A stretch of 64,000 nucleotides of DNA, from assembly GCA_963713855.1 (NCBI GenBank), contig OY970209.1:1184001-1248000 (forward strand), given 5' to 3'. A program made the translations under genes and the position numbers. The number at the start of each line of letters is the position of its first letter. The first letter of the stretch is position 1. The DNA comes from an uncultured bacterium. GTDB lineage: Bacteria; Babelota; Babeliae; Babelales; Babelaceae. The notes under the pieces are model-generated. The model was not told where the DNA came from. It was given only the letters and a program-made list of their open reading frames with translations, and made no database searches. This document shows positions 1 to 64,000 of this stretch, piece after piece.

Positions 1-443
1 GCTTTTACTGTCCTATCAAAAAGAAGTATGGCATATTCTAACGGCGTAAGTGTTCCTAGGTGTAGCCTTGCCCACCAAGGATTTCCACAGTATCCCAAAT
101 GGGTAAGCACTTGTTGTGCCTGTAGGTCCCTGACATTCACATCTGCACCAAGACCCAGAAGCGTTATTAGCACAGGGCCATCGTTGCGTTCGATAGCAAT
201 ATGCAATGGCGTAAATCCTTGATTGTTGCGACTATTTATATCAGCGCGCTCATGCAACACAAGCTGTGTTATGGCTTCTGCATTCCCTAGAAGGACGGCT
301 TTAAAAAGCCTTTCTGTTGCCTGGGATCTTTCCAGTATTCCCTGGTATTCCGGTGATTCTTGTCCTTTTTCCTCCATACCAAAAAGCCCCACAAAGCTCA
401 AGGCAAAGATAGTAAAAAGGAAATACTTATTAGTTGTTTTCAT
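1..443 (-). CDS. Ankyrin-repeat protein with signal peptide (5' part only; runs off window start)
   Basis: Manual translation from ATG at 443: MKTTNKYFLFTIFALSFVGLFG-MEEKGQ...ADINSRNNQGFTPLHIAIERNDGPVLITLLGLGADVNVRD. Canonical TPLH ankyrin motif and no stop before base 1. Not in the ORF track. Confidence 0.85.
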   Translation of the reverse strand, partial: MKTTNKYFLFTIFALSFVGLFGMEEKGQESPEYQGILERSQATERLFKAVLLGNAEAITQLVLHERADINSRNNQGFTPLHIAIERNDGPVLITLLGLGADVNVRDLQAQQVLTHLGYCGNPWWARLHLGTLTPLEYAILLFDRTVK

Positions 444-729
444 TATTTAACCAAGCTCTTAAAAGACTATATTACTATAATAGAATATTTTATAGATTTT
501 TTAAAAAATGTGAAGCCTCTCGGCCTAGATGGCGGGCTCTACAAGCTTTCGTTCACGCGAAATGATTGATAGAGGCACATTGATTTATTCCGATTGACAT
601 CAATACATGGCGACATGCCAAAGATGATTTTTTTTCTTTATTTTATTTTTACAAATGTTATTATGCTAAACATATATTCTTATATCAAATAACATTTTTA
701 TAAAAGTTTTTATTACGGAGAACATATCT

Positions 730-2589
730 ATGAAACTACAAAACATAGGTCTATGCGTGCTTTTCTTGAGTTTAAGCGCAAACCTTAAAGCAATGGATGG
801 AAGCTCACTTAGCCCCGCATCGCTATTTAGCTCTACACAGCCATCGTTTGCTACATTGATAAATGCAGTGCAGCGCATGTCTTCTGCAAATGTAACTAAT
901 GACTTTCAAGAAATTGATCGCATTCTCGAGGCTGGAAATTATACCGCTCTTCAAATCAAGCAAGCCGCTGAATTGGCTTTATCGCATAACAACAACGATC
1001 TTGCTGCGCATCTCAGGGCAAAAGCCCTTGCTAAGGAGCAAGGAACTGTCCCGCCGTCCGAACCCATGCAAGTAGACCCTGCAATTCCCGTGCCGGAACA
1101 AGGAAGTCTCGATCAAGCTGAAGAGCGTAGAGACGGAGAGCCTATGACTTTTGAAGGCGAGCAAGAAAATCCTCTAATGCGCGCCGTTCGAGGAATGGGT
1201 AGTTCAATGGACGTGACCCTCATTAATCGCGTTCTTGAAGAAGGTCCATACAGTGAAGCAGCTATTGAACAGGCGGCAAACCTTGCTCTTGCAAATAATA
1301 ACGTAGCACTAGCTCAATATCTGCGCTCAAAAAAAGAGGGTAGGGAAAAGGAAAAAGGTAAAGAAAAAGAAGGTGAAGAAGAACCGAGGGGATCAGAACC
1401 GGCTGGTGTTAATGGATTGCTTCGAGCCGTAATAGCAATGAATGATACAGGTCATCCTGATTTTGCAAAGATTGAGGCTATTTTTGCAGCCGAAACCTTT
1501 AGTGATGCTCAGATTGAAGAGGCGCGAGGCTTGGCAGAGGCTTCAGGCAATTTCCTTCTTTCACAATATCTAAGCGCAAAAATGAATAGTAAAGAACGCG
1601 AAGTTCGACTACCTCTTTCAATAGATGACCGCTTTGACCGTATGATGCTAACGGCGCGTCTCATCAATTTAGCCGATGACTATCCGAAAACCGCCAAAGA
1701 GGTTGAGGCCTTAATCGCAACTCTTCCTGTAGACGATTTAGTCGAGGCTCTTCCTCATATTAATCCTGCTGCCGTTAAAATAGTCGAAGCTGGCATAAAA
1801 TTGGCTTATGAGAGTCATGGCCAAAGACATACGTTAAGCTCGAAAGAAAGAGAACGTATTATGAGAAGAGGAGATAAAAGTTTAATAGCAGCTCGTTATT
1901 TGCGGCAATTAAGTAAAAAACCTGTGTTGGAGCCTGAAGATGAAAAAAAAGTCGATGCTTTGCTTAAGGTTATTACACAAACAGATCTTCGTATAGCTCT
2001 TGTGCTGTGCATTAAAGGCCACCCAATAGTTGTTTCAAAAATGGCCCTAAAACTCCATGGTGATGATCCAAGTTGCTCAAACACTAACGCGATTGCTCAG
2101 CTCGCAAAATTAATGGAAGATCGTCTTGCAGATCTTAGTGAGTCTGGTGACCAAGCGATAAATGAGCTGAGGTCTACTATCGCAGAGATAATAGTACTAC
2201 TTAAGAAACACTCTGACACGCTTAATGATCACGGGAGTTCGATTGCTGGTCATGCAAATAGGCTTAATGATCATAAAGGAAGGCTTGATGGCCACGACAG
2301 AGATATAAGAGACAATAAGCAGAATATCAGCCGTCACGAGAACGTATTAGATTGGATCAATACACAGATTACGAGATTATACGCGGGTCATTTTGATTTG
2401 TCGATAATAGCAGCTGGGCTTGCATTACTGCTTGGTCCTGGCGCTCTAAAGGCTACTTTTACCCTATTATGCGGGGTTGCAAATCCATTGATCGCATCGC
2501 TTGGCATGGGGGCGGCCACCATCTTGACGGTGATAATGGTCATAAAATTTTATTATGAATCCACCGCGCCGAGCACAGAGAGTCCGTAA
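730..2589 (+). CDS. Exported helical-repeat protein with His-heptad coiled coil and C-terminal hydrophobic hairpin
   Basis: 619-aa ORF with RBS ggag and signal peptide ending LKA-MD. Three ~55-aa internal repeats (LxxAV..M...I..I..A..LA...N..L..YL.xK), a heptad run and two C-terminal hydrophobic segments. Confidence 0.8.
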   Translation: MKLQNIGLCVLFLSLSANLKAMDGSSLSPASLFSSTQPSFATLINAVQRMSSANVTNDFQEIDRILEAGNYTALQIKQAAELALSHNNNDLAAHLRAKALAKEQGTVPPSEPMQVDPAIPVPEQGSLDQAEERRDGEPMTFEGEQENPLMRAVRGMGSSMDVTLINRVLEEGPYSEAAIEQAANLALANNNVALAQYLRSKKEGREKEKGKEKEGEEEPRGSEPAGVNGLLRAVIAMNDTGHPDFAKIEAIFAAETFSDAQIEEARGLAEASGNFLLSQYLSAKMNSKEREVRLPLSIDDRFDRMMLTARLINLADDYPKTAKEVEALIATLPVDDLVEALPHINPAAVKIVEAGIKLAYESHGQRHTLSSKERERIMRRGDKSLIAARYLRQLSKKPVLEPEDEKKVDALLKVITQTDLRIALVLCIKGHPIVVSKMALKLHGDDPSCSNTNAIAQLAKLMEDRLADLSESGDQAINELRSTIAEIIVLLKKHSDTLNDHGSSIAGHANRLNDHKGRLDGHDRDIRDNKQNISRHENVLDWINTQITRLYAGHFDLSIIAAGLALLLGPGALKATFTLLCGVANPLIASLGMGAATILTVIMVIKFYYESTAPSTESP

Positions 2590-2602
2590 TATTACACATT
2601 TT

Positions 2603-2629
2603 GGCGGAGGGGCGCATGTCTCCTCCGCC
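2603..2629 (+). terminator. GC-rich hairpin downstream of 730..2589
   Basis: ggcggaggggc-gcat-gtctcctccgcc. No clear U-tract. Confidence 0.45.
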
Positions 2630-2661
2630 GCCAGCCAAGCAAACTTGAGTTAGGGCGTTTT

Positions 2662-3306
2662 ATGCAAAAAATAAAGATTCTAGTAAGCATCATTTTTTTA
2701 GCACTCAGCGTTCACGAATATTCGATGGGCATGGAGCGTACGGATGATCATATCGATAATTTTAGTTTAGAGGAATTATTAGAGCATCTTGACACCCTAT
2801 CAGAGCCACCGCAAGAGCCCGCGACTGTTGAAGGAAGTGCTTTTGCCCTTGCTGAGGATTTTATACAAAGCCATCTTGGCGAAAGCAATCATTTGGATGT
2901 AGGCTTTCAAAATATGCCGGAGCTTCAACTAGGCGATGCCAACGCAATAGCAGCACTCTCAGCTTGGCAGTTAAACTTCATAGTACATGCTGTGAAGCTT
3001 CTGGGTATTCTTCGCGCTCAAGGTGGCGTTGCCGTTGCAGGTGAGATAGGGGACATGATGAAAGAAACGGTTAAAAGTCTTTGTTTGAATCTCATCAATA
3101 TTCTTAAAAGTGCTATCGTGGCGATCAAAGCCGAAACGGGAAATTTTGACCCTCAAATCATCGGTCACAAGATTTTACTGAGCCTTAGCAGAGCAGGAAG
3201 TATGCTTCAAACTAGGACAGAAGACATGGTTCAAGTGATGAAGTTTGCTACCTTTATGCTCTACTCGATGGTAGAAAAAGCAAAAAGTTCTTGTACAATT
3301 TCATAG
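2662..3306 (+). CDS. Exported hypothetical protein with C-terminal CaaX motif (CTIS)
   Basis: 214-aa ORF with signal peptide then MG-MER. Ends KAKSSCTIS-stop. Confidence 0.75.
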   Translation: MQKIKILVSIIFLALSVHEYSMGMERTDDHIDNFSLEELLEHLDTLSEPPQEPATVEGSAFALAEDFIQSHLGESNHLDVGFQNMPELQLGDANAIAALSAWQLNFIVHAVKLLGILRAQGGVAVAGEIGDMMKETVKSLCLNLINILKSAIVAIKAETGNFDPQIIGHKILLSLSRAGSMLQTRTEDMVQVMKFATFMLYSMVEKAKSSCTIS

Positions 3307-3383
3307 CATTATCATAAGCCATCAGCTAACAAAATTCACATCTGTTTAATTATTTAAGGCAAATCCGCTTCAGGAATACATCA

Positions 3384-4253
3384 ATGATATTTTTATTTGC
3401 TTTGCTTACACTACCTTTTACTCTCTGCTGTATGGAGGAAAGAAAGCCTATAGAGCACTTTCCAACGAGTGCTAGCAATCTTCAACTCCCAACCTTAAAT
3501 CGTGATTACAGAGATGAGGTTCGCGCAGCTATCATGCATCTTGACATAGAAACACTATGGCGCTTAAGGCGTGAACACGCAATACCGGGCCATGAATCGT
3601 CTTTTTTTAATTTTAATTACGATGATGGACAATCCCCTTTGGAAGTTGCTCTTCTGACAGGTGATATTGGTATTACGCAAGAGCTTGTAAATCTGGGTGC
3701 GGCACATATACCAAATAGCTCAACAGGGCTTTTTCCAATTCATGTCGCGATACTTTGCCACCTTAAGGAATTCGTTGTTCTTTTCGTGCATGCATTTCCG
3801 GATTCTATCGTTAGTCGAGATCGTTTTGGAAACACTCCTCTTCACGTTAATGCTCATTTTCCGGATACCATGATAGCAGAGTTTTTATTTAAGACTCGTC
3901 CCCTTCCTTCAGATGTTAATAATAATGGACAAACTCCACTCGCGCTTGCGCGGTTATGCGGCAATCCGGTACTTTCTTGGCTACTCGACGATGCGCAAGA
4001 AGAAAAATTTGGCCCCTTTATTAGTGAAGTTGACGCACTGTTCTATACGAACTTTTTGCCCGCAGGCTATTGGCGCTTGGCGCGACATACGCATAAACGA
4101 AGCAAAGAAAAAACGATCACGACAACCGAAGGTTTCCAATCTGAACGTCATTTGACACTTAGTTTAGATAGAACCACAAAGATTCAGCGAACTACGTCAG
4201 GATGCTGGTATCTTAAAGGCTGGAGGTTGGATAGATCGCGAAGGACGCAATAA
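3384..4253 (+). CDS. Ankyrin-repeat protein with signal peptide
   Basis: GQSPLEVA, GLFPIHVA, GNTPLHVNA and GQTPLALA repeats. N-terminus MIFLFALLTLPFTLCC-MEE. Confidence 0.85.
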   Translation: MIFLFALLTLPFTLCCMEERKPIEHFPTSASNLQLPTLNRDYRDEVRAAIMHLDIETLWRLRREHAIPGHESSFFNFNYDDGQSPLEVALLTGDIGITQELVNLGAAHIPNSSTGLFPIHVAILCHLKEFVVLFVHAFPDSIVSRDRFGNTPLHVNAHFPDTMIAEFLFKTRPLPSDVNNNGQTPLALARLCGNPVLSWLLDDAQEEKFGPFISEVDALFYTNFLPAGYWRLARHTHKRSKEKTITTTEGFQSERHLTLSLDRTTKIQRTTSGCWYLKGWRLDRSRRTQ

Positions 4254-4319
4254 AGTATTGCTTTTACGGTTGCAAATTATTTATGATTGAAAATAAAATG
4301 ACAATAAAAAGGAGCAGTT

Positions 4320-4646
4320 ATGATCATCAATCTGTCTAGAATAGCAGTAGTTGCCTTACTTATTAGTGGGCTAATGAGTGAGGGGGCTTCAAGGGAATAT
4401 TGTTATCGTAATAACCTTTACTACAACAGTCACACGAAACTATGTTGCCCACAGGGACAAGTTTACGCTTCAGAGTCTAAAAAATGTTGTCCTAACGAAT
4501 TATATGAAAGAGACTCGAAAACATGTAAAACACCTGTTCTGACCGCACCAGTCCAAACCAGGAGAGTTAGAAGAGGTCCCGCCCTTCTACCAAAAAGGCA
4601 TGAAAATATAGATTACGCTCTTAATAAGAAGACTGTTGAGCTTTAA
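4320..4646 (+). CDS. Small secreted cysteine-rich protein
   Basis: RBS aggag, signal peptide, two CCP motifs, six Cys in total, basic C-terminal part. Confidence 0.7.
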   Translation: MIINLSRIAVVALLISGLMSEGASREYCYRNNLYYNSHTKLCCPQGQVYASESKKCCPNELYERDSKTCKTPVLTAPVQTRRVRRGPALLPKRHENIDYALNKKTVEL

Positions 4647-4741
4647 CTAAGTGCTTAATTGTAGCTCATAGAAACACTTTTTAATGCTTCATTGAGCCAC
4701 AAACTAATGGCTGCTACGTCTATAATCTGTGTGTACCTGAC

Positions 4742-5944
4742 TCAGAGCTCATCTTTTGATTTAGCAGTCTTCTTTTGTTTGTAGGTGCTTGTTTTCCAGA
4801 CCTCATTAAGATAAGCGTCAAGATCGCTAAACTTAAGAGCGCTTTCACGAAGGCAGTCATTGTAATTTTCTTTAGTAAAAAGCTTTTGTTGCTCGCCTAA
4901 GAAAGTAGCTTCAGCCTCGCCGCAAAGAAGTCCTGAGTTATACGAAACCGTAAAACCTTCTTCCTTCAGATAGTGCATGAGTCGCATATGATTCTCAGCT
5001 TCTGCATTAACAATGACCGGTGTGGATGTATCCTCAGTAAGCACTTTTTTAAGCGTCATAAATATTGGAATGAGCTTTAATGAGCTGTGCAAACTGGCAA
5101 TGAGCGCATAAACGCTCTTTCGAACCATTTCCTTTGATGAAATACGTTGCAAAAGAGTCTGAGTAAATGGGCGATTGCTGTGCACCTTAACCAGTTTTTG
5201 GAGCTCTTTCCAAAGATTTTTATGCTTTAATAATTGCTCTCTTAAAGATTCTATTTCAGACTTAGTTTTAGCACCAACTATAAGCTTATCAAGAACTTGA
5301 AGATTACGTAATATGTCCATGCACTCATTAATTGCCTCCAATATGCGATCATTTACAAGCGAGTCCTCTTGCTTTAATTGAGAACAACGACTTATTAACG
5401 ATGGCATACTCTCGAATACAGACTTCAACATAACTAGTGCCACCAATATATTTTCAAGTGTTTTACCTTGAGACTCGATCTGTACGTTATTCTCGTCTTT
5501 TAATTTGTCGGCTAAAACAAGAAAACAATTCTCTATTGCTTCTTCACTGTAGTTATTTTGAAGAACCTCCATGTAGCGTTTATTACAAAAATCTTGGTGA
5601 TTTTGCTCAACTAGACATTTACATTCATACGCTGGGCGTAAAATGGGAATAAGAGCTTCAGAAACGGCCCCTTGGATGATCCAGGTGCCACCTGCCGGCT
5701 TTACCTCTTTTTGAAAAAATTCCTCGAGTACTTTACTGTGCTTCTTGCTAATTTCTCTTAAAGGGGCGGCGTCAAAATCTAGGCTGAATGTCCAAGGACG
5801 CAAATGCCTATAGCCAAACATATAGACGCGCTGAATTTCCTCCGAAGGTAATTTTCGCTCAAGAAGTGAGATGTTTACCACCCCACAATGCGTAACGGCA
5901 AAAGAGATTATAAAAACGAAAAGGATAGTAATAAAGTATCTCAT
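4742..5944 (-). CDS. Exported hypothetical protein ending in KDEL
   Basis: 400-aa ORF with hydrophobic N-terminal signal. C-terminus TAKSKDEL-stop, checked in DNA at 4742-4768. Confidence 0.75.
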   Translation of the reverse strand: MRYFITILFVFIISFAVTHCGVVNISLLERKLPSEEIQRVYMFGYRHLRPWTFSLDFDAAPLREISKKHSKVLEEFFQKEVKPAGGTWIIQGAVSEALIPILRPAYECKCLVEQNHQDFCNKRYMEVLQNNYSEEAIENCFLVLADKLKDENNVQIESQGKTLENILVALVMLKSVFESMPSLISRCSQLKQEDSLVNDRILEAINECMDILRNLQVLDKLIVGAKTKSEIESLREQLLKHKNLWKELQKLVKVHSNRPFTQTLLQRISSKEMVRKSVYALIASLHSSLKLIPIFMTLKKVLTEDTSTPVIVNAEAENHMRLMHYLKEEGFTVSYNSGLLCGEAEATFLGEQQKLFTKENYNDCLRESALKFSDLDAYLNEVWKTSTYKQKKTAKSKDEL

Positions 5945-6328
5945 GGTTTAATTTTTAACCTGCTAAATAGAAATATTTGATTTGTGAATTTAGTATTGAT
6001 ATTAAAGATAATGATACAAAATATAGATTAATTGTCAAAAAAGAAGCAGATTTTAAGCAAAGGCTAGGAACTGAATTCTTAAAGGTTTTGTTCGACTCAT
6101 CAATAAAAATATACTAAGCTTATCGTATCTTCGATCGTACGCTTAGCTATGTTTGGTTAAAACAATCATAAATGGGTATGTTCTATATAGATCAATTTCT
6201 AAAATTCTATTCAACAAGCACTCCCTTTTGACAATTTTTCTACATTATAAGATACTTGTGTGATCATGTTTTTCAAGATGTTGTTTCTATTATGAAAGTT
6301 AATATTACTATTTACTTTAGGAGTAATT

Positions 6329-7438
6329 ATGCGCAATGAGTTAAAACTGGGGCTTATATTTTTTGTTTGCAGTAGTTTTGCTGCGGCAGAAACAGCTATG
6401 GCTGCCCCTGAGATTATCAAGACACAGCTTAGCATGATCGATGTCTTACTTCATGGGCTTCGTGACACTATTGAGACGGGTAAACAGTATGTTGAGGATA
6501 CTGAGCGCTTTCAAGATAAGTTACAAGCATATTCATGTGCCGAACAATTTCTTGATAGGTTGACCTTTATAAAAAATAGAACTTTGGAGGCGATGAAGGA
6601 GTATCATACGTGCTTAAAATTGGTCAATGAAGGTGAATACTCTGAAAAAAATATACAATTTAGCGGATTTGAGCCATTTGCGATCCAGTTTGATGATGAA
6701 GAGGACTGGAATGCCCGTTATACCTCTTTTTTTAGCAAAAACAAGATAACGCTTCCTCATCCCATGGCGCTTTTAAGTAAAGCCGCAGATGATATAGGAA
6801 AATTTGCTTTTCAAGACAGAGCTGATGATAAAGCAGGCTCTCCTAGAGCGCGCTTTGTCATTTTTGTTAAAGAAGCGCTTCGTCTCATTTTAAATCGCAA
6901 TAATGATGGTGATCTAGCGTTTGAAGGCAAGCTACATAAAAAACTTGATGCCTTAGCTGCGCTTTGCAAAAACGACGCGGTTTATGAGGTTAAAGAGCCA
7001 ACTCAATCACCAGGCGAACAAATTAACAGTGAGCTATCTGATGAGCTGTTACTTGACCTAGGTCAAAAATTTACCGCTATTCTTGCAAGCGCTGGTGGTA
7101 AATTGGTTCTTCCTTTCAATGAAAAGGTAAAGATGGGTGCCGCCACTGCAAAAGTCTTATACCCTACCTATACAGGAATGCTTAAAGAGAGAGAGGAAAA
7201 AACTGGAAATTGGGTATTAACCAAAAATGATCTTGTAAAGCTTGGTGACGAAGTAATTAAAGAGATAGCAAAATTCAAAAAGCCCGGCCAGCTTGAGGAC
7301 GATTACGATGCCAAATCTGCGGCCGTGGAAGAGATGTTACTATCTATAAGAAAAATTCAAGAAAGTAAGTCTATAAAAACCGTCAAAAAAGCCGAATTTA
7401 AAGAAGCAAAACCGCTGGAAAATAGTTTCAGGTTTTAA
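6329..7438 (+). CDS. Exported hypothetical protein, paralog of 7467..8783
   Basis: RBS aggag, signal peptide, and aligned blocks shared with the downstream gene. Confidence 0.75.
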   Translation: MRNELKLGLIFFVCSSFAAAETAMAAPEIIKTQLSMIDVLLHGLRDTIETGKQYVEDTERFQDKLQAYSCAEQFLDRLTFIKNRTLEAMKEYHTCLKLVNEGEYSEKNIQFSGFEPFAIQFDDEEDWNARYTSFFSKNKITLPHPMALLSKAADDIGKFAFQDRADDKAGSPRARFVIFVKEALRLILNRNNDGDLAFEGKLHKKLDALAALCKNDAVYEVKEPTQSPGEQINSELSDELLLDLGQKFTAILASAGGKLVLPFNEKVKMGAATAKVLYPTYTGMLKEREEKTGNWVLTKNDLVKLGDEVIKEIAKFKKPGQLEDDYDAKSAAVEEMLLSIRKIQESKSIKTVKKAEFKEAKPLENSFRF

Positions 7439-7466
7439 ACGGTACAAAAACGAGCATGGAAATACT

Positions 7467-8783
7467 ATGAAAACTTTAAAATATCTACTATTGTGCTTTG
7501 GATTAGGTGCCTCCGTTTCAAGCTTTGCTGCATCTGAGATAATTGTGAGTCAACCCTCCGTTGAATCGAGGTATCTTGTTGGGGCTGAAGAAACTGAGTA
7601 CACCAAGGAATATGCAACAGCCGTTGCTCTTGATGCAATACGCCGTATCTTTATTGAGGGGATACAGCACTTGAGCAAAGATAAAAAATCGATACTGCGA
7701 GAAATTGAGCGAAAACAGGCTGCAGTTGAGTGTGGCTTTAAATACGCGCTTGAGCCAAACACTGGTGATAAGTGGAGTTCACATTACGTCGAGTGCGTAA
7801 AAAGCACTGGCCAGATCACCGGAGATCTGAATGCAGATGAAACCAAGGGAATGGGTATTCGTTGGCAGATACTAAGCGACAAGGACAAAGAAATAAAAGA
7901 TACGAAGTATTACAAAAAAAGCGATCAGTCCTGCTACATCAAAGATGTTTGCTACTACCCGGGGCCTCTTGCGGTGTTACATTGGGCAATGAAAAATGTA
8001 GGAAAAGTGGCAGTCGATTCGCCTTCATGTGAAAATTCAACCTTCCTCAAGAATATCGAAGAAATACTTGAAATGATTGAAGCACGTAAAGAGATAGGCC
8101 ACAAAGCTTATATACCGGAAATGGATAAGAGGTTTAAGGCTCTTCAGTCTATTGTTGATACCTGTGCTAAGTCAAAAGTTAACCAAAACGTGGACATTGA
8201 TAACCTCATAAATCAACGTTTGAATGACGATGGTGCTAGTAAGCTAGGTCAGGTTGCTTTTGAAGAAGTAAATCGCGCTTATGGCTCAAAACAGATGTCG
8301 GAGCAAAAGACCAAAGCGTTAGCCCTATTTGTTTTAGAAAACCCTCAAATCATCAAGCTCTTACAAAAAAATGAGGGAGATTTAATTAACTCCATTGATG
8401 AGATGCTTGAAGCTTATGAGCTTATTCTTGCAAAATACGTTGAGCTAAATTCTACAGAAAAAACTACCATACGACTATCTGAAAAGATTAAGTTGGCTAT
8501 GGCAACACTCTTCAATTATTACATGAATGATATGCATAGCTTTTCTCAGAAAAAGGTTGAGGCTGATCCATTAAAAAATGCATTTAAAATGGGCCGCGTT
8601 CTTGGATCAAATGCTCGTACTGCGGAATATAACCCGGAGCAACGTGCTTCCGAGCGTCAGAAAGAGCAAGAAAATCGTACTGCGGAGTTTCACGCATACA
8701 GAAAACAAACAGCACCGCAATTGACTGCGGGAGAGAGCCCAAAACAAACTCTCAAAACTGAAGGCACAAAAATAGTAAACTAG
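7467..8783 (+). CDS. Exported hypothetical protein, paralog of 6329..7438
   Basis: 438-aa ORF with signal peptide ending SFA. Co-oriented, 28 bp downstream of its paralog. Confidence 0.75.
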   Translation: MKTLKYLLLCFGLGASVSSFAASEIIVSQPSVESRYLVGAEETEYTKEYATAVALDAIRRIFIEGIQHLSKDKKSILREIERKQAAVECGFKYALEPNTGDKWSSHYVECVKSTGQITGDLNADETKGMGIRWQILSDKDKEIKDTKYYKKSDQSCYIKDVCYYPGPLAVLHWAMKNVGKVAVDSPSCENSTFLKNIEEILEMIEARKEIGHKAYIPEMDKRFKALQSIVDTCAKSKVNQNVDIDNLINQRLNDDGASKLGQVAFEEVNRAYGSKQMSEQKTKALALFVLENPQIIKLLQKNEGDLINSIDEMLEAYELILAKYVELNSTEKTTIRLSEKIKLAMATLFNYYMNDMHSFSQKKVEADPLKNAFKMGRVLGSNARTAEYNPEQRASERQKEQENRTAEFHAYRKQTAPQLTAGESPKQTLKTEGTKIVN

Positions 8784-8791
8784 AGACATAC

Positions 8792-8827
8792 AAGAACAGA
8801 GGGACCGTTTTCAGTCCCTCTGTTCTT
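8792..8827. terminator. Probable bidirectional intrinsic terminator
   Basis: Perfect 14-bp stem aagaacagagggac/gtccctctgttctt between convergent genes. Confidence 0.75.
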
Positions 8828-8835
8828 AAAAGCCT

Positions 8836-9927
8836 TTACTCTGTTGTTATTTGCACAAGCTTATGCACGAACAAAGAATAATTTTTATCCCCCGTTATTT
8901 TATATTTTTCTAAACCTAGATCGATAAGTCTGCCAGCTTCTCTATAATTCACGCGAATGAATTGCGTTGACGCGTCAAGAATAAGGTATGCTTCAGAAAA
9001 TCTTCCTCCTTCAAGAGCTTCATATAAGGCCGTTACCCCATTATGATCTTGTGCATTAACAAATGATGTTTCCGAGCTATTAATGACTTTTTGGCAAAAC
9101 ATTACGATGATTTTTTCGTTTTTTATCGTCGTTTCTAAAAGTGCTATCACATGTAATAATCGCACTTTTATTTCTTCGATGTTGGCGTATTTTAGAGCAG
9201 ATTCTAGAATCAACTTAATTTCACCAAAGCCGACAGCATATGCAATTCCTCTAAGTGTATGCCCAATATCGTCAAATGTTAGTGTATTTATTTGCCTAAG
9301 AAGTTCCAGAAGTCTTTCTATGCTCTCGCGATTATGTGGCGCAATTTCGAGAATCGAGACAGTAGCCTGAGCCAACTCGTGTTCTATCGTTTGAGGCGTA
9401 ATTTGTCCCTGAAGCATTCTGCTGCATATATCAAGTATGAGGTGTCTGACTTGTGCGTTAACTGCTGGGTTATCGGCTATCATTGATGCGCGCATGACCA
9501 TTTCGCTTAGCCGAAACTCAAAACCTTGAGCAATATGAATGAGCGCATCGCGTATCTCACCGTTACTTGCACCAAGAATAGCCGATAGATGGAGTGGTGT
9601 TCTTCTTATATTGGCATCTTGAATTATGGGCACCCCACTTCTTAAAAAATAATCAACAGTGCTAGGAAGGCCTCTGTATACAGCAAAATCTAAAGGCGGA
9701 AGACCACGAGACACACCTTGCAAATGGGCACGTTCATCTATAAGAAAGCCCGCCTCTACAACATCTTCCCCTGCTATAGCCGCTAAGAGCCTGTCGTAAT
9801 TAGCCCGATGGCTAACTGGAGGGCTATCAGGTAGAGGGTCATGCAGAAAAGCCCACTCCATCGGTCGATTGTGAGAAAAAGCAAGAAGAAAAGTGATTAT
9901 AACAAAATGCATTTTAAATATGTTCAT
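8836..9927 (-). CDS. Ankyrin-repeat protein with signal peptide
   Basis: GLPPLDFAV, RRTPLHLSA, VNAQDHNGVTALYEAL. Likely start MNIFK at 9927, with signal then RP-MEW. Confidence 0.8.
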   Translation of the reverse strand: MNIFKMHFVIITFLLAFSHNRPMEWAFLHDPLPDSPPVSHRANYDRLLAAIAGEDVVEAGFLIDERAHLQGVSRGLPPLDFAVYRGLPSTVDYFLRSGVPIIQDANIRRTPLHLSAILGASNGEIRDALIHIAQGFEFRLSEMVMRASMIADNPAVNAQVRHLILDICSRMLQGQITPQTIEHELAQATVSILEIAPHNRESIERLLELLRQINTLTFDDIGHTLRGIAYAVGFGEIKLILESALKYANIEEIKVRLLHVIALLETTIKNEKIIVMFCQKVINSSETSFVNAQDHNGVTALYEALEGGRFSEAYLILDASTQFIRVNYREAGRLIDLGLEKYKITGDKNYSLFVHKLVQITTE

Positions 9928-10033
9928 AATAGAACCCTTATTGTTTATGTGATACGATGGTTGCAAGGGTTTAGTATACATTTTTTAAAGCACGATTATT
10001 AAGCAACTTAATTTTAACGCATGGAGGCGTTTA

Positions 10034-10690
10034 ATGTTCATTAATGCATCAACCACAATACGTGTGCTATCTTTTGCGATGCTTCTAGGGGCATCTTCAT
10101 GCTTTTCTATGGAAGAGGGCGAAGAATCTTCGGAAAGGCTGACTGAAACAAGTAAATTGGTATCTGAAATGCTAGCAAGCACAGCTTTGGGTCGTCTACA
10201 GACTGCTCTAGGATACAGTTCGGCTTCGCGAGATCATGTCTTTTTTAGGCCAAATGTACAAAGAGCTCAAGACATCGTTCTTGAACTATTGCAAAATAAC
10301 CCTTCCGAAGAATTACTTAATACAATACTCCCCTATTTAGCTCAAGTTGTAGAACGTTACGATGATGATATCGGTAGCATACACTGGCGGGAGTTATTCA
10401 TTGCTCTTGCTGCATCGGTTAGTTTGAGTGAAACGTCCATCGGTTTTTTGGTTGTATTGTTTATAATTAGTATATGGGTTAAACATGCAGCATTATCGCC
10501 TAATCATTTAACCAAAGGAAACCTTACATTACTTAGATCTTTAATGGTTGATATAGTGCAGTATATGAAAATTAACCAAATGGAACCAAATCGCTACGCA
10601 CTGAAAGTACTTAACCCAGAAATGGTAATTTCTAATTTGCTCAGCAGTATTAGCAACAATGCCGAAGACAAGGGTGAAAAAAAAGAATAA
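10034..10690 (+). CDS. Exported hypothetical protein with internal hydrophobic segment
   Basis: RBS ggagg. Signal ending CFS-MEE. Confidence 0.7.
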   Translation: MFINASTTIRVLSFAMLLGASSCFSMEEGEESSERLTETSKLVSEMLASTALGRLQTALGYSSASRDHVFFRPNVQRAQDIVLELLQNNPSEELLNTILPYLAQVVERYDDDIGSIHWRELFIALAASVSLSETSIGFLVVLFIISIWVKHAALSPNHLTKGNLTLLRSLMVDIVQYMKINQMEPNRYALKVLNPEMVISNLLSSISNNAEDKGEKKE

Positions 10691-10703
10691 GGCCCTTTTA
10701 GCC

Positions 10704-11657
10704 ATGGTTTTTAAAAGGACCCATCATAGTGCAATGCTTCTTATCTTAATAGTAGTTTTGGCCTATTTTATAAAAAAGGTGAATGCAACAAAAGGTATGC
10801 TTTTTATCCCTGGTGGCACTTTCCTCATGGGATGCGGTGAGCAATCAATGATTGATGCTCAACCTTTTCATGAAGTAACGGTCGATAGCTTTTGGATAGA
10901 TGCTACAGAGGTAACTAACGAGCAGTTTGAGCGCTTTGTACGTGCAACTCATTATATAACTGAAGCGGAGCGCTCGGCGCCAGTACCTGGCTCTTTGGTT
11001 TTTGTGCCGACCGCTCATCCCGTCTCCTTTAACAATTGCTGCGCCTGGTGGAAGTATGTACCGGGCGCTTCATGGCGACACCCAGAAGGACCAAGTAGCA
11101 GTATTAAGGGGCGTGAAAAGCACCCCGTAGTACACGTTACATGGAATGACGCTGCTGCGTATGCTTCTTGGGCCGGTAAGCGTTTACCTACTGAAGCAGA
11201 ATTTGAATACGCGGCCCGGGGGGGGCTTAACAAAAAACGCTATAGTTGTGGAAATGGCCCTGTTGCTACGAACGGTAAATGGCTTTTTAATATTTGGCAG
11301 GGGATCTTTCCCTGCACAAATACTCTTGAAGACGGCTTTTACGCTACAGCTCCTGTTGGCTCTTTTCCAGCCAATGGCTTCGGCCTTTACGATATGACGG
11401 GAAATGTGTGGGAATGGTGTCAAGATTGGTACCACGCTCGGTATTATAAAATGCATAGCGAAAAGCGTAATCCTAAAGGTCCCGAACAAAGCTTTGATCC
11501 AGAAGAGCCTAACTGCCCTAAAAAAGTGCAGAGGGGTGGTTCGTTTTTATGCAACGAGGTGTATTGCATACGCTATCTTGTTGGTGCTCGTGGCAAGGCA
11601 GACCCCAATACGAGTACCGTTCATTGCGGGTTTCGGTGTGCTAAATCTTTTTCTTAA
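10704..11657 (+). CDS. Formylglycine-generating enzyme (SUMF1/FGE-sulfatase family)
   Basis: IPGGTFLMG, TEVTN, HPVVHVTWNDA, KRLPTEAEFEYAARGG, NGFGLYDMTGNVWEWC, RGGSFLCxxxYCxRY, GFRC. Start uncertain (10659, 10704 or 10734). Confidence 0.92.
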   Translation: MVFKRTHHSAMLLILIVVLAYFIKKVNATKGMLFIPGGTFLMGCGEQSMIDAQPFHEVTVDSFWIDATEVTNEQFERFVRATHYITEAERSAPVPGSLVFVPTAHPVSFNNCCAWWKYVPGASWRHPEGPSSSIKGREKHPVVHVTWNDAAAYASWAGKRLPTEAEFEYAARGGLNKKRYSCGNGPVATNGKWLFNIWQGIFPCTNTLEDGFYATAPVGSFPANGFGLYDMTGNVWEWCQDWYHARYYKMHSEKRNPKGPEQSFDPEEPNCPKKVQRGGSFLCNEVYCIRYLVGARGKADPNTSTVHCGFRCAKSFS

Positions 11658-11710
11658 ATTTTCACCGCGCGACTTATTATACTAAACATGTCTTTAGTAA
11701 AGGAGCCGCG

Positions 11711-13336
11711 TTGATGAAGTGCCAGTTAGCCCTTATATTTCTTATTTGTATTGCAGAAAGCACCTTAAAGCCTCAGCATAAGTCGACATTTGAAAGTGAC
11801 TTACAAACGCAACCAATTAACGAAGACCCCATTGTTGCAAAGACGGTCCAATTTTCTGAAAACCGAGAACCAGCCATCGTTCACGATGCCCAAAACGCAA
11901 AAGCTCAAGCAAAGCTTGATTCTTTACGAAAAAAAACTGGTAAAAAGCCTAATATCCTTATTTTTCTTATGGACGATGTTGGCTGGGGAGATCTTGGTGC
12001 TTTTGGTGGAGGCATTGCCGTCGGTTCACCGACACCTACCATGGACCGTCTTGCGCGTGAGGGATTAAAGCTTACATCAACCTACTCACAGCCCACATGT
12101 ACTCCTTCTCGTGCAACAATTATGACTGGAAGACTTCCAATGCGGACAGGGCTTTTACGCCCTCCCATGTACAGCGAAAAAGGGGGGCTTGAAGGTGAAA
12201 TTACAACCGCTCAGCTTTTACAAAAAGCTGGGTATGTTACCCAAGCTGTCGGAAAGTGGCACATGGGGGAAAATGAAGCATCGCAGCCTCAAAATGTTGG
12301 ATTTGACGACTTTTTTGGTTTTCTTGGCGTATCTGACATGTATACAGAATGGAGAGACCCGTACTTTTACCCTGAAATTGTAAACAGTAAAGAACGTACA
12401 GCCATGGTAGAAAAGGCCGACTTTAATAAATATCTTGTTCATGGGCGAAAGAACAGTAAGCTCGAAAATATCAAAGAGATTACCATACCCATCTTATCTG
12501 AGCTTGATGAAATGTGGGCGGACTATTCTGTACGTTTTATTAAAGAAATGGCTAAAAGTGAAAAACCGTTTTTCTTATACCACTGTACACGAGCTGGCCA
12601 CTTTGACAATTACCCAAATGCTCGATGGAAAGGTCGTTCTCCGGCAAAGCACCCCTACAAAGATTGCTTCGTTGAGGTAGATGATATTTTAAGACGAATT
12701 ATTCAGACGTTAAAAGAAACAGGACAGCTTGAAAACACCTTTATATTCGTCACATCTGACAACGGTCCAGAGATGGAGCTTTGGCCGGATAGCGGATATA
12801 CGCCTTTTAGAAGCGCAAAAGGTGCTACGTGGGAAGGGGGGCAGCGCGTGCCGGGCATTGCTTATTGGAAAGACATGATTACTGAAGGCCGAGAATCGGA
12901 TGGTGTTTTTGATCAAGCCGATCTTTTTGCCACAATCCTTACACTGTGCAACGCAAAGGACCTAATACCACGTGATCGCTATATTGATAGCATAGATCAG
13001 ACCTCTTTCCTTCTTGCAGATAACGGATTCTCAAACAGAAAGTTTGTTTACTATTGGCTACAGGACGACTTTTCCGCGGTGCGCTGTGGTGAATTTAAAT
13101 ACTATCGCTCCGCAACCACACCAGATTATCGCGATACTCACAATGTTGGAGGTCTTTCAGGAGCGCATACAAAATATAATTATGGAAAGTTTTTTAACCT
13201 CTACTTAGATCCAAAAGAAGAGCATAGCTATCTTATACGAAAGCTCGTTTATTCAGATATTTTCTTCTCAGCTATGGATAAGCACAAAGAAACATTCGTG
13301 AAATATCCTCCCAAAAAACTCGTAAGCATTCCATAA
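11711..13336 (+). CDS. Arylsulfatase (Cys-type, AslA-like), exported
   Basis: KPNILIFLMDDVGWGD, CTPSR (CxPxR) signature, GKWHMG, SDNGP, K-G-x-T-WEGG-x-RVP. Adjacent to the FGE gene. Confidence 0.93.
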   Translation: MMKCQLALIFLICIAESTLKPQHKSTFESDLQTQPINEDPIVAKTVQFSENREPAIVHDAQNAKAQAKLDSLRKKTGKKPNILIFLMDDVGWGDLGAFGGGIAVGSPTPTMDRLAREGLKLTSTYSQPTCTPSRATIMTGRLPMRTGLLRPPMYSEKGGLEGEITTAQLLQKAGYVTQAVGKWHMGENEASQPQNVGFDDFFGFLGVSDMYTEWRDPYFYPEIVNSKERTAMVEKADFNKYLVHGRKNSKLENIKEITIPILSELDEMWADYSVRFIKEMAKSEKPFFLYHCTRAGHFDNYPNARWKGRSPAKHPYKDCFVEVDDILRRIIQTLKETGQLENTFIFVTSDNGPEMELWPDSGYTPFRSAKGATWEGGQRVPGIAYWKDMITEGRESDGVFDQADLFATILTLCNAKDLIPRDRYIDSIDQTSFLLADNGFSNRKFVYYWLQDDFSAVRCGEFKYYRSATTPDYRDTHNVGGLSGAHTKYNYGKFFNLYLDPKEEHSYLIRKLVYSDIFFSAMDKHKETFVKYPPKKLVSIP

Positions 13337-13370
13337 AATGCGCAAGCACTTTGGCAATTGTTCGAAACTA

Positions 13371-13716
13371 GGTAGATCCAAAGAGCAATCGGCGCCACGC
13401 GGCGAGCGCAAGGGCAGACGCCCTTGACCCACACCCTTATTAAACTTTTTACGTAGATTTAATATACCAGAAAGGGGTTCCCTTTCTGGTATATGTGCTA
13501 ATGAGATAGACCGGAAAATCCGGTCTATCTCATACACAATAAATATGTAACATGCAAAACAAGCAACAGGTGCAGGAACCATACCATGCCAAGTAAGGCA
13601 TGATTGGTCCGTAACAGCCCTGGCAGAGGGCGATTAGTGGAGGGTCCTGCCGCGCGCCGCGTAGGCGTATCTCTATCTCACGCTTATTTGGGCAGAACCT
13701 AATCTGAATTACTACC
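13371..13716. repeat. Multi-hairpin palindromic intergenic element between convergent genes
   Basis: Hairpins at 13409-13426, 13462-13494 (15-bp stem), 13501-13533 (15-bp stem), 13585-13602 and 13617-13631. Long-range complementarity of ~13393-13410 with ~13648-13667. Confidence 0.7.
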
Positions 13717-13758
13717 TCTTTGCAAACAAATTCATTAAGGCATTACGTCATTTTTTTC

Positions 13759-14952
13759 TTAAGTCATACCATGCGGATCTATAAGGAATTTATAAGGCGC
13801 CCCCGCATTAAATTTTTCGTAAGCTTCGGGGGCCTCATCTAAAGAGATAACTTGTACATTAAGCTCTTTTGCAATAGCACATTTATTGTGCATGATATCT
13901 TCCATAAGCTTCCTGTTATACCTCATGACAGGAGTCTGTCCCATAGTAAGCGTAATTCCTTTGTGCCAGCATGAACCAAAGTGCAGATCCAAAATGCCTT
14001 GTTTTTCTTTTTCTGTTTTGCCGCCCATATCGTGAGCCGTATAAAGACCGGGAATACCTAAAGACCCTCCAGATTTTGTAACCTGCATAGCCGCATTTAC
14101 TATGACTGAAGGCTCATTCTCATGCAATGCTGCGCCGTACCCGACTGCCTCAAAACCCACACAATCAATAAAACAATCAACTTCGGGACTGCCTATGATC
14201 TTCTTAACGTGGTCAGCAAAATCCGTAAGGTCCTTTACTTTTGACAAATCTATAGTTTCATGCCCATGTTCTCGCGCGTTTTTGAGGCGCTCTCTGTTTA
14301 CATCTCCCACTATGACAACTGCCGCTCCAAGCAGCGTGCATGAAAGTGCGCAAGAAAGCCCCACCGGTCCTGCACCGGCTATATACACTTTCGAACCAAT
14401 TTCAACATTCGCCCTAAAAGCAGCATGATAGCCCGTTGGAAAAACGTCGGTAATAAGCGCTAAATCTTTCAATTTAGACTTTGATTCTTTAAGCGGGGGT
14501 AATTTTAACAGGTTAAAATCGGCGTAAGGAATAACGACGTATTCAGCCTGTCCACCTTGCCAATTTCCCATACGTGTGTACCCATAGGCGGCACCGGGTC
14601 CTGCGGGATTAACATGTAAGCAGATATTCGTTTTTTGCTCTTTACAGTTTTTACAGCGGCCGCAAGCAACATTAAAAGGCACTGATACAATATCATCCTC
14701 TTTTATAAACTCGACATCGCGCCCACATTCAATAACTTGGCCGGTGATTTCATGCCCCAAAGTCATACCTTCAGGAAGACTGAGCCTTCCGCGATACATA
14801 TGAAGATCGCTGCCGCAGATGCCGCTTAGAATGACTTTTAAAACAACAGCATGCTCCATCTTCTTACCATCGCGTATAAGCCCAGGATATTCCTTATCGC
14901 GTACCTCGACGTGACCTGGCTTTACGAACACAAGTGATCTATTGCGCTTCAT
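13759..14952 (-). CDS. fdhA: Glutathione-independent formaldehyde dehydrogenase (Zn-dependent MDR family)
   Basis: GICGSDLH, GHE, structural Zn CGRCKNC...C, GGQAEY, DVFPTGYH, GAGPVG, GQTPVMRYN. Start MKRNR after RBS aaagga. Confidence 0.85.
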   Translation of the reverse strand: MKRNRSLVFVKPGHVEVRDKEYPGLIRDGKKMEHAVVLKVILSGICGSDLHMYRGRLSLPEGMTLGHEITGQVIECGRDVEFIKEDDIVSVPFNVACGRCKNCKEQKTNICLHVNPAGPGAAYGYTRMGNWQGGQAEYVVIPYADFNLLKLPPLKESKSKLKDLALITDVFPTGYHAAFRANVEIGSKVYIAGAGPVGLSCALSCTLLGAAVVIVGDVNRERLKNAREHGHETIDLSKVKDLTDFADHVKKIIGSPEVDCFIDCVGFEAVGYGAALHENEPSVIVNAAMQVTKSGGSLGIPGLYTAHDMGGKTEKEKQGILDLHFGSCWHKGITLTMGQTPVMRYNRKLMEDIMHNKCAIAKELNVQVISLDEAPEAYEKFNAGAPYKFLIDPHGMT

Positions 14953-15002
14953 TACTGTTCCTTTGCCGAATAAAACCAATTTAAAAAAACTAGCATGCTG
15001 GC

Positions 15003-16070
15003 TTATAACATGTAAACTTCCTTGTGCGTGTTCAATCGAACGAGGCTTTGCGTGATGGATCCTTCATCAAAGTTTGGAAGAATAAGCTCCGAGATCATTT
15101 CTTCAAAAAGCTTATCTATATCCTCACTAGACACATCAATTGGTTGATCCTGGTGCAACAAATGCTTCTCGATGAGTTCTTTGATAACGTAGTAATTCAA
15201 TTGAATCTGTACGCTCAACAGGGGGTAATTACCTTCGCGGCCGCTGAGTATGCGATAGAATTCATTAAACATCAGTTCTGACAGTCGTTCACTCAAGGCA
15301 CTTAGCTCCTCGTCATAAGATTGTCTACTAAATGCTATAAGCCTTAACAAATAACTAAAAACGTCAAATCTGCCTTGAAAAGCAGACAGTGTACAAGCTC
15401 TTTTTATATATTCAAAAAGGGAGATGACGAGTTTATGTAAAGCGATGGCTTTACCCATGCTAGCTGACGGCGTTTGATGATTATTTAGGTACCGCATACA
15501 AAGAGCTACAATACTTTTGATTGCTGAAAGATGGCCTGCTGCAGCTGCTCTTACAAGCCCTTCACCTAAAACGTGAAGTAGATGCTCTTCGTTATCATAG
15601 TTACGCAAAAAGATCAATTGCCCAGCGTTTTGAAGAAGGCTAGTTAAACCCTGGCCCGCCGACATACGAAAGACCCGTTCTAATTCCTCATTTGGTAGAT
15701 CTTTGTGACAGTCAAGCAAAGAAAGTATAGCCTTTTCTTCTTTATGCATCGCAATAAGACGTAATAGTCTATTTGGCATGATGTATGTTTTTTTAGCTTT
15801 CCTTAAAAATCTTATCCCATATTCACTGAATAGTGGAGCAAAACGGTGGTTTTCTTCTCGAGAAAAAGAGGTTGTAACACGTTCTATAAAATAACCACTG
15901 TCTACTTCATAGCCATCTTGCAAAAGCGCTTCAAGCCTTTTGGCGTTAAATGAGTCATTAAAAATAGATTCTGTATGAACGTAAATTGACTTAATATCAA
16001 TTCCAGGATATTGCATAGCACGTGCTACTGAAAAAGTAAGAAGCCCAATAAGTATAATAGGTGGTTTCAT
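15003..16070 (-). CDS. Exported divergent ankyrin-like protein
   Basis: Signal ending ARA-MQ. Degenerate ankyrin helices (FRMSAGQG, LVRAAAAGHL, CTLSAFQGRF). Confidence 0.7.
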   Translation of the reverse strand: MKPPIILIGLLTFSVARAMQYPGIDIKSIYVHTESIFNDSFNAKRLEALLQDGYEVDSGYFIERVTTSFSREENHRFAPLFSEYGIRFLRKAKKTYIMPNRLLRLIAMHKEEKAILSLLDCHKDLPNEELERVFRMSAGQGLTSLLQNAGQLIFLRNYDNEEHLLHVLGEGLVRAAAAGHLSAIKSIVALCMRYLNNHQTPSASMGKAIALHKLVISLFEYIKRACTLSAFQGRFDVFSYLLRLIAFSRQSYDEELSALSERLSELMFNEFYRILSGREGNYPLLSVQIQLNYYVIKELIEKHLLHQDQPIDVSSEDIDKLFEEMISELILPNFDEGSITQSLVRLNTHKEVYML

Positions 16071-16293
16071 AGTTGTCTTGCCTTGAAGTAGAATTATACC
16101 AGCTCGTTAAATATTTATTAATGTGAAAAAAATGAATGATAATGCTTATATTGTAGAGTATTTTTCTGATCAATGCTAATTCAAAATGGTCAATCATAGT
16201 GAAAAAAACCACTCACGCTACCCGATGTTCTATTTTTTTGCGCTTGGCCACAAGATCTGCTACTGTATACAAAAGTTTCTCAAGGAGCCTTGT

Positions 16294-17601
16294 ATGCAAA
16301 AAGTCATCTATGTAACTTTTTTAGTCAGTGCTATCGCTGCTTACGCTGTTGACGGCGAGCTTGACCCAAGTTTTGGCGATCAGGGTATAGTAACCGAAAC
16401 GTTTAACGATTTTAATAATAAAGTGCGTGGAATCGTCAGCGCTGCAACAGGAACTTTGTGTGCTCTTGGAGGTACTGTGCAGGACTCTGTTCCCGTCATG
16501 ACCATCGCATGCTATCAACAAAACGGAATGCCCGATACGACCTTTAACTCGCAAGGCTTTCTCATGACCACCTGTAGCGCTGCTGCATGCGACGGATACG
16601 GCATGACTCTTGATAATGAGCAAAAAATAATAGGTGTTGGTTCTGCCCAAACGCACGATGGCGCTAGCTCTTTTGCAGTCGTGCGTGTTTTGAACAACGG
16701 TACTCTTGATGCCACCTTTAACAAAAGCGGAAGCGTCATTACTCATTTTAATGGCGCTCAGGAAGTTGCGCATAAAGTTGCATCCGCGAATAATCGAATC
16801 TATGTAGCGGGAATAAGTGACGGTTCGCTAGCTATTGCCTGTTACACGTTAGACGGTGCATTAGATACCTCATTTTGCGGTCAGGGTACCATTCTCCAGC
16901 ATTTTTCTTACGAAGTCCATTCAGTAAGCGGCATAATTGTCCAAGCAGATGGTAAAATCGTTGTGGGAGGCACGTTCACCAATCCCGAAAAATTCTTTAT
17001 CATTCGATATACTCAAGAAGGGGCGATTGATACTTCTTTTAATAAGTCTAATGTCCCTGGTATTTTAATAAGCTCTTTTGGGGGCTCAAGCGATTCGATG
17101 GGCGCACTCATTATGCAGCAGGACCTAAAATACATCGTTGGTGGAAGCACGAATGCACAAAGTCAGAGCGCGTCTTTAGCCGTAGCGCGCTTTCTTAATA
17201 ATGGTTCTCTCGATACCTCTTTTAACTGCCACGGCCCAAACCCCGGTATTACCGTCACCCCCATTAACCACGCGGCAGGGCAAGTAAAAGCGCTAACGTT
17301 GGAAATTGACGGCAAAATCGTTGCAGCGGGCGTCGTCCTTCAAACTCACGAGATTGTAAGCGCCATCGCGCGCTATGAAAGCACCGGAGAGCTTGATACC
17401 TCTTTTAACGCTGGTAGTCAATTTCCCGGTATCTTTTTGCTTGAAAATTCGCAGCATTCTAAAACGCCTTTTTCCTCCACAGAAGCAGCGGCTCTTACTC
17501 TGCAGGAAGGTCAGAAAATCGTCGTTGCGGGAGATGCCACGCTCAACGAAGCTACAGCTTTCATGCTACTAAGGCTCCAGACTAATGGAACAAACACTTA
17601 A
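16294..17601 (+). CDS. Delta-60 repeat (DUF5122-type) beta-propeller protein
   Basis: Repeats of Q.DGKIVV.G...RY..dG.LDTSF. Start MQKVIY after RBS aaggag, with signal peptide. Confidence 0.85.
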   Translation: MQKVIYVTFLVSAIAAYAVDGELDPSFGDQGIVTETFNDFNNKVRGIVSAATGTLCALGGTVQDSVPVMTIACYQQNGMPDTTFNSQGFLMTTCSAAACDGYGMTLDNEQKIIGVGSAQTHDGASSFAVVRVLNNGTLDATFNKSGSVITHFNGAQEVAHKVASANNRIYVAGISDGSLAIACYTLDGALDTSFCGQGTILQHFSYEVHSVSGIIVQADGKIVVGGTFTNPEKFFIIRYTQEGAIDTSFNKSNVPGILISSFGGSSDSMGALIMQQDLKYIVGGSTNAQSQSASLAVARFLNNGSLDTSFNCHGPNPGITVTPINHAAGQVKALTLEIDGKIVAAGVVLQTHEIVSAIARYESTGELDTSFNAGSQFPGIFLLENSQHSKTPFSSTEAAALTLQEGQKIVVAGDATLNEATAFMLLRLQTNGTNT

Positions 17602-19304
17602 TGTTTTGAGCGACGACTGTTACAAGGCTTTGTCTTTAACTCGGCTACAAAAGTGCACTGGTGAGCGTCTACAACCTTAAGAGCATACTTTTTCCCTTTT
17701 GACGAACAGACCCGCCGCTCAACGCTTCTTGTGGATATCGTCATCGGTTTTGGTGCATCAGACCAAGAAAGCTTAAAAGGCGGCGTTCCGCCCTTTATTG
17801 TTGCGTACAGCGTTGTACATTCTTTCGAATGCGCACACTCTTTCTGACTCAACTGTACTTTGGGCGAAGGATGTACCTTGACCGAAATTGGCGCAGAGGT
17901 TGCACTGCACTTGTTCTGAAAATGCCCAGTTGCTTTATACGACGCAGTCGATTGGGGGCGAAAGGTATACTTGTAGGGTGAAGTAGCCTTATGGCCTACA
18001 TGCCCGTTTGAAAAATGGATAGCAGTAGGATTTTCGGTAAATGTGGCTGTCAATGTTACAGGCTCTCCAGCACAGACTCGATTTTTATTAGCAATTAGAC
18101 GCATTTGGCGATTTTGAACACGTACCGTGACGGGAAGAGACTCGACAGTTTTACCTGAAACATCACTTATACGTGCGGTATAGGTCGTTGTACGCCCTGG
18201 TTGTATAGTTCGGTACACAACTGATTCCGTAATTTTCTGAAAAGCATTACTATCCAACCATCGAATAGTAAATGGTGGTTGTCCTGAGAGTGTAAGGAGT
18301 AATGTTGTTTTTTCACCAGCGCAAAGCAGGGTTTTAGCAGTTTCAAGCTTTACAGAAGGCAATTTTTGAGGTTCTTCGTTATCTTGCACTATGTTCGTGC
18401 TAGTATCTTCTAAGGCTTCACAGCTTGACGCGCGTATAGCATAGCCTTTATTTGCAAGATTGAGCGTGTTCGTGCTATCAGTGCCTATATAATTATGTTG
18501 AATAACGGTGCTCGAGACCTGTCGGCCCAGAAAAATGCCGTCTGCGGCATTTCCTGAAATGATATTGCTGCTCACGTGTGTACCAGCAGTCTCATGGTGA
18601 GATATAGAAAATTTGTTAATTTGTACTCCGGCATGCCCATTCGGCAGCATTTTATTACCCGTAACATTTACGCCCACATAGTTACCTTTAATTATCGTGC
18701 CATTTGAGGCAGTTAAAAGATCATTGGCGATATTAATGCCCGCTCTACCGTTTCCCGAAATCACATTTCGCTCGTTTTGAGAGTCCCCACCTATGACGTT
18801 TTTAGACGATCCGATGATCGTAATACCGTGATGAGCATTAGGTGCCGCATGCATACCCAAAGCATTTGTGCCAATAAAGCAGCCAACGATACTATTGTTG
18901 TCTGAGCCACCTTTTAACTCGATTCCCGAACGTGAAAAATTGTTAATAACAAGTGATTTAATGGTGCACTTGCTTGCGCCATGGAGCATAAGACCGCTTG
19001 TATACCCAGCTTTTGAACCATCAAGAACAATAAGCGGTGAGTTAGAAAAGCCTGTTTGGGTGCTTCCATCAATCGCTAGGTGGGACGTTTTGATTGTTGG
19101 TAAAGCCGAAAGCAAGAATATTGTCTGAGCACCAATGCCAATATCAAAAACGATTGTATCGCTTCCCACGCCCGCATTTACTTGTTCAATAGCCTCTCGA
19201 AGCGATCCAGCACCGCAATCTTCAGTTGTCGTTACCCTAAAAGTTTTGCCATGCAATGACGCCATAGAAAAAAATAACACTACGCTATATCCCAGTTGCT
19301 TCAT
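17598..19304 (-). CDS. Exported right-handed beta-helix protein with C-terminal Ig-like repeats
   Basis: N-terminal VTTTEDCGAGSLREAI, GCFIGT/NVISGN beta-helix repeats, then G.PPF...WSD Ig-like units. Paralog of 28541..30928. Confidence 0.8.
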   Translation of the reverse strand: MKQLGYSVVLFFSMASLHGKTFRVTTTEDCGAGSLREAIEQVNAGVGSDTIVFDIGIGAQTIFLLSALPTIKTSHLAIDGSTQTGFSNSPLIVLDGSKAGYTSGLMLHGASKCTIKSLVINNFSRSGIELKGGSDNNSIVGCFIGTNALGMHAAPNAHHGITIIGSSKNVIGGDSQNERNVISGNGRAGINIANDLLTASNGTIIKGNYVGVNVTGNKMLPNGHAGVQINKFSISHHETAGTHVSSNIISGNAADGIFLGRQVSSTVIQHNYIGTDSTNTLNLANKGYAIRASSCEALEDTSTNIVQDNEEPQKLPSVKLETAKTLLCAGEKTTLLLTLSGQPPFTIRWLDSNAFQKITESVVYRTIQPGRTTTYTARISDVSGKTVESLPVTVRVQNRQMRLIANKNRVCAGEPVTLTATFTENPTAIHFSNGHVGHKATSPYKYTFRPQSTASYKATGHFQNKCSATSAPISVKVHPSPKVQLSQKECAHSKECTTLYATIKGGTPPFKLSWSDAPKPMTISTRSVERRVCSSKGKKYALKVVDAHQCTFVAELKTKPCNSRRSKH

Positions 19305-19478
19305 GGTCACTCCTTGCCATACCTTTTACTACAAGCAGGATATGAAAGGATTACATAGAGTTACAAGAGCACGCATGTACGCCGTGAGTAAGTGTCAATT
19401 GATATTAAAGGTTTTTTAGATAAAAGCCTTGATTTACCGGAAAATGAAGGTGAAATATCAAGTGAGCTTATAATTAAA

Positions 19479-19509
19479 GCACCTAGAGCACGAGTTGTGC
19501 TCTAGGTGC
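19479..19509 (-). terminator. Intrinsic terminator of 19521..20252
   Basis: 13-bp perfect stem gcacctagagcac/gtgctctaggtgc just past the stop codon. Confidence 0.7.
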
Positions 19510-19520
19510 CAAATATATAT

Positions 19521-20252
19521 TTATCGAAGTTGAGCGATTAAAGCCTCTTCGGCACGCTGAACTTTTTCACTGATGAGCTCAGCAAATTCCTCTGCTTCTT
19601 CAAGTCCTTCTTCATCAACTGCTGGTTGACCAAAGAATGAACCAAGAAGACCGCAGGTAGAGCCGAGGATTCCCCCAACAGAGCCTACCACCAAAGCTGT
19701 AGCAGCGTAAGCAGGCATGAAGGTAAGACCAAAAGAATACGCTAAGGATTGGTAAAGATAGGAAAGAGATCCGCCTATTAAAGCTCCGGCACCAAATCCA
19801 ACGACGCCTCCCGAAACTGCAGGAGCGAAGATGCTTGGCTTAGAACCTTTAACCATAACTAACTCTAAGCCATTAAGCGTGGTAAATGATGGCAGTATAA
19901 GAGTGCCCGATTTAAGCTGATCGGCGACATCTGCCAAAAGCTCGCAATAATTTTGAGCAGATTGCTCAAAGGCTTTTTGACGTCTTCTTAAAGAAGATCC
20001 TTGAACCGATGAAGCTGCTGCTTTAAAATAAGTTGAAAGTGCCTTTCGCACAGTTTTTTGAGATTTAGAAATTTCATTAATTGCACGATTAGAGTCCGTT
20101 ATAAGTGCTCTTCTTTTAGAACGCGGAGCAAATACAACTTCTTCAATTGTTGCTTCGTGTACATCCGAATCCAAGTCTTTATCTATAGCACTAATGTTAG
20201 CAAACGAGAGCGCCGTGACACATAACGCTATACTTTTGTTAAAGATATTCAT
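19521..20252 (-). CDS. Exported protein with glycine-rich hydrophobic hairpin
   Basis: Likely start MNIFNK (RBS gagga), signal peptide, GxxxG-rich hydrophobic segments. Confidence 0.7.
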   Translation of the reverse strand: MNIFNKSIALCVTALSFANISAIDKDLDSDVHEATIEEVVFAPRSKRRALITDSNRAINEISKSQKTVRKALSTYFKAAASSVQGSSLRRRQKAFEQSAQNYCELLADVADQLKSGTLILPSFTTLNGLELVMVKGSKPSIFAPAVSGGVVGFGAGALIGGSLSYLYQSLAYSFGLTFMPAYAATALVVGSVGGILGSTCGLLGSFFGQPAVDEEGLEEAEEFAELISEKVQRAEEALIAQLR

Positions 20253-20494
20253 GGTTATCCTCACTGTTAAGATGTAATTGAAAGTTTTTAAGCACATTCA
20301 ATTAATTTATTTGCAAATGTGCACTTTCAATTTTTGATTGTATATATATTTTTTCTTTTTTCAAGTTTTTGAAAATTTGACCGAATTTGAAAAATGTTTT
20401 AGCAAAGCCAATTTTGAAAATATGTTTCTTATTGAAAATGATGAGAATAGCTTCTACGCCATATGACGGTGAGCAAAAATCAATTTAAATAGCG

Positions 20495-21436
20495 TCACCG
20501 TGGGCTTAAGAGCGCGAGTATTTTGGGGCTTCTTTTATAAAGTTTTGCGATATCTAAAGGCGTATTTCCGATACAATCGCCTATTTTTAATGAGGAGCCT
20601 GCGCCTATCAGAAGTTGAATAAAATCAGCCTCGGCAAATGCAGCAGCCCAATGTAATGGGGTAAGACCGTCCGAATCTTGTGCATTGCCGGAAGCACCTT
20701 TTTGCATGAGCTTTTTTGCCAAAAAGTGCATATTTCTACGTGCAGCCCAATGCAAAGGTATTCTTTTGTCGTTATCGCTTATTGTCGCTGACGATCCTGC
20801 GTTAAGAAGTATATCGGCAGCTTTTTTTGCACCAAGCTGAATAGCGTGAACAAGTGGCGTTTGGCCATTCACATCTTGCGCATTTAGGTTTGCCTTGTAA
20901 GCAATAAGAAGCGCCATACTTTTTTCATCGCCGCTGCGAGCACTTTTGTGTAGCGGCGTTTCCTGATCGCGGTCTTTTGCTTCGATTGCAGCGTTTTTGC
21001 GTATAAGCACTTCTGCAGACTTAAAGCGCCTATAATAGGTAGCCTCATGCAATGGGGTTTTTTGTAAAGCGTCCAATGCGTTAACATCAGCGCCATTTTC
21101 GATCAAAAGCTCTACAATCGAAGGATTGTCTTGAAAAGAGGCTAAATGTAATGGTGTTTGATTAAAAGAATTAACAGCATTTACAAGAGCACCTTTGCTC
21201 AAAAGAGTTTTGACTATATCTTTATAACCATAAGCACTTGCAAGGTGCAAAGGCGTATTACCTACAGCATCTTTCGCATTGATATTTTTAGCTTGCCCCA
21301 TAAATGGCAAAATTTCATTCACATCACCTAAGGCAACAGCACAATGGAGAGCCTTGCATTTTTCTTCCCCTCTTTGGGCAAAGCTTAGCGCGCATGGGAT
21401 AATGGTGGCCGCAAAAACGTAAACGAAACTTTTCAT
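20495..21436 (-). CDS. Ankyrin-repeat protein (about 8 canonical repeats), signal peptide
   Basis: Repeated (G/Q)xTPLHxA. Start MKSFVY overlaps the upstream stop (TGATG). Confidence 0.93.
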   Translation of the reverse strand: MKSFVYVFAATIIPCALSFAQRGEEKCKALHCAVALGDVNEILPFMGQAKNINAKDAVGNTPLHLASAYGYKDIVKTLLSKGALVNAVNSFNQTPLHLASFQDNPSIVELLIENGADVNALDALQKTPLHEATYYRRFKSAEVLIRKNAAIEAKDRDQETPLHKSARSGDEKSMALLIAYKANLNAQDVNGQTPLVHAIQLGAKKAADILLNAGSSATISDNDKRIPLHWAARRNMHFLAKKLMQKGASGNAQDSDGLTPLHWAAAFAEADFIQLLIGAGSSLKIGDCIGNTPLDIAKLYKRSPKILALLSPR

Positions 21437-22491
21437 CAGATGCCTCCTAATATGCTCTTTAAAGAAAACGCTGAGCATGTTTTGTCCGTCTCACACTGTT
21501 CTTTGTAAAGGAGCGCCTTTTTTGCGCGTGTATTGAGCTTATTGATCAGCTTCATCGCATTTCCCTCTTCAACAAAGTCAAGCGCTAAGAAATTAGGATT
21601 TTTACCATACCCTAGCCCCTTTTTCTTGCAGAAATTAACAAGATCTTTAAGTGCATTATAGCTGTTATCTTTAGCACTTGCCGCTAAAGGACCTGTAAAT
21701 TGCCTAAAAAAGTTAATTAAAAGAAGATAGCGCTTCAAGTCTTTAAATGCTGCCGAATCATGTCGCTCAGCAGAGGCTTTTAACTTATCTACCGTACCGT
21801 ATTGAGATTCAATCATATAATGCCAACTATACCAAAACGGAAATGTATACCTATCTGGGTTATCTTTACGTGAAAAATCTGAACCTGTCTTATCTTCATT
21901 AAAAATAACAATTCTTTTGTTGCGAGCCCTCATCCATGAAAGTGTTGGCCATTTGCCATCGTGCTTAGAAGGATCCCAATCTTTTAGCTCTAACACCATA
22001 GGCAAAAAGCTTTCTAATGAGGCAATTTCCCCAGCCACTTTTTCATTATCTACGCGATTTTCTAAAAAAATAGTTACTATCTCAGAAGGGTGCTTATCGA
22101 GCCACTCTTTTATAGTAGTAAGCGTGCTTTTAAGCGTTTCATACTCGTGCTTGTTCCACAAAGCACCGGCTGCCTTACCAATCCCCTTTTGTAAGGTGTG
22201 TAGAGCACTGCACCCACCGTGGCACAGGCGTATTGACCCGTCCGGAAATTCGTGGGCATCAAGCATTATGCCACGCACACCATGGTCAAGCTGCTCTTCG
22301 ATACTCCATGTTTGCATCATATACCGCATCCAACCCTCGTTAAAATTGGCAAATGCATTATGGGCAGTTAAAAAAGATACCTCATCATAGCGAAGCTTTG
22401 AGTAAGGAAAAACCCACGCATCTAAACCGAGAGCTACGTTCGTGTATAAGACTAAGCATACACCTAATTTCTGAATTGTTCTTATATACAT
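21436..22491 (-). CDS. PI-PLC X-domain-like phosphodiesterase, exported
   Basis: TAHNAFAN, QLDHGVRGIMLDAH, LCHG, WLDKHPSEIVTIFLEN, WPTL..M...KRIVIF, NFLALDF. Confidence 0.85.
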   Translation of the reverse strand: MYIRTIQKLGVCLVLYTNVALGLDAWVFPYSKLRYDEVSFLTAHNAFANFNEGWMRYMMQTWSIEEQLDHGVRGIMLDAHEFPDGSIRLCHGGCSALHTLQKGIGKAAGALWNKHEYETLKSTLTTIKEWLDKHPSEIVTIFLENRVDNEKVAGEIASLESFLPMVLELKDWDPSKHDGKWPTLSWMRARNKRIVIFNEDKTGSDFSRKDNPDRYTFPFWYSWHYMIESQYGTVDKLKASAERHDSAAFKDLKRYLLLINFFRQFTGPLAASAKDNSYNALKDLVNFCKKKGLGYGKNPNFLALDFVEEGNAMKLINKLNTRAKKALLYKEQCETDKTCSAFSLKSILGGI

Positions 22492-22739
22492 AGTGTCTCA
22501 AAAATAATGTTTTTAATAGTTTAAAATAAAAATGGCAAAAAATACAATACTATAAGAATTTTTTAAGATATTTCGTCGATGTTTCAAAATAAAATAAATC
22601 TGCTATATATGTTAATGCACTTACTCTTTAACAAACATATATTTGCAAATTGACAAATATAACAGCCCAGATATAGTAAAAGTGAAGCCTAATGCATTTT
22701 GAAAAAGCGCTTTTATGCGTAGTCTTGAAAGGAATACCC

Positions 22740-23390
22740 TTGAAGAAATTTTTATTGCTGGGGCTTTTAATATCATCGTTGAGCGAGGCTTCCCAGGTTA
22801 TTATCATACGGCACGGTCAATCTGACCATAACGTCGAACATTTTCGAAGTTCTAATGAAAGTCATCCAAACTACCGTGTGTCACATTTAACAGCTCAAGG
22901 TAAACGCGAGGTTTTGCGATCTGCACGAGATCTTAAAGCTCGCTATCCGGGCATTACTCGCGTTTATGCCTCACCTCTTCCGCGTACGAAAGAAACTGCG
23001 CGTATCGTCATGAAAGAGCTAGGTATTCCTGATGGTAAGCTCTATATTGATATAAGGCTTACTGAAAAACAAGCTGGTGATCTTGAAGGTAGGCATATTT
23101 CTTACCGGTTACCCCACGCTCGAGGAATTGAGACACGTAAGAAAATAGAGGAAAGAGTGCGCTCGTTTCGTAAAATCCTGAATCCAAATGAAACCGTGCT
23201 CATTGTCACACACGCAGCACCTGCTACAGCACTTAATGAAGCACTAGATGGAAAAAGAAGCAGCTTTAAAACGGCCAGTTTTGTTGTTACCAGCTTAAAA
23301 ACTGCCAAGAAAAAGAAGAGCATACGCTCTAGAAGTACAACGGTGGCAGTAGTAAAGCACTTAAAAAACAAACGTTCAAAGCGCAAGTAG
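22740..23390 (+). CDS. Histidine phosphatase (phosphoglycerate mutase superfamily), signal peptide
   Basis: IIRHGQS, LT..G, YASPL.R..ETA, D.RL.E...G..EG, VLIVTH. Likely TTG start after RBS aaagga. Confidence 0.85.
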   Translation: MKKFLLLGLLISSLSEASQVIIIRHGQSDHNVEHFRSSNESHPNYRVSHLTAQGKREVLRSARDLKARYPGITRVYASPLPRTKETARIVMKELGIPDGKLYIDIRLTEKQAGDLEGRHISYRLPHARGIETRKKIEERVRSFRKILNPNETVLIVTHAAPATALNEALDGKRSSFKTASFVVTSLKTAKKKKSIRSRSTTVAVVKHLKNKRSKRK

Positions 23391-23395
23391 TGCTT

Positions 23396-24514
23396 TTAAG
23401 TGTTTTCATACTCTTTTTCTAGAAGTTCCAGATAAGGTGCAAACGTATAAAGCTTATTGCGCTTTTGTTCGGTGCTTTCCCTCAAGTACCCTAAATCCAC
23501 AAAAAGCCGAACAACGCTGTGAGCAGTGTTATAGGCCTTATTAAGGCGCGCGCTTACCTCTGTGATACTAATAACGGGCAACTGAAAGAATAAAGAAAGT
23601 GCCTTTAGTGCTGTTGGCCTGCCTCTACTAAAAGCTCTATCGCTCTCGATGGTTGCTCTCAGGTGTTTTTCAAGAGCCTCTATATCTTTTGCTCTCCGGT
23701 ACGCGTCCATACTACTATCTCGAATAGTTTTTAAGTAGTACACAAGCCACCCCTCAAAGTCTCCATTCGTTCTTACCGCATCAAGCCGCTGGTAGTACTC
23801 GAGGTGGTTCTTTTTTATGTAATATGAAGGATAGAGGATGGGAGCTGAAAGCAGTCCACCTTCTATAAGCATGAGAACAATTAAAAGCCGCCCTATACGG
23901 CCATTTCCATCAAGAAACGGGTGAATCGTTTCAAATTGCACGTGTACAAGGCCCGTTTTTATAAGAAGGGGAAGCCCATCCTCTCTATGCATATACGCTT
24001 CAAGTTCTGTCATAAGGCGAACGATTTGATTAGGCGGGCTTGGCAGCAAGTTGCCTACGCGTACCATCTGTTGACGATAGCTTCCCGGATGTGCGTGGCC
24101 TTCTAAAAGCTCTGAATGCGCCGCTAAAATAACTCTTGAAGACAGCGGAAGGCCTTCCTCCTGTATAAGTTGCAACCCAGTCTCAAGCGCTTTTGAGTAA
24201 TTAAGAATAAGGTTTGCATCTTTAGACGATTTTGTTTCAAGAAAAGGCTGCGTAAATACGTCGCCAAGCGTCGTATGGATGCCCTCAATAGCCGAAGATA
24301 AAAGAGCCTCTTTAATAACGTACGCTTTTATAAATCTTTTAATGTTAGGTAAATAGCGGGCCATCTCATTCAGTTGCCCCAACCGAAGCATAGCTTCGCC
24401 GTAAAGAACCGCAAGCTGGCCACCTAGCTCAAAAGGCGGATCTTTAGGCGGAAGAGGATCGGGTATAAAAAACTGCTTGTCGGCTAACGTTTCGTAATAG
24501 CCTGTTTTTCTCAT
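23396..24514 (-). CDS. Fic family protein (class II) with C-terminal HTH
   Basis: Catalytic HPFLDGNGRIGR and N-terminal inhibitory SSAIEG motif. Confidence 0.93.
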   Translation of the reverse strand: MRKTGYYETLADKQFFIPDPLPPKDPPFELGGQLAVLYGEAMLRLGQLNEMARYLPNIKRFIKAYVIKEALLSSAIEGIHTTLGDVFTQPFLETKSSKDANLILNYSKALETGLQLIQEEGLPLSSRVILAAHSELLEGHAHPGSYRQQMVRVGNLLPSPPNQIVRLMTELEAYMHREDGLPLLIKTGLVHVQFETIHPFLDGNGRIGRLLIVLMLIEGGLLSAPILYPSYYIKKNHLEYYQRLDAVRTNGDFEGWLVYYLKTIRDSSMDAYRRAKDIEALEKHLRATIESDRAFSRGRPTALKALSLFFQLPVISITEVSARLNKAYNTAHSVVRLFVDLGYLRESTEQKRNKLYTFAPYLELLEKEYENT

Positions 24515-24522
24515 AAAGTTCC

Positions 24523-24606
24523 TTATTTCACGGCAATGCTTGGTATTTGAAATTATTATACCTCGCTCGGATTTTTATTTCAATATTTATGGCTAAACTG
24601 AAATAA
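24523..24606 (-). promoter_or_regulatory. Sigma70 promoter of fic overlapped by two palindromic operator-like sites
   Basis: Minus strand TTGAAA (24578-83)-17 bp-TATAAT (24555-60). Palindromes ttatttca-N17-tgaaatta (24523-55) and ttatttca-N16-tgaaataa (24575-606). Confidence 0.6.
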
Positions 24607-24610
24607 CGAG

Positions 24611-24646
24611 AAAAAAGCCCGGATGTAAAGGAAATTACATCCGGGC
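24611..24646 (-). terminator. Intrinsic terminator of 24670..26472
   Basis: 12-bp stem gcccggatgtaa/ttacatccgggc followed by a U6 tract on the minus strand. Confidence 0.8.
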
Positions 24647-24669
24647 CGAAAATAGAGAGCAAAAATGTC

Positions 24670-26472
24670 TTAGCTCACTTTTGGAGCTTCCTCACTTTTA
24701 ACTTCAGGAGTTTCAGCTTTAACTTCGGGAGTTTCATCAACTTTCTCAATTACTTCTTCGTGTGTAAGATAGCCGTAAATTCTTTCAGAAAGGACTCCTG
24801 CAAAAGCGACGATAGCGCCAACGCCAACAGCAAGACGGCTTCTTGACCAACCCGTACTTACCGGAGCTGCCGGAGGTTGACTTTCAATAGAGTCACCGAC
24901 GCCTTTATTAGATTTATTCAGCTTATCTTTAAGCTTCTTTGTACCATCCTTAACCTTATTCGTAGCTTTTTCAAACGCTTTCTTAAGCTTTGAAGGTTTG
25001 TCATTGGTTGGTTGATCGTCTTTCTTATTTAGCTTCTTCTCGATCTCTGTGGGCTCACCGTTCGCAGGCGGAGCAAATTTCTCAGGCAATGTAGGATCAA
25101 GCTTACCCGGTACTATATTATTGCTTCCACTTTCCACTTCAGGAACAATCACAGCAACACCTATTGTATCACTTGTCCCCCGAACTCTGTCACCTGGTAC
25201 CGGGTCCTCTATCATTGAGTCAACATCAGTCAATAGGCCAACATCAGTCGCGTCATCATCACCTTCAACAACTGTCACAGGCTCTTGATCAGTTTCCGGC
25301 CTTATTTCTAGACTTGCCTCTAAAACTGAAGCCTCTTCAAGGTTAAAATCTTCCTCCGGGATATCTTTTGAAACTTCTTTTTCTTTTTCTCGTTCACGAG
25401 ATTCGCTTTGCACAGGTGCAGGGCGACGCCTTATTTGAGAAGTTCTGTCATCAAAAGGAACATTAAGAGCAGTTTCTATGCGAGAAAGCATGAGAGGTCG
25501 ACTCGCAGCGAGCATGCGAGGTGTTTGACCCTCCCTATTTGGTAAGTCAACAATACCTAGTAGAACAGTAGGGTCAACGTCTGCTAGAACAGCATACAAA
25601 AACAAAATCTGATCGCTCATGATAGCAAGATGTAAAGGCATATCTCCATTACGGTCGGCTCTCATGAGTACCGTGGGACAGGTTTCAATCATGCGTTTTA
25701 TAAGCTTGGTCAATGATTTAATATATTTCTTGATTCGCGATTTTGAAGAGCCCTCTTTAAAATGAATTTTTCGTAAGAGCATATGGAGCGGGGTCTTTCC
25801 GGCTTTATTTTTTCTATCAACTGGAACTCCCGCATCTAGCAATATATTTGCTATGTTAGGCAATCCTGCATGGATGGCCAGGTGAAGAGCAGAATTATCA
25901 CGAGCATCTACATGGCTCAGTATCTCAGGCATATTACGCACAAAATGCCTAACTATCCCCTCCCTGCCTGTACGTGAGGCAAGAAGAAAGAAAGTTTCTT
26001 GATTCCGATTCCTCAGAGTCGCGCCTTCAGGTCGCTCATGCAATAATACTGTTAACCCCCTTACGTTATTATTTATGACCGTGACGTGAAACGCTGAGTC
26101 TCCTTGATCGTTAACAGCTGCAAAATTTGCGCCAGCGTTAAGAGCGGCTAAGACATCTGTCACGGTAGCCTCAGAGTCTCTTGCTGCAGCTCGAAAAAGG
26201 AGATCATTTACTCCTTCGTGAGAGGCTAAACTTAAAGGTTTCGCCTCACCTCTCTTCTCTTTTTTCTCTTTTCTTGCTCTTTCTGTAGTTGGAGATCTTT
26301 TGACTGCGTCCGCTAACTTTCCACGCAATCCTGAAATAAAGCCACCCCGTTTAGGGGTTTCCGGCTTTTTGGGAGTTTCTTTGGGGTCATCTTCCCCACC
26401 TTCCATGGCCTTGAGAGGTTGAAGGGAGCATCCAATCAAGATCGCACCCAAAAGCATATGTTTTCTATTCAC
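24670..26472 (-). CDS. Ankyrin-repeat protein with signal peptide, acidic/Lys-rich tail and C-terminal TM helix
   Basis: Signal ending LKA-MEG. GDSAFH, DNSALHLA, GKTPLH, GDMPLHLA. TM segment LAVGVGAIVAFAGVL and a 21-bp tandem repeat (ETPEVK). Confidence 0.88.
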   Translation of the reverse strand: MNRKHMLLGAILIGCSLQPLKAMEGGEDDPKETPKKPETPKRGGFISGLRGKLADAVKRSPTTERARKEKKEKRGEAKPLSLASHEGVNDLLFRAAARDSEATVTDVLAALNAGANFAAVNDQGDSAFHVTVINNNVRGLTVLLHERPEGATLRNRNQETFFLLASRTGREGIVRHFVRNMPEILSHVDARDNSALHLAIHAGLPNIANILLDAGVPVDRKNKAGKTPLHMLLRKIHFKEGSSKSRIKKYIKSLTKLIKRMIETCPTVLMRADRNGDMPLHLAIMSDQILFLYAVLADVDPTVLLGIVDLPNREGQTPRMLAASRPLMLSRIETALNVPFDDRTSQIRRRPAPVQSESREREKEKEVSKDIPEEDFNLEEASVLEASLEIRPETDQEPVTVVEGDDDATDVGLLTDVDSMIEDPVPGDRVRGTSDTIGVAVIVPEVESGSNNIVPGKLDPTLPEKFAPPANGEPTEIEKKLNKKDDQPTNDKPSKLKKAFEKATNKVKDGTKKLKDKLNKSNKGVGDSIESQPPAAPVSTGWSRSRLAVGVGAIVAFAGVLSERIYGYLTHEEVIEKVDETPEVKAETPEVKSEEAPKVS

Positions 26473-26690
26473 GAAATCCTCGCTTTATTGATAGATTCTG
26501 ATTTACCAGGTTAAAACTAAACTAGTCATATTTTATCAGTAAAAAAATATTTTGTCTTCAATGACTTCTGCAGCCAATTCTTTCCATAAAGCCGATCAGG
26601 AAAGGAGATTCTTGAAGCTTACCCGTGGCATTAAGCCCAGAATTATAATTTATGATATAATAGAATTATCGATAAACAGGTGGAAAGATA

Positions 26691-27821
26691 ATGGAACCAT
26701 TAGCATCACGTATAAGGCCTACGAGTCTTTCAGAATTTATTGGCCAAGAGCATCTTGTGGGTAAGGGAAAGCCTTTACAAAGCGCCATAGAAAAAGAGCA
26801 TCTTTTTAGCTTCATTTTATGGGGACCACCAGGTGTTGGAAAAACTACCTTAGCTCGCTTATATGCAAAAGCTCTCGATGCAGCATATTACGAACTCTCG
26901 GCGGTTTCGGCTGGTAAAGACGCCATAAAAAAAGCCATCGAAGCTGATGATCAACAAAAACCAAAAGTTCTCTTTTTAGATGAGCTGCATCGCTTTAACA
27001 AAGCGCAGCAAGATTTTCTCTTGCCGTACGTCGAGTCTGGCATGCTCGTTCTTATTGGTGCTACCACCGAAAACCCGAGCTTTGAGGTTATACCAGCCTT
27101 ACTTTCGCGCTGCCAGGTTTTTGTTCTACGTGAGCTTAGCGAAGAAGAGCTTATCAAGATCCTTGATCGTAGCGGTATTACTATTGAACCTGACGCCAAA
27201 AAATGGCTAGCCCAGATAGCTAACGGAGATGCTCGTCAAGCGCTATCCATTGCTGCAAATGCTGCCGAGCTTTATAAGACAGTTACGCTAGAGACGATTA
27301 AGTGCACCTTACAAAAAAGCTTTCTTAAGTACGACAAAAAAGGTGAGGAGCATTACAATACCATTTCCGCTTTTATTAAATCGATGAGAGCTTCAGATGC
27401 TGACGCAGCTCTCTATTACCTTGCCCGTATGGTTGAGGCTGGCGAAGAGCCGAAATTTATAGCTCGGCGCATGGTCATATTCGCTTCAGAGGATATTGGA
27501 TTAGCCGATCCGCAAGCCTTAACGATCGCTACAAGCGTTTTTAGGGCAGTCGAAGTGCTAGGGTACCCCGAATGTGCTATATCTCTTTCGCATGGTGTTT
27601 GCTATCTTGCTCGCGCGCCAAAAAACAGAGCATCCTATAATGCATACTTTCAAGCCGTTAACGATGTTACTGCTCATGGCAATCTACCCATCCCACTTGT
27701 TATAAGAAACGCACCAACAAAGCTTATGAAGGATCTCGATTATGCAAAAGGGTATACGATGTACTCAAAAGAAAGTCTGTTGCCTGAAAAGCTTAAGGGT
27801 AAAAAGTACCTAAAAATCTAA
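26691..27821 (+). CDS. rarA: Replication-associated recombination protein A (RarA/MgsA AAA+ ATPase)
   Basis: PLASRIRP, GPPGVGKT, DELHRFNKAQQD, GATTENPSF, ISAFIKSMR.SD, ASEDIGLADP. Confidence 0.95.
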   Translation: MEPLASRIRPTSLSEFIGQEHLVGKGKPLQSAIEKEHLFSFILWGPPGVGKTTLARLYAKALDAAYYELSAVSAGKDAIKKAIEADDQQKPKVLFLDELHRFNKAQQDFLLPYVESGMLVLIGATTENPSFEVIPALLSRCQVFVLRELSEEELIKILDRSGITIEPDAKKWLAQIANGDARQALSIAANAAELYKTVTLETIKCTLQKSFLKYDKKGEEHYNTISAFIKSMRASDADAALYYLARMVEAGEEPKFIARRMVIFASEDIGLADPQALTIATSVFRAVEVLGYPECAISLSHGVCYLARAPKNRASYNAYFQAVNDVTAHGNLPIPLVIRNAPTKLMKDLDYAKGYTMYSKESLLPEKLKGKKYLKI

Positions 27822-27930
27822 ATTAGTTCTTCAAAGCTTTACAAATTTCTCAAATAGCTTGCCAAATACTTTAGAAAATATTAGCATGCATGCCTAGATA
27901 ACGGTAAATTTGAAAGGAAAAGCCTTGAAA

Positions 27931-28425
27931 ATGTATATAACGTCTCTCCTTTTACTTATGGGCGTTTCAATACCGCTTTTTGCAAATGAAGAACCTTGTG
28001 CGCAAAATAGTGGCGCCAAATGCACTGAAAGTAGGCTCTGTCAAAAGTTTGGTCAAACACTCAAAGCACTGACAACGAATTTTGATGAGAAAAGCGGTCT
28101 ATGCATAGCCAATGTTCAAAGTCCTCTTGGCAAAGTAAAAATGAAGGGAGCGAAAAATCTGTCAGCAAAATTGTCAACATTTACCTTCGAAAATACGCGT
28201 TCAAACGCATCTGGCCTCGTAACCGGCCAAATAGCTGTCCGAAGAAGAGATCTTTCAAAGGCTCTCGCGATTCTAAAAAAAGACCCAAAGATACGCGTTT
28301 CAACTACAAGACACTTTAGGCACGTACGTCCCCACATACGTTACATATACGTACAGGCTCCTAGAGATTACGTTATTCGCTTTGCACGTAAGATGCGAGC
28401 TGTTCTTGAAGCAGTAAAGCAATAA
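27931..28425 (+). CDS. Exported DUF1259 (LppY/LpqO)-like protein, divergent
   Basis: Recalled family resemblance: LCQKF..., FTFE, G(Q)IAV, I.VS..H...P.I.YIY, FARKMR.VL. The usual HNH motif is not intact. Confidence 0.5.
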   Translation: MYITSLLLLMGVSIPLFANEEPCAQNSGAKCTESRLCQKFGQTLKALTTNFDEKSGLCIANVQSPLGKVKMKGAKNLSAKLSTFTFENTRSNASGLVTGQIAVRRRDLSKALAILKKDPKIRVSTTRHFRHVRPHIRYIYVQAPRDYVIRFARKMRAVLEAVKQ

Positions 28426-28540
28426 GAGCTTAAAAGAGGGAAAAAGCCTTCCCCCCTTCTCGATACTTTCATTTTCGGAACGGACATGTTAAAGTGACAA
28501 AGTCACTTTGTCGAGAATGCTTTGCTATAAGGTAAAAGGG

Positions 28541-30928
28541 ATGAGAATACGGGCACATTTTTTGGCGCTTTTAGGCTTTTTTTGCTGGCATCAAGTGCAT
28601 GGCGCGATTTTTACGGTAACGTCCGCTGGCGACTCGGGCCCAAATACGCTCAGAGCAGCAATTACAAGTGCAAATGCCATTTCTCCCACAGCTTCAACGA
28701 TTAAATTCAATCTTCCATCGCCCTTTACTATTTTTCCCTTAACGCCTCTTCCAAACATCCATCCGAATATAACGATCGATGGTACAACTCAGCCCAATTT
28801 TATGGGCACGCCAATCGTTGTTGTGGATGGCGCGAGCACGTCAGGCAATGCTTTTAATCTGACGGGTGGCAACGATACAATAAAGAGCCTCGTTGTTAAT
28901 AACTGGACAGGCAACGGCATAAATGTCACTAGTTCTAATAACGTTATTTCGGGCTGTTTTATTGGTACTGATCCTACCGGTTCAGTCGCTGCACCTAATG
29001 GCGCCAATGGTATTTTCATCGACGCATCTCACAACACAGTTACCAACAACGTCATTTCTGGAAATGTTAGCGCGGGCATTTTTATCCACGCTGACAGAAG
29101 AGGTTTTTTCGTTACACAAATCACTATCCAACAAAATCTTATCGGAGTAAATGTGGCAGGAAATAGCCCTGTGCCAAACGCCACCGGTATCCACATGCTC
29201 GGTCAATCGGGGGCAGAAGTGAGGAATGTTCTTGTAGGTGGTCCGGGTCTTGGAAACGTTATTTCAGGTAATACCGGTATCGGCGTTCATGTAGACGTTT
29301 TGGCTGCGGCGGCCGTTATACAAGGAAATCATATAGGTACCGATAAGACCAACACGCTTAATCTGGCAAACGGTGCGAGCGGTATCAATCTCAGCCAGGA
29401 TGTCCTACCAGCTACTGAAGGAACACTCATTGGCGGAACCGCACCAGGACAGGCAAATGCTATTCTTTTTAACGGTAATGCTGGCGTATTGATGAATGGA
29501 AACACGTTCCTCAATACAGTGTTAGAAAACTCAATTTTTGGTAACGTTGGCGGGGCAATTGTGCTTTTAAATGGAGCAAATTGCGAACAACAAGCTCCAA
29601 CATTTAACAGCGCTCTTGAGTGCACGTCCGCAAATAGCCTTATAGTAAGTTTTACAGTACCCCCCGCTCCATCACCATGCCACGTAGCCACAAATCCCAA
29701 CTTTAGAGTTGAGCTTTTTAATACTCCGGTCAACGTACCTGAGGGGCTAACATTCTTAAAAGCTGACACGCCTGTTTCTTCTGGATCTACACAGTCCGTA
29801 ACTGTGCCTGGTTCCTTTACTGGATTTGTATCCGGTACTGCAACAAACCTAAACGCTGGCGGCGTCAATCCAGGAAACACCTCACCATTTGGGGCTCCGG
29901 TACCTATTGAAAGCGAAACAATGAGCGTCACGATCACCCAAATGCCACCAGGCACTATTTGTGCTGGTTCTTCTAAAGACCTTGTGGCAACTGTTTCAGG
30001 GGCTATCGGTACAAATTTTAAGTTTGTATGGTCTGATGGATTTACCCAAAATAACGTTCCATCACCCGCTACCCACGCGGTAAGCCCACAAACCAACACT
30101 CAATTTTTTGTTACCGCTAGCGATCTTACGACATCATGTATTGCTCAATCTGCTCCCATAACGGTCAATGTGGATAACCCCTCAGCAACGCTTACAGCAA
30201 GCCCCAACCTTGTTTGTAGGAACGAACAGGTTCACTTAAGCCTTACTATTCTTGGTGGGACCTCGCAATTTGATGTTGAGTGGTCGGACGGATTTAAGCA
30301 AACGAGTACAAGCTCCAAGATGCAGCGCGTCGTAACTCCTTTAACGACGACAACCTACTTTGCAACAATTACTGATTCTTCCGGCTGTATAGGCACATCC
30401 AATTCTGTTAAGGTAACGGTGTCGCACATTTCACCCGTAACGCTTGTTACCAATAAAACTACCATTATAGCAGGCCAAGCAGCAGTATTGACGGTCCTTT
30501 TTAGCGATACACAAACTCTCTTTTGGTCTGATGGCACTATAGACAAAAATGCCACATCTCCTTTTGAGCGCACCGTAAAACCCCAAAAAACAACAACGTA
30601 TACCGTTACTGCCCAAAATGCTGACGGGTGTCAATCTACATCTAACCCAGTCACCATTAAAGTAAAACCAGCTATTGTTGTTAACCTCGATCCTATTAAA
30701 AAATGCTTTTGCCCAGGCGAATGCGCAATAATCAGTGGTAGCATTAAGCGTGGAAAGCCGCCATTCACCCTGAGCTGGTCAGACAATAAGACTTTCAAAA
30801 TACATTCAAGAACCATAAAGCGCCAATTCTGCAAGACCAAATCAGCTTCTCTTGCTGTTACAGTCACTGATAGCGCGCACCACTCGGCAACCTCTAATAA
30901 AATTAAGGTAAAACGGTGCAAAATATAA
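28541..30928 (+). CDS. Exported right-handed beta-helix protein with Ig-like repeats
   Basis: FTVTSAGDSGPNTLRAAI, NVISGN and GNxIGT repeats, four WSD-containing Ig-like units. Confidence 0.85.
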   Translation: MRIRAHFLALLGFFCWHQVHGAIFTVTSAGDSGPNTLRAAITSANAISPTASTIKFNLPSPFTIFPLTPLPNIHPNITIDGTTQPNFMGTPIVVVDGASTSGNAFNLTGGNDTIKSLVVNNWTGNGINVTSSNNVISGCFIGTDPTGSVAAPNGANGIFIDASHNTVTNNVISGNVSAGIFIHADRRGFFVTQITIQQNLIGVNVAGNSPVPNATGIHMLGQSGAEVRNVLVGGPGLGNVISGNTGIGVHVDVLAAAAVIQGNHIGTDKTNTLNLANGASGINLSQDVLPATEGTLIGGTAPGQANAILFNGNAGVLMNGNTFLNTVLENSIFGNVGGAIVLLNGANCEQQAPTFNSALECTSANSLIVSFTVPPAPSPCHVATNPNFRVELFNTPVNVPEGLTFLKADTPVSSGSTQSVTVPGSFTGFVSGTATNLNAGGVNPGNTSPFGAPVPIESETMSVTITQMPPGTICAGSSKDLVATVSGAIGTNFKFVWSDGFTQNNVPSPATHAVSPQTNTQFFVTASDLTTSCIAQSAPITVNVDNPSATLTASPNLVCRNEQVHLSLTILGGTSQFDVEWSDGFKQTSTSSKMQRVVTPLTTTTYFATITDSSGCIGTSNSVKVTVSHISPVTLVTNKTTIIAGQAAVLTVLFSDTQTLFWSDGTIDKNATSPFERTVKPQKTTTYTVTAQNADGCQSTSNPVTIKVKPAIVVNLDPIKKCFCPGECAIISGSIKRGKPPFTLSWSDNKTFKIHSRTIKRQFCKTKSASLAVTVTDSAHHSATSNKIKVKRCKI

Positions 30929-31039
30929 GCTGACAGTTTTTTATGCACCTCACTCTCACTTTCAATTGACTCATGAGAATGTTCCTTGTTACACTTGCTA
31001 CGTCGATTTTTTGCGTACTCAAAGCGTTTTTAATGCATT

Positions 31040-33319
31040 ATGAAAAAATTAATTTTATATGTCGGGGTTTTTTCACTTATATCTTGCGCAACGATAAGCG
31101 TGTCTGTAACCAAAGCAGAGAAAGAGGCTGATCGTAATGAAAGGCTTTTAGCAAGGGCACGTGAGTTAAAAGAAGAAATTAAAAAGCTCGAAGCGCAACA
31201 TGATAGCTACTTCTATCACCAGTATCATAAAACCATTTCTCTCTTTTCATTTAACGTAGATATCGACACGCTCAACTTCCAGTCATATACAACCATACTC
31301 ACTTGCATCGTCTGTGCCTACCTTTCACGCATGGCAAGGCAGCATCGTACCATTTGGCGTGCAGTAGATGTCGAAATGGGAGACAAGCTTCTTTTTGCAC
31401 ATCAGCTTGAAGTTACAGAAGTTCCACCATTGATCTTCCCCGCCACTTCGTACATTTTCGAGAGCCTGGCTTACGCTACAGGCGCATGGGCCGCTTACGA
31501 TGTTGTACAAGAGCTCATTTTAAATGCACGCAGAGCCATAGATATAGGTCCACTTATTGAGCAAGAAAATATCGCTAAGAACGCTTTGCAGGCCCAAAAA
31601 GAAACTGCGCCTCCCGATACGTTGGTTGACAACAGTGACGCCGGTACTGACATCGAATCTCAACGCACAAGCAATATATGTCAATTGGAAGTGCCCTTAG
31701 TTTGCATAAATACATCAAAACCTCCAATAACGCCTCTAGAAATACCTTTGCCAATAGGAAGAGACGGAATCCTTCGCGAACCACTCATAAAGCCCGTAAG
31801 AGAACCAGCTTTGACAATGCAAAAGACCCATAAAAACCAGACTTCTTTCATTAATCGCCCAATACTTTCTCCATCTTACACGCTTATTCCCAACCTCATA
31901 CCCCAACAACAAATAAAAAATCCGCCTCAACCGTCCACGGCCCTCGTATTAGTACGCACACATGATAGCTCCCTTTTAAATGAACCAAAAGCACACCCCT
32001 TTTTAAAATCAGTTGAACCTCTTTTAAATGACAAGGACTCTCAACTTCATATGCTTTGCCAAGTTCTACCAAAGTCAGAAATCACGAGAAAGGGCACAGT
32101 AACGCCTGTTTTACAAAATACACCGGCTTTATCAAATACGTCTACAGCACTTGTACTCTATGAAGAAAAAAGTGGCAATCAGCTGCCCTCATGCATCATT
32201 ATAGAGCATGACTACTCTCAGGCGCATAATAAAACTATACTGCCAGAGCGTTCTTTCACGCTTAGAATCTTAAAGCACGTAAAAACGGCGGAAACAGTCA
32301 GTAAGTACGAAGAACGTGTACCTACACTTTTGCTTGAAGCTGGAACAAAAACAGAAAATGCGTCACTGTCCTCTGATGTGGCTTTGATTTTCAATAACAG
32401 GATCTTTATAGAGCACGTTTCTGATCAACCGAGTGAAACCTGCCAGAACACTCTTGATGCACCAACAAAAGTGGAACCAGTTGCGCGCGCGCCTCTTATT
32501 CCCTATAAAACACTTTCTTTGCCGGAGATACCGGAAGAACTGACGGCACTTATAGCTTTAATTGATGCTGATCCTCTTTCCGCCGACAATAAAACAAGCC
32601 CCAAAGAAGGCCTTACGAAATCTAAGAAAAATCCTGTACTTAAGAAAATTCCACAGGACGAAAAACCGCTTACGGAAAGTAAGGATACGGAAAAAATTCC
32701 CTCTACAAATAACACATCTCAAACCTCAGAACACAAGTCCGCCCCTCAACAAGGTTTTGGAGGAGTATTCCTGCCACCTAAGATGCAGGCACCCGCTCAA
32801 AACGCTACTGGCTCTTCAGGAGGGGGAGTTTCTGGGATGGTTCCACAACACCAAGTTTTTTTTCCAAGTGTTGGGCAGCCATTTATACAGCAAGTTACCG
32901 TCCCACAAAGTCAAAACCAAGCTCCATCGTTCGACGCAAAGCCCATCATTTCAAATACCGAATATTTCCCGCCATCAATGAATACATTTAGCACGCCCAA
33001 AGAAGAAAACGTGAAGGTGTCCTTCCTTCCCCAAATCACTCTCCCAGAGCAAAAAAAGGTAGCAAAAAAAGATCCAGCTCCAGAACCCCAAAAGACTACT
33101 CCAATTATTTCGGCACCAAAACGTGAAGAAAGAAAAAGGTACGAAAAAGAGGTTTTAACTCCAAAAAAAAGGCACGTGAAGAAAGACCGGTCGGGCCCAA
33201 TACCAGTCACTGGCAGAAAAAGACGGATAGTCGTGTTTTTAGCAGCTGGCTGCTTTGCGGCTTTTTTTAGCAGAAAACTATGGTCGATGATGAACAAAAA
33301 AACCAGTCGTTCAGGCTAA
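31040..33319 (+). CDS. Hypothetical Pro/Thr/Lys-rich protein with N-terminal signal and C-terminal TM
   Basis: 759-aa ORF, largely low-complexity, hydrophobic at both ends. Confidence 0.7.
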   Translation: MKKLILYVGVFSLISCATISVSVTKAEKEADRNERLLARARELKEEIKKLEAQHDSYFYHQYHKTISLFSFNVDIDTLNFQSYTTILTCIVCAYLSRMARQHRTIWRAVDVEMGDKLLFAHQLEVTEVPPLIFPATSYIFESLAYATGAWAAYDVVQELILNARRAIDIGPLIEQENIAKNALQAQKETAPPDTLVDNSDAGTDIESQRTSNICQLEVPLVCINTSKPPITPLEIPLPIGRDGILREPLIKPVREPALTMQKTHKNQTSFINRPILSPSYTLIPNLIPQQQIKNPPQPSTALVLVRTHDSSLLNEPKAHPFLKSVEPLLNDKDSQLHMLCQVLPKSEITRKGTVTPVLQNTPALSNTSTALVLYEEKSGNQLPSCIIIEHDYSQAHNKTILPERSFTLRILKHVKTAETVSKYEERVPTLLLEAGTKTENASLSSDVALIFNNRIFIEHVSDQPSETCQNTLDAPTKVEPVARAPLIPYKTLSLPEIPEELTALIALIDADPLSADNKTSPKEGLTKSKKNPVLKKIPQDEKPLTESKDTEKIPSTNNTSQTSEHKSAPQQGFGGVFLPPKMQAPAQNATGSSGGGVSGMVPQHQVFFPSVGQPFIQQVTVPQSQNQAPSFDAKPIISNTEYFPPSMNTFSTPKEENVKVSFLPQITLPEQKKVAKKDPAPEPQKTTPIISAPKREERKRYEKEVLTPKKRHVKKDRSGPIPVTGRKRRIVVFLAAGCFAAFFSRKLWSMMNKKTSRSG

Positions 33320-33452
33320 GTAGCGCAACTAAAATAAAAATATTTTTTCTTACTATTTATAAATAGATGAAAGATTAAGGCCTTAAAAGTCAATTTTATA
33401 ACCAAAAAGGTGTATACTAAAGTACCATGTTACTCTTTCTTAGAGGAATAAA

Positions 33453-34919
33453 ATGGTACATCTATCTTACTTTATCTTGCCTGCAACTCTTATTTTCTGC
33501 ACCGTTGACGCCATGGAGTGTACCTATGCATCACGCGTACAGCGCTCCGAAATCCCAACACTATGCAATTCACTAAGCATCATTTTTGACGAGTTAGCTC
33601 TTGGAAACTCTCCGCAAAGAGCTATTTCATGCTGGTCTGAAGAAATGTTAAAGCTTCTAAAAAAAGGAGCAAACATCAATGACCTAGACGAGGAAGGTAA
33701 AAATATACTACATCATTTTCTTTGCTGGTTGCTAAAAGAAGAAAATCAGGATCTCGATTTTGACGTAGAAAGTATTCTCGATAATCTCTTTTTAGGCCAA
33801 GGTGCTACATTTATTAATTACGAAGGACTCTTACAAGAAATTGTATCATCACGAGCTTTGACTAAATCGCCAGCTTTAAGAAAAGTAATCTTGTGGCTTA
33901 TAACTAATAATTTTCCTGTGCCACCGATGTCGCAAACGGTACTTACACCGTGCTTACGCGTTCATTCGTTGTTGCAGCTTATTACTAATGGGGAAGAAGA
34001 GTTTATTGCTAGTCTTCAGGCAATCCAATTTCTAAGTGACTTATTTTTCCGTGAGCCGCAGACTGGCGTCCTTGCCATGCTATTAGATCAGATAGAAGCT
34101 TCCTACTCTGAAAGAGAACGAGTAATATCTATAGCACTGCCAGTGCATGAAATCATCACGCACAATGAAACTTTGTTTGGAAGATTAACTCCAATAAGCT
34201 TTTTATCTCAACTTTTAGCACCTTCGATGGTACCCTTTTTAAGCGGAGTTCTTGAAATGGCTGCCGGGCGCGGCCATATACGGATTGCAGACTATATAGT
34301 AAATACCCTGGCGCAGGGGCACGAACTATATTGGCTTAACCCTCGAGTGCTTACCAGAGCTATGACAAGAAGCGCGGCTGCTGGACATTTAGACGTTACC
34401 ACATTGCTCATGCAAAGACTTACTAATACACCCCTTAGTTTTGACGAGCCATTTTTGTTAGCTGCAGGTCGGGCACATGTCGATACGCTTATTTATTTTC
34501 TAATGAACCGTGCAGCACTCATAACAGATAACGCTGTCGAAGAAGCACTCTTAATAGCTTCTCGGCAGAACAATCTAACTGTTATACAGGCGATCGTAGG
34601 CTACAGAAGAACTTTTGACACTTGCTTCTGGAAAAGAGTTATAGAAAGCTGTCTGAAGCTTGCTTCCATACGACTCAATAAACATGTCTTTAGTTTTTTG
34701 CTCAAGTTTGATAGAGAAGAAGGTTTCATCATAGATACGCGATCTATCGCCACGATCATGCACGAACTTTCGCAAGATACCAACTTGCCACGAAATATGC
34801 GTATACAATATGCTAATTTTGTAACGCAACTCAATAGACACAAGCCAAATCCGCCTTCAAGCATTGATTTTCTAAGTCGGATTCTTAAATCGATTCAACC
34901 TACTATTGAACACTCTTAG
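33453..34919 (+). CDS. Exported divergent ankyrin-repeat protein
   Basis: Signal ending VDA-MEC. GANINDLDEEGKNILH plus repeated AA.xGH helices. Confidence 0.8.
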   Translation: MVHLSYFILPATLIFCTVDAMECTYASRVQRSEIPTLCNSLSIIFDELALGNSPQRAISCWSEEMLKLLKKGANINDLDEEGKNILHHFLCWLLKEENQDLDFDVESILDNLFLGQGATFINYEGLLQEIVSSRALTKSPALRKVILWLITNNFPVPPMSQTVLTPCLRVHSLLQLITNGEEEFIASLQAIQFLSDLFFREPQTGVLAMLLDQIEASYSERERVISIALPVHEIITHNETLFGRLTPISFLSQLLAPSMVPFLSGVLEMAAGRGHIRIADYIVNTLAQGHELYWLNPRVLTRAMTRSAAAGHLDVTTLLMQRLTNTPLSFDEPFLLAAGRAHVDTLIYFLMNRAALITDNAVEEALLIASRQNNLTVIQAIVGYRRTFDTCFWKRVIESCLKLASIRLNKHVFSFLLKFDREEGFIIDTRSIATIMHELSQDTNLPRNMRIQYANFVTQLNRHKPNPPSSIDFLSRILKSIQPTIEHS

Positions 34920-34969
34920 CAACGTCGTGGTTATCTTTTGCAAAAGCGGACAGATGTATCGTATGCCGG

Positions 34970-36313
34970 TTAAGTCAGACTTAGCATAGCTTGGTACTGC
35001 AGTGCGATATGATCAGGTATAAGGCTATCAAGCATCTTAACTGCATCAAAAATTGCTCTCCAATCGCAAAGTATTGGGTAATGAAGTTGTTTTTTTGAAA
35101 GCCACCTAAAATACTCATCGAGGTTTTCTCCAGCTTCCAATCGGCGCGTCAATGTTTTTTGTAGCGGCAAGAAATATAAAAGAGGAAAAGGATCAAAAAA
35201 TCCGCTGGACCATTGTAACGTATCTAGTAAAGCTTTTGTGCGATTTCGTGCATCTTCTGCGCTAATATCAAATCCATAAGCCTGATGAGGAATACCAGCG
35301 ATCATAAAAGCATTAATAGTGTGTAGGCATTTACCGCAGCGGCAGCAGTTAGCATCGATCAGGTGCTGGCATACTTTGACTCGAGGCCTTTCTAAGCCAT
35401 GCTTAGTGCAGACGTTCTCAATAATAGCCGCCTTTTGTGAACGATTAAGCTCAAAGGCGTCATGTTGCACATGAACCCCTGCGTAAGAAAGCACGTCATC
35501 GACTAACGGTATTCCCGCAAAAGGATACGGCATGTCCGCCGTAATCGTTGATGCTATGCGTACAAGTGGACAGCCATTCGTAACCAGAACAGGAGCTGCT
35601 AATCCTATCCAGCTCATATTTTCAACGGCGTTATAGCGCCACGATCGTATCTCCGGAGAAATAGTTTCAACCTTTGCCGTATTAATAAAAAACCACGGAT
35701 TTGAGCTTATAAAAGCATTTTCATGGCCGTAAGTGCGAGAAAAAGATCGAAAGCGCTCTTTTTCTTCGATCGATGAAAGACTTGATAAATCTGAGGCACC
35801 AGCAACGGATATAAGAAGCTGTTTTTGCGGATAATATCTAAAGCACGTAGATACCGAATCGAGGCCACCAGTAAAAAAGAGCGCTGTGCCAGAAGACCAA
35901 GGGCCAGGCTTAATCGCGTGTTTCACCAACTTTTTGGGAATAAGTTTTCCAGACCAGCAGGTCTTTGGATACATAATCGTAAATATCTCTTTAACTCGTG
36001 CGAGAGCATAATACAAATCCTCATCCATTTCCTCAATACTATAGAGCCGACCAGAGATCCAGATGATAGAAATAACATTTAAAACAAAAGGTATCGTCAC
36101 TATTGAGTAATTGAGCTTTGTAAGATCTATATCTTCATATTCAGCAAAAAAATGGGAATTTAAAAAGTCATTATGAAAAGCTTCTTCTGCTACCACTTGC
36201 AGTTTGTTTTGAGTAATGATGAGTTCTTTAATAAGGTCTGGTACTGTAAAAATGCAAGAATTCTGAAGCAAAAAGCAAAATGCAACTAGCCTATACGACA
36301 TACTAAATTTCAT
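34970..36313 (-). CDS. PP-loop-like (adenine nucleotide alpha-hydrolase) protein with Cys cluster
   Basis: FTGGLDS and C...NCCRCGKC motifs. Resembles proteins of surface-polysaccharide loci (recalled, unverified). Confidence 0.6.
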   Translation of the reverse strand: MKFSMSYRLVAFCFLLQNSCIFTVPDLIKELIITQNKLQVVAEEAFHNDFLNSHFFAEYEDIDLTKLNYSIVTIPFVLNVISIIWISGRLYSIEEMDEDLYYALARVKEIFTIMYPKTCWSGKLIPKKLVKHAIKPGPWSSGTALFFTGGLDSVSTCFRYYPQKQLLISVAGASDLSSLSSIEEKERFRSFSRTYGHENAFISSNPWFFINTAKVETISPEIRSWRYNAVENMSWIGLAAPVLVTNGCPLVRIASTITADMPYPFAGIPLVDDVLSYAGVHVQHDAFELNRSQKAAIIENVCTKHGLERPRVKVCQHLIDANCCRCGKCLHTINAFMIAGIPHQAYGFDISAEDARNRTKALLDTLQWSSGFFDPFPLLYFLPLQKTLTRRLEAGENLDEYFRWLSKKQLHYPILCDWRAIFDAVKMLDSLIPDHIALQYQAMLSLT

Positions 36314-36649
36314 CTACTACTCCCCTATTAGCTTCATTAGCGTCAAAAAAGGTTTCTGAAGACACAGCCCTTCGAGTAGTAACATGCTATAACGCGCCAC
36401 AAATTTGTGCAATTAAAAAGCAAAAGAGGATTGCTCACGTCATTTTATGTAATAAAAATTATAGGCTGATAGCACAAATAATCAAATTTTAGAACATTTT
36501 TCTGGTCTTTTGCCTAAAAATTCTGCCCGGTCCTTCTCGAGGAAAAGGGGTTTAATTATATACTTTTTTGAAACTTCTTGAGGCGTCTCTTGATTCTCCA
36601 GGGCAAAAAAGAGTATTATAATAAAAATATAAAGAAGGAGAAACCGAAA

Positions 36650-36853
36650 ATGGCATATAGCGTTAAATCAAAAAAGAGTGGCAAAACGTATTACTTGCAC
36701 TCCAAGGATGTTGTTTTGCGTAATGGACGCAAGCAAAAGATCTTCTACTTTTCTGGTAGCATTGGCAAAGAAGCTTTGAATGCTGTCCCTGCAGGTTACG
36801 AAGTTATTGAAAGCCCGCTAACAGGTTTACCACTCTTAAGAAGAAAAAAGTAA
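36650..36853 (+). CDS. Small basic conserved hypothetical protein (67 aa)
   Basis: RBS aaggag before ATG 36650. MAYSVKSKKSGKTYYLHSKDV...GLPLLRRKK. Has its own terminator. Confidence 0.85.
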   Translation: MAYSVKSKKSGKTYYLHSKDVVLRNGRKQKIFYFSGSIGKEALNAVPAGYEVIESPLTGLPLLRRKK

Positions 36854-36862
36854 GACTTTTAT

Positions 36863-36893
36863 GAGCGGGGCAGTTCTGCCTCGCTCTTTTTTT
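36863..36893 (+). terminator. Intrinsic terminator
   Basis: gagcggggcag/ctgcctcgctc stem followed by T7. Confidence 0.8.
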
Positions 36894-37089
36894 GTAAAAT
36901 ACTGTAGCTCCCCTAAGATCGCTAATGGAAGAACACGCAGTATCTTGAAGAAATAAAGCACAAGGACTATGTCCTTCGTCATCGGCCACACAATTACGAC
37001 AGCCTTATGCATTTGATTTTTAAGTCTTGCAACGCATCACCAGTTCTAAAAACCATCAGGAACTTTCGCGGAAAGTTATCCAGAAGGAA

Positions 37090-37425
37090 TTAATAAAACA
37101 GCTGTTTGACAAATTCCCCGGGGACATAATATCATTATCATGCAAAAGATTCCCAGCAGTGAAATTCGACGATGGTACGCGAAAAAAGCTATCGAGAATG
37201 GCTGGAGCCGCAATTTGCTGGCATTATGGATTGAATCAAACTTACATGAGCGGCAGGCAAAGCCCTAATAATTTTAAAGAGACTTTGCCCAAGGCACAAT
37301 CAGACCTTGCAGAGCAAATCCTCAAGGATCCTTATAACTTTGGATTTCTTACTCTAGAAACTGCTTATCGAGAAAAAGAACTGGAGCAAGGCCTTATTGA
37401 TCATATTCAGAAGCTCCTATTACAA
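37090..37425 (+). pseudogene. YhcG/DUF1016 (PDDEXK-associated) pseudogene fragment
   Basis: One frame reads QIPRGHNIIIMQK...RRWYAKKAIENGWSRNLLALWIESNLHERQ. After a frameshift near 37257 it continues NNFKETLPKAQSDLAEQILKDPYNFGFL..YREKELEQGLIDHIQKLLL. The nuclease domain is missing. Confidence 0.8.
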
Positions 37426-37577
37426 CGCTCTTCGATGACCTTTGTCGTTTTTTCCGCTCTGTGCCCTTCAGAAAACGTCGGAAGCCTCCATATTATTTTC
37501 TTTCTGGATATTATTGACAAATGAGCCATGATATAGGTAGTTTATTAAGTAAGATAAATTCAAAATTAGGTGATTTT

Positions 37578-38765
37578 ATGAATATTGGACTAAAATATAT
37601 TAGTTGTCTACTTGTGCTTTTTAGTTTTCTGTCAATAAAAGCCGTAAGCGAAGAGGAACAAAAAGCCCTAAATCTTAAGCTAGAAAACGCCATACAGACG
37701 CAAGATACTGAAATAGTGCGAGGGGTACTAGATGAGGGTGCTAACGCTAACGCTCTTTCATCAAATGAGCAGCCTCTTATTATTTTAGCAGCCCAAAGAG
37801 GTTCTTTACCTATAGTTGAGCTTTTATTGCAACATGGTGCAAGCATTAATACCTCCATAATAAATGAGCGCCAAGTCATAACCCCACTTTATGCGAGTTT
37901 GAGAAATCGAGTCCCAGAAAGTGGATCAGCAACAGACGCACTAGAGTGGTACATTGCTCGTGGAGCAAACCCCAATATCCATAATGGCGCTGATCGACTA
38001 ACATCAATTACGCAAGATAGATGGCGGGAACGATATCGCTATCTATTTAGTCATGGTTTAAGACTGAGCGGTAATGATTTACGAGATGCAGTTACGCGAA
38101 ATATGGTGCATTTGATATATCACGATAGGCCCTTATTAGAACACACAATTTTGCAAGAACAAGAGCTTGCTCAGGCAGTTCTAACAGAGCTTCACCACAC
38201 AGCCCTTCATGATGAGTTGACAGAACGTAATCTGGTTGATATCAACGAAGCCCTTTTGCTGTCCATAGCTCAAGACAACCCTGTTGTTTTTAATAACATC
38301 CTTAATATGTTTGGAACCATTGCTTCCTATGAAGCCGAAGGTTTAGTTTTAGATCTAGGCCCAGCTCTTGTTTTAGCGGCTCTTGTTGGCAACGATTACG
38401 CTCTGAGCCAAATAAGCAACTACTTTTTAATCCCTTGGGCGAGTAGGCCACAAGACTTTACAAGCTTGCTCAATGAAAGCCTATTGGTAGCTATTTTGCA
38501 AAAGCATGCAGAAACAGTCGCAAAAATCTTATCGATCGCTGCGAGTAAAGGAATATCTTTGAGGCTCGAGAATGCTCTGCAAATAGTTACTAGTATTCTT
38601 GAAAATTGGGGTTTAACACCTAGTGAACGAGATGGTCTTGAAAATATACGTACGCTTTTAAGAGAAAGGCACGAAACAACTTCTGTTTCGGGAGCTCTTA
38701 GCAACATAGCCCTAGTTTTACCGCTGCTTACAGAAGCTTTAAAAGAAACTACGTTTCAGAAATAG
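37578..38765 (+). CDS. Ankyrin-repeat protein with signal peptide
   Basis: GANANA, PLIILAAQRGSLPIVELLLQHGASIN, TPLYAS. Likely start MNIGLK. Confidence 0.85.
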   Translation: MNIGLKYISCLLVLFSFLSIKAVSEEEQKALNLKLENAIQTQDTEIVRGVLDEGANANALSSNEQPLIILAAQRGSLPIVELLLQHGASINTSIINERQVITPLYASLRNRVPESGSATDALEWYIARGANPNIHNGADRLTSITQDRWRERYRYLFSHGLRLSGNDLRDAVTRNMVHLIYHDRPLLEHTILQEQELAQAVLTELHHTALHDELTERNLVDINEALLLSIAQDNPVVFNNILNMFGTIASYEAEGLVLDLGPALVLAALVGNDYALSQISNYFLIPWASRPQDFTSLLNESLLVAILQKHAETVAKILSIAASKGISLRLENALQIVTSILENWGLTPSERDGLENIRTLLRERHETTSVSGALSNIALVLPLLTEALKETTFQK

Positions 38766-38819
38766 CTTCCTAAGCCGTATATCGATTGAGCTTCCTGCCA
38801 TGATTAAAAAAATCATCCA

Positions 38820-40946
38820 TTAAAGAGGTATCTCTTTACTTGTCAAAACTTTGCCAGGTTTTGGGGGTATTCGCTCAAATAATTTCATTACCGAGTTTAT
38901 TAAATCAGTAATATCGAATACCCTATCTTGTTGATACCACCCAGTAAAAGGTCCACGATCTATAGAATATAAGAATGCCTTACCTCTTTTGAGAGCTTCG
39001 ATAGTACTTTGGATTAAGGGCGGAGTTTTTGGATTTTTGAGCCCTAATCTATAAGCTTGTGCTATAGCGTTAAGAGCCTCATTTAAGCTGAGCATGAAAT
39101 GAGCTCGGATACGGAGTGTGTCATTAAAAAGAGTTCTCTGATTCTCGTTCAGCTGGTTAACCAGGACATCACATTGGTTTGCTACTTCTTGGAATTTTAA
39201 CTTCGACGCGAGCGTGCCTTCAATTAATGCATCGATTTGATTTTTGGACAGGTTATCTTTTGGAACAATGTTAAAGGTGCGTCCTTGCACAGATTCTGTT
39301 CCAAGGTCAGTTAGCGGATTTGGATTAAATGCTTTTTTAAAGGATTTTACAAGCTGGCTAATTGCTTTTTGATAACGTAAGTCTTGAAACACATATTGCC
39401 TTTTAAATCCGGGTAAATCAGATTTTTTTTGGCTCCAGAAGGCATCAAAATATTCTTTATATAGGCGTGCGATTGTTTGGGCGCTATCATCACCAAAATA
39501 ACGTCTACAAAAATCGAGTACAAAAATATCGGTGTTGTATTTTTCGAAATTCCACATCATTGCTGCATGGGCTGACAAACTCAGAAGATGCTCTCTTATG
39601 TTGCCAACATTAACGATAGAAAAGTAAACGGGACGAGCAAGCTTTTTCCGGAGATACCTAAAATTATCTTCCATTTTCCATGGTCCTTCTGCCTGTGCAA
39701 GATGCGAGCCGGTAGATGTAAACTGCAGATTCATGTAATATCCAACATTCATATCCAAGCTATTATCTTCAAATTTTTGAAGCTCTTTACCGGGGTAATG
39801 ATCGCGCCGAGCCGCAACGAAGATCAATGTAACATTCGGACCTACTGGAGGCTGTATCATATTTTGATGATAGAGGTCCGCTACTTCATTATAAAGTATG
39901 GTTCGATATTCTTGGGGAACACCCATGATTTCTGCTACAAGCGCTTTTTGTCTAGCTAACATCTTAGTAATAATTTGACCCCGTTCTTTTGCCGAGCGCG
40001 GAGCATCCTTAAAGGTCTGCCAAAAAGGATTGTCTCCAGCACCACGAAATCCGAGTACCCAGACCATAGGAATTCCTGCTTTCTTGATCTGTTCTATTTT
40101 GTAACGCCAGAACTCTTCTATTTGTGCCTGATTTTTTAACAATAGTTCTGGAGGATTCATCTTTCTTACTGTTCTCCAGTAAGCATCCCATTGTTCGAAA
40201 GAACTGCCTAAGGGACTGTGATGGTGAGAAGTATTAACTAGCCCGTATGAATGTATGAGTTTTACCGTGGGAGAGACGCCAAACTCTCCAAAGAAATCAT
40301 ACTTATCTGTATCGAGCCATTCTATAACGTTTAACTTCAGCCTCAGTGCAGTCTCAAGCCATATCTCATTATTTTCCTTCGATAATTTTCGCCAAGGGGC
40401 TATTAAGTCCATATCGTTAAGAAACCAGCCACGATATTTAACTTCTGGGGATGGATAGGTAAGATTGAGATTAAGTGGAATGGTGATTTTTTTTTCAGGT
40501 GCCCACCCTGCAAAAAACCATAAAGGTGGAACACCCAGTACTTTTTCGCTAAAGGTATAAATAGCGTAAATAGTACCGCGAGTATCCGATCCGTGTAAGA
40601 CGATGTGCTCTACGCCATTGAGCGAATGACTGTAGACTCGATGAGCCTCCCAACCTCTCATCGGTTCTAACAAAGTATCTTTTTTTGAATTAAGGATAAT
40701 AATGCCAGGAGAAGTTATTGTACTTAATGGTTTTACTAAAGATTTTTTGCCTAGCACCTTCTTTATATCTCTTTTGAGTGCTTCAATAGCTTTATACTCA
40801 GGGTCCTTAGGTAATAGAGAAGTATACAGTACGATATCACTATCCAGTATGCGATTTTGCCCTAGAACGATAGACGGTAACAGAAAGAGGAAATAAAGTC
40901 CAAAAAGCGAGATGGTACTATTCTTAATCGACTTGAAGTATCCCAT
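38820..40946 (-). CDS. Glycoside hydrolase family 115-like protein, exported
   Basis: GSDTRGTIYAIYTFSE..GV.P..FF, P.VKYRG.FLND, SHH.P, LGFRG.GD.PF. Confidence 0.8.
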   Translation of the reverse strand: MGYFKSIKNSTISLFGLYFLFLLPSIVLGQNRILDSDIVLYTSLLPKDPEYKAIEALKRDIKKVLGKKSLVKPLSTITSPGIIILNSKKDTLLEPMRGWEAHRVYSHSLNGVEHIVLHGSDTRGTIYAIYTFSEKVLGVPPLWFFAGWAPEKKITIPLNLNLTYPSPEVKYRGWFLNDMDLIAPWRKLSKENNEIWLETALRLKLNVIEWLDTDKYDFFGEFGVSPTVKLIHSYGLVNTSHHHSPLGSSFEQWDAYWRTVRKMNPPELLLKNQAQIEEFWRYKIEQIKKAGIPMVWVLGFRGAGDNPFWQTFKDAPRSAKERGQIITKMLARQKALVAEIMGVPQEYRTILYNEVADLYHQNMIQPPVGPNVTLIFVAARRDHYPGKELQKFEDNSLDMNVGYYMNLQFTSTGSHLAQAEGPWKMEDNFRYLRKKLARPVYFSIVNVGNIREHLLSLSAHAAMMWNFEKYNTDIFVLDFCRRYFGDDSAQTIARLYKEYFDAFWSQKKSDLPGFKRQYVFQDLRYQKAISQLVKSFKKAFNPNPLTDLGTESVQGRTFNIVPKDNLSKNQIDALIEGTLASKLKFQEVANQCDVLVNQLNENQRTLFNDTLRIRAHFMLSLNEALNAIAQAYRLGLKNPKTPPLIQSTIEALKRGKAFLYSIDRGPFTGWYQQDRVFDITDLINSVMKLFERIPPKPGKVLTSKEIPL

Positions 40947-41107
40947 TAATAGCCCTTCGGTTCCATTACTAGAGATAAGCTAACAGCTAAAGCATCTAGA
41001 TATCAATACGTGTAGCTTACCTGCCTTAAAAAGAGAAGGTCGGGCCTGGACTACCCGAACGGGTCTTTTTACGGTACACTTACTAGAAAAAGACTCAAAG
41101 GGACTCT

Positions 41108-42523
41108 ATGAGCCAATTACCGGACATTACGACGCAGTTTTCTGAGTGGTACCTTGACGTTGTGTATAAAGCTGGCCTTGCCGATCACGCACCAGTACGC
41201 GGTTGTATTGTTGTTATGCCTTATGGGTGCGCTTTGTGGGAGCGTATAACCTGTGTGCTAGATGCAAAAATTAAAGCCACAGGCCATCATAACGCACTCT
41301 TTCCCTTACTCATCCCTGAATCTTTTTTAAAAAAAGAAGCGCAGCATGTTGAGGGCTTTGCGCCCGAGCTTGCAGTTGTGACGTATGCGGGAGGTAAGGA
41401 GCTTGAAGAGCCACTCGTTGTTCGGCCTACCTCCGAAACTATTATACATTACATGTTTGCGCGCTGGATTAAGTCATGGCGCGATCTACCCATGAAAGTC
41501 AACCAGTGGTGCAGCGTTGTTCGTTGGGAGATGCGTACACGTCCCTTCTTCCGCACAACTGAGTTCTGGTGGCAGGAAGGGCACACAGCGCACGAGACTG
41601 CAAAAGAAGCCGAAGAAGAAGCCCGATTGATGCTTGAGCAGTACAGAGATCTTATACAAAATTATCTTGCAATACCTGTTGTAGCGGGCCTTAAATCAGA
41701 ATCTGAACGCTTTGCCGGCGCTGATAAAACTTTTACCCTTGAAGGCATGATGCCCGATGGCAAGGCTCTTCAAATGTGCACATCCCATATGATTTCACAA
41801 AACTTTGCTCGTGCTTTTGGCATGGCCTACCAACACAGGCAGGGCGGCGTATCGTACCCATACCTTACAAGCTGGGGCCTTACTACACGTGTGATAGGTG
41901 CTCTCATCATGACACATGGAGACCAAAAAGGGCTTATTATTCCTCCCGCTATAGCACCAATTCAGGTTGTGATTGTGCCAATTTTTAAGCAAGAATCGCG
42001 ACACGCCGTGCTAGAAGCAGCGCAAAAAATTTCTGACGAATTAAGCAAAACATGCCGTGTGTTTGTAGACACTGACGCTGAAGAAACACCCGGTGCTAAG
42101 TTTTATAAATGGGAGCTTAAAGGTGTACCTTTGCGTATAGAGCTTGGTCCACGAGACCTTGCAGAGGGTAAAGCAACACTCATAAGTCGTATCGACACGA
42201 ACGTTAAAAAAACGTATCCTTTATCTTCGTTGACGGAAATTGTTTTACAAAAACTTGCAGACATCCAAAAAGAGCTTCTTGAAAGAGCTACCAACAAAAG
42301 AGACAAGCTGTGGCATAAAGGGGACACTTTAGAAAACATGGTGCCCGCGCTGGAAAAGGGTGGCTTTCAGCAAGTTGCATGGTGTGGCAAGTACGATTGT
42401 GAGCTTAAGCTTAAAGAGCATAAAGCAACTATTCGCTGTAGGCTTTCGGGTAGTACCGCTCCTGTTTGCTTTGCTTGTAGAGCACCTACGACCGGCGATG
42501 TGCTTGTTGCACGAGCTTATTAA
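41108..42523 (+). CDS. proS: Proline--tRNA ligase (archaeal/eukaryote type)
   Basis: FSEWY, VRGC, HVEGFAPE, RPTSET, NQW.SVVRWE, RTTEF.WQEGHT, GVPLRIELGPRD, C-terminal ARAY. Confidence 0.96.
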   Translation: MSQLPDITTQFSEWYLDVVYKAGLADHAPVRGCIVVMPYGCALWERITCVLDAKIKATGHHNALFPLLIPESFLKKEAQHVEGFAPELAVVTYAGGKELEEPLVVRPTSETIIHYMFARWIKSWRDLPMKVNQWCSVVRWEMRTRPFFRTTEFWWQEGHTAHETAKEAEEEARLMLEQYRDLIQNYLAIPVVAGLKSESERFAGADKTFTLEGMMPDGKALQMCTSHMISQNFARAFGMAYQHRQGGVSYPYLTSWGLTTRVIGALIMTHGDQKGLIIPPAIAPIQVVIVPIFKQESRHAVLEAAQKISDELSKTCRVFVDTDAEETPGAKFYKWELKGVPLRIELGPRDLAEGKATLISRIDTNVKKTYPLSSLTEIVLQKLADIQKELLERATNKRDKLWHKGDTLENMVPALEKGGFQQVAWCGKYDCELKLKEHKATIRCRLSGSTAPVCFACRAPTTGDVLVARAY

Positions 42524-42554
42524 TGTTGTATACCTTAAATATGTGAGTCTTTTT

Positions 42555-43679
42555 ATGGAAAAACGCTTTGTTATTGACCAAAAACAGTTACTCAACTTGC
42601 TCGCTTCAATGCAACCTATCTGCACAAAGCGAAGCACGGTAGACACAACAAGCATGATCCTTTTTCAAGCGGGCTATAAAGAGCTTGTTTTAAAAAGCAC
42701 CGATCTTGAAATCAGCCTACAAGCAAGCTGCTTACTGAAAGAAAGCTCTCTTACTGAACCGGAACTCTTTCTTGTGCAGGGAAAGCGTATATTTGAAGTA
42801 GTAAAAGAGCTTGAAGGCCCGATTGAATGCTCGCTTATAAATAATCAGCTTGTGCTTGAAGCAAGCTCTGTCACGCTTAGCTTAAATGTGCGCGAGGCGC
42901 ATGAGTTTCCACCATTTCCTGAACGCATTGAAAATCTCATGCACTTGGATGCTGCAGTCTTTCTTAAGGTGCTTGACAGTGTCGCGTTCCTTATCCCACA
43001 AAACAACACAAACGCTGCACTCAATGGACTTCTTCTAGAAATTGCCCCAGATAAGCTCACCATGACAACGACAGACGGCCACTGCTTAGCCCAAGTACGT
43101 TCACCACGTTATACACTGCCTACGCGACGTACATGGCTTTTACCTCGACGGGCCATTTTTGAGCTTAAAAAGATCCTTGAAACATATCAGGATCAAGCTA
43201 TTTTTCTGGGTCTTTGTTCACAACAGCTTGTTTTTTCGGGCGAGGTTTTTAATTTCTTTACAAAGCTTCTGGCAGATCCATTCCCTCAGTATCAGAGCGT
43301 TATGGATAAAACAGCCTTTGTTCCCGCAACAATCGACCGCTCTCGCCTTATAAAAACACTTCGCCGCTCAGCCTGCCTTTTATCAGGACAGTTTCTGGCG
43401 ACCAGGTTCGCATTTACAAAAGATGCATTACGCGTATCTCTTAAAAACAAAGAAGTGGGAACACTTGATGAAGCATTGCCTATCCAAGGAGCTTTACAGG
43501 ATGAGCTTGATATACGCTTTTACGCGCCCTATCTTTTAAGCGGCCTACAAGCCTTTGCGTCAGAACAGCTTACCTTCTATCTACAAAACGGCTCAAAGCC
43601 GATTATTTTTGAAGCAGAGGACGCTGATATGCACCTAACATACCTCGTTATGCCAGTTGCACCGATGGCAGCATCGTAA
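42555..43679 (+). CDS. dnaN: DNA polymerase III beta sliding clamp
   Basis: STDLEI, EFP.FP, LNG.LL, TDGH.LA, FP.Y..V, YLVMP. 374 aa from ATG 42555. Confidence 0.92.
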   Translation: MEKRFVIDQKQLLNLLASMQPICTKRSTVDTTSMILFQAGYKELVLKSTDLEISLQASCLLKESSLTEPELFLVQGKRIFEVVKELEGPIECSLINNQLVLEASSVTLSLNVREAHEFPPFPERIENLMHLDAAVFLKVLDSVAFLIPQNNTNAALNGLLLEIAPDKLTMTTTDGHCLAQVRSPRYTLPTRRTWLLPRRAIFELKKILETYQDQAIFLGLCSQQLVFSGEVFNFFTKLLADPFPQYQSVMDKTAFVPATIDRSRLIKTLRRSACLLSGQFLATRFAFTKDALRVSLKNKEVGTLDEALPIQGALQDELDIRFYAPYLLSGLQAFASEQLTFYLQNGSKPIIFEAEDADMHLTYLVMPVAPMAAS

Positions 43680-43681
43680 TT

Positions 43682-44737
43682 ATGTTTATTACGTCGCTCA
43701 AGCTTAAAAACTTTCGCTGTTTTAGCTCGTATGAAGCGCATTTTACAGAGCCGGTCGTTCTTATTTGTGGTCCTAACGGCTCAGGCAAAACTTCGCTTCT
43801 TGAATCGCTCTACTATTCGTGCTATTTAAAATCATTCAAAACAAAAACAACGCGTGAGCTTGTAGGTGATAGTGCTGATGCTTTTTCTATTAAGCTCGAT
43901 GTAGCACCGGTACTAAAAGAGACGAGTACTGCCGTAGCTCTTGGGTATAGCCCTGCTCGACGTATCGTAAAGCTTAATGATACACCACTAAAAGCGCATA
44001 AAGATCTTTTGGGGCTTTACCGGGTTATTGCTATTACGGACGAAGATCTTACGCTTATAAAGGGATATCCGGAGGTACGCCGTTCCTTTGTTGATCAGGC
44101 TGCAAGCTTGATTGATGCAACATACGCAAGCACGCTAAGAAAATATCTGCATATCGTCCAGCAACGTACAGCTCTTCTTGCAAGCCCTGTATTAGATAAA
44201 GAGTCATATGAGATATGGACAGCTCAACTACACGACACCGCGGATCATATACGCAATAAGAGAAGAAGGCTTTTGGCACTACTTGAGATAGAGGTCAATA
44301 AGCTGATTTCATTATTTTTTAATGGGTCACTTCAAAGTGTTAAGTTTTTATATGAGCCAAAAGAGTCCTCATATGACATCTCAAAGCAGGAACGCGCTGC
44401 TAAACGCACCCTTATAGGTGCCCACCTTGACGATTTTCAAATTGTGATACAAGCGGGCAATTCAGCCCGCTCATCACGCGCTTATGCTTCACGCGGCCAA
44501 CAAAAACTACTTGCACTTCTTCTTAAAGTTGCACAGCCAGCAGTTACGCTTCCTCAATCATGCCTTTTTCTTCTGGATGATGTTGCATGCGATCTTGATT
44601 CCACCAAATTCGAACAGTTTGTTGACCTTATCGCATCCCACAATACGCAAATCATCATTACTTCGCCTCTTGTAAGTGCACTAGATAATCCATTATGGAA
44701 GCGCTACACGCCGCAAATAATTACCCTAGGCCTGTAA
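43682..44737 (+). CDS. recF: DNA replication/repair protein RecF
   Basis: LKNFR, GPNGSGKTSLLE, P..RR.F.D, G.H.DD, ASRGQQK, LLDDV..DLD. Follows dnaN. Confidence 0.92.
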   Translation: MFITSLKLKNFRCFSSYEAHFTEPVVLICGPNGSGKTSLLESLYYSCYLKSFKTKTTRELVGDSADAFSIKLDVAPVLKETSTAVALGYSPARRIVKLNDTPLKAHKDLLGLYRVIAITDEDLTLIKGYPEVRRSFVDQAASLIDATYASTLRKYLHIVQQRTALLASPVLDKESYEIWTAQLHDTADHIRNKRRRLLALLEIEVNKLISLFFNGSLQSVKFLYEPKESSYDISKQERAAKRTLIGAHLDDFQIVIQAGNSARSSRAYASRGQQKLLALLLKVAQPAVTLPQSCLFLLDDVACDLDSTKFEQFVDLIASHNTQIIITSPLVSALDNPLWKRYTPQIITLGL

Positions 44738-45698
44738 CTTTTTGAACAAATGTTTCCATTGTTGGTGCTTGTATGAACTGATCACATATGTAGTAATAAA
44801 ATGGGCAGCTATATGCAGTGTCCGAATGCTTGTGTGGCGTGATAAAGGCAGCTTTGGAAGTTTTAGTGGCTTTCCAAAGTTTTTCAAAATGGCTAGGCAA
44901 AACCATGCGGTCATCCTGCCCGTAAATAAATAAAATCGGAGTATCTGTCAGATACGGCAAATACTCCTCAATCGATACACGCGGCACGAGAAGTTTTAAA
45001 AGCATAAGAAGCGGTTGCCGGACTAATGCAAAGGCCAAAATCGATTTAATAAGGGCTGGAGCACCTCCATCCTGAGGATTAAATGGCAGCCATGGATCTA
45101 AGCTGATACTTTCTGCCAGAGCATAGAGTGAAAGCCAGCAACTGTCCAAAATAAGCTTATCAAATAAGCGCTTTCCTACCTTTTGAGCATTTACTTGAGC
45201 TTGAACAAAATGAAAATTACTGTAGCAATGTCCAAGGCAAACCTTCTGCTCATAATTCTTACGCTGCTCCAAAAAACGGGCAACAGCGCAGATCTCTTCC
45301 TCTTCTTGATAGATAAAGGTATCAAGCGGGCAAAGCCAAGTAGATCCATTTAATAAAAGAGGTAGCAACGTGTTCCAGCGATAATCAAACGTAATGATAT
45401 CATAGTCAGAAAAAAATCTTGCTAAATGAACCATGGAAAGCTTATCACCAGGAAACCCCTGTCCTAAAATAAGCACTCTTGGGCTTTTTCGATCAAAAAA
45501 ATACGCCTCGAAAGATAGGCCACTTTCAGTTTTTAAAGTAAGCAACTGCGGCTCCAGAATGCCTTGTAGAAGGCTTTGCGTGTATTGAGAAACCACTATG
45601 CTCTGTTTTTGAGTATCCGTCCTCAAAAAGTACCCACTTACGTCGCACTGCGCGCTAAACACACCAAGCAAAAAAATACCAAGCGCCCAAAACATCAA
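44721..45698 (-). CDS. Alpha/beta hydrolase with Cys at the nucleophile elbow
   Basis: GQGFPG, FDYRW, LGHCYS, LILDS, PILFIYG.DD, C-terminal His. Signal peptide. Confidence 0.75.
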   Translation of the reverse strand: MMFWALGIFLLGVFSAQCDVSGYFLRTDTQKQSIVVSQYTQSLLQGILEPQLLTLKTESGLSFEAYFFDRKSPRVLILGQGFPGDKLSMVHLARFFSDYDIITFDYRWNTLLPLLLNGSTWLCPLDTFIYQEEEEICAVARFLEQRKNYEQKVCLGHCYSNFHFVQAQVNAQKVGKRLFDKLILDSCWLSLYALAESISLDPWLPFNPQDGGAPALIKSILAFALVRQPLLMLLKLLVPRVSIEEYLPYLTDTPILFIYGQDDRMVLPSHFEKLWKATKTSKAAFITPHKHSDTAYSCPFYYYICDQFIQAPTMETFVQKVTGLG

Positions 45699-46039
45699 AA
45701 TTCCTTAAATCGATATATTCATAAAAGTACCATAATGATAGGTAACTGTCACAATTGCATTATTTTGCAAAATGTATATTATTATTTAAAAATTAACCAA
45801 TGAAGATACTAAGGGCATTATGTAAAACTTACCCTTCTGTGTGCAGTATTCTCAAAACAAAGACTTTCTATTAGCCCATCCATTCCTTTGCCTCTCGTAT
45901 CAAACGCTTTGAGTATCTCTTGAGCGCCCGTTTCATTATCTGCTAAAATGCTTTGTCAATAAAAATGCCTAGCACCTAAGTCAAATATAAGCCAATTAAA
46001 AAGCCTTTAAGCTATGGCTCTCAGAGAAAAGGAATAACC

Positions 46040-47104
46040 TTGTTTTACAACTACACAAAACATAGTATTGGTATAGTTCTTTTTAGCTTTAGCATTTTAA
46101 GCAACTGCCAGAGTGATTTAGCTTATCCTCAAGCCTATAAAGACATAGCGAAAATTATGAACTGGAAAATCGGCGTGTGTGTAACGGCATACAATCGTCC
46201 AACCTATTTTAGACAAACATTAGCTGCATTCGAGTTAAATCCAGAATCAGAGTCTTTGCCTTTTTTCTTTATACTCGATGGGGGACCAAAGGCAACGCAA
46301 TTTGAGAATAAAGAATTGATCGTTAATTCTAAAATAAAAAGTAAAGAAATTATATACCGAGATCGTAATTATGGCTGCGGAAGAAATATTATCGATGCGC
46401 GCAGATTCATGTTCGATTGGTGTGGCTTTGAAATAGTTTTTTTCTTTGAAGACGATTTAATCGTAAGCTCTTCATACTTCTCAGTACTCAAAAATATCTA
46501 TAACTGGTCGCGGCGCTTTCAAAACATTGGCGTTGTTCAAGGCTGGAATAAATGCTTGTTAACGTATGAAGAAAAAATACCTCTAGCAAAGCATATTAAG
46601 GAGTTACCTGGACCTATTGCAGGAAGTGGAGCAGATTTATGGGGATGGGTCCTTCATAAGGACGCGTGGCGCAGCATCAAGCCCATACTTTATGCTTTTG
46701 AGAAACTGTTCTTAAAAAACATAGATTACTGTGCGCGAGACCATAAAACGATACGGTCTTGGCTTATTTCTACCATTCCTCCTTTGCTGATCGAAAAAAA
46801 ATGTCCTGTACTTCAAGACCCCAATAAACAGTGTCCAAGGATGCATAAAAATATCCCGCGTTATGGTCTGCCCGCTGATCTCTCCATTTTGACATCAAAT
46901 TATTCGAGCCAAGACGCAGTGACTCTTCTTGCTCTCGCCATAACCGGCTACAAACGCTTAGCTACAACCGTTAATCGTGTGATCTACATAGGTGCAGATG
47001 GCGTCCATTTTTTTCCTGCTTTGTGGAAGAGCTTAGGATATGATCAAATGCACCTTGATGAAATGCCGGAAGACGCCTTAATACAAGATTTTGAATTGAC
47101 CTAA
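46040..47104 (+). CDS. GT-A fold glycosyltransferase
   Basis: TAYNRP.YF, ILDG, R..NYG, FEDDL, WGW, R..YIG..G.H. Confidence 0.8.
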   Translation: MFYNYTKHSIGIVLFSFSILSNCQSDLAYPQAYKDIAKIMNWKIGVCVTAYNRPTYFRQTLAAFELNPESESLPFFFILDGGPKATQFENKELIVNSKIKSKEIIYRDRNYGCGRNIIDARRFMFDWCGFEIVFFFEDDLIVSSSYFSVLKNIYNWSRRFQNIGVVQGWNKCLLTYEEKIPLAKHIKELPGPIAGSGADLWGWVLHKDAWRSIKPILYAFEKLFLKNIDYCARDHKTIRSWLISTIPPLLIEKKCPVLQDPNKQCPRMHKNIPRYGLPADLSILTSNYSSQDAVTLLALAITGYKRLATTVNRVIYIGADGVHFFPALWKSLGYDQMHLDEMPEDALIQDFELT

Positions 47105-47200
47105 TGCTGTTTAGGCATGACCGTTTGGTACCATTTTAAAGATCTCCACAAAAGTACCGGTATTCAAGTAGTTTTCTTAGCAAATCCTTAAGATACACGT

Positions 47201-47293
47201 TTTCTTGAACGGGGGTAGATATAAACTGCTGCGTATGAAAAAACAGCATTAATGAAAGCCCTAGATACCAATCAAATAGCATCTGTCCAATAT
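47201..47293 (+). pseudogene. Decayed ankyrin repeat remnant
   Basis: FLERG / VDIN / KTALMKALDTNQIASVQY spread across shifting frames. Confidence 0.5.
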
Positions 47294-47388
47294 AGCCAGA
47301 CATTAAAGACGCTCTCTCAAGAATAGTACAATTTTAAGAACGATTCTCATCTGGACTGATCTGGAAGCATTTTATAAATTTCGTTATG

Positions 47389-47521
47389 TTGACAAATAAA
47401 ATAAAACAAGTAATCTAAGACATGAAAAGATTGAAAAAACTCTCTTTTCAACTTTAATTAGGCTTCATTACTACTCTCCTTTTTCCACCATACTGACGCC
47501 AGTCAGTATGGTGGTTTTTTT
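47389..47521 (+). ncRNA. Candidate ~100-nt sRNA or leader transcript (promoter, 11-aa ORF, terminator)
   Basis: TTGACA-16-TAATCT promoter, ORF MKRLKKLSFQL (47422-47457), 13-bp stem 47485-47514 followed by T7. Confidence 0.5.
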
Positions 47522-47571
47522 GTGTCCAAAATGAGTAGACTACAAAAAGACAAAGCTAATAAAGGTTTTTT

Positions 47572-48753
47572 ATGCTGCTCATCGCTCTCCTGTTCCTGCT
47601 CAATACGAGTTATACTGCAGGCCTCGCACTAAAAGCCCTTTCTTCTACTACGGAAGTTTTAAAAGCCTCAGAGGAGCACAAAGACAAGATATGGTGGCAC
47701 TACTGCTTTCCCGTCGCAGGCATATATACTCATCCTCGCTATTTTCCGCCACGTTATACCTTTATACCCCATCAGTATTCACTGGAAATACTTGCCCCTA
47801 AAAAAGGGCTTGGTATTCGAATCGTTATGATCGACGTAAAAAAGCAACCCAACGCTGATGTAACAAAAAATCCCCTTTCGGGACATGCAGCGCACGCTTA
47901 TTCGCTCATAAAGCGAGAATGTAAGAGCGATATCGTGTGCTTATACTTAGAGAAAAACGATAAAGCTTCTCTCCTTAAAGCTCTAGATAGTGCTGCGGCT
48001 TTAAAGCCTGATATACTTCTGCTCAATCTTAAGCTTGACGACAACATAAATCCAGATACGCCTCTGTCACAGCTTCTCAACGCGCGCTTAAAATCATTTT
48101 CATACGTTGTCGCAGCAGCGGGAAACGACGGCAACTCCCAAATTGCCTACCCAGCACGATTTGAAGGAGTAACGTTTTCTGTCGGGGCATTTGGCATCAA
48201 AGAAGAAAGCGAATCATACTTTCCAACACCGTATGTGCCCTCTTTTTCGCAGCGTGAACCTCAAAAGGGGCCTACTTTCTTAGCCCCCGGGGTACACGTA
48301 CTTTCAAAAGCCGACCCTTCAGATTGGTATCTTACTATGAGCGGCACATCAACGGCAGCTTCGATGGTTGCACTGATGCTTGCACTTTTTCTGGGTGAAT
48401 ATAAGGAAGTACTCACCAAAGAAGAAAGCATCCAAGTTCTTACAGCTTCCTGCGTGCTACCAGCACCTACAAAAGAGTGGCTATCGGCCTCGATAAACGG
48501 CATTCTTGACTGTAGAACTGCGCTTTTTATAGGGCTTTGCGCTTCTAAAATGAAAAAAAGATGCAAGCTGCCTTTTACTGAAAGCGTAGAAGAGATTAAA
48601 AAGTATCTTTCTGCGACAAAACCGTGCCCATTTACCGATTTTCTATCCCATGCTCGACAATCTGCCGCTAAAGGACTATGCGCTACTGCCGTCCTGCCGA
48701 CTTCTTTTCATATAAAAACTCTCGTTAGAAAGCGGCAATATCAGAGGTCTTAA
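47572..48753 (+). CDS. S8 (subtilisin-like) serine peptidase, exported
   Basis: VMID (Asp), GHAAH (His), VAAAGND, YPA, SVGA, APG, MSGTS (Ser). Confidence 0.85.
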   Translation: MLLIALLFLLNTSYTAGLALKALSSTTEVLKASEEHKDKIWWHYCFPVAGIYTHPRYFPPRYTFIPHQYSLEILAPKKGLGIRIVMIDVKKQPNADVTKNPLSGHAAHAYSLIKRECKSDIVCLYLEKNDKASLLKALDSAAALKPDILLLNLKLDDNINPDTPLSQLLNARLKSFSYVVAAAGNDGNSQIAYPARFEGVTFSVGAFGIKEESESYFPTPYVPSFSQREPQKGPTFLAPGVHVLSKADPSDWYLTMSGTSTAASMVALMLALFLGEYKEVLTKEESIQVLTASCVLPAPTKEWLSASINGILDCRTALFIGLCASKMKKRCKLPFTESVEEIKKYLSATKPCPFTDFLSHARQSAAKGLCATAVLPTSFHIKTLVRKRQYQRS

Positions 48754-49056
48754 GTTTTTCTTCTTTTACCCAGTCCGTGAACTGTATGTCATACACCTTG
48801 GTAACATTGCGGTGTTTCTCCTTAGCCTTACATCTTGCCATTAGCTCGTGCGCAAGTATCTTGCTATCCGTTTGAGTGGGATAAAAAATTATCGGTTGTA
48901 AACGACAAGATCTTTAATTGACATTTTCTTATCGCTTGACTAGAGTGACGCCTGGATAAACTTCAAGTTAAAAATTTTTGTAATAAAGATGGAGAGAAAA
49001 GGAAAACATACCCATTATAAATTACATGTTCGACTGTATAAATAAAATGGTGGCTT

Positions 49057-50316
49057 GTGAAAATTACAATTTTACTCTGCACAGTGGCATCTCTTTTAGT
49101 AAATCTACGATCTAATGCTACATGTTCTCTGCAGTCAGGCACTTCGTATGCTTTACCTGCTGGATCTACGGGGCCTAGTGCAATAGCATTTTCGCCTTCA
49201 GGCAGCTATGTGGCTATTGCTAATGACAACTCCAATGATGTGACCGTATTTCAGATATCAGGCGGAGGAACCTTAAATGGAGGCACTTCGTATGCTTTGC
49301 CCGCCGGCTCTACTCATCCCTTCTCAGTAGCATTCTCGCCAAATGGCACATACGTAGCTACTGCTAATTATTTCTCAAGCGATGTCACCGTGTTTACGGT
49401 AGGAGCGGGAGAAACCTTAAGTGGTGGTACTTCATATGCTTTACTTGCTGGTTCTAACAGCCCCTACTCAGTAGCGTTCTCACCAGATGGCACATACGTG
49501 GCCACTGCTAATGGCTCAAATAACGTAATAGTGTTTACGGTGGGGTCAGGTGGAGCTTTAAGCAATGGTACCTCGTATACCTTACCTGCTGGTTCGACGC
49601 CACCCATCTCAATAGCGTTCTCACCTGATGGCACGTACCTCGCTACTGCTAATTCTTTCAGTGGCTCTACTAACGGAAGCGTAACAGTATTTACGGTAGG
49701 AGTAGGAGGAGTATTAAGCAATAGTACCTCGTATGCTTTACCCGCTGGTTCTATAGATCCCGTTTCAGTGGCTTTTTCGCCTTCTGGAGCGTATTTAGCC
49801 ACTGCTAATGGTGCCGCTGGGTCTACTAGTGGGGACGTAACCGTATTTACGGTGGGAGCAGGAGGAGTTTTAAGTAATGGTACCTCGTATGCTTTACCCG
49901 CTGGCTCTAGAGATCCCAATTCAGTAGCGTTCTCACCAGACGGCTCATATCTCGTGACTGCTAACAACTTTACTCCAGGAAGTAGTGTAACCGTATTTAC
50001 GGTAGGAGCTGGAGGAGCCTTGAGCAATGGTACTTCATACGCATTACCAGCTGGTTCTGTAAACCCCGAATCAGTAGCATTCTCGCCTTCTGGCGCGTAC
50101 GTGACTACAGCTAATTACGGCTCTAATGACGTAACAATATTCGACATACTCGGATGTGTTACTACTACAACAACCACGCCCACAACAACAACCACCTTTC
50201 CAATAACAACTACGCCGCGCCCTACAACTATAAGCAGTACTTCGGCTCGGCTTAACAGCGTATCGTCTCGTGTTATTTCTCTTATATACGGCTTTTTAAT
50301 GAGTAAGACAGAGTAA
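49057..50316 (+). CDS. Seven-bladed beta-propeller (lactonase/YVTN-like 48-aa repeats) with Thr-rich stalk
   Basis: Seven copies of TSYALPAGSxxPxSVAFSPxGxYxATANxxSxxVTVF. Signal peptide, poly-Thr tract, hydrophobic C-terminus. Confidence 0.9.
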   Translation: MKITILLCTVASLLVNLRSNATCSLQSGTSYALPAGSTGPSAIAFSPSGSYVAIANDNSNDVTVFQISGGGTLNGGTSYALPAGSTHPFSVAFSPNGTYVATANYFSSDVTVFTVGAGETLSGGTSYALLAGSNSPYSVAFSPDGTYVATANGSNNVIVFTVGSGGALSNGTSYTLPAGSTPPISIAFSPDGTYLATANSFSGSTNGSVTVFTVGVGGVLSNSTSYALPAGSIDPVSVAFSPSGAYLATANGAAGSTSGDVTVFTVGAGGVLSNGTSYALPAGSRDPNSVAFSPDGSYLVTANNFTPGSSVTVFTVGAGGALSNGTSYALPAGSVNPESVAFSPSGAYVTTANYGSNDVTIFDILGCVTTTTTTPTTTTTFPITTTPRPTTISSTSARLNSVSSRVISLIYGFLMSKTE

Positions 50317-50382
50317 GAGTTAACCCGTCTACGATTTAGAAACTGTTCAGGCTTATTTGGGAGGGGCGGATAATAATAAATA

Positions 50383-50470
50383 TATCTTGCTCTCCTAAAC
50401 TCCAAGATATCATCGTGTTTACGGTAAGAAGAATCTTAGCGGTAGCACACTAATGATTTTACCTTCAGGC
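50383..50470 (+). pseudogene. Decayed propeller-blade remnant
   Basis: YLA..NS / DIIVFTV / IL / GST / LPSG with frameshifts. Confidence 0.55.
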
Positions 50471-50541
50471 CAATAAAAATGATCCTAGTGTGCCTCATGA
50501 GTCTCAGGCCACGTTGGACAAAAGATATTTTTAATTGCTCC

Positions 50542-50580
50542 AAAAAAGACCTTCAAGGACTCTTTCAATCCTTGAAGGTC
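50542..50580 (-). terminator. Intrinsic terminator between convergent propeller genes
   Basis: 12-bp stem gaccttcaagga/tccttgaaggtc with A6 on the left. Confidence 0.75.
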
Positions 50581-50628
50581 TCACGCTAGCGCTGAAGCCA
50601 CAGAGAGGTTATAGATGAGTTAACACTC

Positions 50629-51900
50629 TTACTCTGTCGCCCTTTCTTCGTTTAAGAAGCGCATATAAGAGAAAATACTAGACAATAGACTGCTAGTAAG
50701 AGCCGAAGTACCGCTTATAGTTGTAGGGCGTGGCGTGGTTGTTATTGGAAAGGTGGTTGTTGTTGCGAGCGTGGTTGTACTGGTGGTTGTTGTTGTGGGC
50801 GGTGTGGTTGTTGTCGTGGTCGTGGTTGTTGTAGTAGTGACACATCCGAGTATGTCGAATATTGTTACGTTGGCTGAGCCATAATTAGCTGTAGCCAGGA
50901 ATAAGTTATAAGGTAAGAACGCTGCTGAGAAAGGATTTGTAGATCCAGCTGGTAAAGCATACGAGGTACCACCACTTAAGATTCCTCCTGATCCTACCGT
51001 AAATACGGTGACATCAGTTGATCCATCATTAGCAGTAGCTAAGTACGAACCATCTGGTGAGAACGCTACTGAAAAAGGACTGAGAGAACCACCAGGTAAA
51101 GCATATGAGGTACCACTGCCTAAGCTTCCTCCTACTGTAAACACGGTGACGTCAGCTGAATTGCTATTAGCAGTAGCTAAGTATGCACCAGACGGTGAGA
51201 ATACTACTGATTGAGGGTGGCTAGAACCAGTAGGTAAGGTATACGAAGCACCGTTGCTTAAGGCTCCTCCTGACCCCACCGTAAATACGGTTACGTCATT
51301 GGAAATAAGATTAGCGGTGGCAAGGTATGTGCCATCTGGTGAGAACACTACTGAGTAAGGTTCTCTAGAGCCAACGGGTAAAGCATACGAAGTACCATTG
51401 CTTAAAGTTTCTCCCGCTCCCACCGTAAAGATTGTTACGTTGTTGGTGCTTAAATTAGCACAAGCCAGATACGTGCCACTTGGTGAGAACGCTACTGACT
51501 GGGGACTAGTAGAACCGGCGGGTAAAGCGTATGAAGTGCCACCACTTAAGACTCCCCCGCCTGATATTTTAAATACAGTCACGTCATTGGAGTTGTCATT
51601 AGCAGTAGCCACATAGCTACCTGAAGGCGCGAATGCTATTGCACTTGGCCCCGTAGATCCACCAGGTAAAGCATACGAGGTACCACCACTTAAAACTGTC
51701 CCTGTTCCTACTGCAAAGACGGTAACATCGTTTGAGCCATAATTAACAGTAACTAGGTATGCGCCGGAAGGGTTGAAAACTGCTTGGTAGGGATTCGTAG
51801 AACCTGCAGGTAAAGCATATGAGGTAGCACATGTAGCACTAGATTGTAGATTTACTAAAAGAGATGCTACCGTGCAGAGTAAAATTGTTATATTTTTCAT
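50629..51900 (-). CDS. Seven-bladed beta-propeller with Thr-rich stalk, inverted paralog of 49057..50316
   Basis: Near-identical signal peptide (ITILLCTVASLLVNL) and C-terminal IFDILGCVTTT...FPITTTPRPTTIS. Seven repeats. Confidence 0.9.
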   Translation of the reverse strand: MKNITILLCTVASLLVNLQSSATCATSYALPAGSTNPYQAVFNPSGAYLVTVNYGSNDVTVFAVGTGTVLSGGTSYALPGGSTGPSAIAFAPSGSYVATANDNSNDVTVFKISGGGVLSGGTSYALPAGSTSPQSVAFSPSGTYLACANLSTNNVTIFTVGAGETLSNGTSYALPVGSREPYSVVFSPDGTYLATANLISNDVTVFTVGSGGALSNGASYTLPTGSSHPQSVVFSPSGAYLATANSNSADVTVFTVGGSLGSGTSYALPGGSLSPFSVAFSPDGSYLATANDGSTDVTVFTVGSGGILSGGTSYALPAGSTNPFSAAFLPYNLFLATANYGSANVTIFDILGCVTTTTTTTTTTTTPPTTTTTSTTTLATTTTFPITTTPRPTTISGTSALTSSLLSSIFSYMRFLNEERATE

Positions 51901-52251
51901 AAAGACTCTCATTTTTATAAGTTACAAGCACAAAATTTTAGTACATCGCATTTATGGATTTATTGGACCGCCTTTCCTCTCTCCTTTCTCCTTTGGTAGT
52001 GGTCAAGTTACTAAGTATCTTTTATGTGTGGATTCTTTCTCTTTTCTTCACCATAAGTCGATCTTTGCTAATGATACTCAGGAAGAGCAAAAATCATAAT
52101 TCGCCTTTATTCTTCAAGGAATCATGTTGCTAGATCTATTGGTGTTTGGAACGAGTCTTCCTCAAATACCTTAATCAAATTTTGCCCCTTGGTAAGACTT
52201 AAAGAGGTAAAAAAGTATTATAGACGTAGTTATGTGCGACGATTGCCAGCG

Positions 52252-52307
52252 AGAGTTGACAGTAACAAAATGCTGACCATTGGATAAAATGCTACTGAAT
52301 GGGGATT
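52252..52307 (-). pseudogene. Decayed propeller-blade remnant
   Basis: Minus strand NPHSVAFYP, then a frameshift, then NGQHFVTVNS. Confidence 0.55.
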
Positions 52308-52593
52308 CTATATTGCACAGCAGTATGCCGAATAGAATTCATCACATCCCCTTTAATGCAAAAAATCGTCCACCCAAAGATATACCATTTTTATAACCAG
52401 TCAAACAAATGTTACAGATTCTTAAAGTCGATTCATGAAAATAGCGACTTTATTATTCTTCTGCTCCACTTTTAACCGCAACCTATGCTTCAAAAGCTGC
52501 AAGCCAACCATGCTAAAAAAGGATTTACTTCTTCTACTATTATCAAAGTATAAGTATACTAATATAATTATCTTGGATACATGGGAATTATAC

Positions 52594-53388
52594 ATGGTAC
52601 AGTACTTAGGCCTCATGCAGTACGTATTAGATCATGGCATTGAGAAAGACGACCGCACAGGTACGGGCATCCGTTCTGTCTTTGGTTATCAAATGCGCTT
52701 TGATCTAAAAACACATTTTCCGCTCGTCACCACAAAAAAAGTACACCTTAAATCCATCATTCACGAACTTCTCTGGTTTTTAAAAGGCGATACAAATGTA
52801 CGCTATTTACAAGAAAACGGCGTCACTATCTGGAATGAATGGGCAGGCCCAAATGGAGAGCTCGGGCCTGTCTACGGTGCTCAATGGAGATGTTGGCAAA
52901 CATCTGGCCAAAAGACAATTGATCAAATAAGCTGGGTTATCAATGAAATAAAAAAGAACCCATCTTCAAGAAGACTTATCGTGAGCGCCTGGAACGTAGC
53001 ACAGCTTGATCAGATGGCTCTCGTACCTTGTCATGCATTTTTTCAATTTTATGTTGCAAATGGGATGCTTTCCTGTCAACTCTATCAACGCTCTGCAGAT
53101 ATTTTCCTCGGCGTTCCCTTTAATATCGCATCATACGCCCTTCTTACACTTATGGTTGCGCAAGTATGCAACCTAAAACCCGGAGAGCTTGTTCACACGA
53201 TAGGCGACGCACACCTTTACCTCAATCACTTAGACCAAGCTCGCCTACAACTTACGCGTTCACCACTACCTCCACCTATCATGAAAATCAATGCTGCAAA
53301 AACATCTATTTTTGATTTTACGTATGACGACTTTACGCTCTGCGATTATCAGTTCCATCCGGCCATTAAAGCACCGGTATCCGTATGA
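52594..53388 (+). CDS. thyA: Thymidylate synthase
   Basis: [60 protein letters not shown]. Confidence 0.97.
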
Positions 53389-53873
53389 TAATCTCAATCA
53401 TCGCAGCTATGGACGAAAACCGAGGCATAGGAATCCAAAATAAGCTGCCTTGGCACCTACCCGGAGATCTTAAAAGATTTAAAGAGCTCACTCTAGGGCA
53501 CCACATAATCTTAGGCAGAAAAACATTCGAGTCCATCGGAAAACCTCTGCCAGGAAGAACATCCATCATAGTCACACATCAAAAAGAATATACTTTGCCA
53601 GGTTGCCTAATCACCCATTCTCTAGAAGAAGCTCTTGAAATGGCCCGCTGTGCGGGCCAAAGCGAAGTGTTCATAGCGGGCGGAGCTCAGATATACGCTC
53701 AAGCACTGCCAATAGCACATAAGATCTATCTAACTGTTGTTCACTCAATTGTACAGGCAGATACCTTCTTTCCTCACATCGATGGTTCTTGGAAAGAAGT
53801 AGAATCATCGTTCTATAGAGCAGATGAGAAAAATAAGTATTCTTTCACCTATAAAATTTTTATTAAGGGATAA
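53385..53873 (+). CDS. folA: Dihydrofolate reductase
   Basis: [42 protein letters not shown] overlap with thyA. Confidence 0.97.
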
Positions 53874-54200
53874 GAGAGCATCTTCATCAACCGAGATACC
53901 AACCCGGATAATATCATTCGTTACCGAGTAGAGACTGTCAAGTATTGCAAAACAGAAACTTGATCGAAATCGGAGCGTGTGGTTTTTCAATTATGCTTTG
54001 GTTAGAAATTTAGGAACGCTCCCTAGATAAAAATTATTCTATTTCTGTCTTCGTGCCTATGTAACGAGCTAAGTAAGAAGAAGAGTAGTTTTTGTCATGA
54101 GGCCGGAGGTACGTGGTTTGCCCGACAAACGCACCCACAACTTTAATAAGGGGCCACTGCATGGTATACAAGACTGCTTTGTGTCATTATGGAATTGACT

Positions 54201-56510
54201 TTACAGAGTGCTCGATGACTCTTCTCCGCTAAAATTAACACTGCCTGTAGAGCGATCTCCACGCAAGTACTTATACACCAAAAAACCAACTACGCTTGTT
54301 CCCGCCGCTAAAACAGCAAGACCGACAGGAACACCTATAGTGGTTCCTATAATAACGCCTAAAGGTAGATTGCTACCACCATCTCCTGTGCCTGTACTAC
54401 CGAGTATCGGAAATACTGAAACGTCATTTGATATAAGATTTGCTGTAGCAACGAAAGCACTTCCGTTATTTGCTGGCCAAAAAGCAAGTGCTATACAATC
54501 TGTAGAATTGTCAGGCAAAGAATAAGAAGAATTACCGTGACCTAACGTATTACTGGCAAGAGTAAAGATGGTAATACTATTTGATCCACTATTAGCAGTA
54601 GCAAGATAGGCCCCATTCGGTGAGATTGCCAATCCCTGAGGATTGAGATCCCCCTGCGGTAATGAGTACGAGATTGATCCACTGAATACCCCTGAGCTTA
54701 TAGTAAAGATCGTTATATCGTTTGAACCGCTATTACTCGTAGCAAGAAATAAATCACTATTCAAATTGGGTAAAAAGACGATTGACTGGGGTTGTTTCGA
54801 TCCAGCCGGCAATGGTTCAGATATGCCATTATTTAATACCCCACTTACTATTTGAAAAAGCGTTATGTCATTTGAGCCAGCATTGGCTGTCGCAAGATAA
54901 GTGCCATCTGACGTAAAAGCTACTGCTGTGGGATTTGAAGATGCGCCAGGTAATGCATAAGAAAGAGCCCCGACCAATGAGCCTCCAACAACGTTGAATA
55001 GTGTTACATCGTTTGAGCCTCTATTTGCTACTGCAAGATAAGCACCATTTGGCGAGAACTCTACCGAGGCTGGATTCGTCGAGTTTGCTGGTAATGCATA
55101 TGACTGAGGTCCTGTTAATTGTCCTGCCGTTACTTTAAAGAGCGTAATATCATTTACATTACTATTGGCTGTTGCTAGATACGCTGTATCAAATGAGAAG
55201 GCTACTGAAGATGGGTGTGACGAGTTTGATGGTAATGGGTATGATGTCCCCAAACTAAGCTTAATCAAAGTATTACTGTTATCCACGGTAAAAAGAGTAA
55301 CATCGCTGGATTTATAGTTTGCTGTAGCAAGATACAGTCCATTCGCTGAAAAAGCTACTGAATCTGGTTCAGCAGAGCCAGATGGTAATATATATGAAGT
55401 CCCTGTATTGGAAGATTGAGTGGAGCAGCTAAGCGTAAAAAGCGTCACATTAGCTGAACTATAATTAGCAATAGCACAATATGAACCATTTGGTGAAAAT
55501 GCAACGTCAACGGGTTGTGTGGAACCTGACGGTAATGCATAGGATATACCTCCACTCAGTACCCCTCCTGCCCCAACACTAAATACTGTCACATTAGCTG
55601 AACCCACATTAGTAGTAACAAGGTATTCGCCATTTGGTGAAAATTCTACTGAAGCGGGAGTTGTAGAACCTGACGGTAATGCATACGATATACCTCCACT
55701 GAGTACACCTCCTGCTCCAATGTTAAATACTGTCACATTGTTTGAAGTGTTATTAGCAGTAGCAAGGTATGCACCGTTCGGTGAAAATGCTACTTTTGAA
55801 ACGGGATTTATAGAGCCAGAGGGTAATGCATAGGATATGCCTCCACTGAGTACGCCTCCTGCTCCAACACTAAATACTGTCACATTGTTTGAGGTAGTAT
55901 TAGCAGTAGCAAGGTATGCACCATTTGGTGAAAACGCAACTGAAACGGGTTTAGAACCTAACGGTAATGCATAGGATATGCCTCCACTCAGTACCCCTCC
56001 TGCCCCAACACTAAATACTGTTACATTAGCTGAACTCGCATTAGCAGTAGCAAGGTATGCGCCATTTGGTGAAAATTCTACTGAATAGGGAGCTGTAGAA
56101 CCTGACGGTAACGCATAAGATATACCTCCACTGAGTGCGCCTCCATCCCCAACACTAAATACTGTCACATTATTTGAGGTAGTATTAGCAGAAGCAAGGT
56201 ATGCGCCGTTTGGTGAAAATGCTACTGAATAGGGAACTGTAGAACCTGACGGCAATGCATAGGATACGCCTCCGCTGAGTACGCCTCCTACCCCAACGTT
56301 AAATACTGTCACATTATTTGAATTTTCATTAGGACAAGCAAGGTATGCACCGTTCGGTGAAAATGTTATTGAAAAGGGATTTATAGAACCAGAAGGCAAT
56401 CCGTAAGTAATACCTGATAATGATGGACAAACAGCACGGATCACTGAACTTATAGAAACAAGCGCTAAAATTAAAAAAATAGATGCCGTAGAGTTACGAA
56501 TAAGAATCAT
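54201..56510 (-). CDS. Double (14-blade) beta-propeller with C-terminal TM helix and short tail
   Basis: 14 repeats of the same 48-aa unit. The first seven are near-identical in DNA (~144-bp period). Signal peptide. TM segment VIIGTTIGVPVGLAVLAAGTSVVGFLVY. Confidence 0.9.
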   Translation of the reverse strand: MILIRNSTASIFLILALVSISSVIRAVCPSLSGITYGLPSGSINPFSITFSPNGAYLACPNENSNNVTVFNVGVGGVLSGGVSYALPSGSTVPYSVAFSPNGAYLASANTTSNNVTVFSVGDGGALSGGISYALPSGSTAPYSVEFSPNGAYLATANASSANVTVFSVGAGGVLSGGISYALPLGSKPVSVAFSPNGAYLATANTTSNNVTVFSVGAGGVLSGGISYALPSGSINPVSKVAFSPNGAYLATANNTSNNVTVFNIGAGGVLSGGISYALPSGSTTPASVEFSPNGEYLVTTNVGSANVTVFSVGAGGVLSGGISYALPSGSTQPVDVAFSPNGSYCAIANYSSANVTLFTLSCSTQSSNTGTSYILPSGSAEPDSVAFSANGLYLATANYKSSDVTLFTVDNSNTLIKLSLGTSYPLPSNSSHPSSVAFSFDTAYLATANSNVNDITLFKVTAGQLTGPQSYALPANSTNPASVEFSPNGAYLAVANRGSNDVTLFNVVGGSLVGALSYALPGASSNPTAVAFTSDGTYLATANAGSNDITLFQIVSGVLNNGISEPLPAGSKQPQSIVFLPNLNSDLFLATSNSGSNDITIFTISSGVFSGSISYSLPQGDLNPQGLAISPNGAYLATANSGSNSITIFTLASNTLGHGNSSYSLPDNSTDCIALAFWPANNGSAFVATANLISNDVSVFPILGSTGTGDGGSNLPLGVIIGTTIGVPVGLAVLAAGTSVVGFLVYKYLRGDRSTGSVNFSGEESSSTL

Positions 56511-56716
56511 AAGTATTCATCTCTAAATTAAAAAACGATCCCTGGTATTTTATTGTTTCAACATACCAATATTTCGGCCCTGTTGATTTCCAACGTATCA
56601 TAGCTTAAAAAACTACTCTTTCAAACTCTTTTTCAAAAGTAGTCTGCGAGAAAACAAGAACCTTCTCAACCGCTTGAGTCCTTTTATCCCGTAATGCTGA
56701 AATTACCGGCACAGCA

Positions 56717-57034
56717 ATGGTTGAAGCGACATTTCAGGGAAATTTCAAACGTGCAAAACTATTACTTGACCATAACGCCGATGTCAATCGAAAGAGCGCA
56801 ACAGGTATAACACCACTTTGGGCGTCAATAATCTTTATTCAACCCGAGATGACTGAACTTTTTTTGTCTCATGGAGCAACAATTACCCATGAAGATATAA
56901 AGAGGGCACATGAGATGGCACTTGATGGCAAAAATAAAAAATCAAAAGAGATCGTAGACATACTTGCTCGATATCCGAAAAATATCGCTGGCTCAGCAAC
57001 TTTCCCTTGGGCCAAACTAACATATTTGCCCTAG
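56717..57034 (+). CDS. Short ankyrin-repeat ORF, probably a 5'-truncated remnant
   Basis: LLLDHNADVN...GITPLWAS...LFLSHGA. Starts mid-repeat with no signal peptide. Confidence 0.6.
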   Translation: MVEATFQGNFKRAKLLLDHNADVNRKSATGITPLWASIIFIQPEMTELFLSHGATITHEDIKRAHEMALDGKNKKSKEIVDILARYPKNIAGSATFPWAKLTYLP

Positions 57035-57305
57035 GCCTTTTTATTATGTGGCTCGCGCAAAAATGTTTTGCTGCCATTACGCTGTTCTCTAGCCAGCCAA
57101 CAGCAACGGATCAGACACTAAAACATAGGCAATCTGGCTAACGTAAGACGCATTCGTTACTCATCCATCCTCATTATGCGCGCAGCGCACCACAAAAACC
57201 ACACCATCACCAGGACCCTCCACAAAACACCCTCGGTTCGCCAACAAGGTCGAAGAATCGCACCCCATCGGGGAAGATCAAAGACCGCGACAGCGCGAAC
57301 CGCAA

Positions 57306-57785
57306 TCAAGAAATATCCAAAGCAAGAACCGATAAAGATTTCAGAATATTAAAATCATAAAGCCTCTGGCGAAAATGATTAAACCAAGAAGCCTCCAACA
57401 AATCAGAACTACATTCAATCCAAAGAAAATCATAATAAAAAGCATTCAGTAAATAGTCATCAATAGACGAAGAAGAAAAGTCAGTACAAGAAAAAAGCTC
57501 AAAATAAAGAGGCGTAGCTAAAGTAGGTAAAGCAGAACTATCGAGAGCTAAAAACGCAACAGATGAAAACATCGGAAATACAGAAATTAACGATCCAATA
57601 AGCTCCCGAGAACGGCAAATATCAGACGTATACATCGTATGATACCCAGAAGTCAAAAAAATATTCTGAAGAGCAAGAATATCACAATCCGACAAAAACG
57701 AAGAATTTCTAGCTACATGGCGCATTATAAGCTCCCCACAAAGCATACAAACAGCACCATAAGCCAAAAAGAACTTAAAAAGCAA
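57306..57785 (-). CDS. Hypothetical protein downstream of ruvC
   Basis: Co-oriented ORF filling the space after ruvC. Start uncertain (possibly 57725). Confidence 0.5.
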   Translation of the reverse strand: MLFKFFLAYGAVCMLCGELIMRHVARNSSFLSDCDILALQNIFLTSGYHTMYTSDICRSRELIGSLISVFPMFSSVAFLALDSSALPTLATPLYFELFSCTDFSSSSIDDYLLNAFYYDFLWIECSSDLLEASWFNHFRQRLYDFNILKSLSVLALDIS

Positions 57786-57796
57786 GAATAATAAAT

Positions 57797-58273
57797 TTAG
57801 GATATTCTAGTTTGCCATAAACCGCACAACGCAAGCGAAAGAGCATCACTTACATCCATAGGACCAGTCGCATTAAAACCAGGCAAAAGTCTAGAAACAA
57901 CCCAAGAAAGCTGCTGCTTATCCGCAGCACCATATCCCGTAAGGGCCAATTTAACCTCGCGCGGAGACAATTCATGAAGACGTAAATTATAACGATGAGA
58001 CAACAGATAAAGAATACCTCGAACGTAGCCCAATTTAACAAACGCTTGAGCATTTTTACCCAAAAAAGGAGTCTCCAAAGAAAGATCTGTCACAGAAAAT
58101 TGCTGAATTTTTGTCTCAAAAATTGAAAACAAAAAAGAAATTCTTTCAGGTACAGTCTGCTTAGAACTCATACGCACAGCACCGTAATCCAAAAGAACTA
58201 CCTTACCCAGCTTATTCTCAACAATACCAAACCCACACGTCACTAACCCCGGATCGATCCCTAAACACACCAT
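57797..58273 (-). CDS. ruvC: Holliday junction resolvase RuvC
   Basis: LGIDPG...GFG, E..F, LG.VRG, P.EVK..LTGYG.ADK.Q, D.SDAL..A.C. Confidence 0.95.
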   Translation of the reverse strand: MVCLGIDPGLVTCGFGIVENKLGKVVLLDYGAVRMSSKQTVPERISFLFSIFETKIQQFSVTDLSLETPFLGKNAQAFVKLGYVRGILYLLSHRYNLRLHELSPREVKLALTGYGAADKQQLSWVVSRLLPGFNATGPMDVSDALSLALCGLWQTRIS

Positions 58274-58447
58274 AAAAAAACCCTCACCATAACGGCCACA
58301 GTTTAATAAAAAAAAGCCTCAAGGACAAGAAGAAAACAAATTGAGAACCATCTAACATCAGAAGCAAACTGGGTAAAATATTGCAAAATGACAATTACTT
58401 TTGATAAAGTAAGATGAAGGTATTGCATAAAAAGAAGGAAAGCTACT

Positions 58448-58681
58448 ATGAACCGTTATTCTATCTTGTGCATGTCCACACTCCTGTTAGTAAGCTACAG
58501 TGGTGCGGGCGCTAAAGAAGTAAAGCTAACAAAACAACAAGTTATAAACGCAAAATGCCAACAAGAGTGCAAACAAGGCGAAATATGCTGCGTCATACCA
58601 GAATACAATGATGATGATACTGATACGTTCGATACATACTGTGCTAAAACCTGCTACGTAGAGGATCCAGAAATCTCATAA
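58448..58681 (+). CDS. Small secreted cysteine-rich protein
   Basis: RBS aagga, signal peptide, C-x3-C-x5-CC...C-x3-C pattern. Confidence 0.65.
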   Translation: MNRYSILCMSTLLLVSYSGAGAKEVKLTKQQVINAKCQQECKQGEICCVIPEYNDDDTDTFDTYCAKTCYVEDPEIS

Positions 58682-58687
58682 AAAGAG

Positions 58688-60055
58688 CTAATCTGGCTGC
58701 TCGCAATCTTCAAACAGCGTAAATTCACGCTGATAGTTCATATAAATAGTACCAGTTGGACCATTCCTGTGTTTGCCGAGTATAAGCTCCGCAAGCGCAG
58801 GATTTTCACTGTGGGGATTGTAAACACAATCTCTATAAAGAAACATAATAAGATCCGCGTCCTGCTCAATCGCACCAGACTCACGTAAATCAGACAATAA
58901 AGGCCGCTTGTCAACCCGAGAATCAACAGCACGTGACAATTGAGATAAAGCAATAATCGGAATATGAAGCTCTTTAGAAAGTGCCTTAAGTGAACGCGAA
59001 ATCTCAGACACTTCCTGGTGTCGATTCTCATGCTTTCTATAAGAATGAATAAGCTGTAAATAATCTATGACAAGAAACTGAAGACCATGCTCCTGACGAA
59101 GACGGCGCGCTTTAGCTCGTATGTCCATGATAGATTGCGAAGCCGTATCATCGATAAAAATCTTACGCTCAGCCAAATGAGCAGCAACATGAGTTATAGC
59201 TATCCATTGATCAGAATTAATCATAGCATTACGTATCGCATACTGCGAAACACGAGCTTCACCCGCCAAAAGACGAACAGTCAATTGCTCAGCAGACATC
59301 TCCAGCGAAAAAAAGCCAACACTATGCCCAGCACGTGCTGCATGATTAGCCAAAGAAAGCGCCAAAGCAGTCTTACCCATAGAAGGTCGCGCAGCAAGAA
59401 CAATCAAATCCCCATTCTGAAACCCAGCAACCATCTCATCAAGCTTACGATACCCAGACGAAATGCCAGTAATATCCTTCGCCGACGATTTAATGTCAGT
59501 CAAAGTCTTAAAAGTACGCTTAATCCAAATGTTAAGCTGCACAAAACTTGCACCCGACCTGCGAGCAGAAAGATTAAAAATTGACCGCTCCGCCTCGTCA
59601 AGCACAGCCTCAATCCCTTTATCATTTTGGGCATAGCAGTTAGTAATAATTGCGGTGGCCCCATGAATAAGCTCTCTCAAAATAGACTTTTCTTTGATAA
59701 GCTTTGCATGGTGCTCCAAAAGCCCCATCGCAGGAATATCTTCCTGCAAAGCAATGAGATAAGACATGCCACCGGTAGCCGGTAAGACTCCTTGTTTATC
59801 AAGCCTGTCCTGCAACGTAATAAGGTCCATACGTTTGCGCTCATGCGCCAATTCACCCATAGCTTGGTAAATAAGCCTATGGGCAGGCACATAAAAATCA
59901 TCACAATGCAAAATGCCGATTACCTCATGTAACCGCTCATCATTAAGTAAAAGAGCACCAAGAACCGCGCGTTCAGCCTCCTGATTAAAAGGCAACTGCC
60001 GGCCCAAAACTTTTTGAGAAAGAAGCGGCGCTTCTTCAATAGACTTGTTGTACAT
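58688..60055 (-). CDS. dnaB: Replicative DNA helicase
   Basis: P.N.EAE.AVLG, AARPSMGKT, FSLEM, IDYLQL, ALSQLSR, SDLRESGAIEQDAD, KHRNGPTG. Confidence 0.97.
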   Translation of the reverse strand: MYNKSIEEAPLLSQKVLGRQLPFNQEAERAVLGALLLNDERLHEVIGILHCDDFYVPAHRLIYQAMGELAHERKRMDLITLQDRLDKQGVLPATGGMSYLIALQEDIPAMGLLEHHAKLIKEKSILRELIHGATAIITNCYAQNDKGIEAVLDEAERSIFNLSARRSGASFVQLNIWIKRTFKTLTDIKSSAKDITGISSGYRKLDEMVAGFQNGDLIVLAARPSMGKTALALSLANHAARAGHSVGFFSLEMSAEQLTVRLLAGEARVSQYAIRNAMINSDQWIAITHVAAHLAERKIFIDDTASQSIMDIRAKARRLRQEHGLQFLVIDYLQLIHSYRKHENRHQEVSEISRSLKALSKELHIPIIALSQLSRAVDSRVDKRPLLSDLRESGAIEQDADLIMFLYRDCVYNPHSENPALAELILGKHRNGPTGTIYMNYQREFTLFEDCEQPD

Positions 60056-60069
60056 AAACCCTTAAAAAG

Positions 60070-60519
60070 TTAAGCTTGCTGCGCTACAACTTTAATTTTA
60101 ACAATAGGGCACAAACGCGAAGAAAGCTTGATGGTAATAGGATACACACCCACTCTCTTAATAGATTTATCTAATAAAACTTGATTCTTTGAAACGGATA
60201 TACCTTGAGCAGCAAGAAGGTCAACAATGTCGGTCGCCGAAATAGCAGCATAGAGCTTATCGTCGTCGTGCACCTTCTTCTTTATAGTAAGCGTAATAGA
60301 TTTAAGACGCTCTGCTAAAATAGAAGTCTTAGATTCAATAACTTCTTCACGCTTTTCTATCACGCGAGTACGACGAGCAAAACCCGCCTCATTGGCCGCC
60401 GTTACCTCCACCCCAAGCTGGCGAGGAATGAGAAAATTACGGCCAAAACCCTCAGATACATCAATAATTTCTCCAGATATCCCCACCTTTTCCACGTCTT
60501 TCAACAAAAATATTTTCAT
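60070..60519 (-). CDS. rplI: 50S ribosomal protein L9
   Basis: MKIFLLKDVEKVG..GEII.VS.GFGRNFLIP, KLY..I, IK..G.Y. Confidence 0.95.
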   Translation of the reverse strand: MKIFLLKDVEKVGISGEIIDVSEGFGRNFLIPRQLGVEVTAANEAGFARRTRVIEKREEVIESKTSILAERLKSITLTIKKKVHDDDKLYAAISATDIVDLLAAQGISVSKNQVLLDKSIKRVGVYPITIKLSSRLCPIVKIKVVAQQA

Positions 60520-60626
60520 GGCGATTCCCTCATCACAAGCACATGACAGCAATGCACTCGTAAGACCAAAAACAACAAAACTTTCTTTTAAGAATACTAG
60601 GTTTTAAAATTTAACCAAGAAAATCC

Positions 60627-60989
60627 TTACGCTCGAAAAGCGTAAGAAAGAGCCCCGTCAGAACGTAAAAAAATAACCAGAGAAAGCTCGCGCACTACTT
60701 CACCACCGTCAAGCAAAGAAATGGTTAAAAAAGTACGATCATTCTCCTTCTTTTCAACATGAATAATACCCTTAAAACCATCGAGGGACTCATGTTCGTG
60801 CTTACCTGTCGCCATAGTGCCGCAAAAAGCCAGACTATATGCAATAAGCTCATCCTCAAAAAATGCGTACCGCTGATCCCTGCAGTAAAGATGTAACCCT
60901 TCCACAAAAAATGATACTTGCTGGCTCAAATCAACCGCCAATGTACCCATCAAAAGAAACATTCCTAGAAGCATACTCAACAGATACAT
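60627..60989 (-). CDS. Hypothetical protein with N-terminal hydrophobic helix, third gene of the pseudopilin cluster
   Basis: Tightly packed after two prepilin-like genes. Confidence 0.55.
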   Translation of the reverse strand: MYLLSMLLGMFLLMGTLAVDLSQQVSFFVEGLHLYCRDQRYAFFEDELIAYSLAFCGTMATGKHEHESLDGFKGIIHVEKKENDRTFLTISLLDGGEVVRELSLVIFLRSDGALSYAFRA

Positions 60990-60991
60990 GC

Positions 60992-61453
60992 TTATGCTCG
61001 TAAGCAGGGAAAAAAGACGGTCATATCCCTTCCATAAGCGTTAAAACGCATACGCATTCCGTGAACAAAAAAACCGTCACCAAAAAGCTCAAAAGTGCCA
61101 AAGACTTTTTTAATAAGAACCTTGGAGGTCAACTTTTTGCCGTCACGCACTCGAAAAATAAGCCTATCATCTTTAAACACCAACTTCTTTAAAACATGCC
61201 CCTCACGCCACTGTATCATAAGACCATCTTGAGAAAGTGCCCAAAAATGCCTATCAGAGTGCGCCTTTTTAAGCACGTTTCCAATAAATGATAGGCTGTG
61301 CATGACAGAAAGAAAGCTAAACGAAGAGTTAGTCATCGCATAAAAAGACGAGTTTGCGTAAACCCAAAAAGAACTCATATAATAAAGCATTAGCGCGCCC
61401 ACAAAAAGCGCACACAAAAACTCGAATAACACAAAACCCTTCTTCACCGGCAA
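60992..61453 (-). CDS. Prepilin-type (type IV/T2SS minor pseudopilin) protein
   Basis: Class III signal KKG|FVLFEFLCALFV. Confidence 0.7.
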   Translation of the reverse strand: MPVKKGFVLFEFLCALFVGALMLYYMSSFWVYANSSFYAMTNSSFSFLSVMHSLSFIGNVLKKAHSDRHFWALSQDGLMIQWREGHVLKKLVFKDDRLIFRVRDGKKLTSKVLIKKVFGTFELFGDGFFVHGMRMRFNAYGRDMTVFFPCLRA

Positions 61454-61779
61454 ATCCCCGTATAGATGGTAAAAGATTCACTCTTACCTTTGACCTCTAA
61501 CGCCACTCTAGAAAACCTTCCTAATTGTTTGTAAGGTCGAACAGTAATCTCAAAACCATTCTCAGTTAAAGTAGTAATGCCTTCAACCATAAAACGTCCC
61601 ATACATGAGCGCGCAGAAAGATACCCCAAAGCTCGCTCCTGAGCTTTACCCATCCTCTCAGTCATCGCCACAAAAAAAACTCCCCACGAACAAAAAGCTA
61701 CACTCAAAAGCATGAGCGCAAAGACTACCTCCACCATCATAAAGCCACACCTCGGCTGTTGACTTTGGCTTGAGAGCAT
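61444..61779 (-). CDS. Prepilin-type (type IV/T2SS minor pseudopilin) protein
   Basis: Class III signal RCG|FMMVEVVFALMLL. Start at 61779 or 61800. Confidence 0.7.
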   Translation of the reverse strand: MLSSQSQQPRCGFMMVEVVFALMLLSVAFCSWGVFFVAMTERMGKAQERALGYLSARSCMGRFMVEGITTLTENGFEITVRPYKQLGRFSRVALEVKGKSESFTIYTGICR

Positions 61780-61836
61780 TCTAAAATTAAAAATAGACAA
61801 TAAGAAAACCTTTCAAAATGCTTGAAGGAGTGCTAC

Positions 61837-63834
61837 ATGAAGTATACTACATCTGGAAAAGCTCTTGTACTAGTGCTCACCATGTATGTATTTGCTTGCA
61901 TTGTTCCTGGCAGTTATGGCCAAGCACCTACGCCATCGTTCTCATCGATGCCTGATTTTAAGATCAGTGACTCCGAATTAAACAGCTTAGTCAGCTATCT
62001 TGAAAGTCTCGATGATAAAAAGCTTGAAGAACTCGAGCAATTAACAAAAAAAACGCTCGCTGACATGGGCATCGACTACGAGACATTGGCACCATTGCCG
62101 CAAGTACCAGAAAAACCAATCGAGTTGCCCGTAGAAGAAAAAAAGCCGGAAAGCCCCGCCACAAAATCAGAGATGGCGGCAGTTTCTCCAATGCTTATAA
62201 ATAGAGCCAAAGAGATCATTAAAAACCTTATAGATGCAATAGAAGAGCTTCGTACTAAAGCTGCAACGACTTTAAGCTACGATGCTACGCTTAATAGATG
62301 GTTACCGGACCTTAATAGAATTGCATACTACCTACGCGTTGTTAATAAGGAAGTGCACTATAAACGCTTATCTGATCCAAAATTTGAGTCACTCTTTCAA
62401 GGCTTAGAAAAATTAAACAAGGCTATACGCACCTATAGCCCTACGTTATCTGCACCAATAACAAGGCCAGATAGCTACGAAGATCCTTACGAAATACTGA
62501 GTGTATCGCCATCTGCCACCAACGAAGAAATTGAAAACACCTATCAGGAACTGAGCAATTTTCAAAGTCCTAAGCTTATACAAGAACGCCTTACGCTCCA
62601 AGGTCGTAGCCAAGCAGAAATAGAAAAAGCAGTCCAAGAAGCAAGCATCAGCTTCGATTTCATAACCGATGCGTATGAAAAGCTTAAAGATCCAAAAAGC
62701 AGGAGACTCATAGATAGAGAATTACAAGCATATTATGCTGCAGAACGCACAACTTCTCGCTCACTAGAAAATGCACGGGAAGCGCTAGCCGCAAGCATAG
62801 GAGACGCCGTATTTAAAGATCAGGTGATCAACAAGCTCGAGCAGTTCTTAAAAGAATATGAACCCGCAGAACTTCAACAAAGGCAACAGATGGAAAAAGC
62901 CGAAGCACAAAGAGCTGCTGAGGCAAAAGAGATTGCAATCCACAAGGGCTACGACACGGGAAAAACTCAAATCGTAAAGACTCGCCCGACTCGCTTACCG
63001 TGGGAAGGCCTTGATTTTCTTAATCCCACCCCTCCACCATCAAGCCCAAAAGCACCAGCACAACCAAAAGAAATAACACCAACACCAGAAAAAGGTGCAG
63101 CTTCAGAGGCTAAAAAACCTACTCCTAAAGGAGGGGGAGGTAAAGGTGGAAAGAAAGAGGAAAAAAAGGACAAGGACAAGGGCGAAGACAAAGATAAAGA
63201 CAAAGAAAAAAAAGAGGATAAAGACGAGAAGGGCAAGAAAAAAGACGAAAAAAAGGACAAGGATAAAGATAAAGATAAGAAAAAAGAAGAACTTTTTGAC
63301 GTACTTGCTCTACAGATTCTTGAACTTGACGAATCATTATCGCGCTTTAATCAAAAATTTGACAGAGATTTCTTTCTACAGGCTCAAATTAAACAAACTC
63401 CAATAGAAAAGCTTGCTCCTGACTTACAAACTTTTAGTAAGGCATCCAATCTTGAAGAAATAAATAAAAAGCTAGAATCTCTCCTTAAAAGCTTGGAAAA
63501 AGCAGAAGAACGAAAACTTAAGCAATACAAAACTCTTTGGAAAGAAATAGAAAAGACCGTAAAAGCGTTCAAGGCAAATCTAGCTCTTGCCGATCAGACA
63601 GGCAGGACATACGTAATGCCTGAGGAACTGATGCCTAAAACGGGACCAGTAAAAGATGCTGTTACAGCTATCAAGCTCTTTGGCAAAACAATCGATAATC
63701 TAACAAAGGTCGATACTTTTATTAACGAAGCCAAAGCCAAGGCCCAAAAACAAGATGAGCAAAAAAAAGAGGGCAAAGAGGAAAAAAAGCCTAGCTTTCT
63801 TGATCAAATGAGAGGTATGCAAAAAACCTCATAA
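61837..63834 (+). CDS. Exported protein with a J-domain-like region lacking HPD and a Lys/Asp/Glu-rich tract
   Basis: DPYEILSVSPSATNEEIENTYQELS..QSP...F..I.DAYEKLKDP.SR...D. RBS aaggag, signal peptide. Confidence 0.8.
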   Translation: MKYTTSGKALVLVLTMYVFACIVPGSYGQAPTPSFSSMPDFKISDSELNSLVSYLESLDDKKLEELEQLTKKTLADMGIDYETLAPLPQVPEKPIELPVEEKKPESPATKSEMAAVSPMLINRAKEIIKNLIDAIEELRTKAATTLSYDATLNRWLPDLNRIAYYLRVVNKEVHYKRLSDPKFESLFQGLEKLNKAIRTYSPTLSAPITRPDSYEDPYEILSVSPSATNEEIENTYQELSNFQSPKLIQERLTLQGRSQAEIEKAVQEASISFDFITDAYEKLKDPKSRRLIDRELQAYYAAERTTSRSLENAREALAASIGDAVFKDQVINKLEQFLKEYEPAELQQRQQMEKAEAQRAAEAKEIAIHKGYDTGKTQIVKTRPTRLPWEGLDFLNPTPPPSSPKAPAQPKEITPTPEKGAASEAKKPTPKGGGGKGGKKEEKKDKDKGEDKDKDKEKKEDKDEKGKKKDEKKDKDKDKDKKKEELFDVLALQILELDESLSRFNQKFDRDFFLQAQIKQTPIEKLAPDLQTFSKASNLEEINKKLESLLKSLEKAEERKLKQYKTLWKEIEKTVKAFKANLALADQTGRTYVMPEELMPKTGPVKDAVTAIKLFGKTIDNLTKVDTFINEAKAKAQKQDEQKKEGKEEKKPSFLDQMRGMQKTS

Positions 63835-63929
63835 GATTGCCAAATTCAACTTGTCCATGCATTGATTGTTGCTCTATAGAGCTCAAAAACGGTACACTAA
63901 CCACCGACAATGGCTGATAGAAAGGATAC

Positions 63930-64000
63930 TTGGTGCGCTTTGGCAAAATCGTTTTAGCTATCATAAGCACGTTCTGTCCATCATTCTCAGGAGGTTTTGT
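63930..64000 (+). CDS. Start of a probable exported protein (partial)
   Basis: RBS aaagga, then TTG/GTG-RFGKIVLAIISTFCPSFSGGF, open to the window end. Confidence 0.4.
   Translation, partial: MVRFGKIVLAIISTFCPSFSGGF

Follow-up and report, generated by a model that had tools for sequence, protein, structure and literature searches.

The residues immediately after a signal-peptide cut set the destination of bacterial lipoproteins, as in the Lol-avoidance rule at +2 and the lipoprotein export signal of Bacteroidota. In the oomycetes, the RxLR-dEER effectors, a large set of diverse proteins translocated into the host, are marked by a signal peptide, a short motif and an acidic stretch. Here we describe a position-fixed motif in a member of the Dependentiae, widespread parasites of protists with very large ankyrin repertoires for their genome size: about 1 protein in 15 in this bacterium and its taxonomic family, most of them ankyrin-type, bears a Met directly after a Sec-type signal peptide, typically with Glu, Gln or Asp next to it. 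Unlike this arrangement, with its Met at +1, the lipoprotein rules depend on signal peptidase II and on a Cys at +1 that carries lipid; the RxLR-dEER motif differs in being eukaryotic, of another sequence, and placed tens of residues past the cut.

In Plasmodium, whether a protein is exported into the host depends on the mature N-terminus that a signal-type cleavage leaves behind (PMC10653839). As far as the available text of that source describes it, the PEXEL system shares with the present motif a cut hydrophobic ER- or Sec-type signal, a new N-terminus with E, Q or D in second place, and occurrence on hundreds of otherwise unrelated effectors; it is this N-terminus, not the cleaved part, that separates proteins exported into the host cell from those retained in the compartment around the parasite, and a signal peptidase cut is enough if the end is right (PMC10653839). 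The differences are that Plasmodium is a eukaryotic parasite whose plasmepsin V cuts after RxL, in contrast to G/A/C/S at -1 and L/A/I/S/V at -3 here; that PEXEL proteins vary in their first mature residue, which in the present motif is always Met; and that the PEXEL end has a known acetylation and a known translocon, PTEX (PMC10653839).

Ankyrin proteins with signal peptides have been reported in the Dependentiae before. Babela massiliensis has signal peptides on 79 of its 126 ankyrin proteins (PMC4378268), and 44% of the coding sequences of Chromulinavorax destructans carry a predicted one (PMC6561590). The accessible portions of these two reports say nothing of a conserved residue following the signal peptide; published descriptions of a Met-Glu junction following a signal peptide were not found in the literature searched. 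What is added to the Dependentiae literature here is the Met-Glu junction, together with its confinement to a single class of exported proteins.

The junction Met and the predicted cut

Nine N-termini consisting of a signal peptide followed directly by Met had been quoted in a first-pass annotation of the window (the whole 64-kb stretch of DNA that was analyzed), and all nine were confirmed as quoted (Table 1). Eight of 10 ORFs that were looked up correspond letter for letter to public gene calls, signal peptide included. The ankyrin gene with the LFG-MEE junction extends outside the window, occupying positions 1183055-1184443 of the genome (G000). The least canonical of the nine sites is NRP-MEW, which has Pro at -1; the public call for this gene starts at 9981 rather than at the shorter 9927 of the first-pass annotation, and its Met is residue 23 counted from 9927 and residue 41 counted from the start of the longest ORF. 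A charged, proline-rich stretch directly follows LKA-MEG. Among the orphans, the ARA-MQY protein has ankyrin-like look-alikes (weak evidence), and no relatives of the CFS-MEE protein were found in the 20 related genomes in which they were sought.

Table 1. Genes in the window that encode a signal peptide followed directly by Met. Positions are those of the window; residue numbers count from the listed gene start.
Feature	Span	Strand	Junction	Met residue	Met codon	Pfam evidence	Public gene call
Ankyrin gene, 5' part	3..443	-	LFG-MEE	23	375-377	Ankyrin repeats above cut-off	
Orphan gene, 619 aa	730..2589	+	LKA-MDG	22	793-795	No family above cut-off	Identical
Orphan gene, 214 aa	2662..3306	+	SMG-MER	24	2731-2733	No family	Yes
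Ankyrin gene, 289 aa	3384..4253	+	LCC-MEE	17	3432-3434	Ankyrin above cut-off	Yes
Sub-threshold ankyrin gene	8836..9981	-	NRP-MEW	See text	9859-9861	Hits below cut-off	See text
Orphan gene, 218 aa	10034..10690	+	CFS-MEE	26	10109-10111	No family	Yes
Orphan gene, 355 aa	15003..16070	-	ARA-MQY	19	16014-16016	No family	Yes
Ankyrin gene, 600 aa	24670..26472	-	LKA-MEG	23	26404-26406	Above cut-off	Yes
Weak ankyrin gene, 488 aa	33453..34919	+	VDA-MEC	21	33513-33515	Ank_4, 29.9 bits (cut-off 22.7)	Yes

Across G000, approximately 80-90 of 1228 crude ORFs combine a Sec-type signal peptide and a small c-region end with a following Met plus Glu, Gln or Asp. Met is enriched 5.6-fold at candidate cleavage sites (binomial p = 1e-36), and the frequency of Met-Glu/Asp is 0.0086 at residues 21-25 vs. 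0.0014 past residue 100. The filter returned 96 matches, about six of them spurious: housekeeping proteins of the cytoplasm or membrane whose start had been mis-called.

Signal peptides and cleavage sites were called by heuristic rules, not by SignalP. The Met was found where the (-3,-1) rule puts the signal peptidase I cut, as had been proposed from the window alone: position -1 is G/A/C/S/T at 80 of 96 sites and position -3 is L/A/I/S/V/T/G/C at 83, and 75 of the 96 junction Mets have both a small -1 and an allowed -3 residue, compared to 16% of 765 control M[EDQ] sites. The RxL that precedes the PEXEL cut is not seen, with Leu at -1 in four cases and Arg not among the top -3 residues. A self-trained cleavage matrix collapsed into the hydrophobic core, and its highest-scoring site preceded the Met in no more than 4-6 of 41 proteins, so the predicted cut directly before the Met derives from the (-3,-1) rule by itself.

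Three other leader types were considered and rejected. A lipoprotein signal processed by signal peptidase II would have the lipobox Cys at +1, where these proteins have Met; the 13 Cys residues among the 96 sites are all at -1. By eye, one hit, LTAC-MQ at position 1290258 of G000, looks like a true lipoprotein. A Tat signal does not fit, with RR upstream in 1 of 254 Met-class proteins, and neither does a type IV prepilin-like leader, given that the hydrophobic stretch precedes the cut and that Gly is at -1 in only 31 of 96 sites; the true prepilin-like N-termini of G000 (at 141551 and 158008) differ from those of the motif proteins.

Within the signal peptide itself, the Met class (n = 41) and other signal-peptide proteins (n = 343) show no difference in n-region length or charge, or in h-region length or hydrophobicity. 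Past the signal, acidity over the first 30 residues is 0.20 in the Met class vs. 0.13 in the others (p = 5e-5), and the region is also more charged. G000 has one gene for signal peptidase I (PF10502, Peptidase_S26, E = 1.9e-34). This gene and the higher charge and acidity past the signal speak for a reading that we nevertheless judge improbable, in which Met-Glu is the junction best handled by the Sec apparatus and signal peptidase of this lineage ahead of a charged disordered region, and has no later role. The same peptidase also processes the non-Met class with ordinary junctions, however, and a cleavage preference would not be confined to ankyrin, RING and orphan proteins. Moreover, we know of no precedent for Met as a favored residue directly after a signal peptidase cut.

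Protein class and distribution among genomes

In a 400-kb stretch, 18 ankyrin and RING proteins have the Met and four lack it, whereas the other exported proteins with a Pfam domain all lack it (0 with, 27 without); among proteins without a Pfam family, 17 have it and 49 do not. The motif thus belongs to ankyrin-type and orphan proteins and not to exported enzymes or surface proteins (Fisher p = 6e-10, a value that overstates the association because paralogues are not independent), and the 18:4 vs. 0:27 split means that the Met is indeed commoner in ankyrin-type proteins than in other exported ones, as the first-pass annotation had suggested. Its listing of Met-less exported proteins in the window also held up (a sulfatase, a GH115 protein, a PI-PLC-X protein, a propeller, two beta-helix proteins and the S8 protease at 47572), as did its two ankyrin exceptions, at 20495 and 37521 (the latter given earlier as 37578). 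By the filter, 48 of 80 ankyrin proteins in G000 have a signal peptide plus the Met. About a quarter of signal-peptide ankyrin proteins lack the Met, so the putative tag is not obligatory. In two relatives (G005 and G010), the 66 Met-class proteins include 40 ankyrin and five WD40 proteins, and the non-Met set includes Omp85, FtsW and similar proteins.

All seven sampled genomes of the same taxonomic family carry the motif, on 4-21% of their ORFs, with Met enriched 3-20 fold at candidate sites in each. The motif is not only commoner than the nine cases first noticed, but a family-wide trait of whole proteomes, not confined to a single island. The three sampled genomes of other families have it marginally or not at all, with site counts of 0/130 (G016), 2/57 (not significant) and 6/118 (p = 0.05), and none of the 11 best-matching signal-peptide ankyrin proteins of G015 and G016 has a junction Met. 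The Met is conserved across one family of Dependentiae, a lineage pattern that fits co-evolution with a putative lineage-specific reader.

A protein-level signal under probable selection

BLAST sorts the 80 motif genes of G000 into 37 mutually unrelated groups, of which 32 have one member, and only 4 of 3160 gene pairs have similar 5' DNA. Within one family of seven members, just two columns of the first ~130 residues are invariant, and the Met is one of these. Spread over unrelated groups and invariance within a diverged family point to selection, rather than shared descent, as what keeps the Met at the junction.

This distribution also bears on whether the Met might be a relic start codon, left when once-cytoplasmic or host-acquired genes gained a signal peptide by 5' extension. 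Such a fossil could account for a Met exactly at the junction and for the eukaryote-like domains of the proteins, but we consider it very unlikely. An unselected residue with a single codon would decay, whereas this one has been kept in 37 unrelated groups; Glu stands after 56-79% of junction Mets, yet among 794 ORFs that lack a signal peptide only 34 have it in second place; and ankyrin genes that lack a signal peptide and begin with Met-Glu are nearly nonexistent.

At the nucleotide level the site is unremarkable. Synonymous codons around it are ordinary in G000, where a Shine-Dalgarno-like motif precedes 3 of 80 junction Mets; the gene starts have one in 45 of 80 cases, and internal ATGs taken as controls in 13% of 5832. 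In six relatives, the corresponding values are 3 of 169 junction Mets and 105 of 169 gene starts. Ordinary codons and the near lack of ribosome-binding motifs at the junction make the motif a protein-level signal. The near lack of ribosome-binding motifs also disfavors the alternative raised in the first-pass annotation, that the junction ATG is a second initiation site yielding a cytoplasmic isoform without the signal peptide, which we now regard as hardly likely at all. An in-frame ATG is present at every junction, and the U-rich region encoding the signal peptide is probably little structured, both of which would suit internal initiation. However, the Shine-Dalgarno-like motif is rarer at junction ATGs than at control internal ATGs, no -10-like signal is visible by eye in the nucleotide table, strict adjacency to a small -1 residue would be needless, and the upstream start is the one used in all eight exactly matching public gene calls.

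Possible roles of the Met-Glu end

The best reading, quite possible if short of probable, is that the Met-Glu end left by the predicted signal peptidase cut is a tag specific to one class, the host-directed effectors, and directs them onward from the periplasm. A Sec-type signal peptide would export the protein, signal peptidase I would cut just before the Met, the exposed Met-Glu/Gln/Asp end would be recognized as the tag of its class, and the tagged effectors (ankyrin, RING, WD40 and orphan proteins) would then be sent on. The single signal peptidase I gene and the like n- and h-regions of the two classes also speak for this scheme. What we infer in it is the cut, the reading of the exposed end and the path taken afterwards.

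The residue after the Met bears on both this reading and its main rival. In seven genomes together there are 254 Met-class proteins, and the PEXEL-like second residues among them are E (142), Q (31) and D (14); D/E/N/Q together account for 195, compared to 438 of 1681 (26%) control sites. About 23% have a different residue there, such as K, S, H or T. N-termini with Met and then Asp, Glu, Asn or Gln are the substrate set of the acetyltransferase NatB, whose specificity, like the N-degron hierarchy, is well established in eukaryotes. The NatB consensus invoked in the first-pass annotation therefore stands as regards the dipeptide set. On the rival reading, which we find rather doubtful, the mature end would mimic a eukaryotic cytosolic protein once in the host, either protecting against N-degron recognition, with the Met capping an otherwise destabilizing D, E, N or Q residue, or offering an acetyl-Met for docking. 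That the class is made up of eukaryote-like domains (ankyrin, RING, WD40), and that some members have NLS-like basic clusters right after the motif, would be in keeping with a host-side role. NatB and N-degrons are universal in eukaryotes, yet the signal-peptide ankyrins in the sampled genomes of other families do without the Met; and NatB explains neither the large excess of Glu over Asp nor the proteins with other second residues. NatB also acts mainly on nascent chains, its substrates arising at initiation on host ribosomes, whereas the end described here would arise by proteolysis in the bacterial periplasm. Host mimicry and a sorting tag can coexist.

For the sorting tag, the question becomes one of exit. 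Of the known ways out through the outer membrane, G000 was found to have just one, a secretin-based type II-like system with two secretin and two T2SS-type ATPase (T2SSE) matches; FHIPEP, VirB4, VipB, TolC and CsgG were all without a match in this genome, and no type III, IV or VI injection systems, through which other intracellular bacteria deliver such proteins, were found in the genomes examined. Secretins are present in all 21 related genomes. To our knowledge, type II secretion does not read linear N-terminal tags. No candidate receptor for the tag was found, and copy numbers of secretins and signal peptidase are equal in genomes with and without the motif. In Babela, too, type II is the only secretion system detected, according to the available text (PMC4378268).

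By analogy with Plasmodium, we tentatively entertain a bacterial counterpart of PEXEL logic, possible although on balance unlikely, in which, within this one family, the Met-Glu/Gln/Asp end exposed by signal peptidase I would be an address label by which a hypothetical reader or translocon takes 4-21% of the proteome (ankyrin, WD40, RING and orphan proteins) from the periplasm into the host, where the end may double as a eukaryote-like, NatB-type N-terminus. Because the motif is shared by a single family and missing from the neighbors sampled, comparative genomics could find the reading machinery. For the Dependentiae, a short, position-fixed motif that tells effector-like proteins from ordinary exported ones is a direct, mutable handle on how effectors reach the host, and a cheap predictor of effector sets for hundreds of uncultured genomes. 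If the tag does act after cleavage, it would be the second independent case among parasites, after Plasmodium, of an export code written in the mature N-terminus.

Scale of the motif and geometry of the cleavage site

All nine N-termini that the first-pass annotation quoted from the window, in which a signal peptide is followed by Met and then Glu, Asp or Gln, were found in the sequence. Public gene calls gave an identical protein, signal peptide included, for eight of the 10 sequences looked up; the shorter start that the annotation had assigned to one of the nine genes has no identical public call. The genome holding the window (G000; window at C1:1184001-1248000) is a single contig of 1.52 Mb with 41% G+C. 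From it we drew a crude collection of 1228 ORFs (minimum length 100 aa), with genes called and signal peptides detected by home-made heuristics. The dipeptides Met-Glu and Met-Asp together have a frequency of 0.0086 at residues 21–25 (53 cases) vs. 0.0014 past residue 100, and 96 ORFs contain M[EDQ] at residues 15–36 after a hydrophobic stretch. Taking Met as the first mature residue, the −1 position at these 96 sites is mostly small (G 31, A 22, C 13, S 9, T 5), −3 is L 27, A 13, I 11, S 11, V 8, T 5 and G 5, and the residue after Met (+2) is E 76, Q 12 and D 8. Acceptable residues at both −3 and −1 are present at 75 of the 96, compared to 16% of control M[EDQ] sites deeper in proteins (n = 765).

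To count as a candidate cleavage site, a position had to have a small −1 residue and an allowed −3 residue, and to lie between a hydrophobic stretch and a following hydrophilic one. No first residue is more strongly enriched than Met at such sites in G000 (5.6-fold; of 955 sites, 86 in 85 proteins have Met; binomial p = 1e-36), and the median position of this "junction Met" is residue 23. About six of the 96 M[EDQ] ORFs are false positives, namely housekeeping proteins with relatives that either begin at that Met or lack a signal peptide, and 80–90 genes is therefore a fair estimate for the Met class, i.e., signal-peptide proteins with a junction Met. The nine in the window are part of this genome-wide set, which covers the whole chromosome at a higher density around the window. 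Cleavage matrices self-trained on signal-peptide proteins without a junction Met (the non-Met class) collapsed into the hydrophobic core, putting the top site before Met in only 6/41 and 4/41 cases; this is a failure of the method, not evidence.

The same crude pipeline was applied to 100–400 kb samples, rather than whole genomes, of related organisms. Among the sampled genomes, the junction Met is a family trait. In seven family genomes, D/E/N/Q follows Met in 195 of 254 Met-class proteins (E alone in 142), vs. 438 of 1681 control sites (E alone 9%); in G012 the residue is mostly Gln.

Met at candidate cleavage sites in samples of related genomes.
Genome	Relation to G000	Proteins with Met at candidate site	ORFs	Met enrichment
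G001	same genus	12	303	3.1x
G003	same family	22	350	4.9x
G004	same family	48	338	10.6x
G005	same family	34	164	19.5x
G010	same family	33	182	15x
G012	same family	20	325	6x
G013	other family	2 (neither typical)	79	not significant (p = 0.31)
G015	other family	6	174	2.3x (p = 0.05)
G016	other family	0	156	none (0/130 sites)

Protein classes carrying the junction Met

G000 encodes about 80 ankyrin proteins, two secretins and two T2SS-type ATPases. Each of the 140 ORFs that have a candidate site in a 400-kb stretch (1.04–1.44 Mb) was scanned against Pfam; the outcome bears out the earlier claim that the motif follows domain class.

Junction Met by protein class in the 400-kb stretch of G000.
Class	With junction Met	Without
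Ankyrin or RING proteins	18	4
Other exported proteins with a Pfam domain	0	27
No Pfam family	17	49
Polytopic or anchored membrane proteins	0	6
Cytoplasm-type enzyme domains	0	19

The "other exported" proteins include lactonase-type propellers, a sulfatase, S8 and A4 peptidases, beta-helix/Ig proteins, a DegP-like protease, a beta-lactamase-fold protein, and LRR, TPR and DnaJ proteins. Their difference from the ankyrin/RING group has a Fisher p of 6e-10, which overstates the association because paralogues are non-independent. Some of the cytoplasm-type enzymes have convincing signal peptides. Across G000, the signal-peptide plus Met filter retains 48 of 80 ankyrin proteins, and visual inspection adds about five others with a junction Met. 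The Met class of G005 and G010 comprises 40/66 ankyrin and 5/66 eukaryote-type WD40 proteins; in their non-Met set (n = 86) are 16 ankyrin proteins, five of them with a junction Met on visual inspection, together with housekeeping proteins such as Omp85 and FtsW. F-box families do not figure in the top 25 Pfam families of the G005/G010 Met class.

The signal peptides of the Met and non-Met classes do not differ in n-region length or charge, or in h-region length or hydrophobicity. Over the 30 residues that come next, Met-class proteins are the more acidic and the more hydrophilic. A C-terminal membrane anchor is not a significant Met-class feature (6/85 vs. 14/406). Tat signals were rejected as an explanation of the class (twin arginine in 1/254), as were lipoprotein and prepilin signals.

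Structure-atlas look-alikes of one window orphan were ankyrin-like, below recognition level, and another orphan had no relative among 20 related genomes. A homologue search with one family returned only that family itself, and the matches to an ankyrin query were generic ankyrin proteins drawn from every domain of life. The formylglycine-generating enzyme with its sulfatase, the PI-PLC-X-domain protein, the Fic protein and the GH115-family glycosidase of the window make up a repertoire of exported enzymes that is unusual in a parasite with a 1.5-Mb genome.

Coordinates of features in the window, elsewhere in G000 and in sampled relatives (L-numbers, stretches of these genomes).
Feature	Location	Coordinates	Remarks
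Orphan with ankyrin-like look-alikes	window	15003..16070	
Orphan without relatives	window	10034..10690	
Formylglycine-generating enzyme adjoining sulfatase	window	10659-13336	
PI-PLC-X-domain protein	window	21436-22491	
Fic protein	window	23396-24514	
GH115-family glycosidase	window	38820-40946	
MgsA-type AAA+ ATPase	window	26691-27821	76% identical counterpart in G004, only weak AAA-domain matches in same-genus G001; hence patchy distribution
Skewed segment	window	56000-64000	AT skew 0.24-0.26, GC skew ~-0.12; far above remaining window
Amino-acid kinase	G000, off-window	L121:4404-5279	convincing signal-peptide-like N-terminus, no junction Met
Glucose-6-phosphate dehydrogenase	G000, off-window	L121:9909-11291	as preceding
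Nucleotidyl transferase	G000, off-window	L122:230-1369	as preceding
Tandem ankyrin pair	G000 (L135)	1325232-1327082, 1327159-1329087	NLS-like KKRKR, KKRRK within ~25 residues past Met-Glu
Signal-peptide protein with pretoxin HINT and Ntox21 domains	G000	L132:6780-7637 (1266780-1267637)	polymorphic-toxin-type architecture
Seven-member family	G000; G001	597340-599298, 1077983-1079693, 1272706-1274516; L142 (G001)	signal peptide plus Met, diverged N-terminal half, one ankyrin-like repeat; hydrophobic C-terminal tail in most members
LP.EL stretch near N-terminus	G005, G010	L101-L120	F-box-like by eye; many Met-class proteins
Two-Met junction variant	G003 sample	L041-L060	M-Q-S/C-M-E/D in at least four proteins

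Selection on a protein-level signal

By BLASTP, the 80 best Met-class genes form 37 unrelated groups: one of 37 members (ankyrin), one of five, three pairs and 32 singletons. A mobile 5′ cassette of promoter and signal peptide common to these genes was rejected, as the corresponding DNA is similar in only 4 of 3160 gene pairs. One seven-member family (six G000 paralogues and one from G001) has recognizable kinship in the C-terminal half only, and its junction Met is invariant, as is just one other column within the first ~130 residues; the flanking positions are variable (−1, G/A; +2, E/H). These comparisons indicate that the junction Met is maintained by selection, not by inheritance of a single cassette. 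Among best cross-genome matches of 96 queries, signal peptide plus Met recurred in G001 (7/22), G004 (9/12), G003 (3/12), G005 (8/12), G012 (7/14) and G010 (1/3), and in none from G015 (0/5) or G016 (0/6), a noisy test in which matches are mostly ankyrin paralogues within partial genome samples.

Codon choice is ordinary: Glu at +2 is GAA in 46 and GAG in 23, matching genome usage, as do the Gly and Ala codons at −1, and a nucleotide-level signal was rejected. The first-pass annotation had offered an internal start at the junction ATG, producing a cytoplasmic isoform, as an alternative. This is less likely, since a Shine-Dalgarno-like motif, scored 4–20 bases upstream of the ATG, precedes only 3/80 junction ATGs in G000, whereas it precedes 45/80 starts of the same genes, 47% of ORF starts overall and 13% of control internal ATGs (n = 5832). 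Six relatives agree (105/169 gene starts vs. 3/169 junction ATGs). The motif is thus a protein-level signal and not a second translation start. A relic start codon is also less likely: Glu is the second residue in just 34 of the 794 G000 ORFs without a signal peptide, so a fossil start would not account for it.

A candidate sorting tag

Full-text literature searching brought up no account of a signal peptide followed by a conserved Met or Met-Glu. The available text of comparative-genomics papers on Babela, Chromulinavorax and TM6 (PMC4378268, PMC6561590, PMC4776705) mentions no such Met, although their supplementary signal-peptide tables could hold relevant data. Our tentative reading, a possible one on the sequence evidence, is that signal peptidase I cuts directly before the junction Met and that the exposed Met-Glu end would then act as a sorting tag, read after cleavage. 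We chose it because the same Sec signal serves both classes, with the difference beginning exactly at the first mature residue, because the class comprises proteins whose place of action must be the host, because no injection system was found in G000, and because the motif is limited to a single family among the genomes sampled. CsgG, OEP/TolC, VirB4, FHIPEP and VipB had no match there; as the genome is 91% complete, these are "not found" rather than "absent." The ankyrins, secretins, T2SS ATPases and missing injection-system matches agree with Dependentiae descriptions in the available parts of two publications (PMC4378268; PMC6561590). Signal peptidase I is a single gene in G000, and a dedicated second signal peptidase or extra secretin was rejected, as copy numbers do not track the motif across genomes.

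The main rival is a host-side role for a Met-Asp/Glu/Asn/Gln end resembling the NatB consensus, the camouflage raised in the first-pass annotation. It is compatible with a sorting tag; we judge it rather unlikely, as it is weakened by the lineage restriction and by the strong preference for Glu over Asp. A constraint on cleavage or export efficiency is less likely.

For the sorting tag, the closest working parallel is Plasmodium, where the mature N-terminus left by signal-type cleavage sets export into the host. According to the available part of one account (PMC10653839), a mature x-E/Q/D end, produced by PEXEL or signal-peptidase cleavage, decides host-cell export. Confinement of the junction Met to one family suggests that a bacterial reader may have co-evolved with it.
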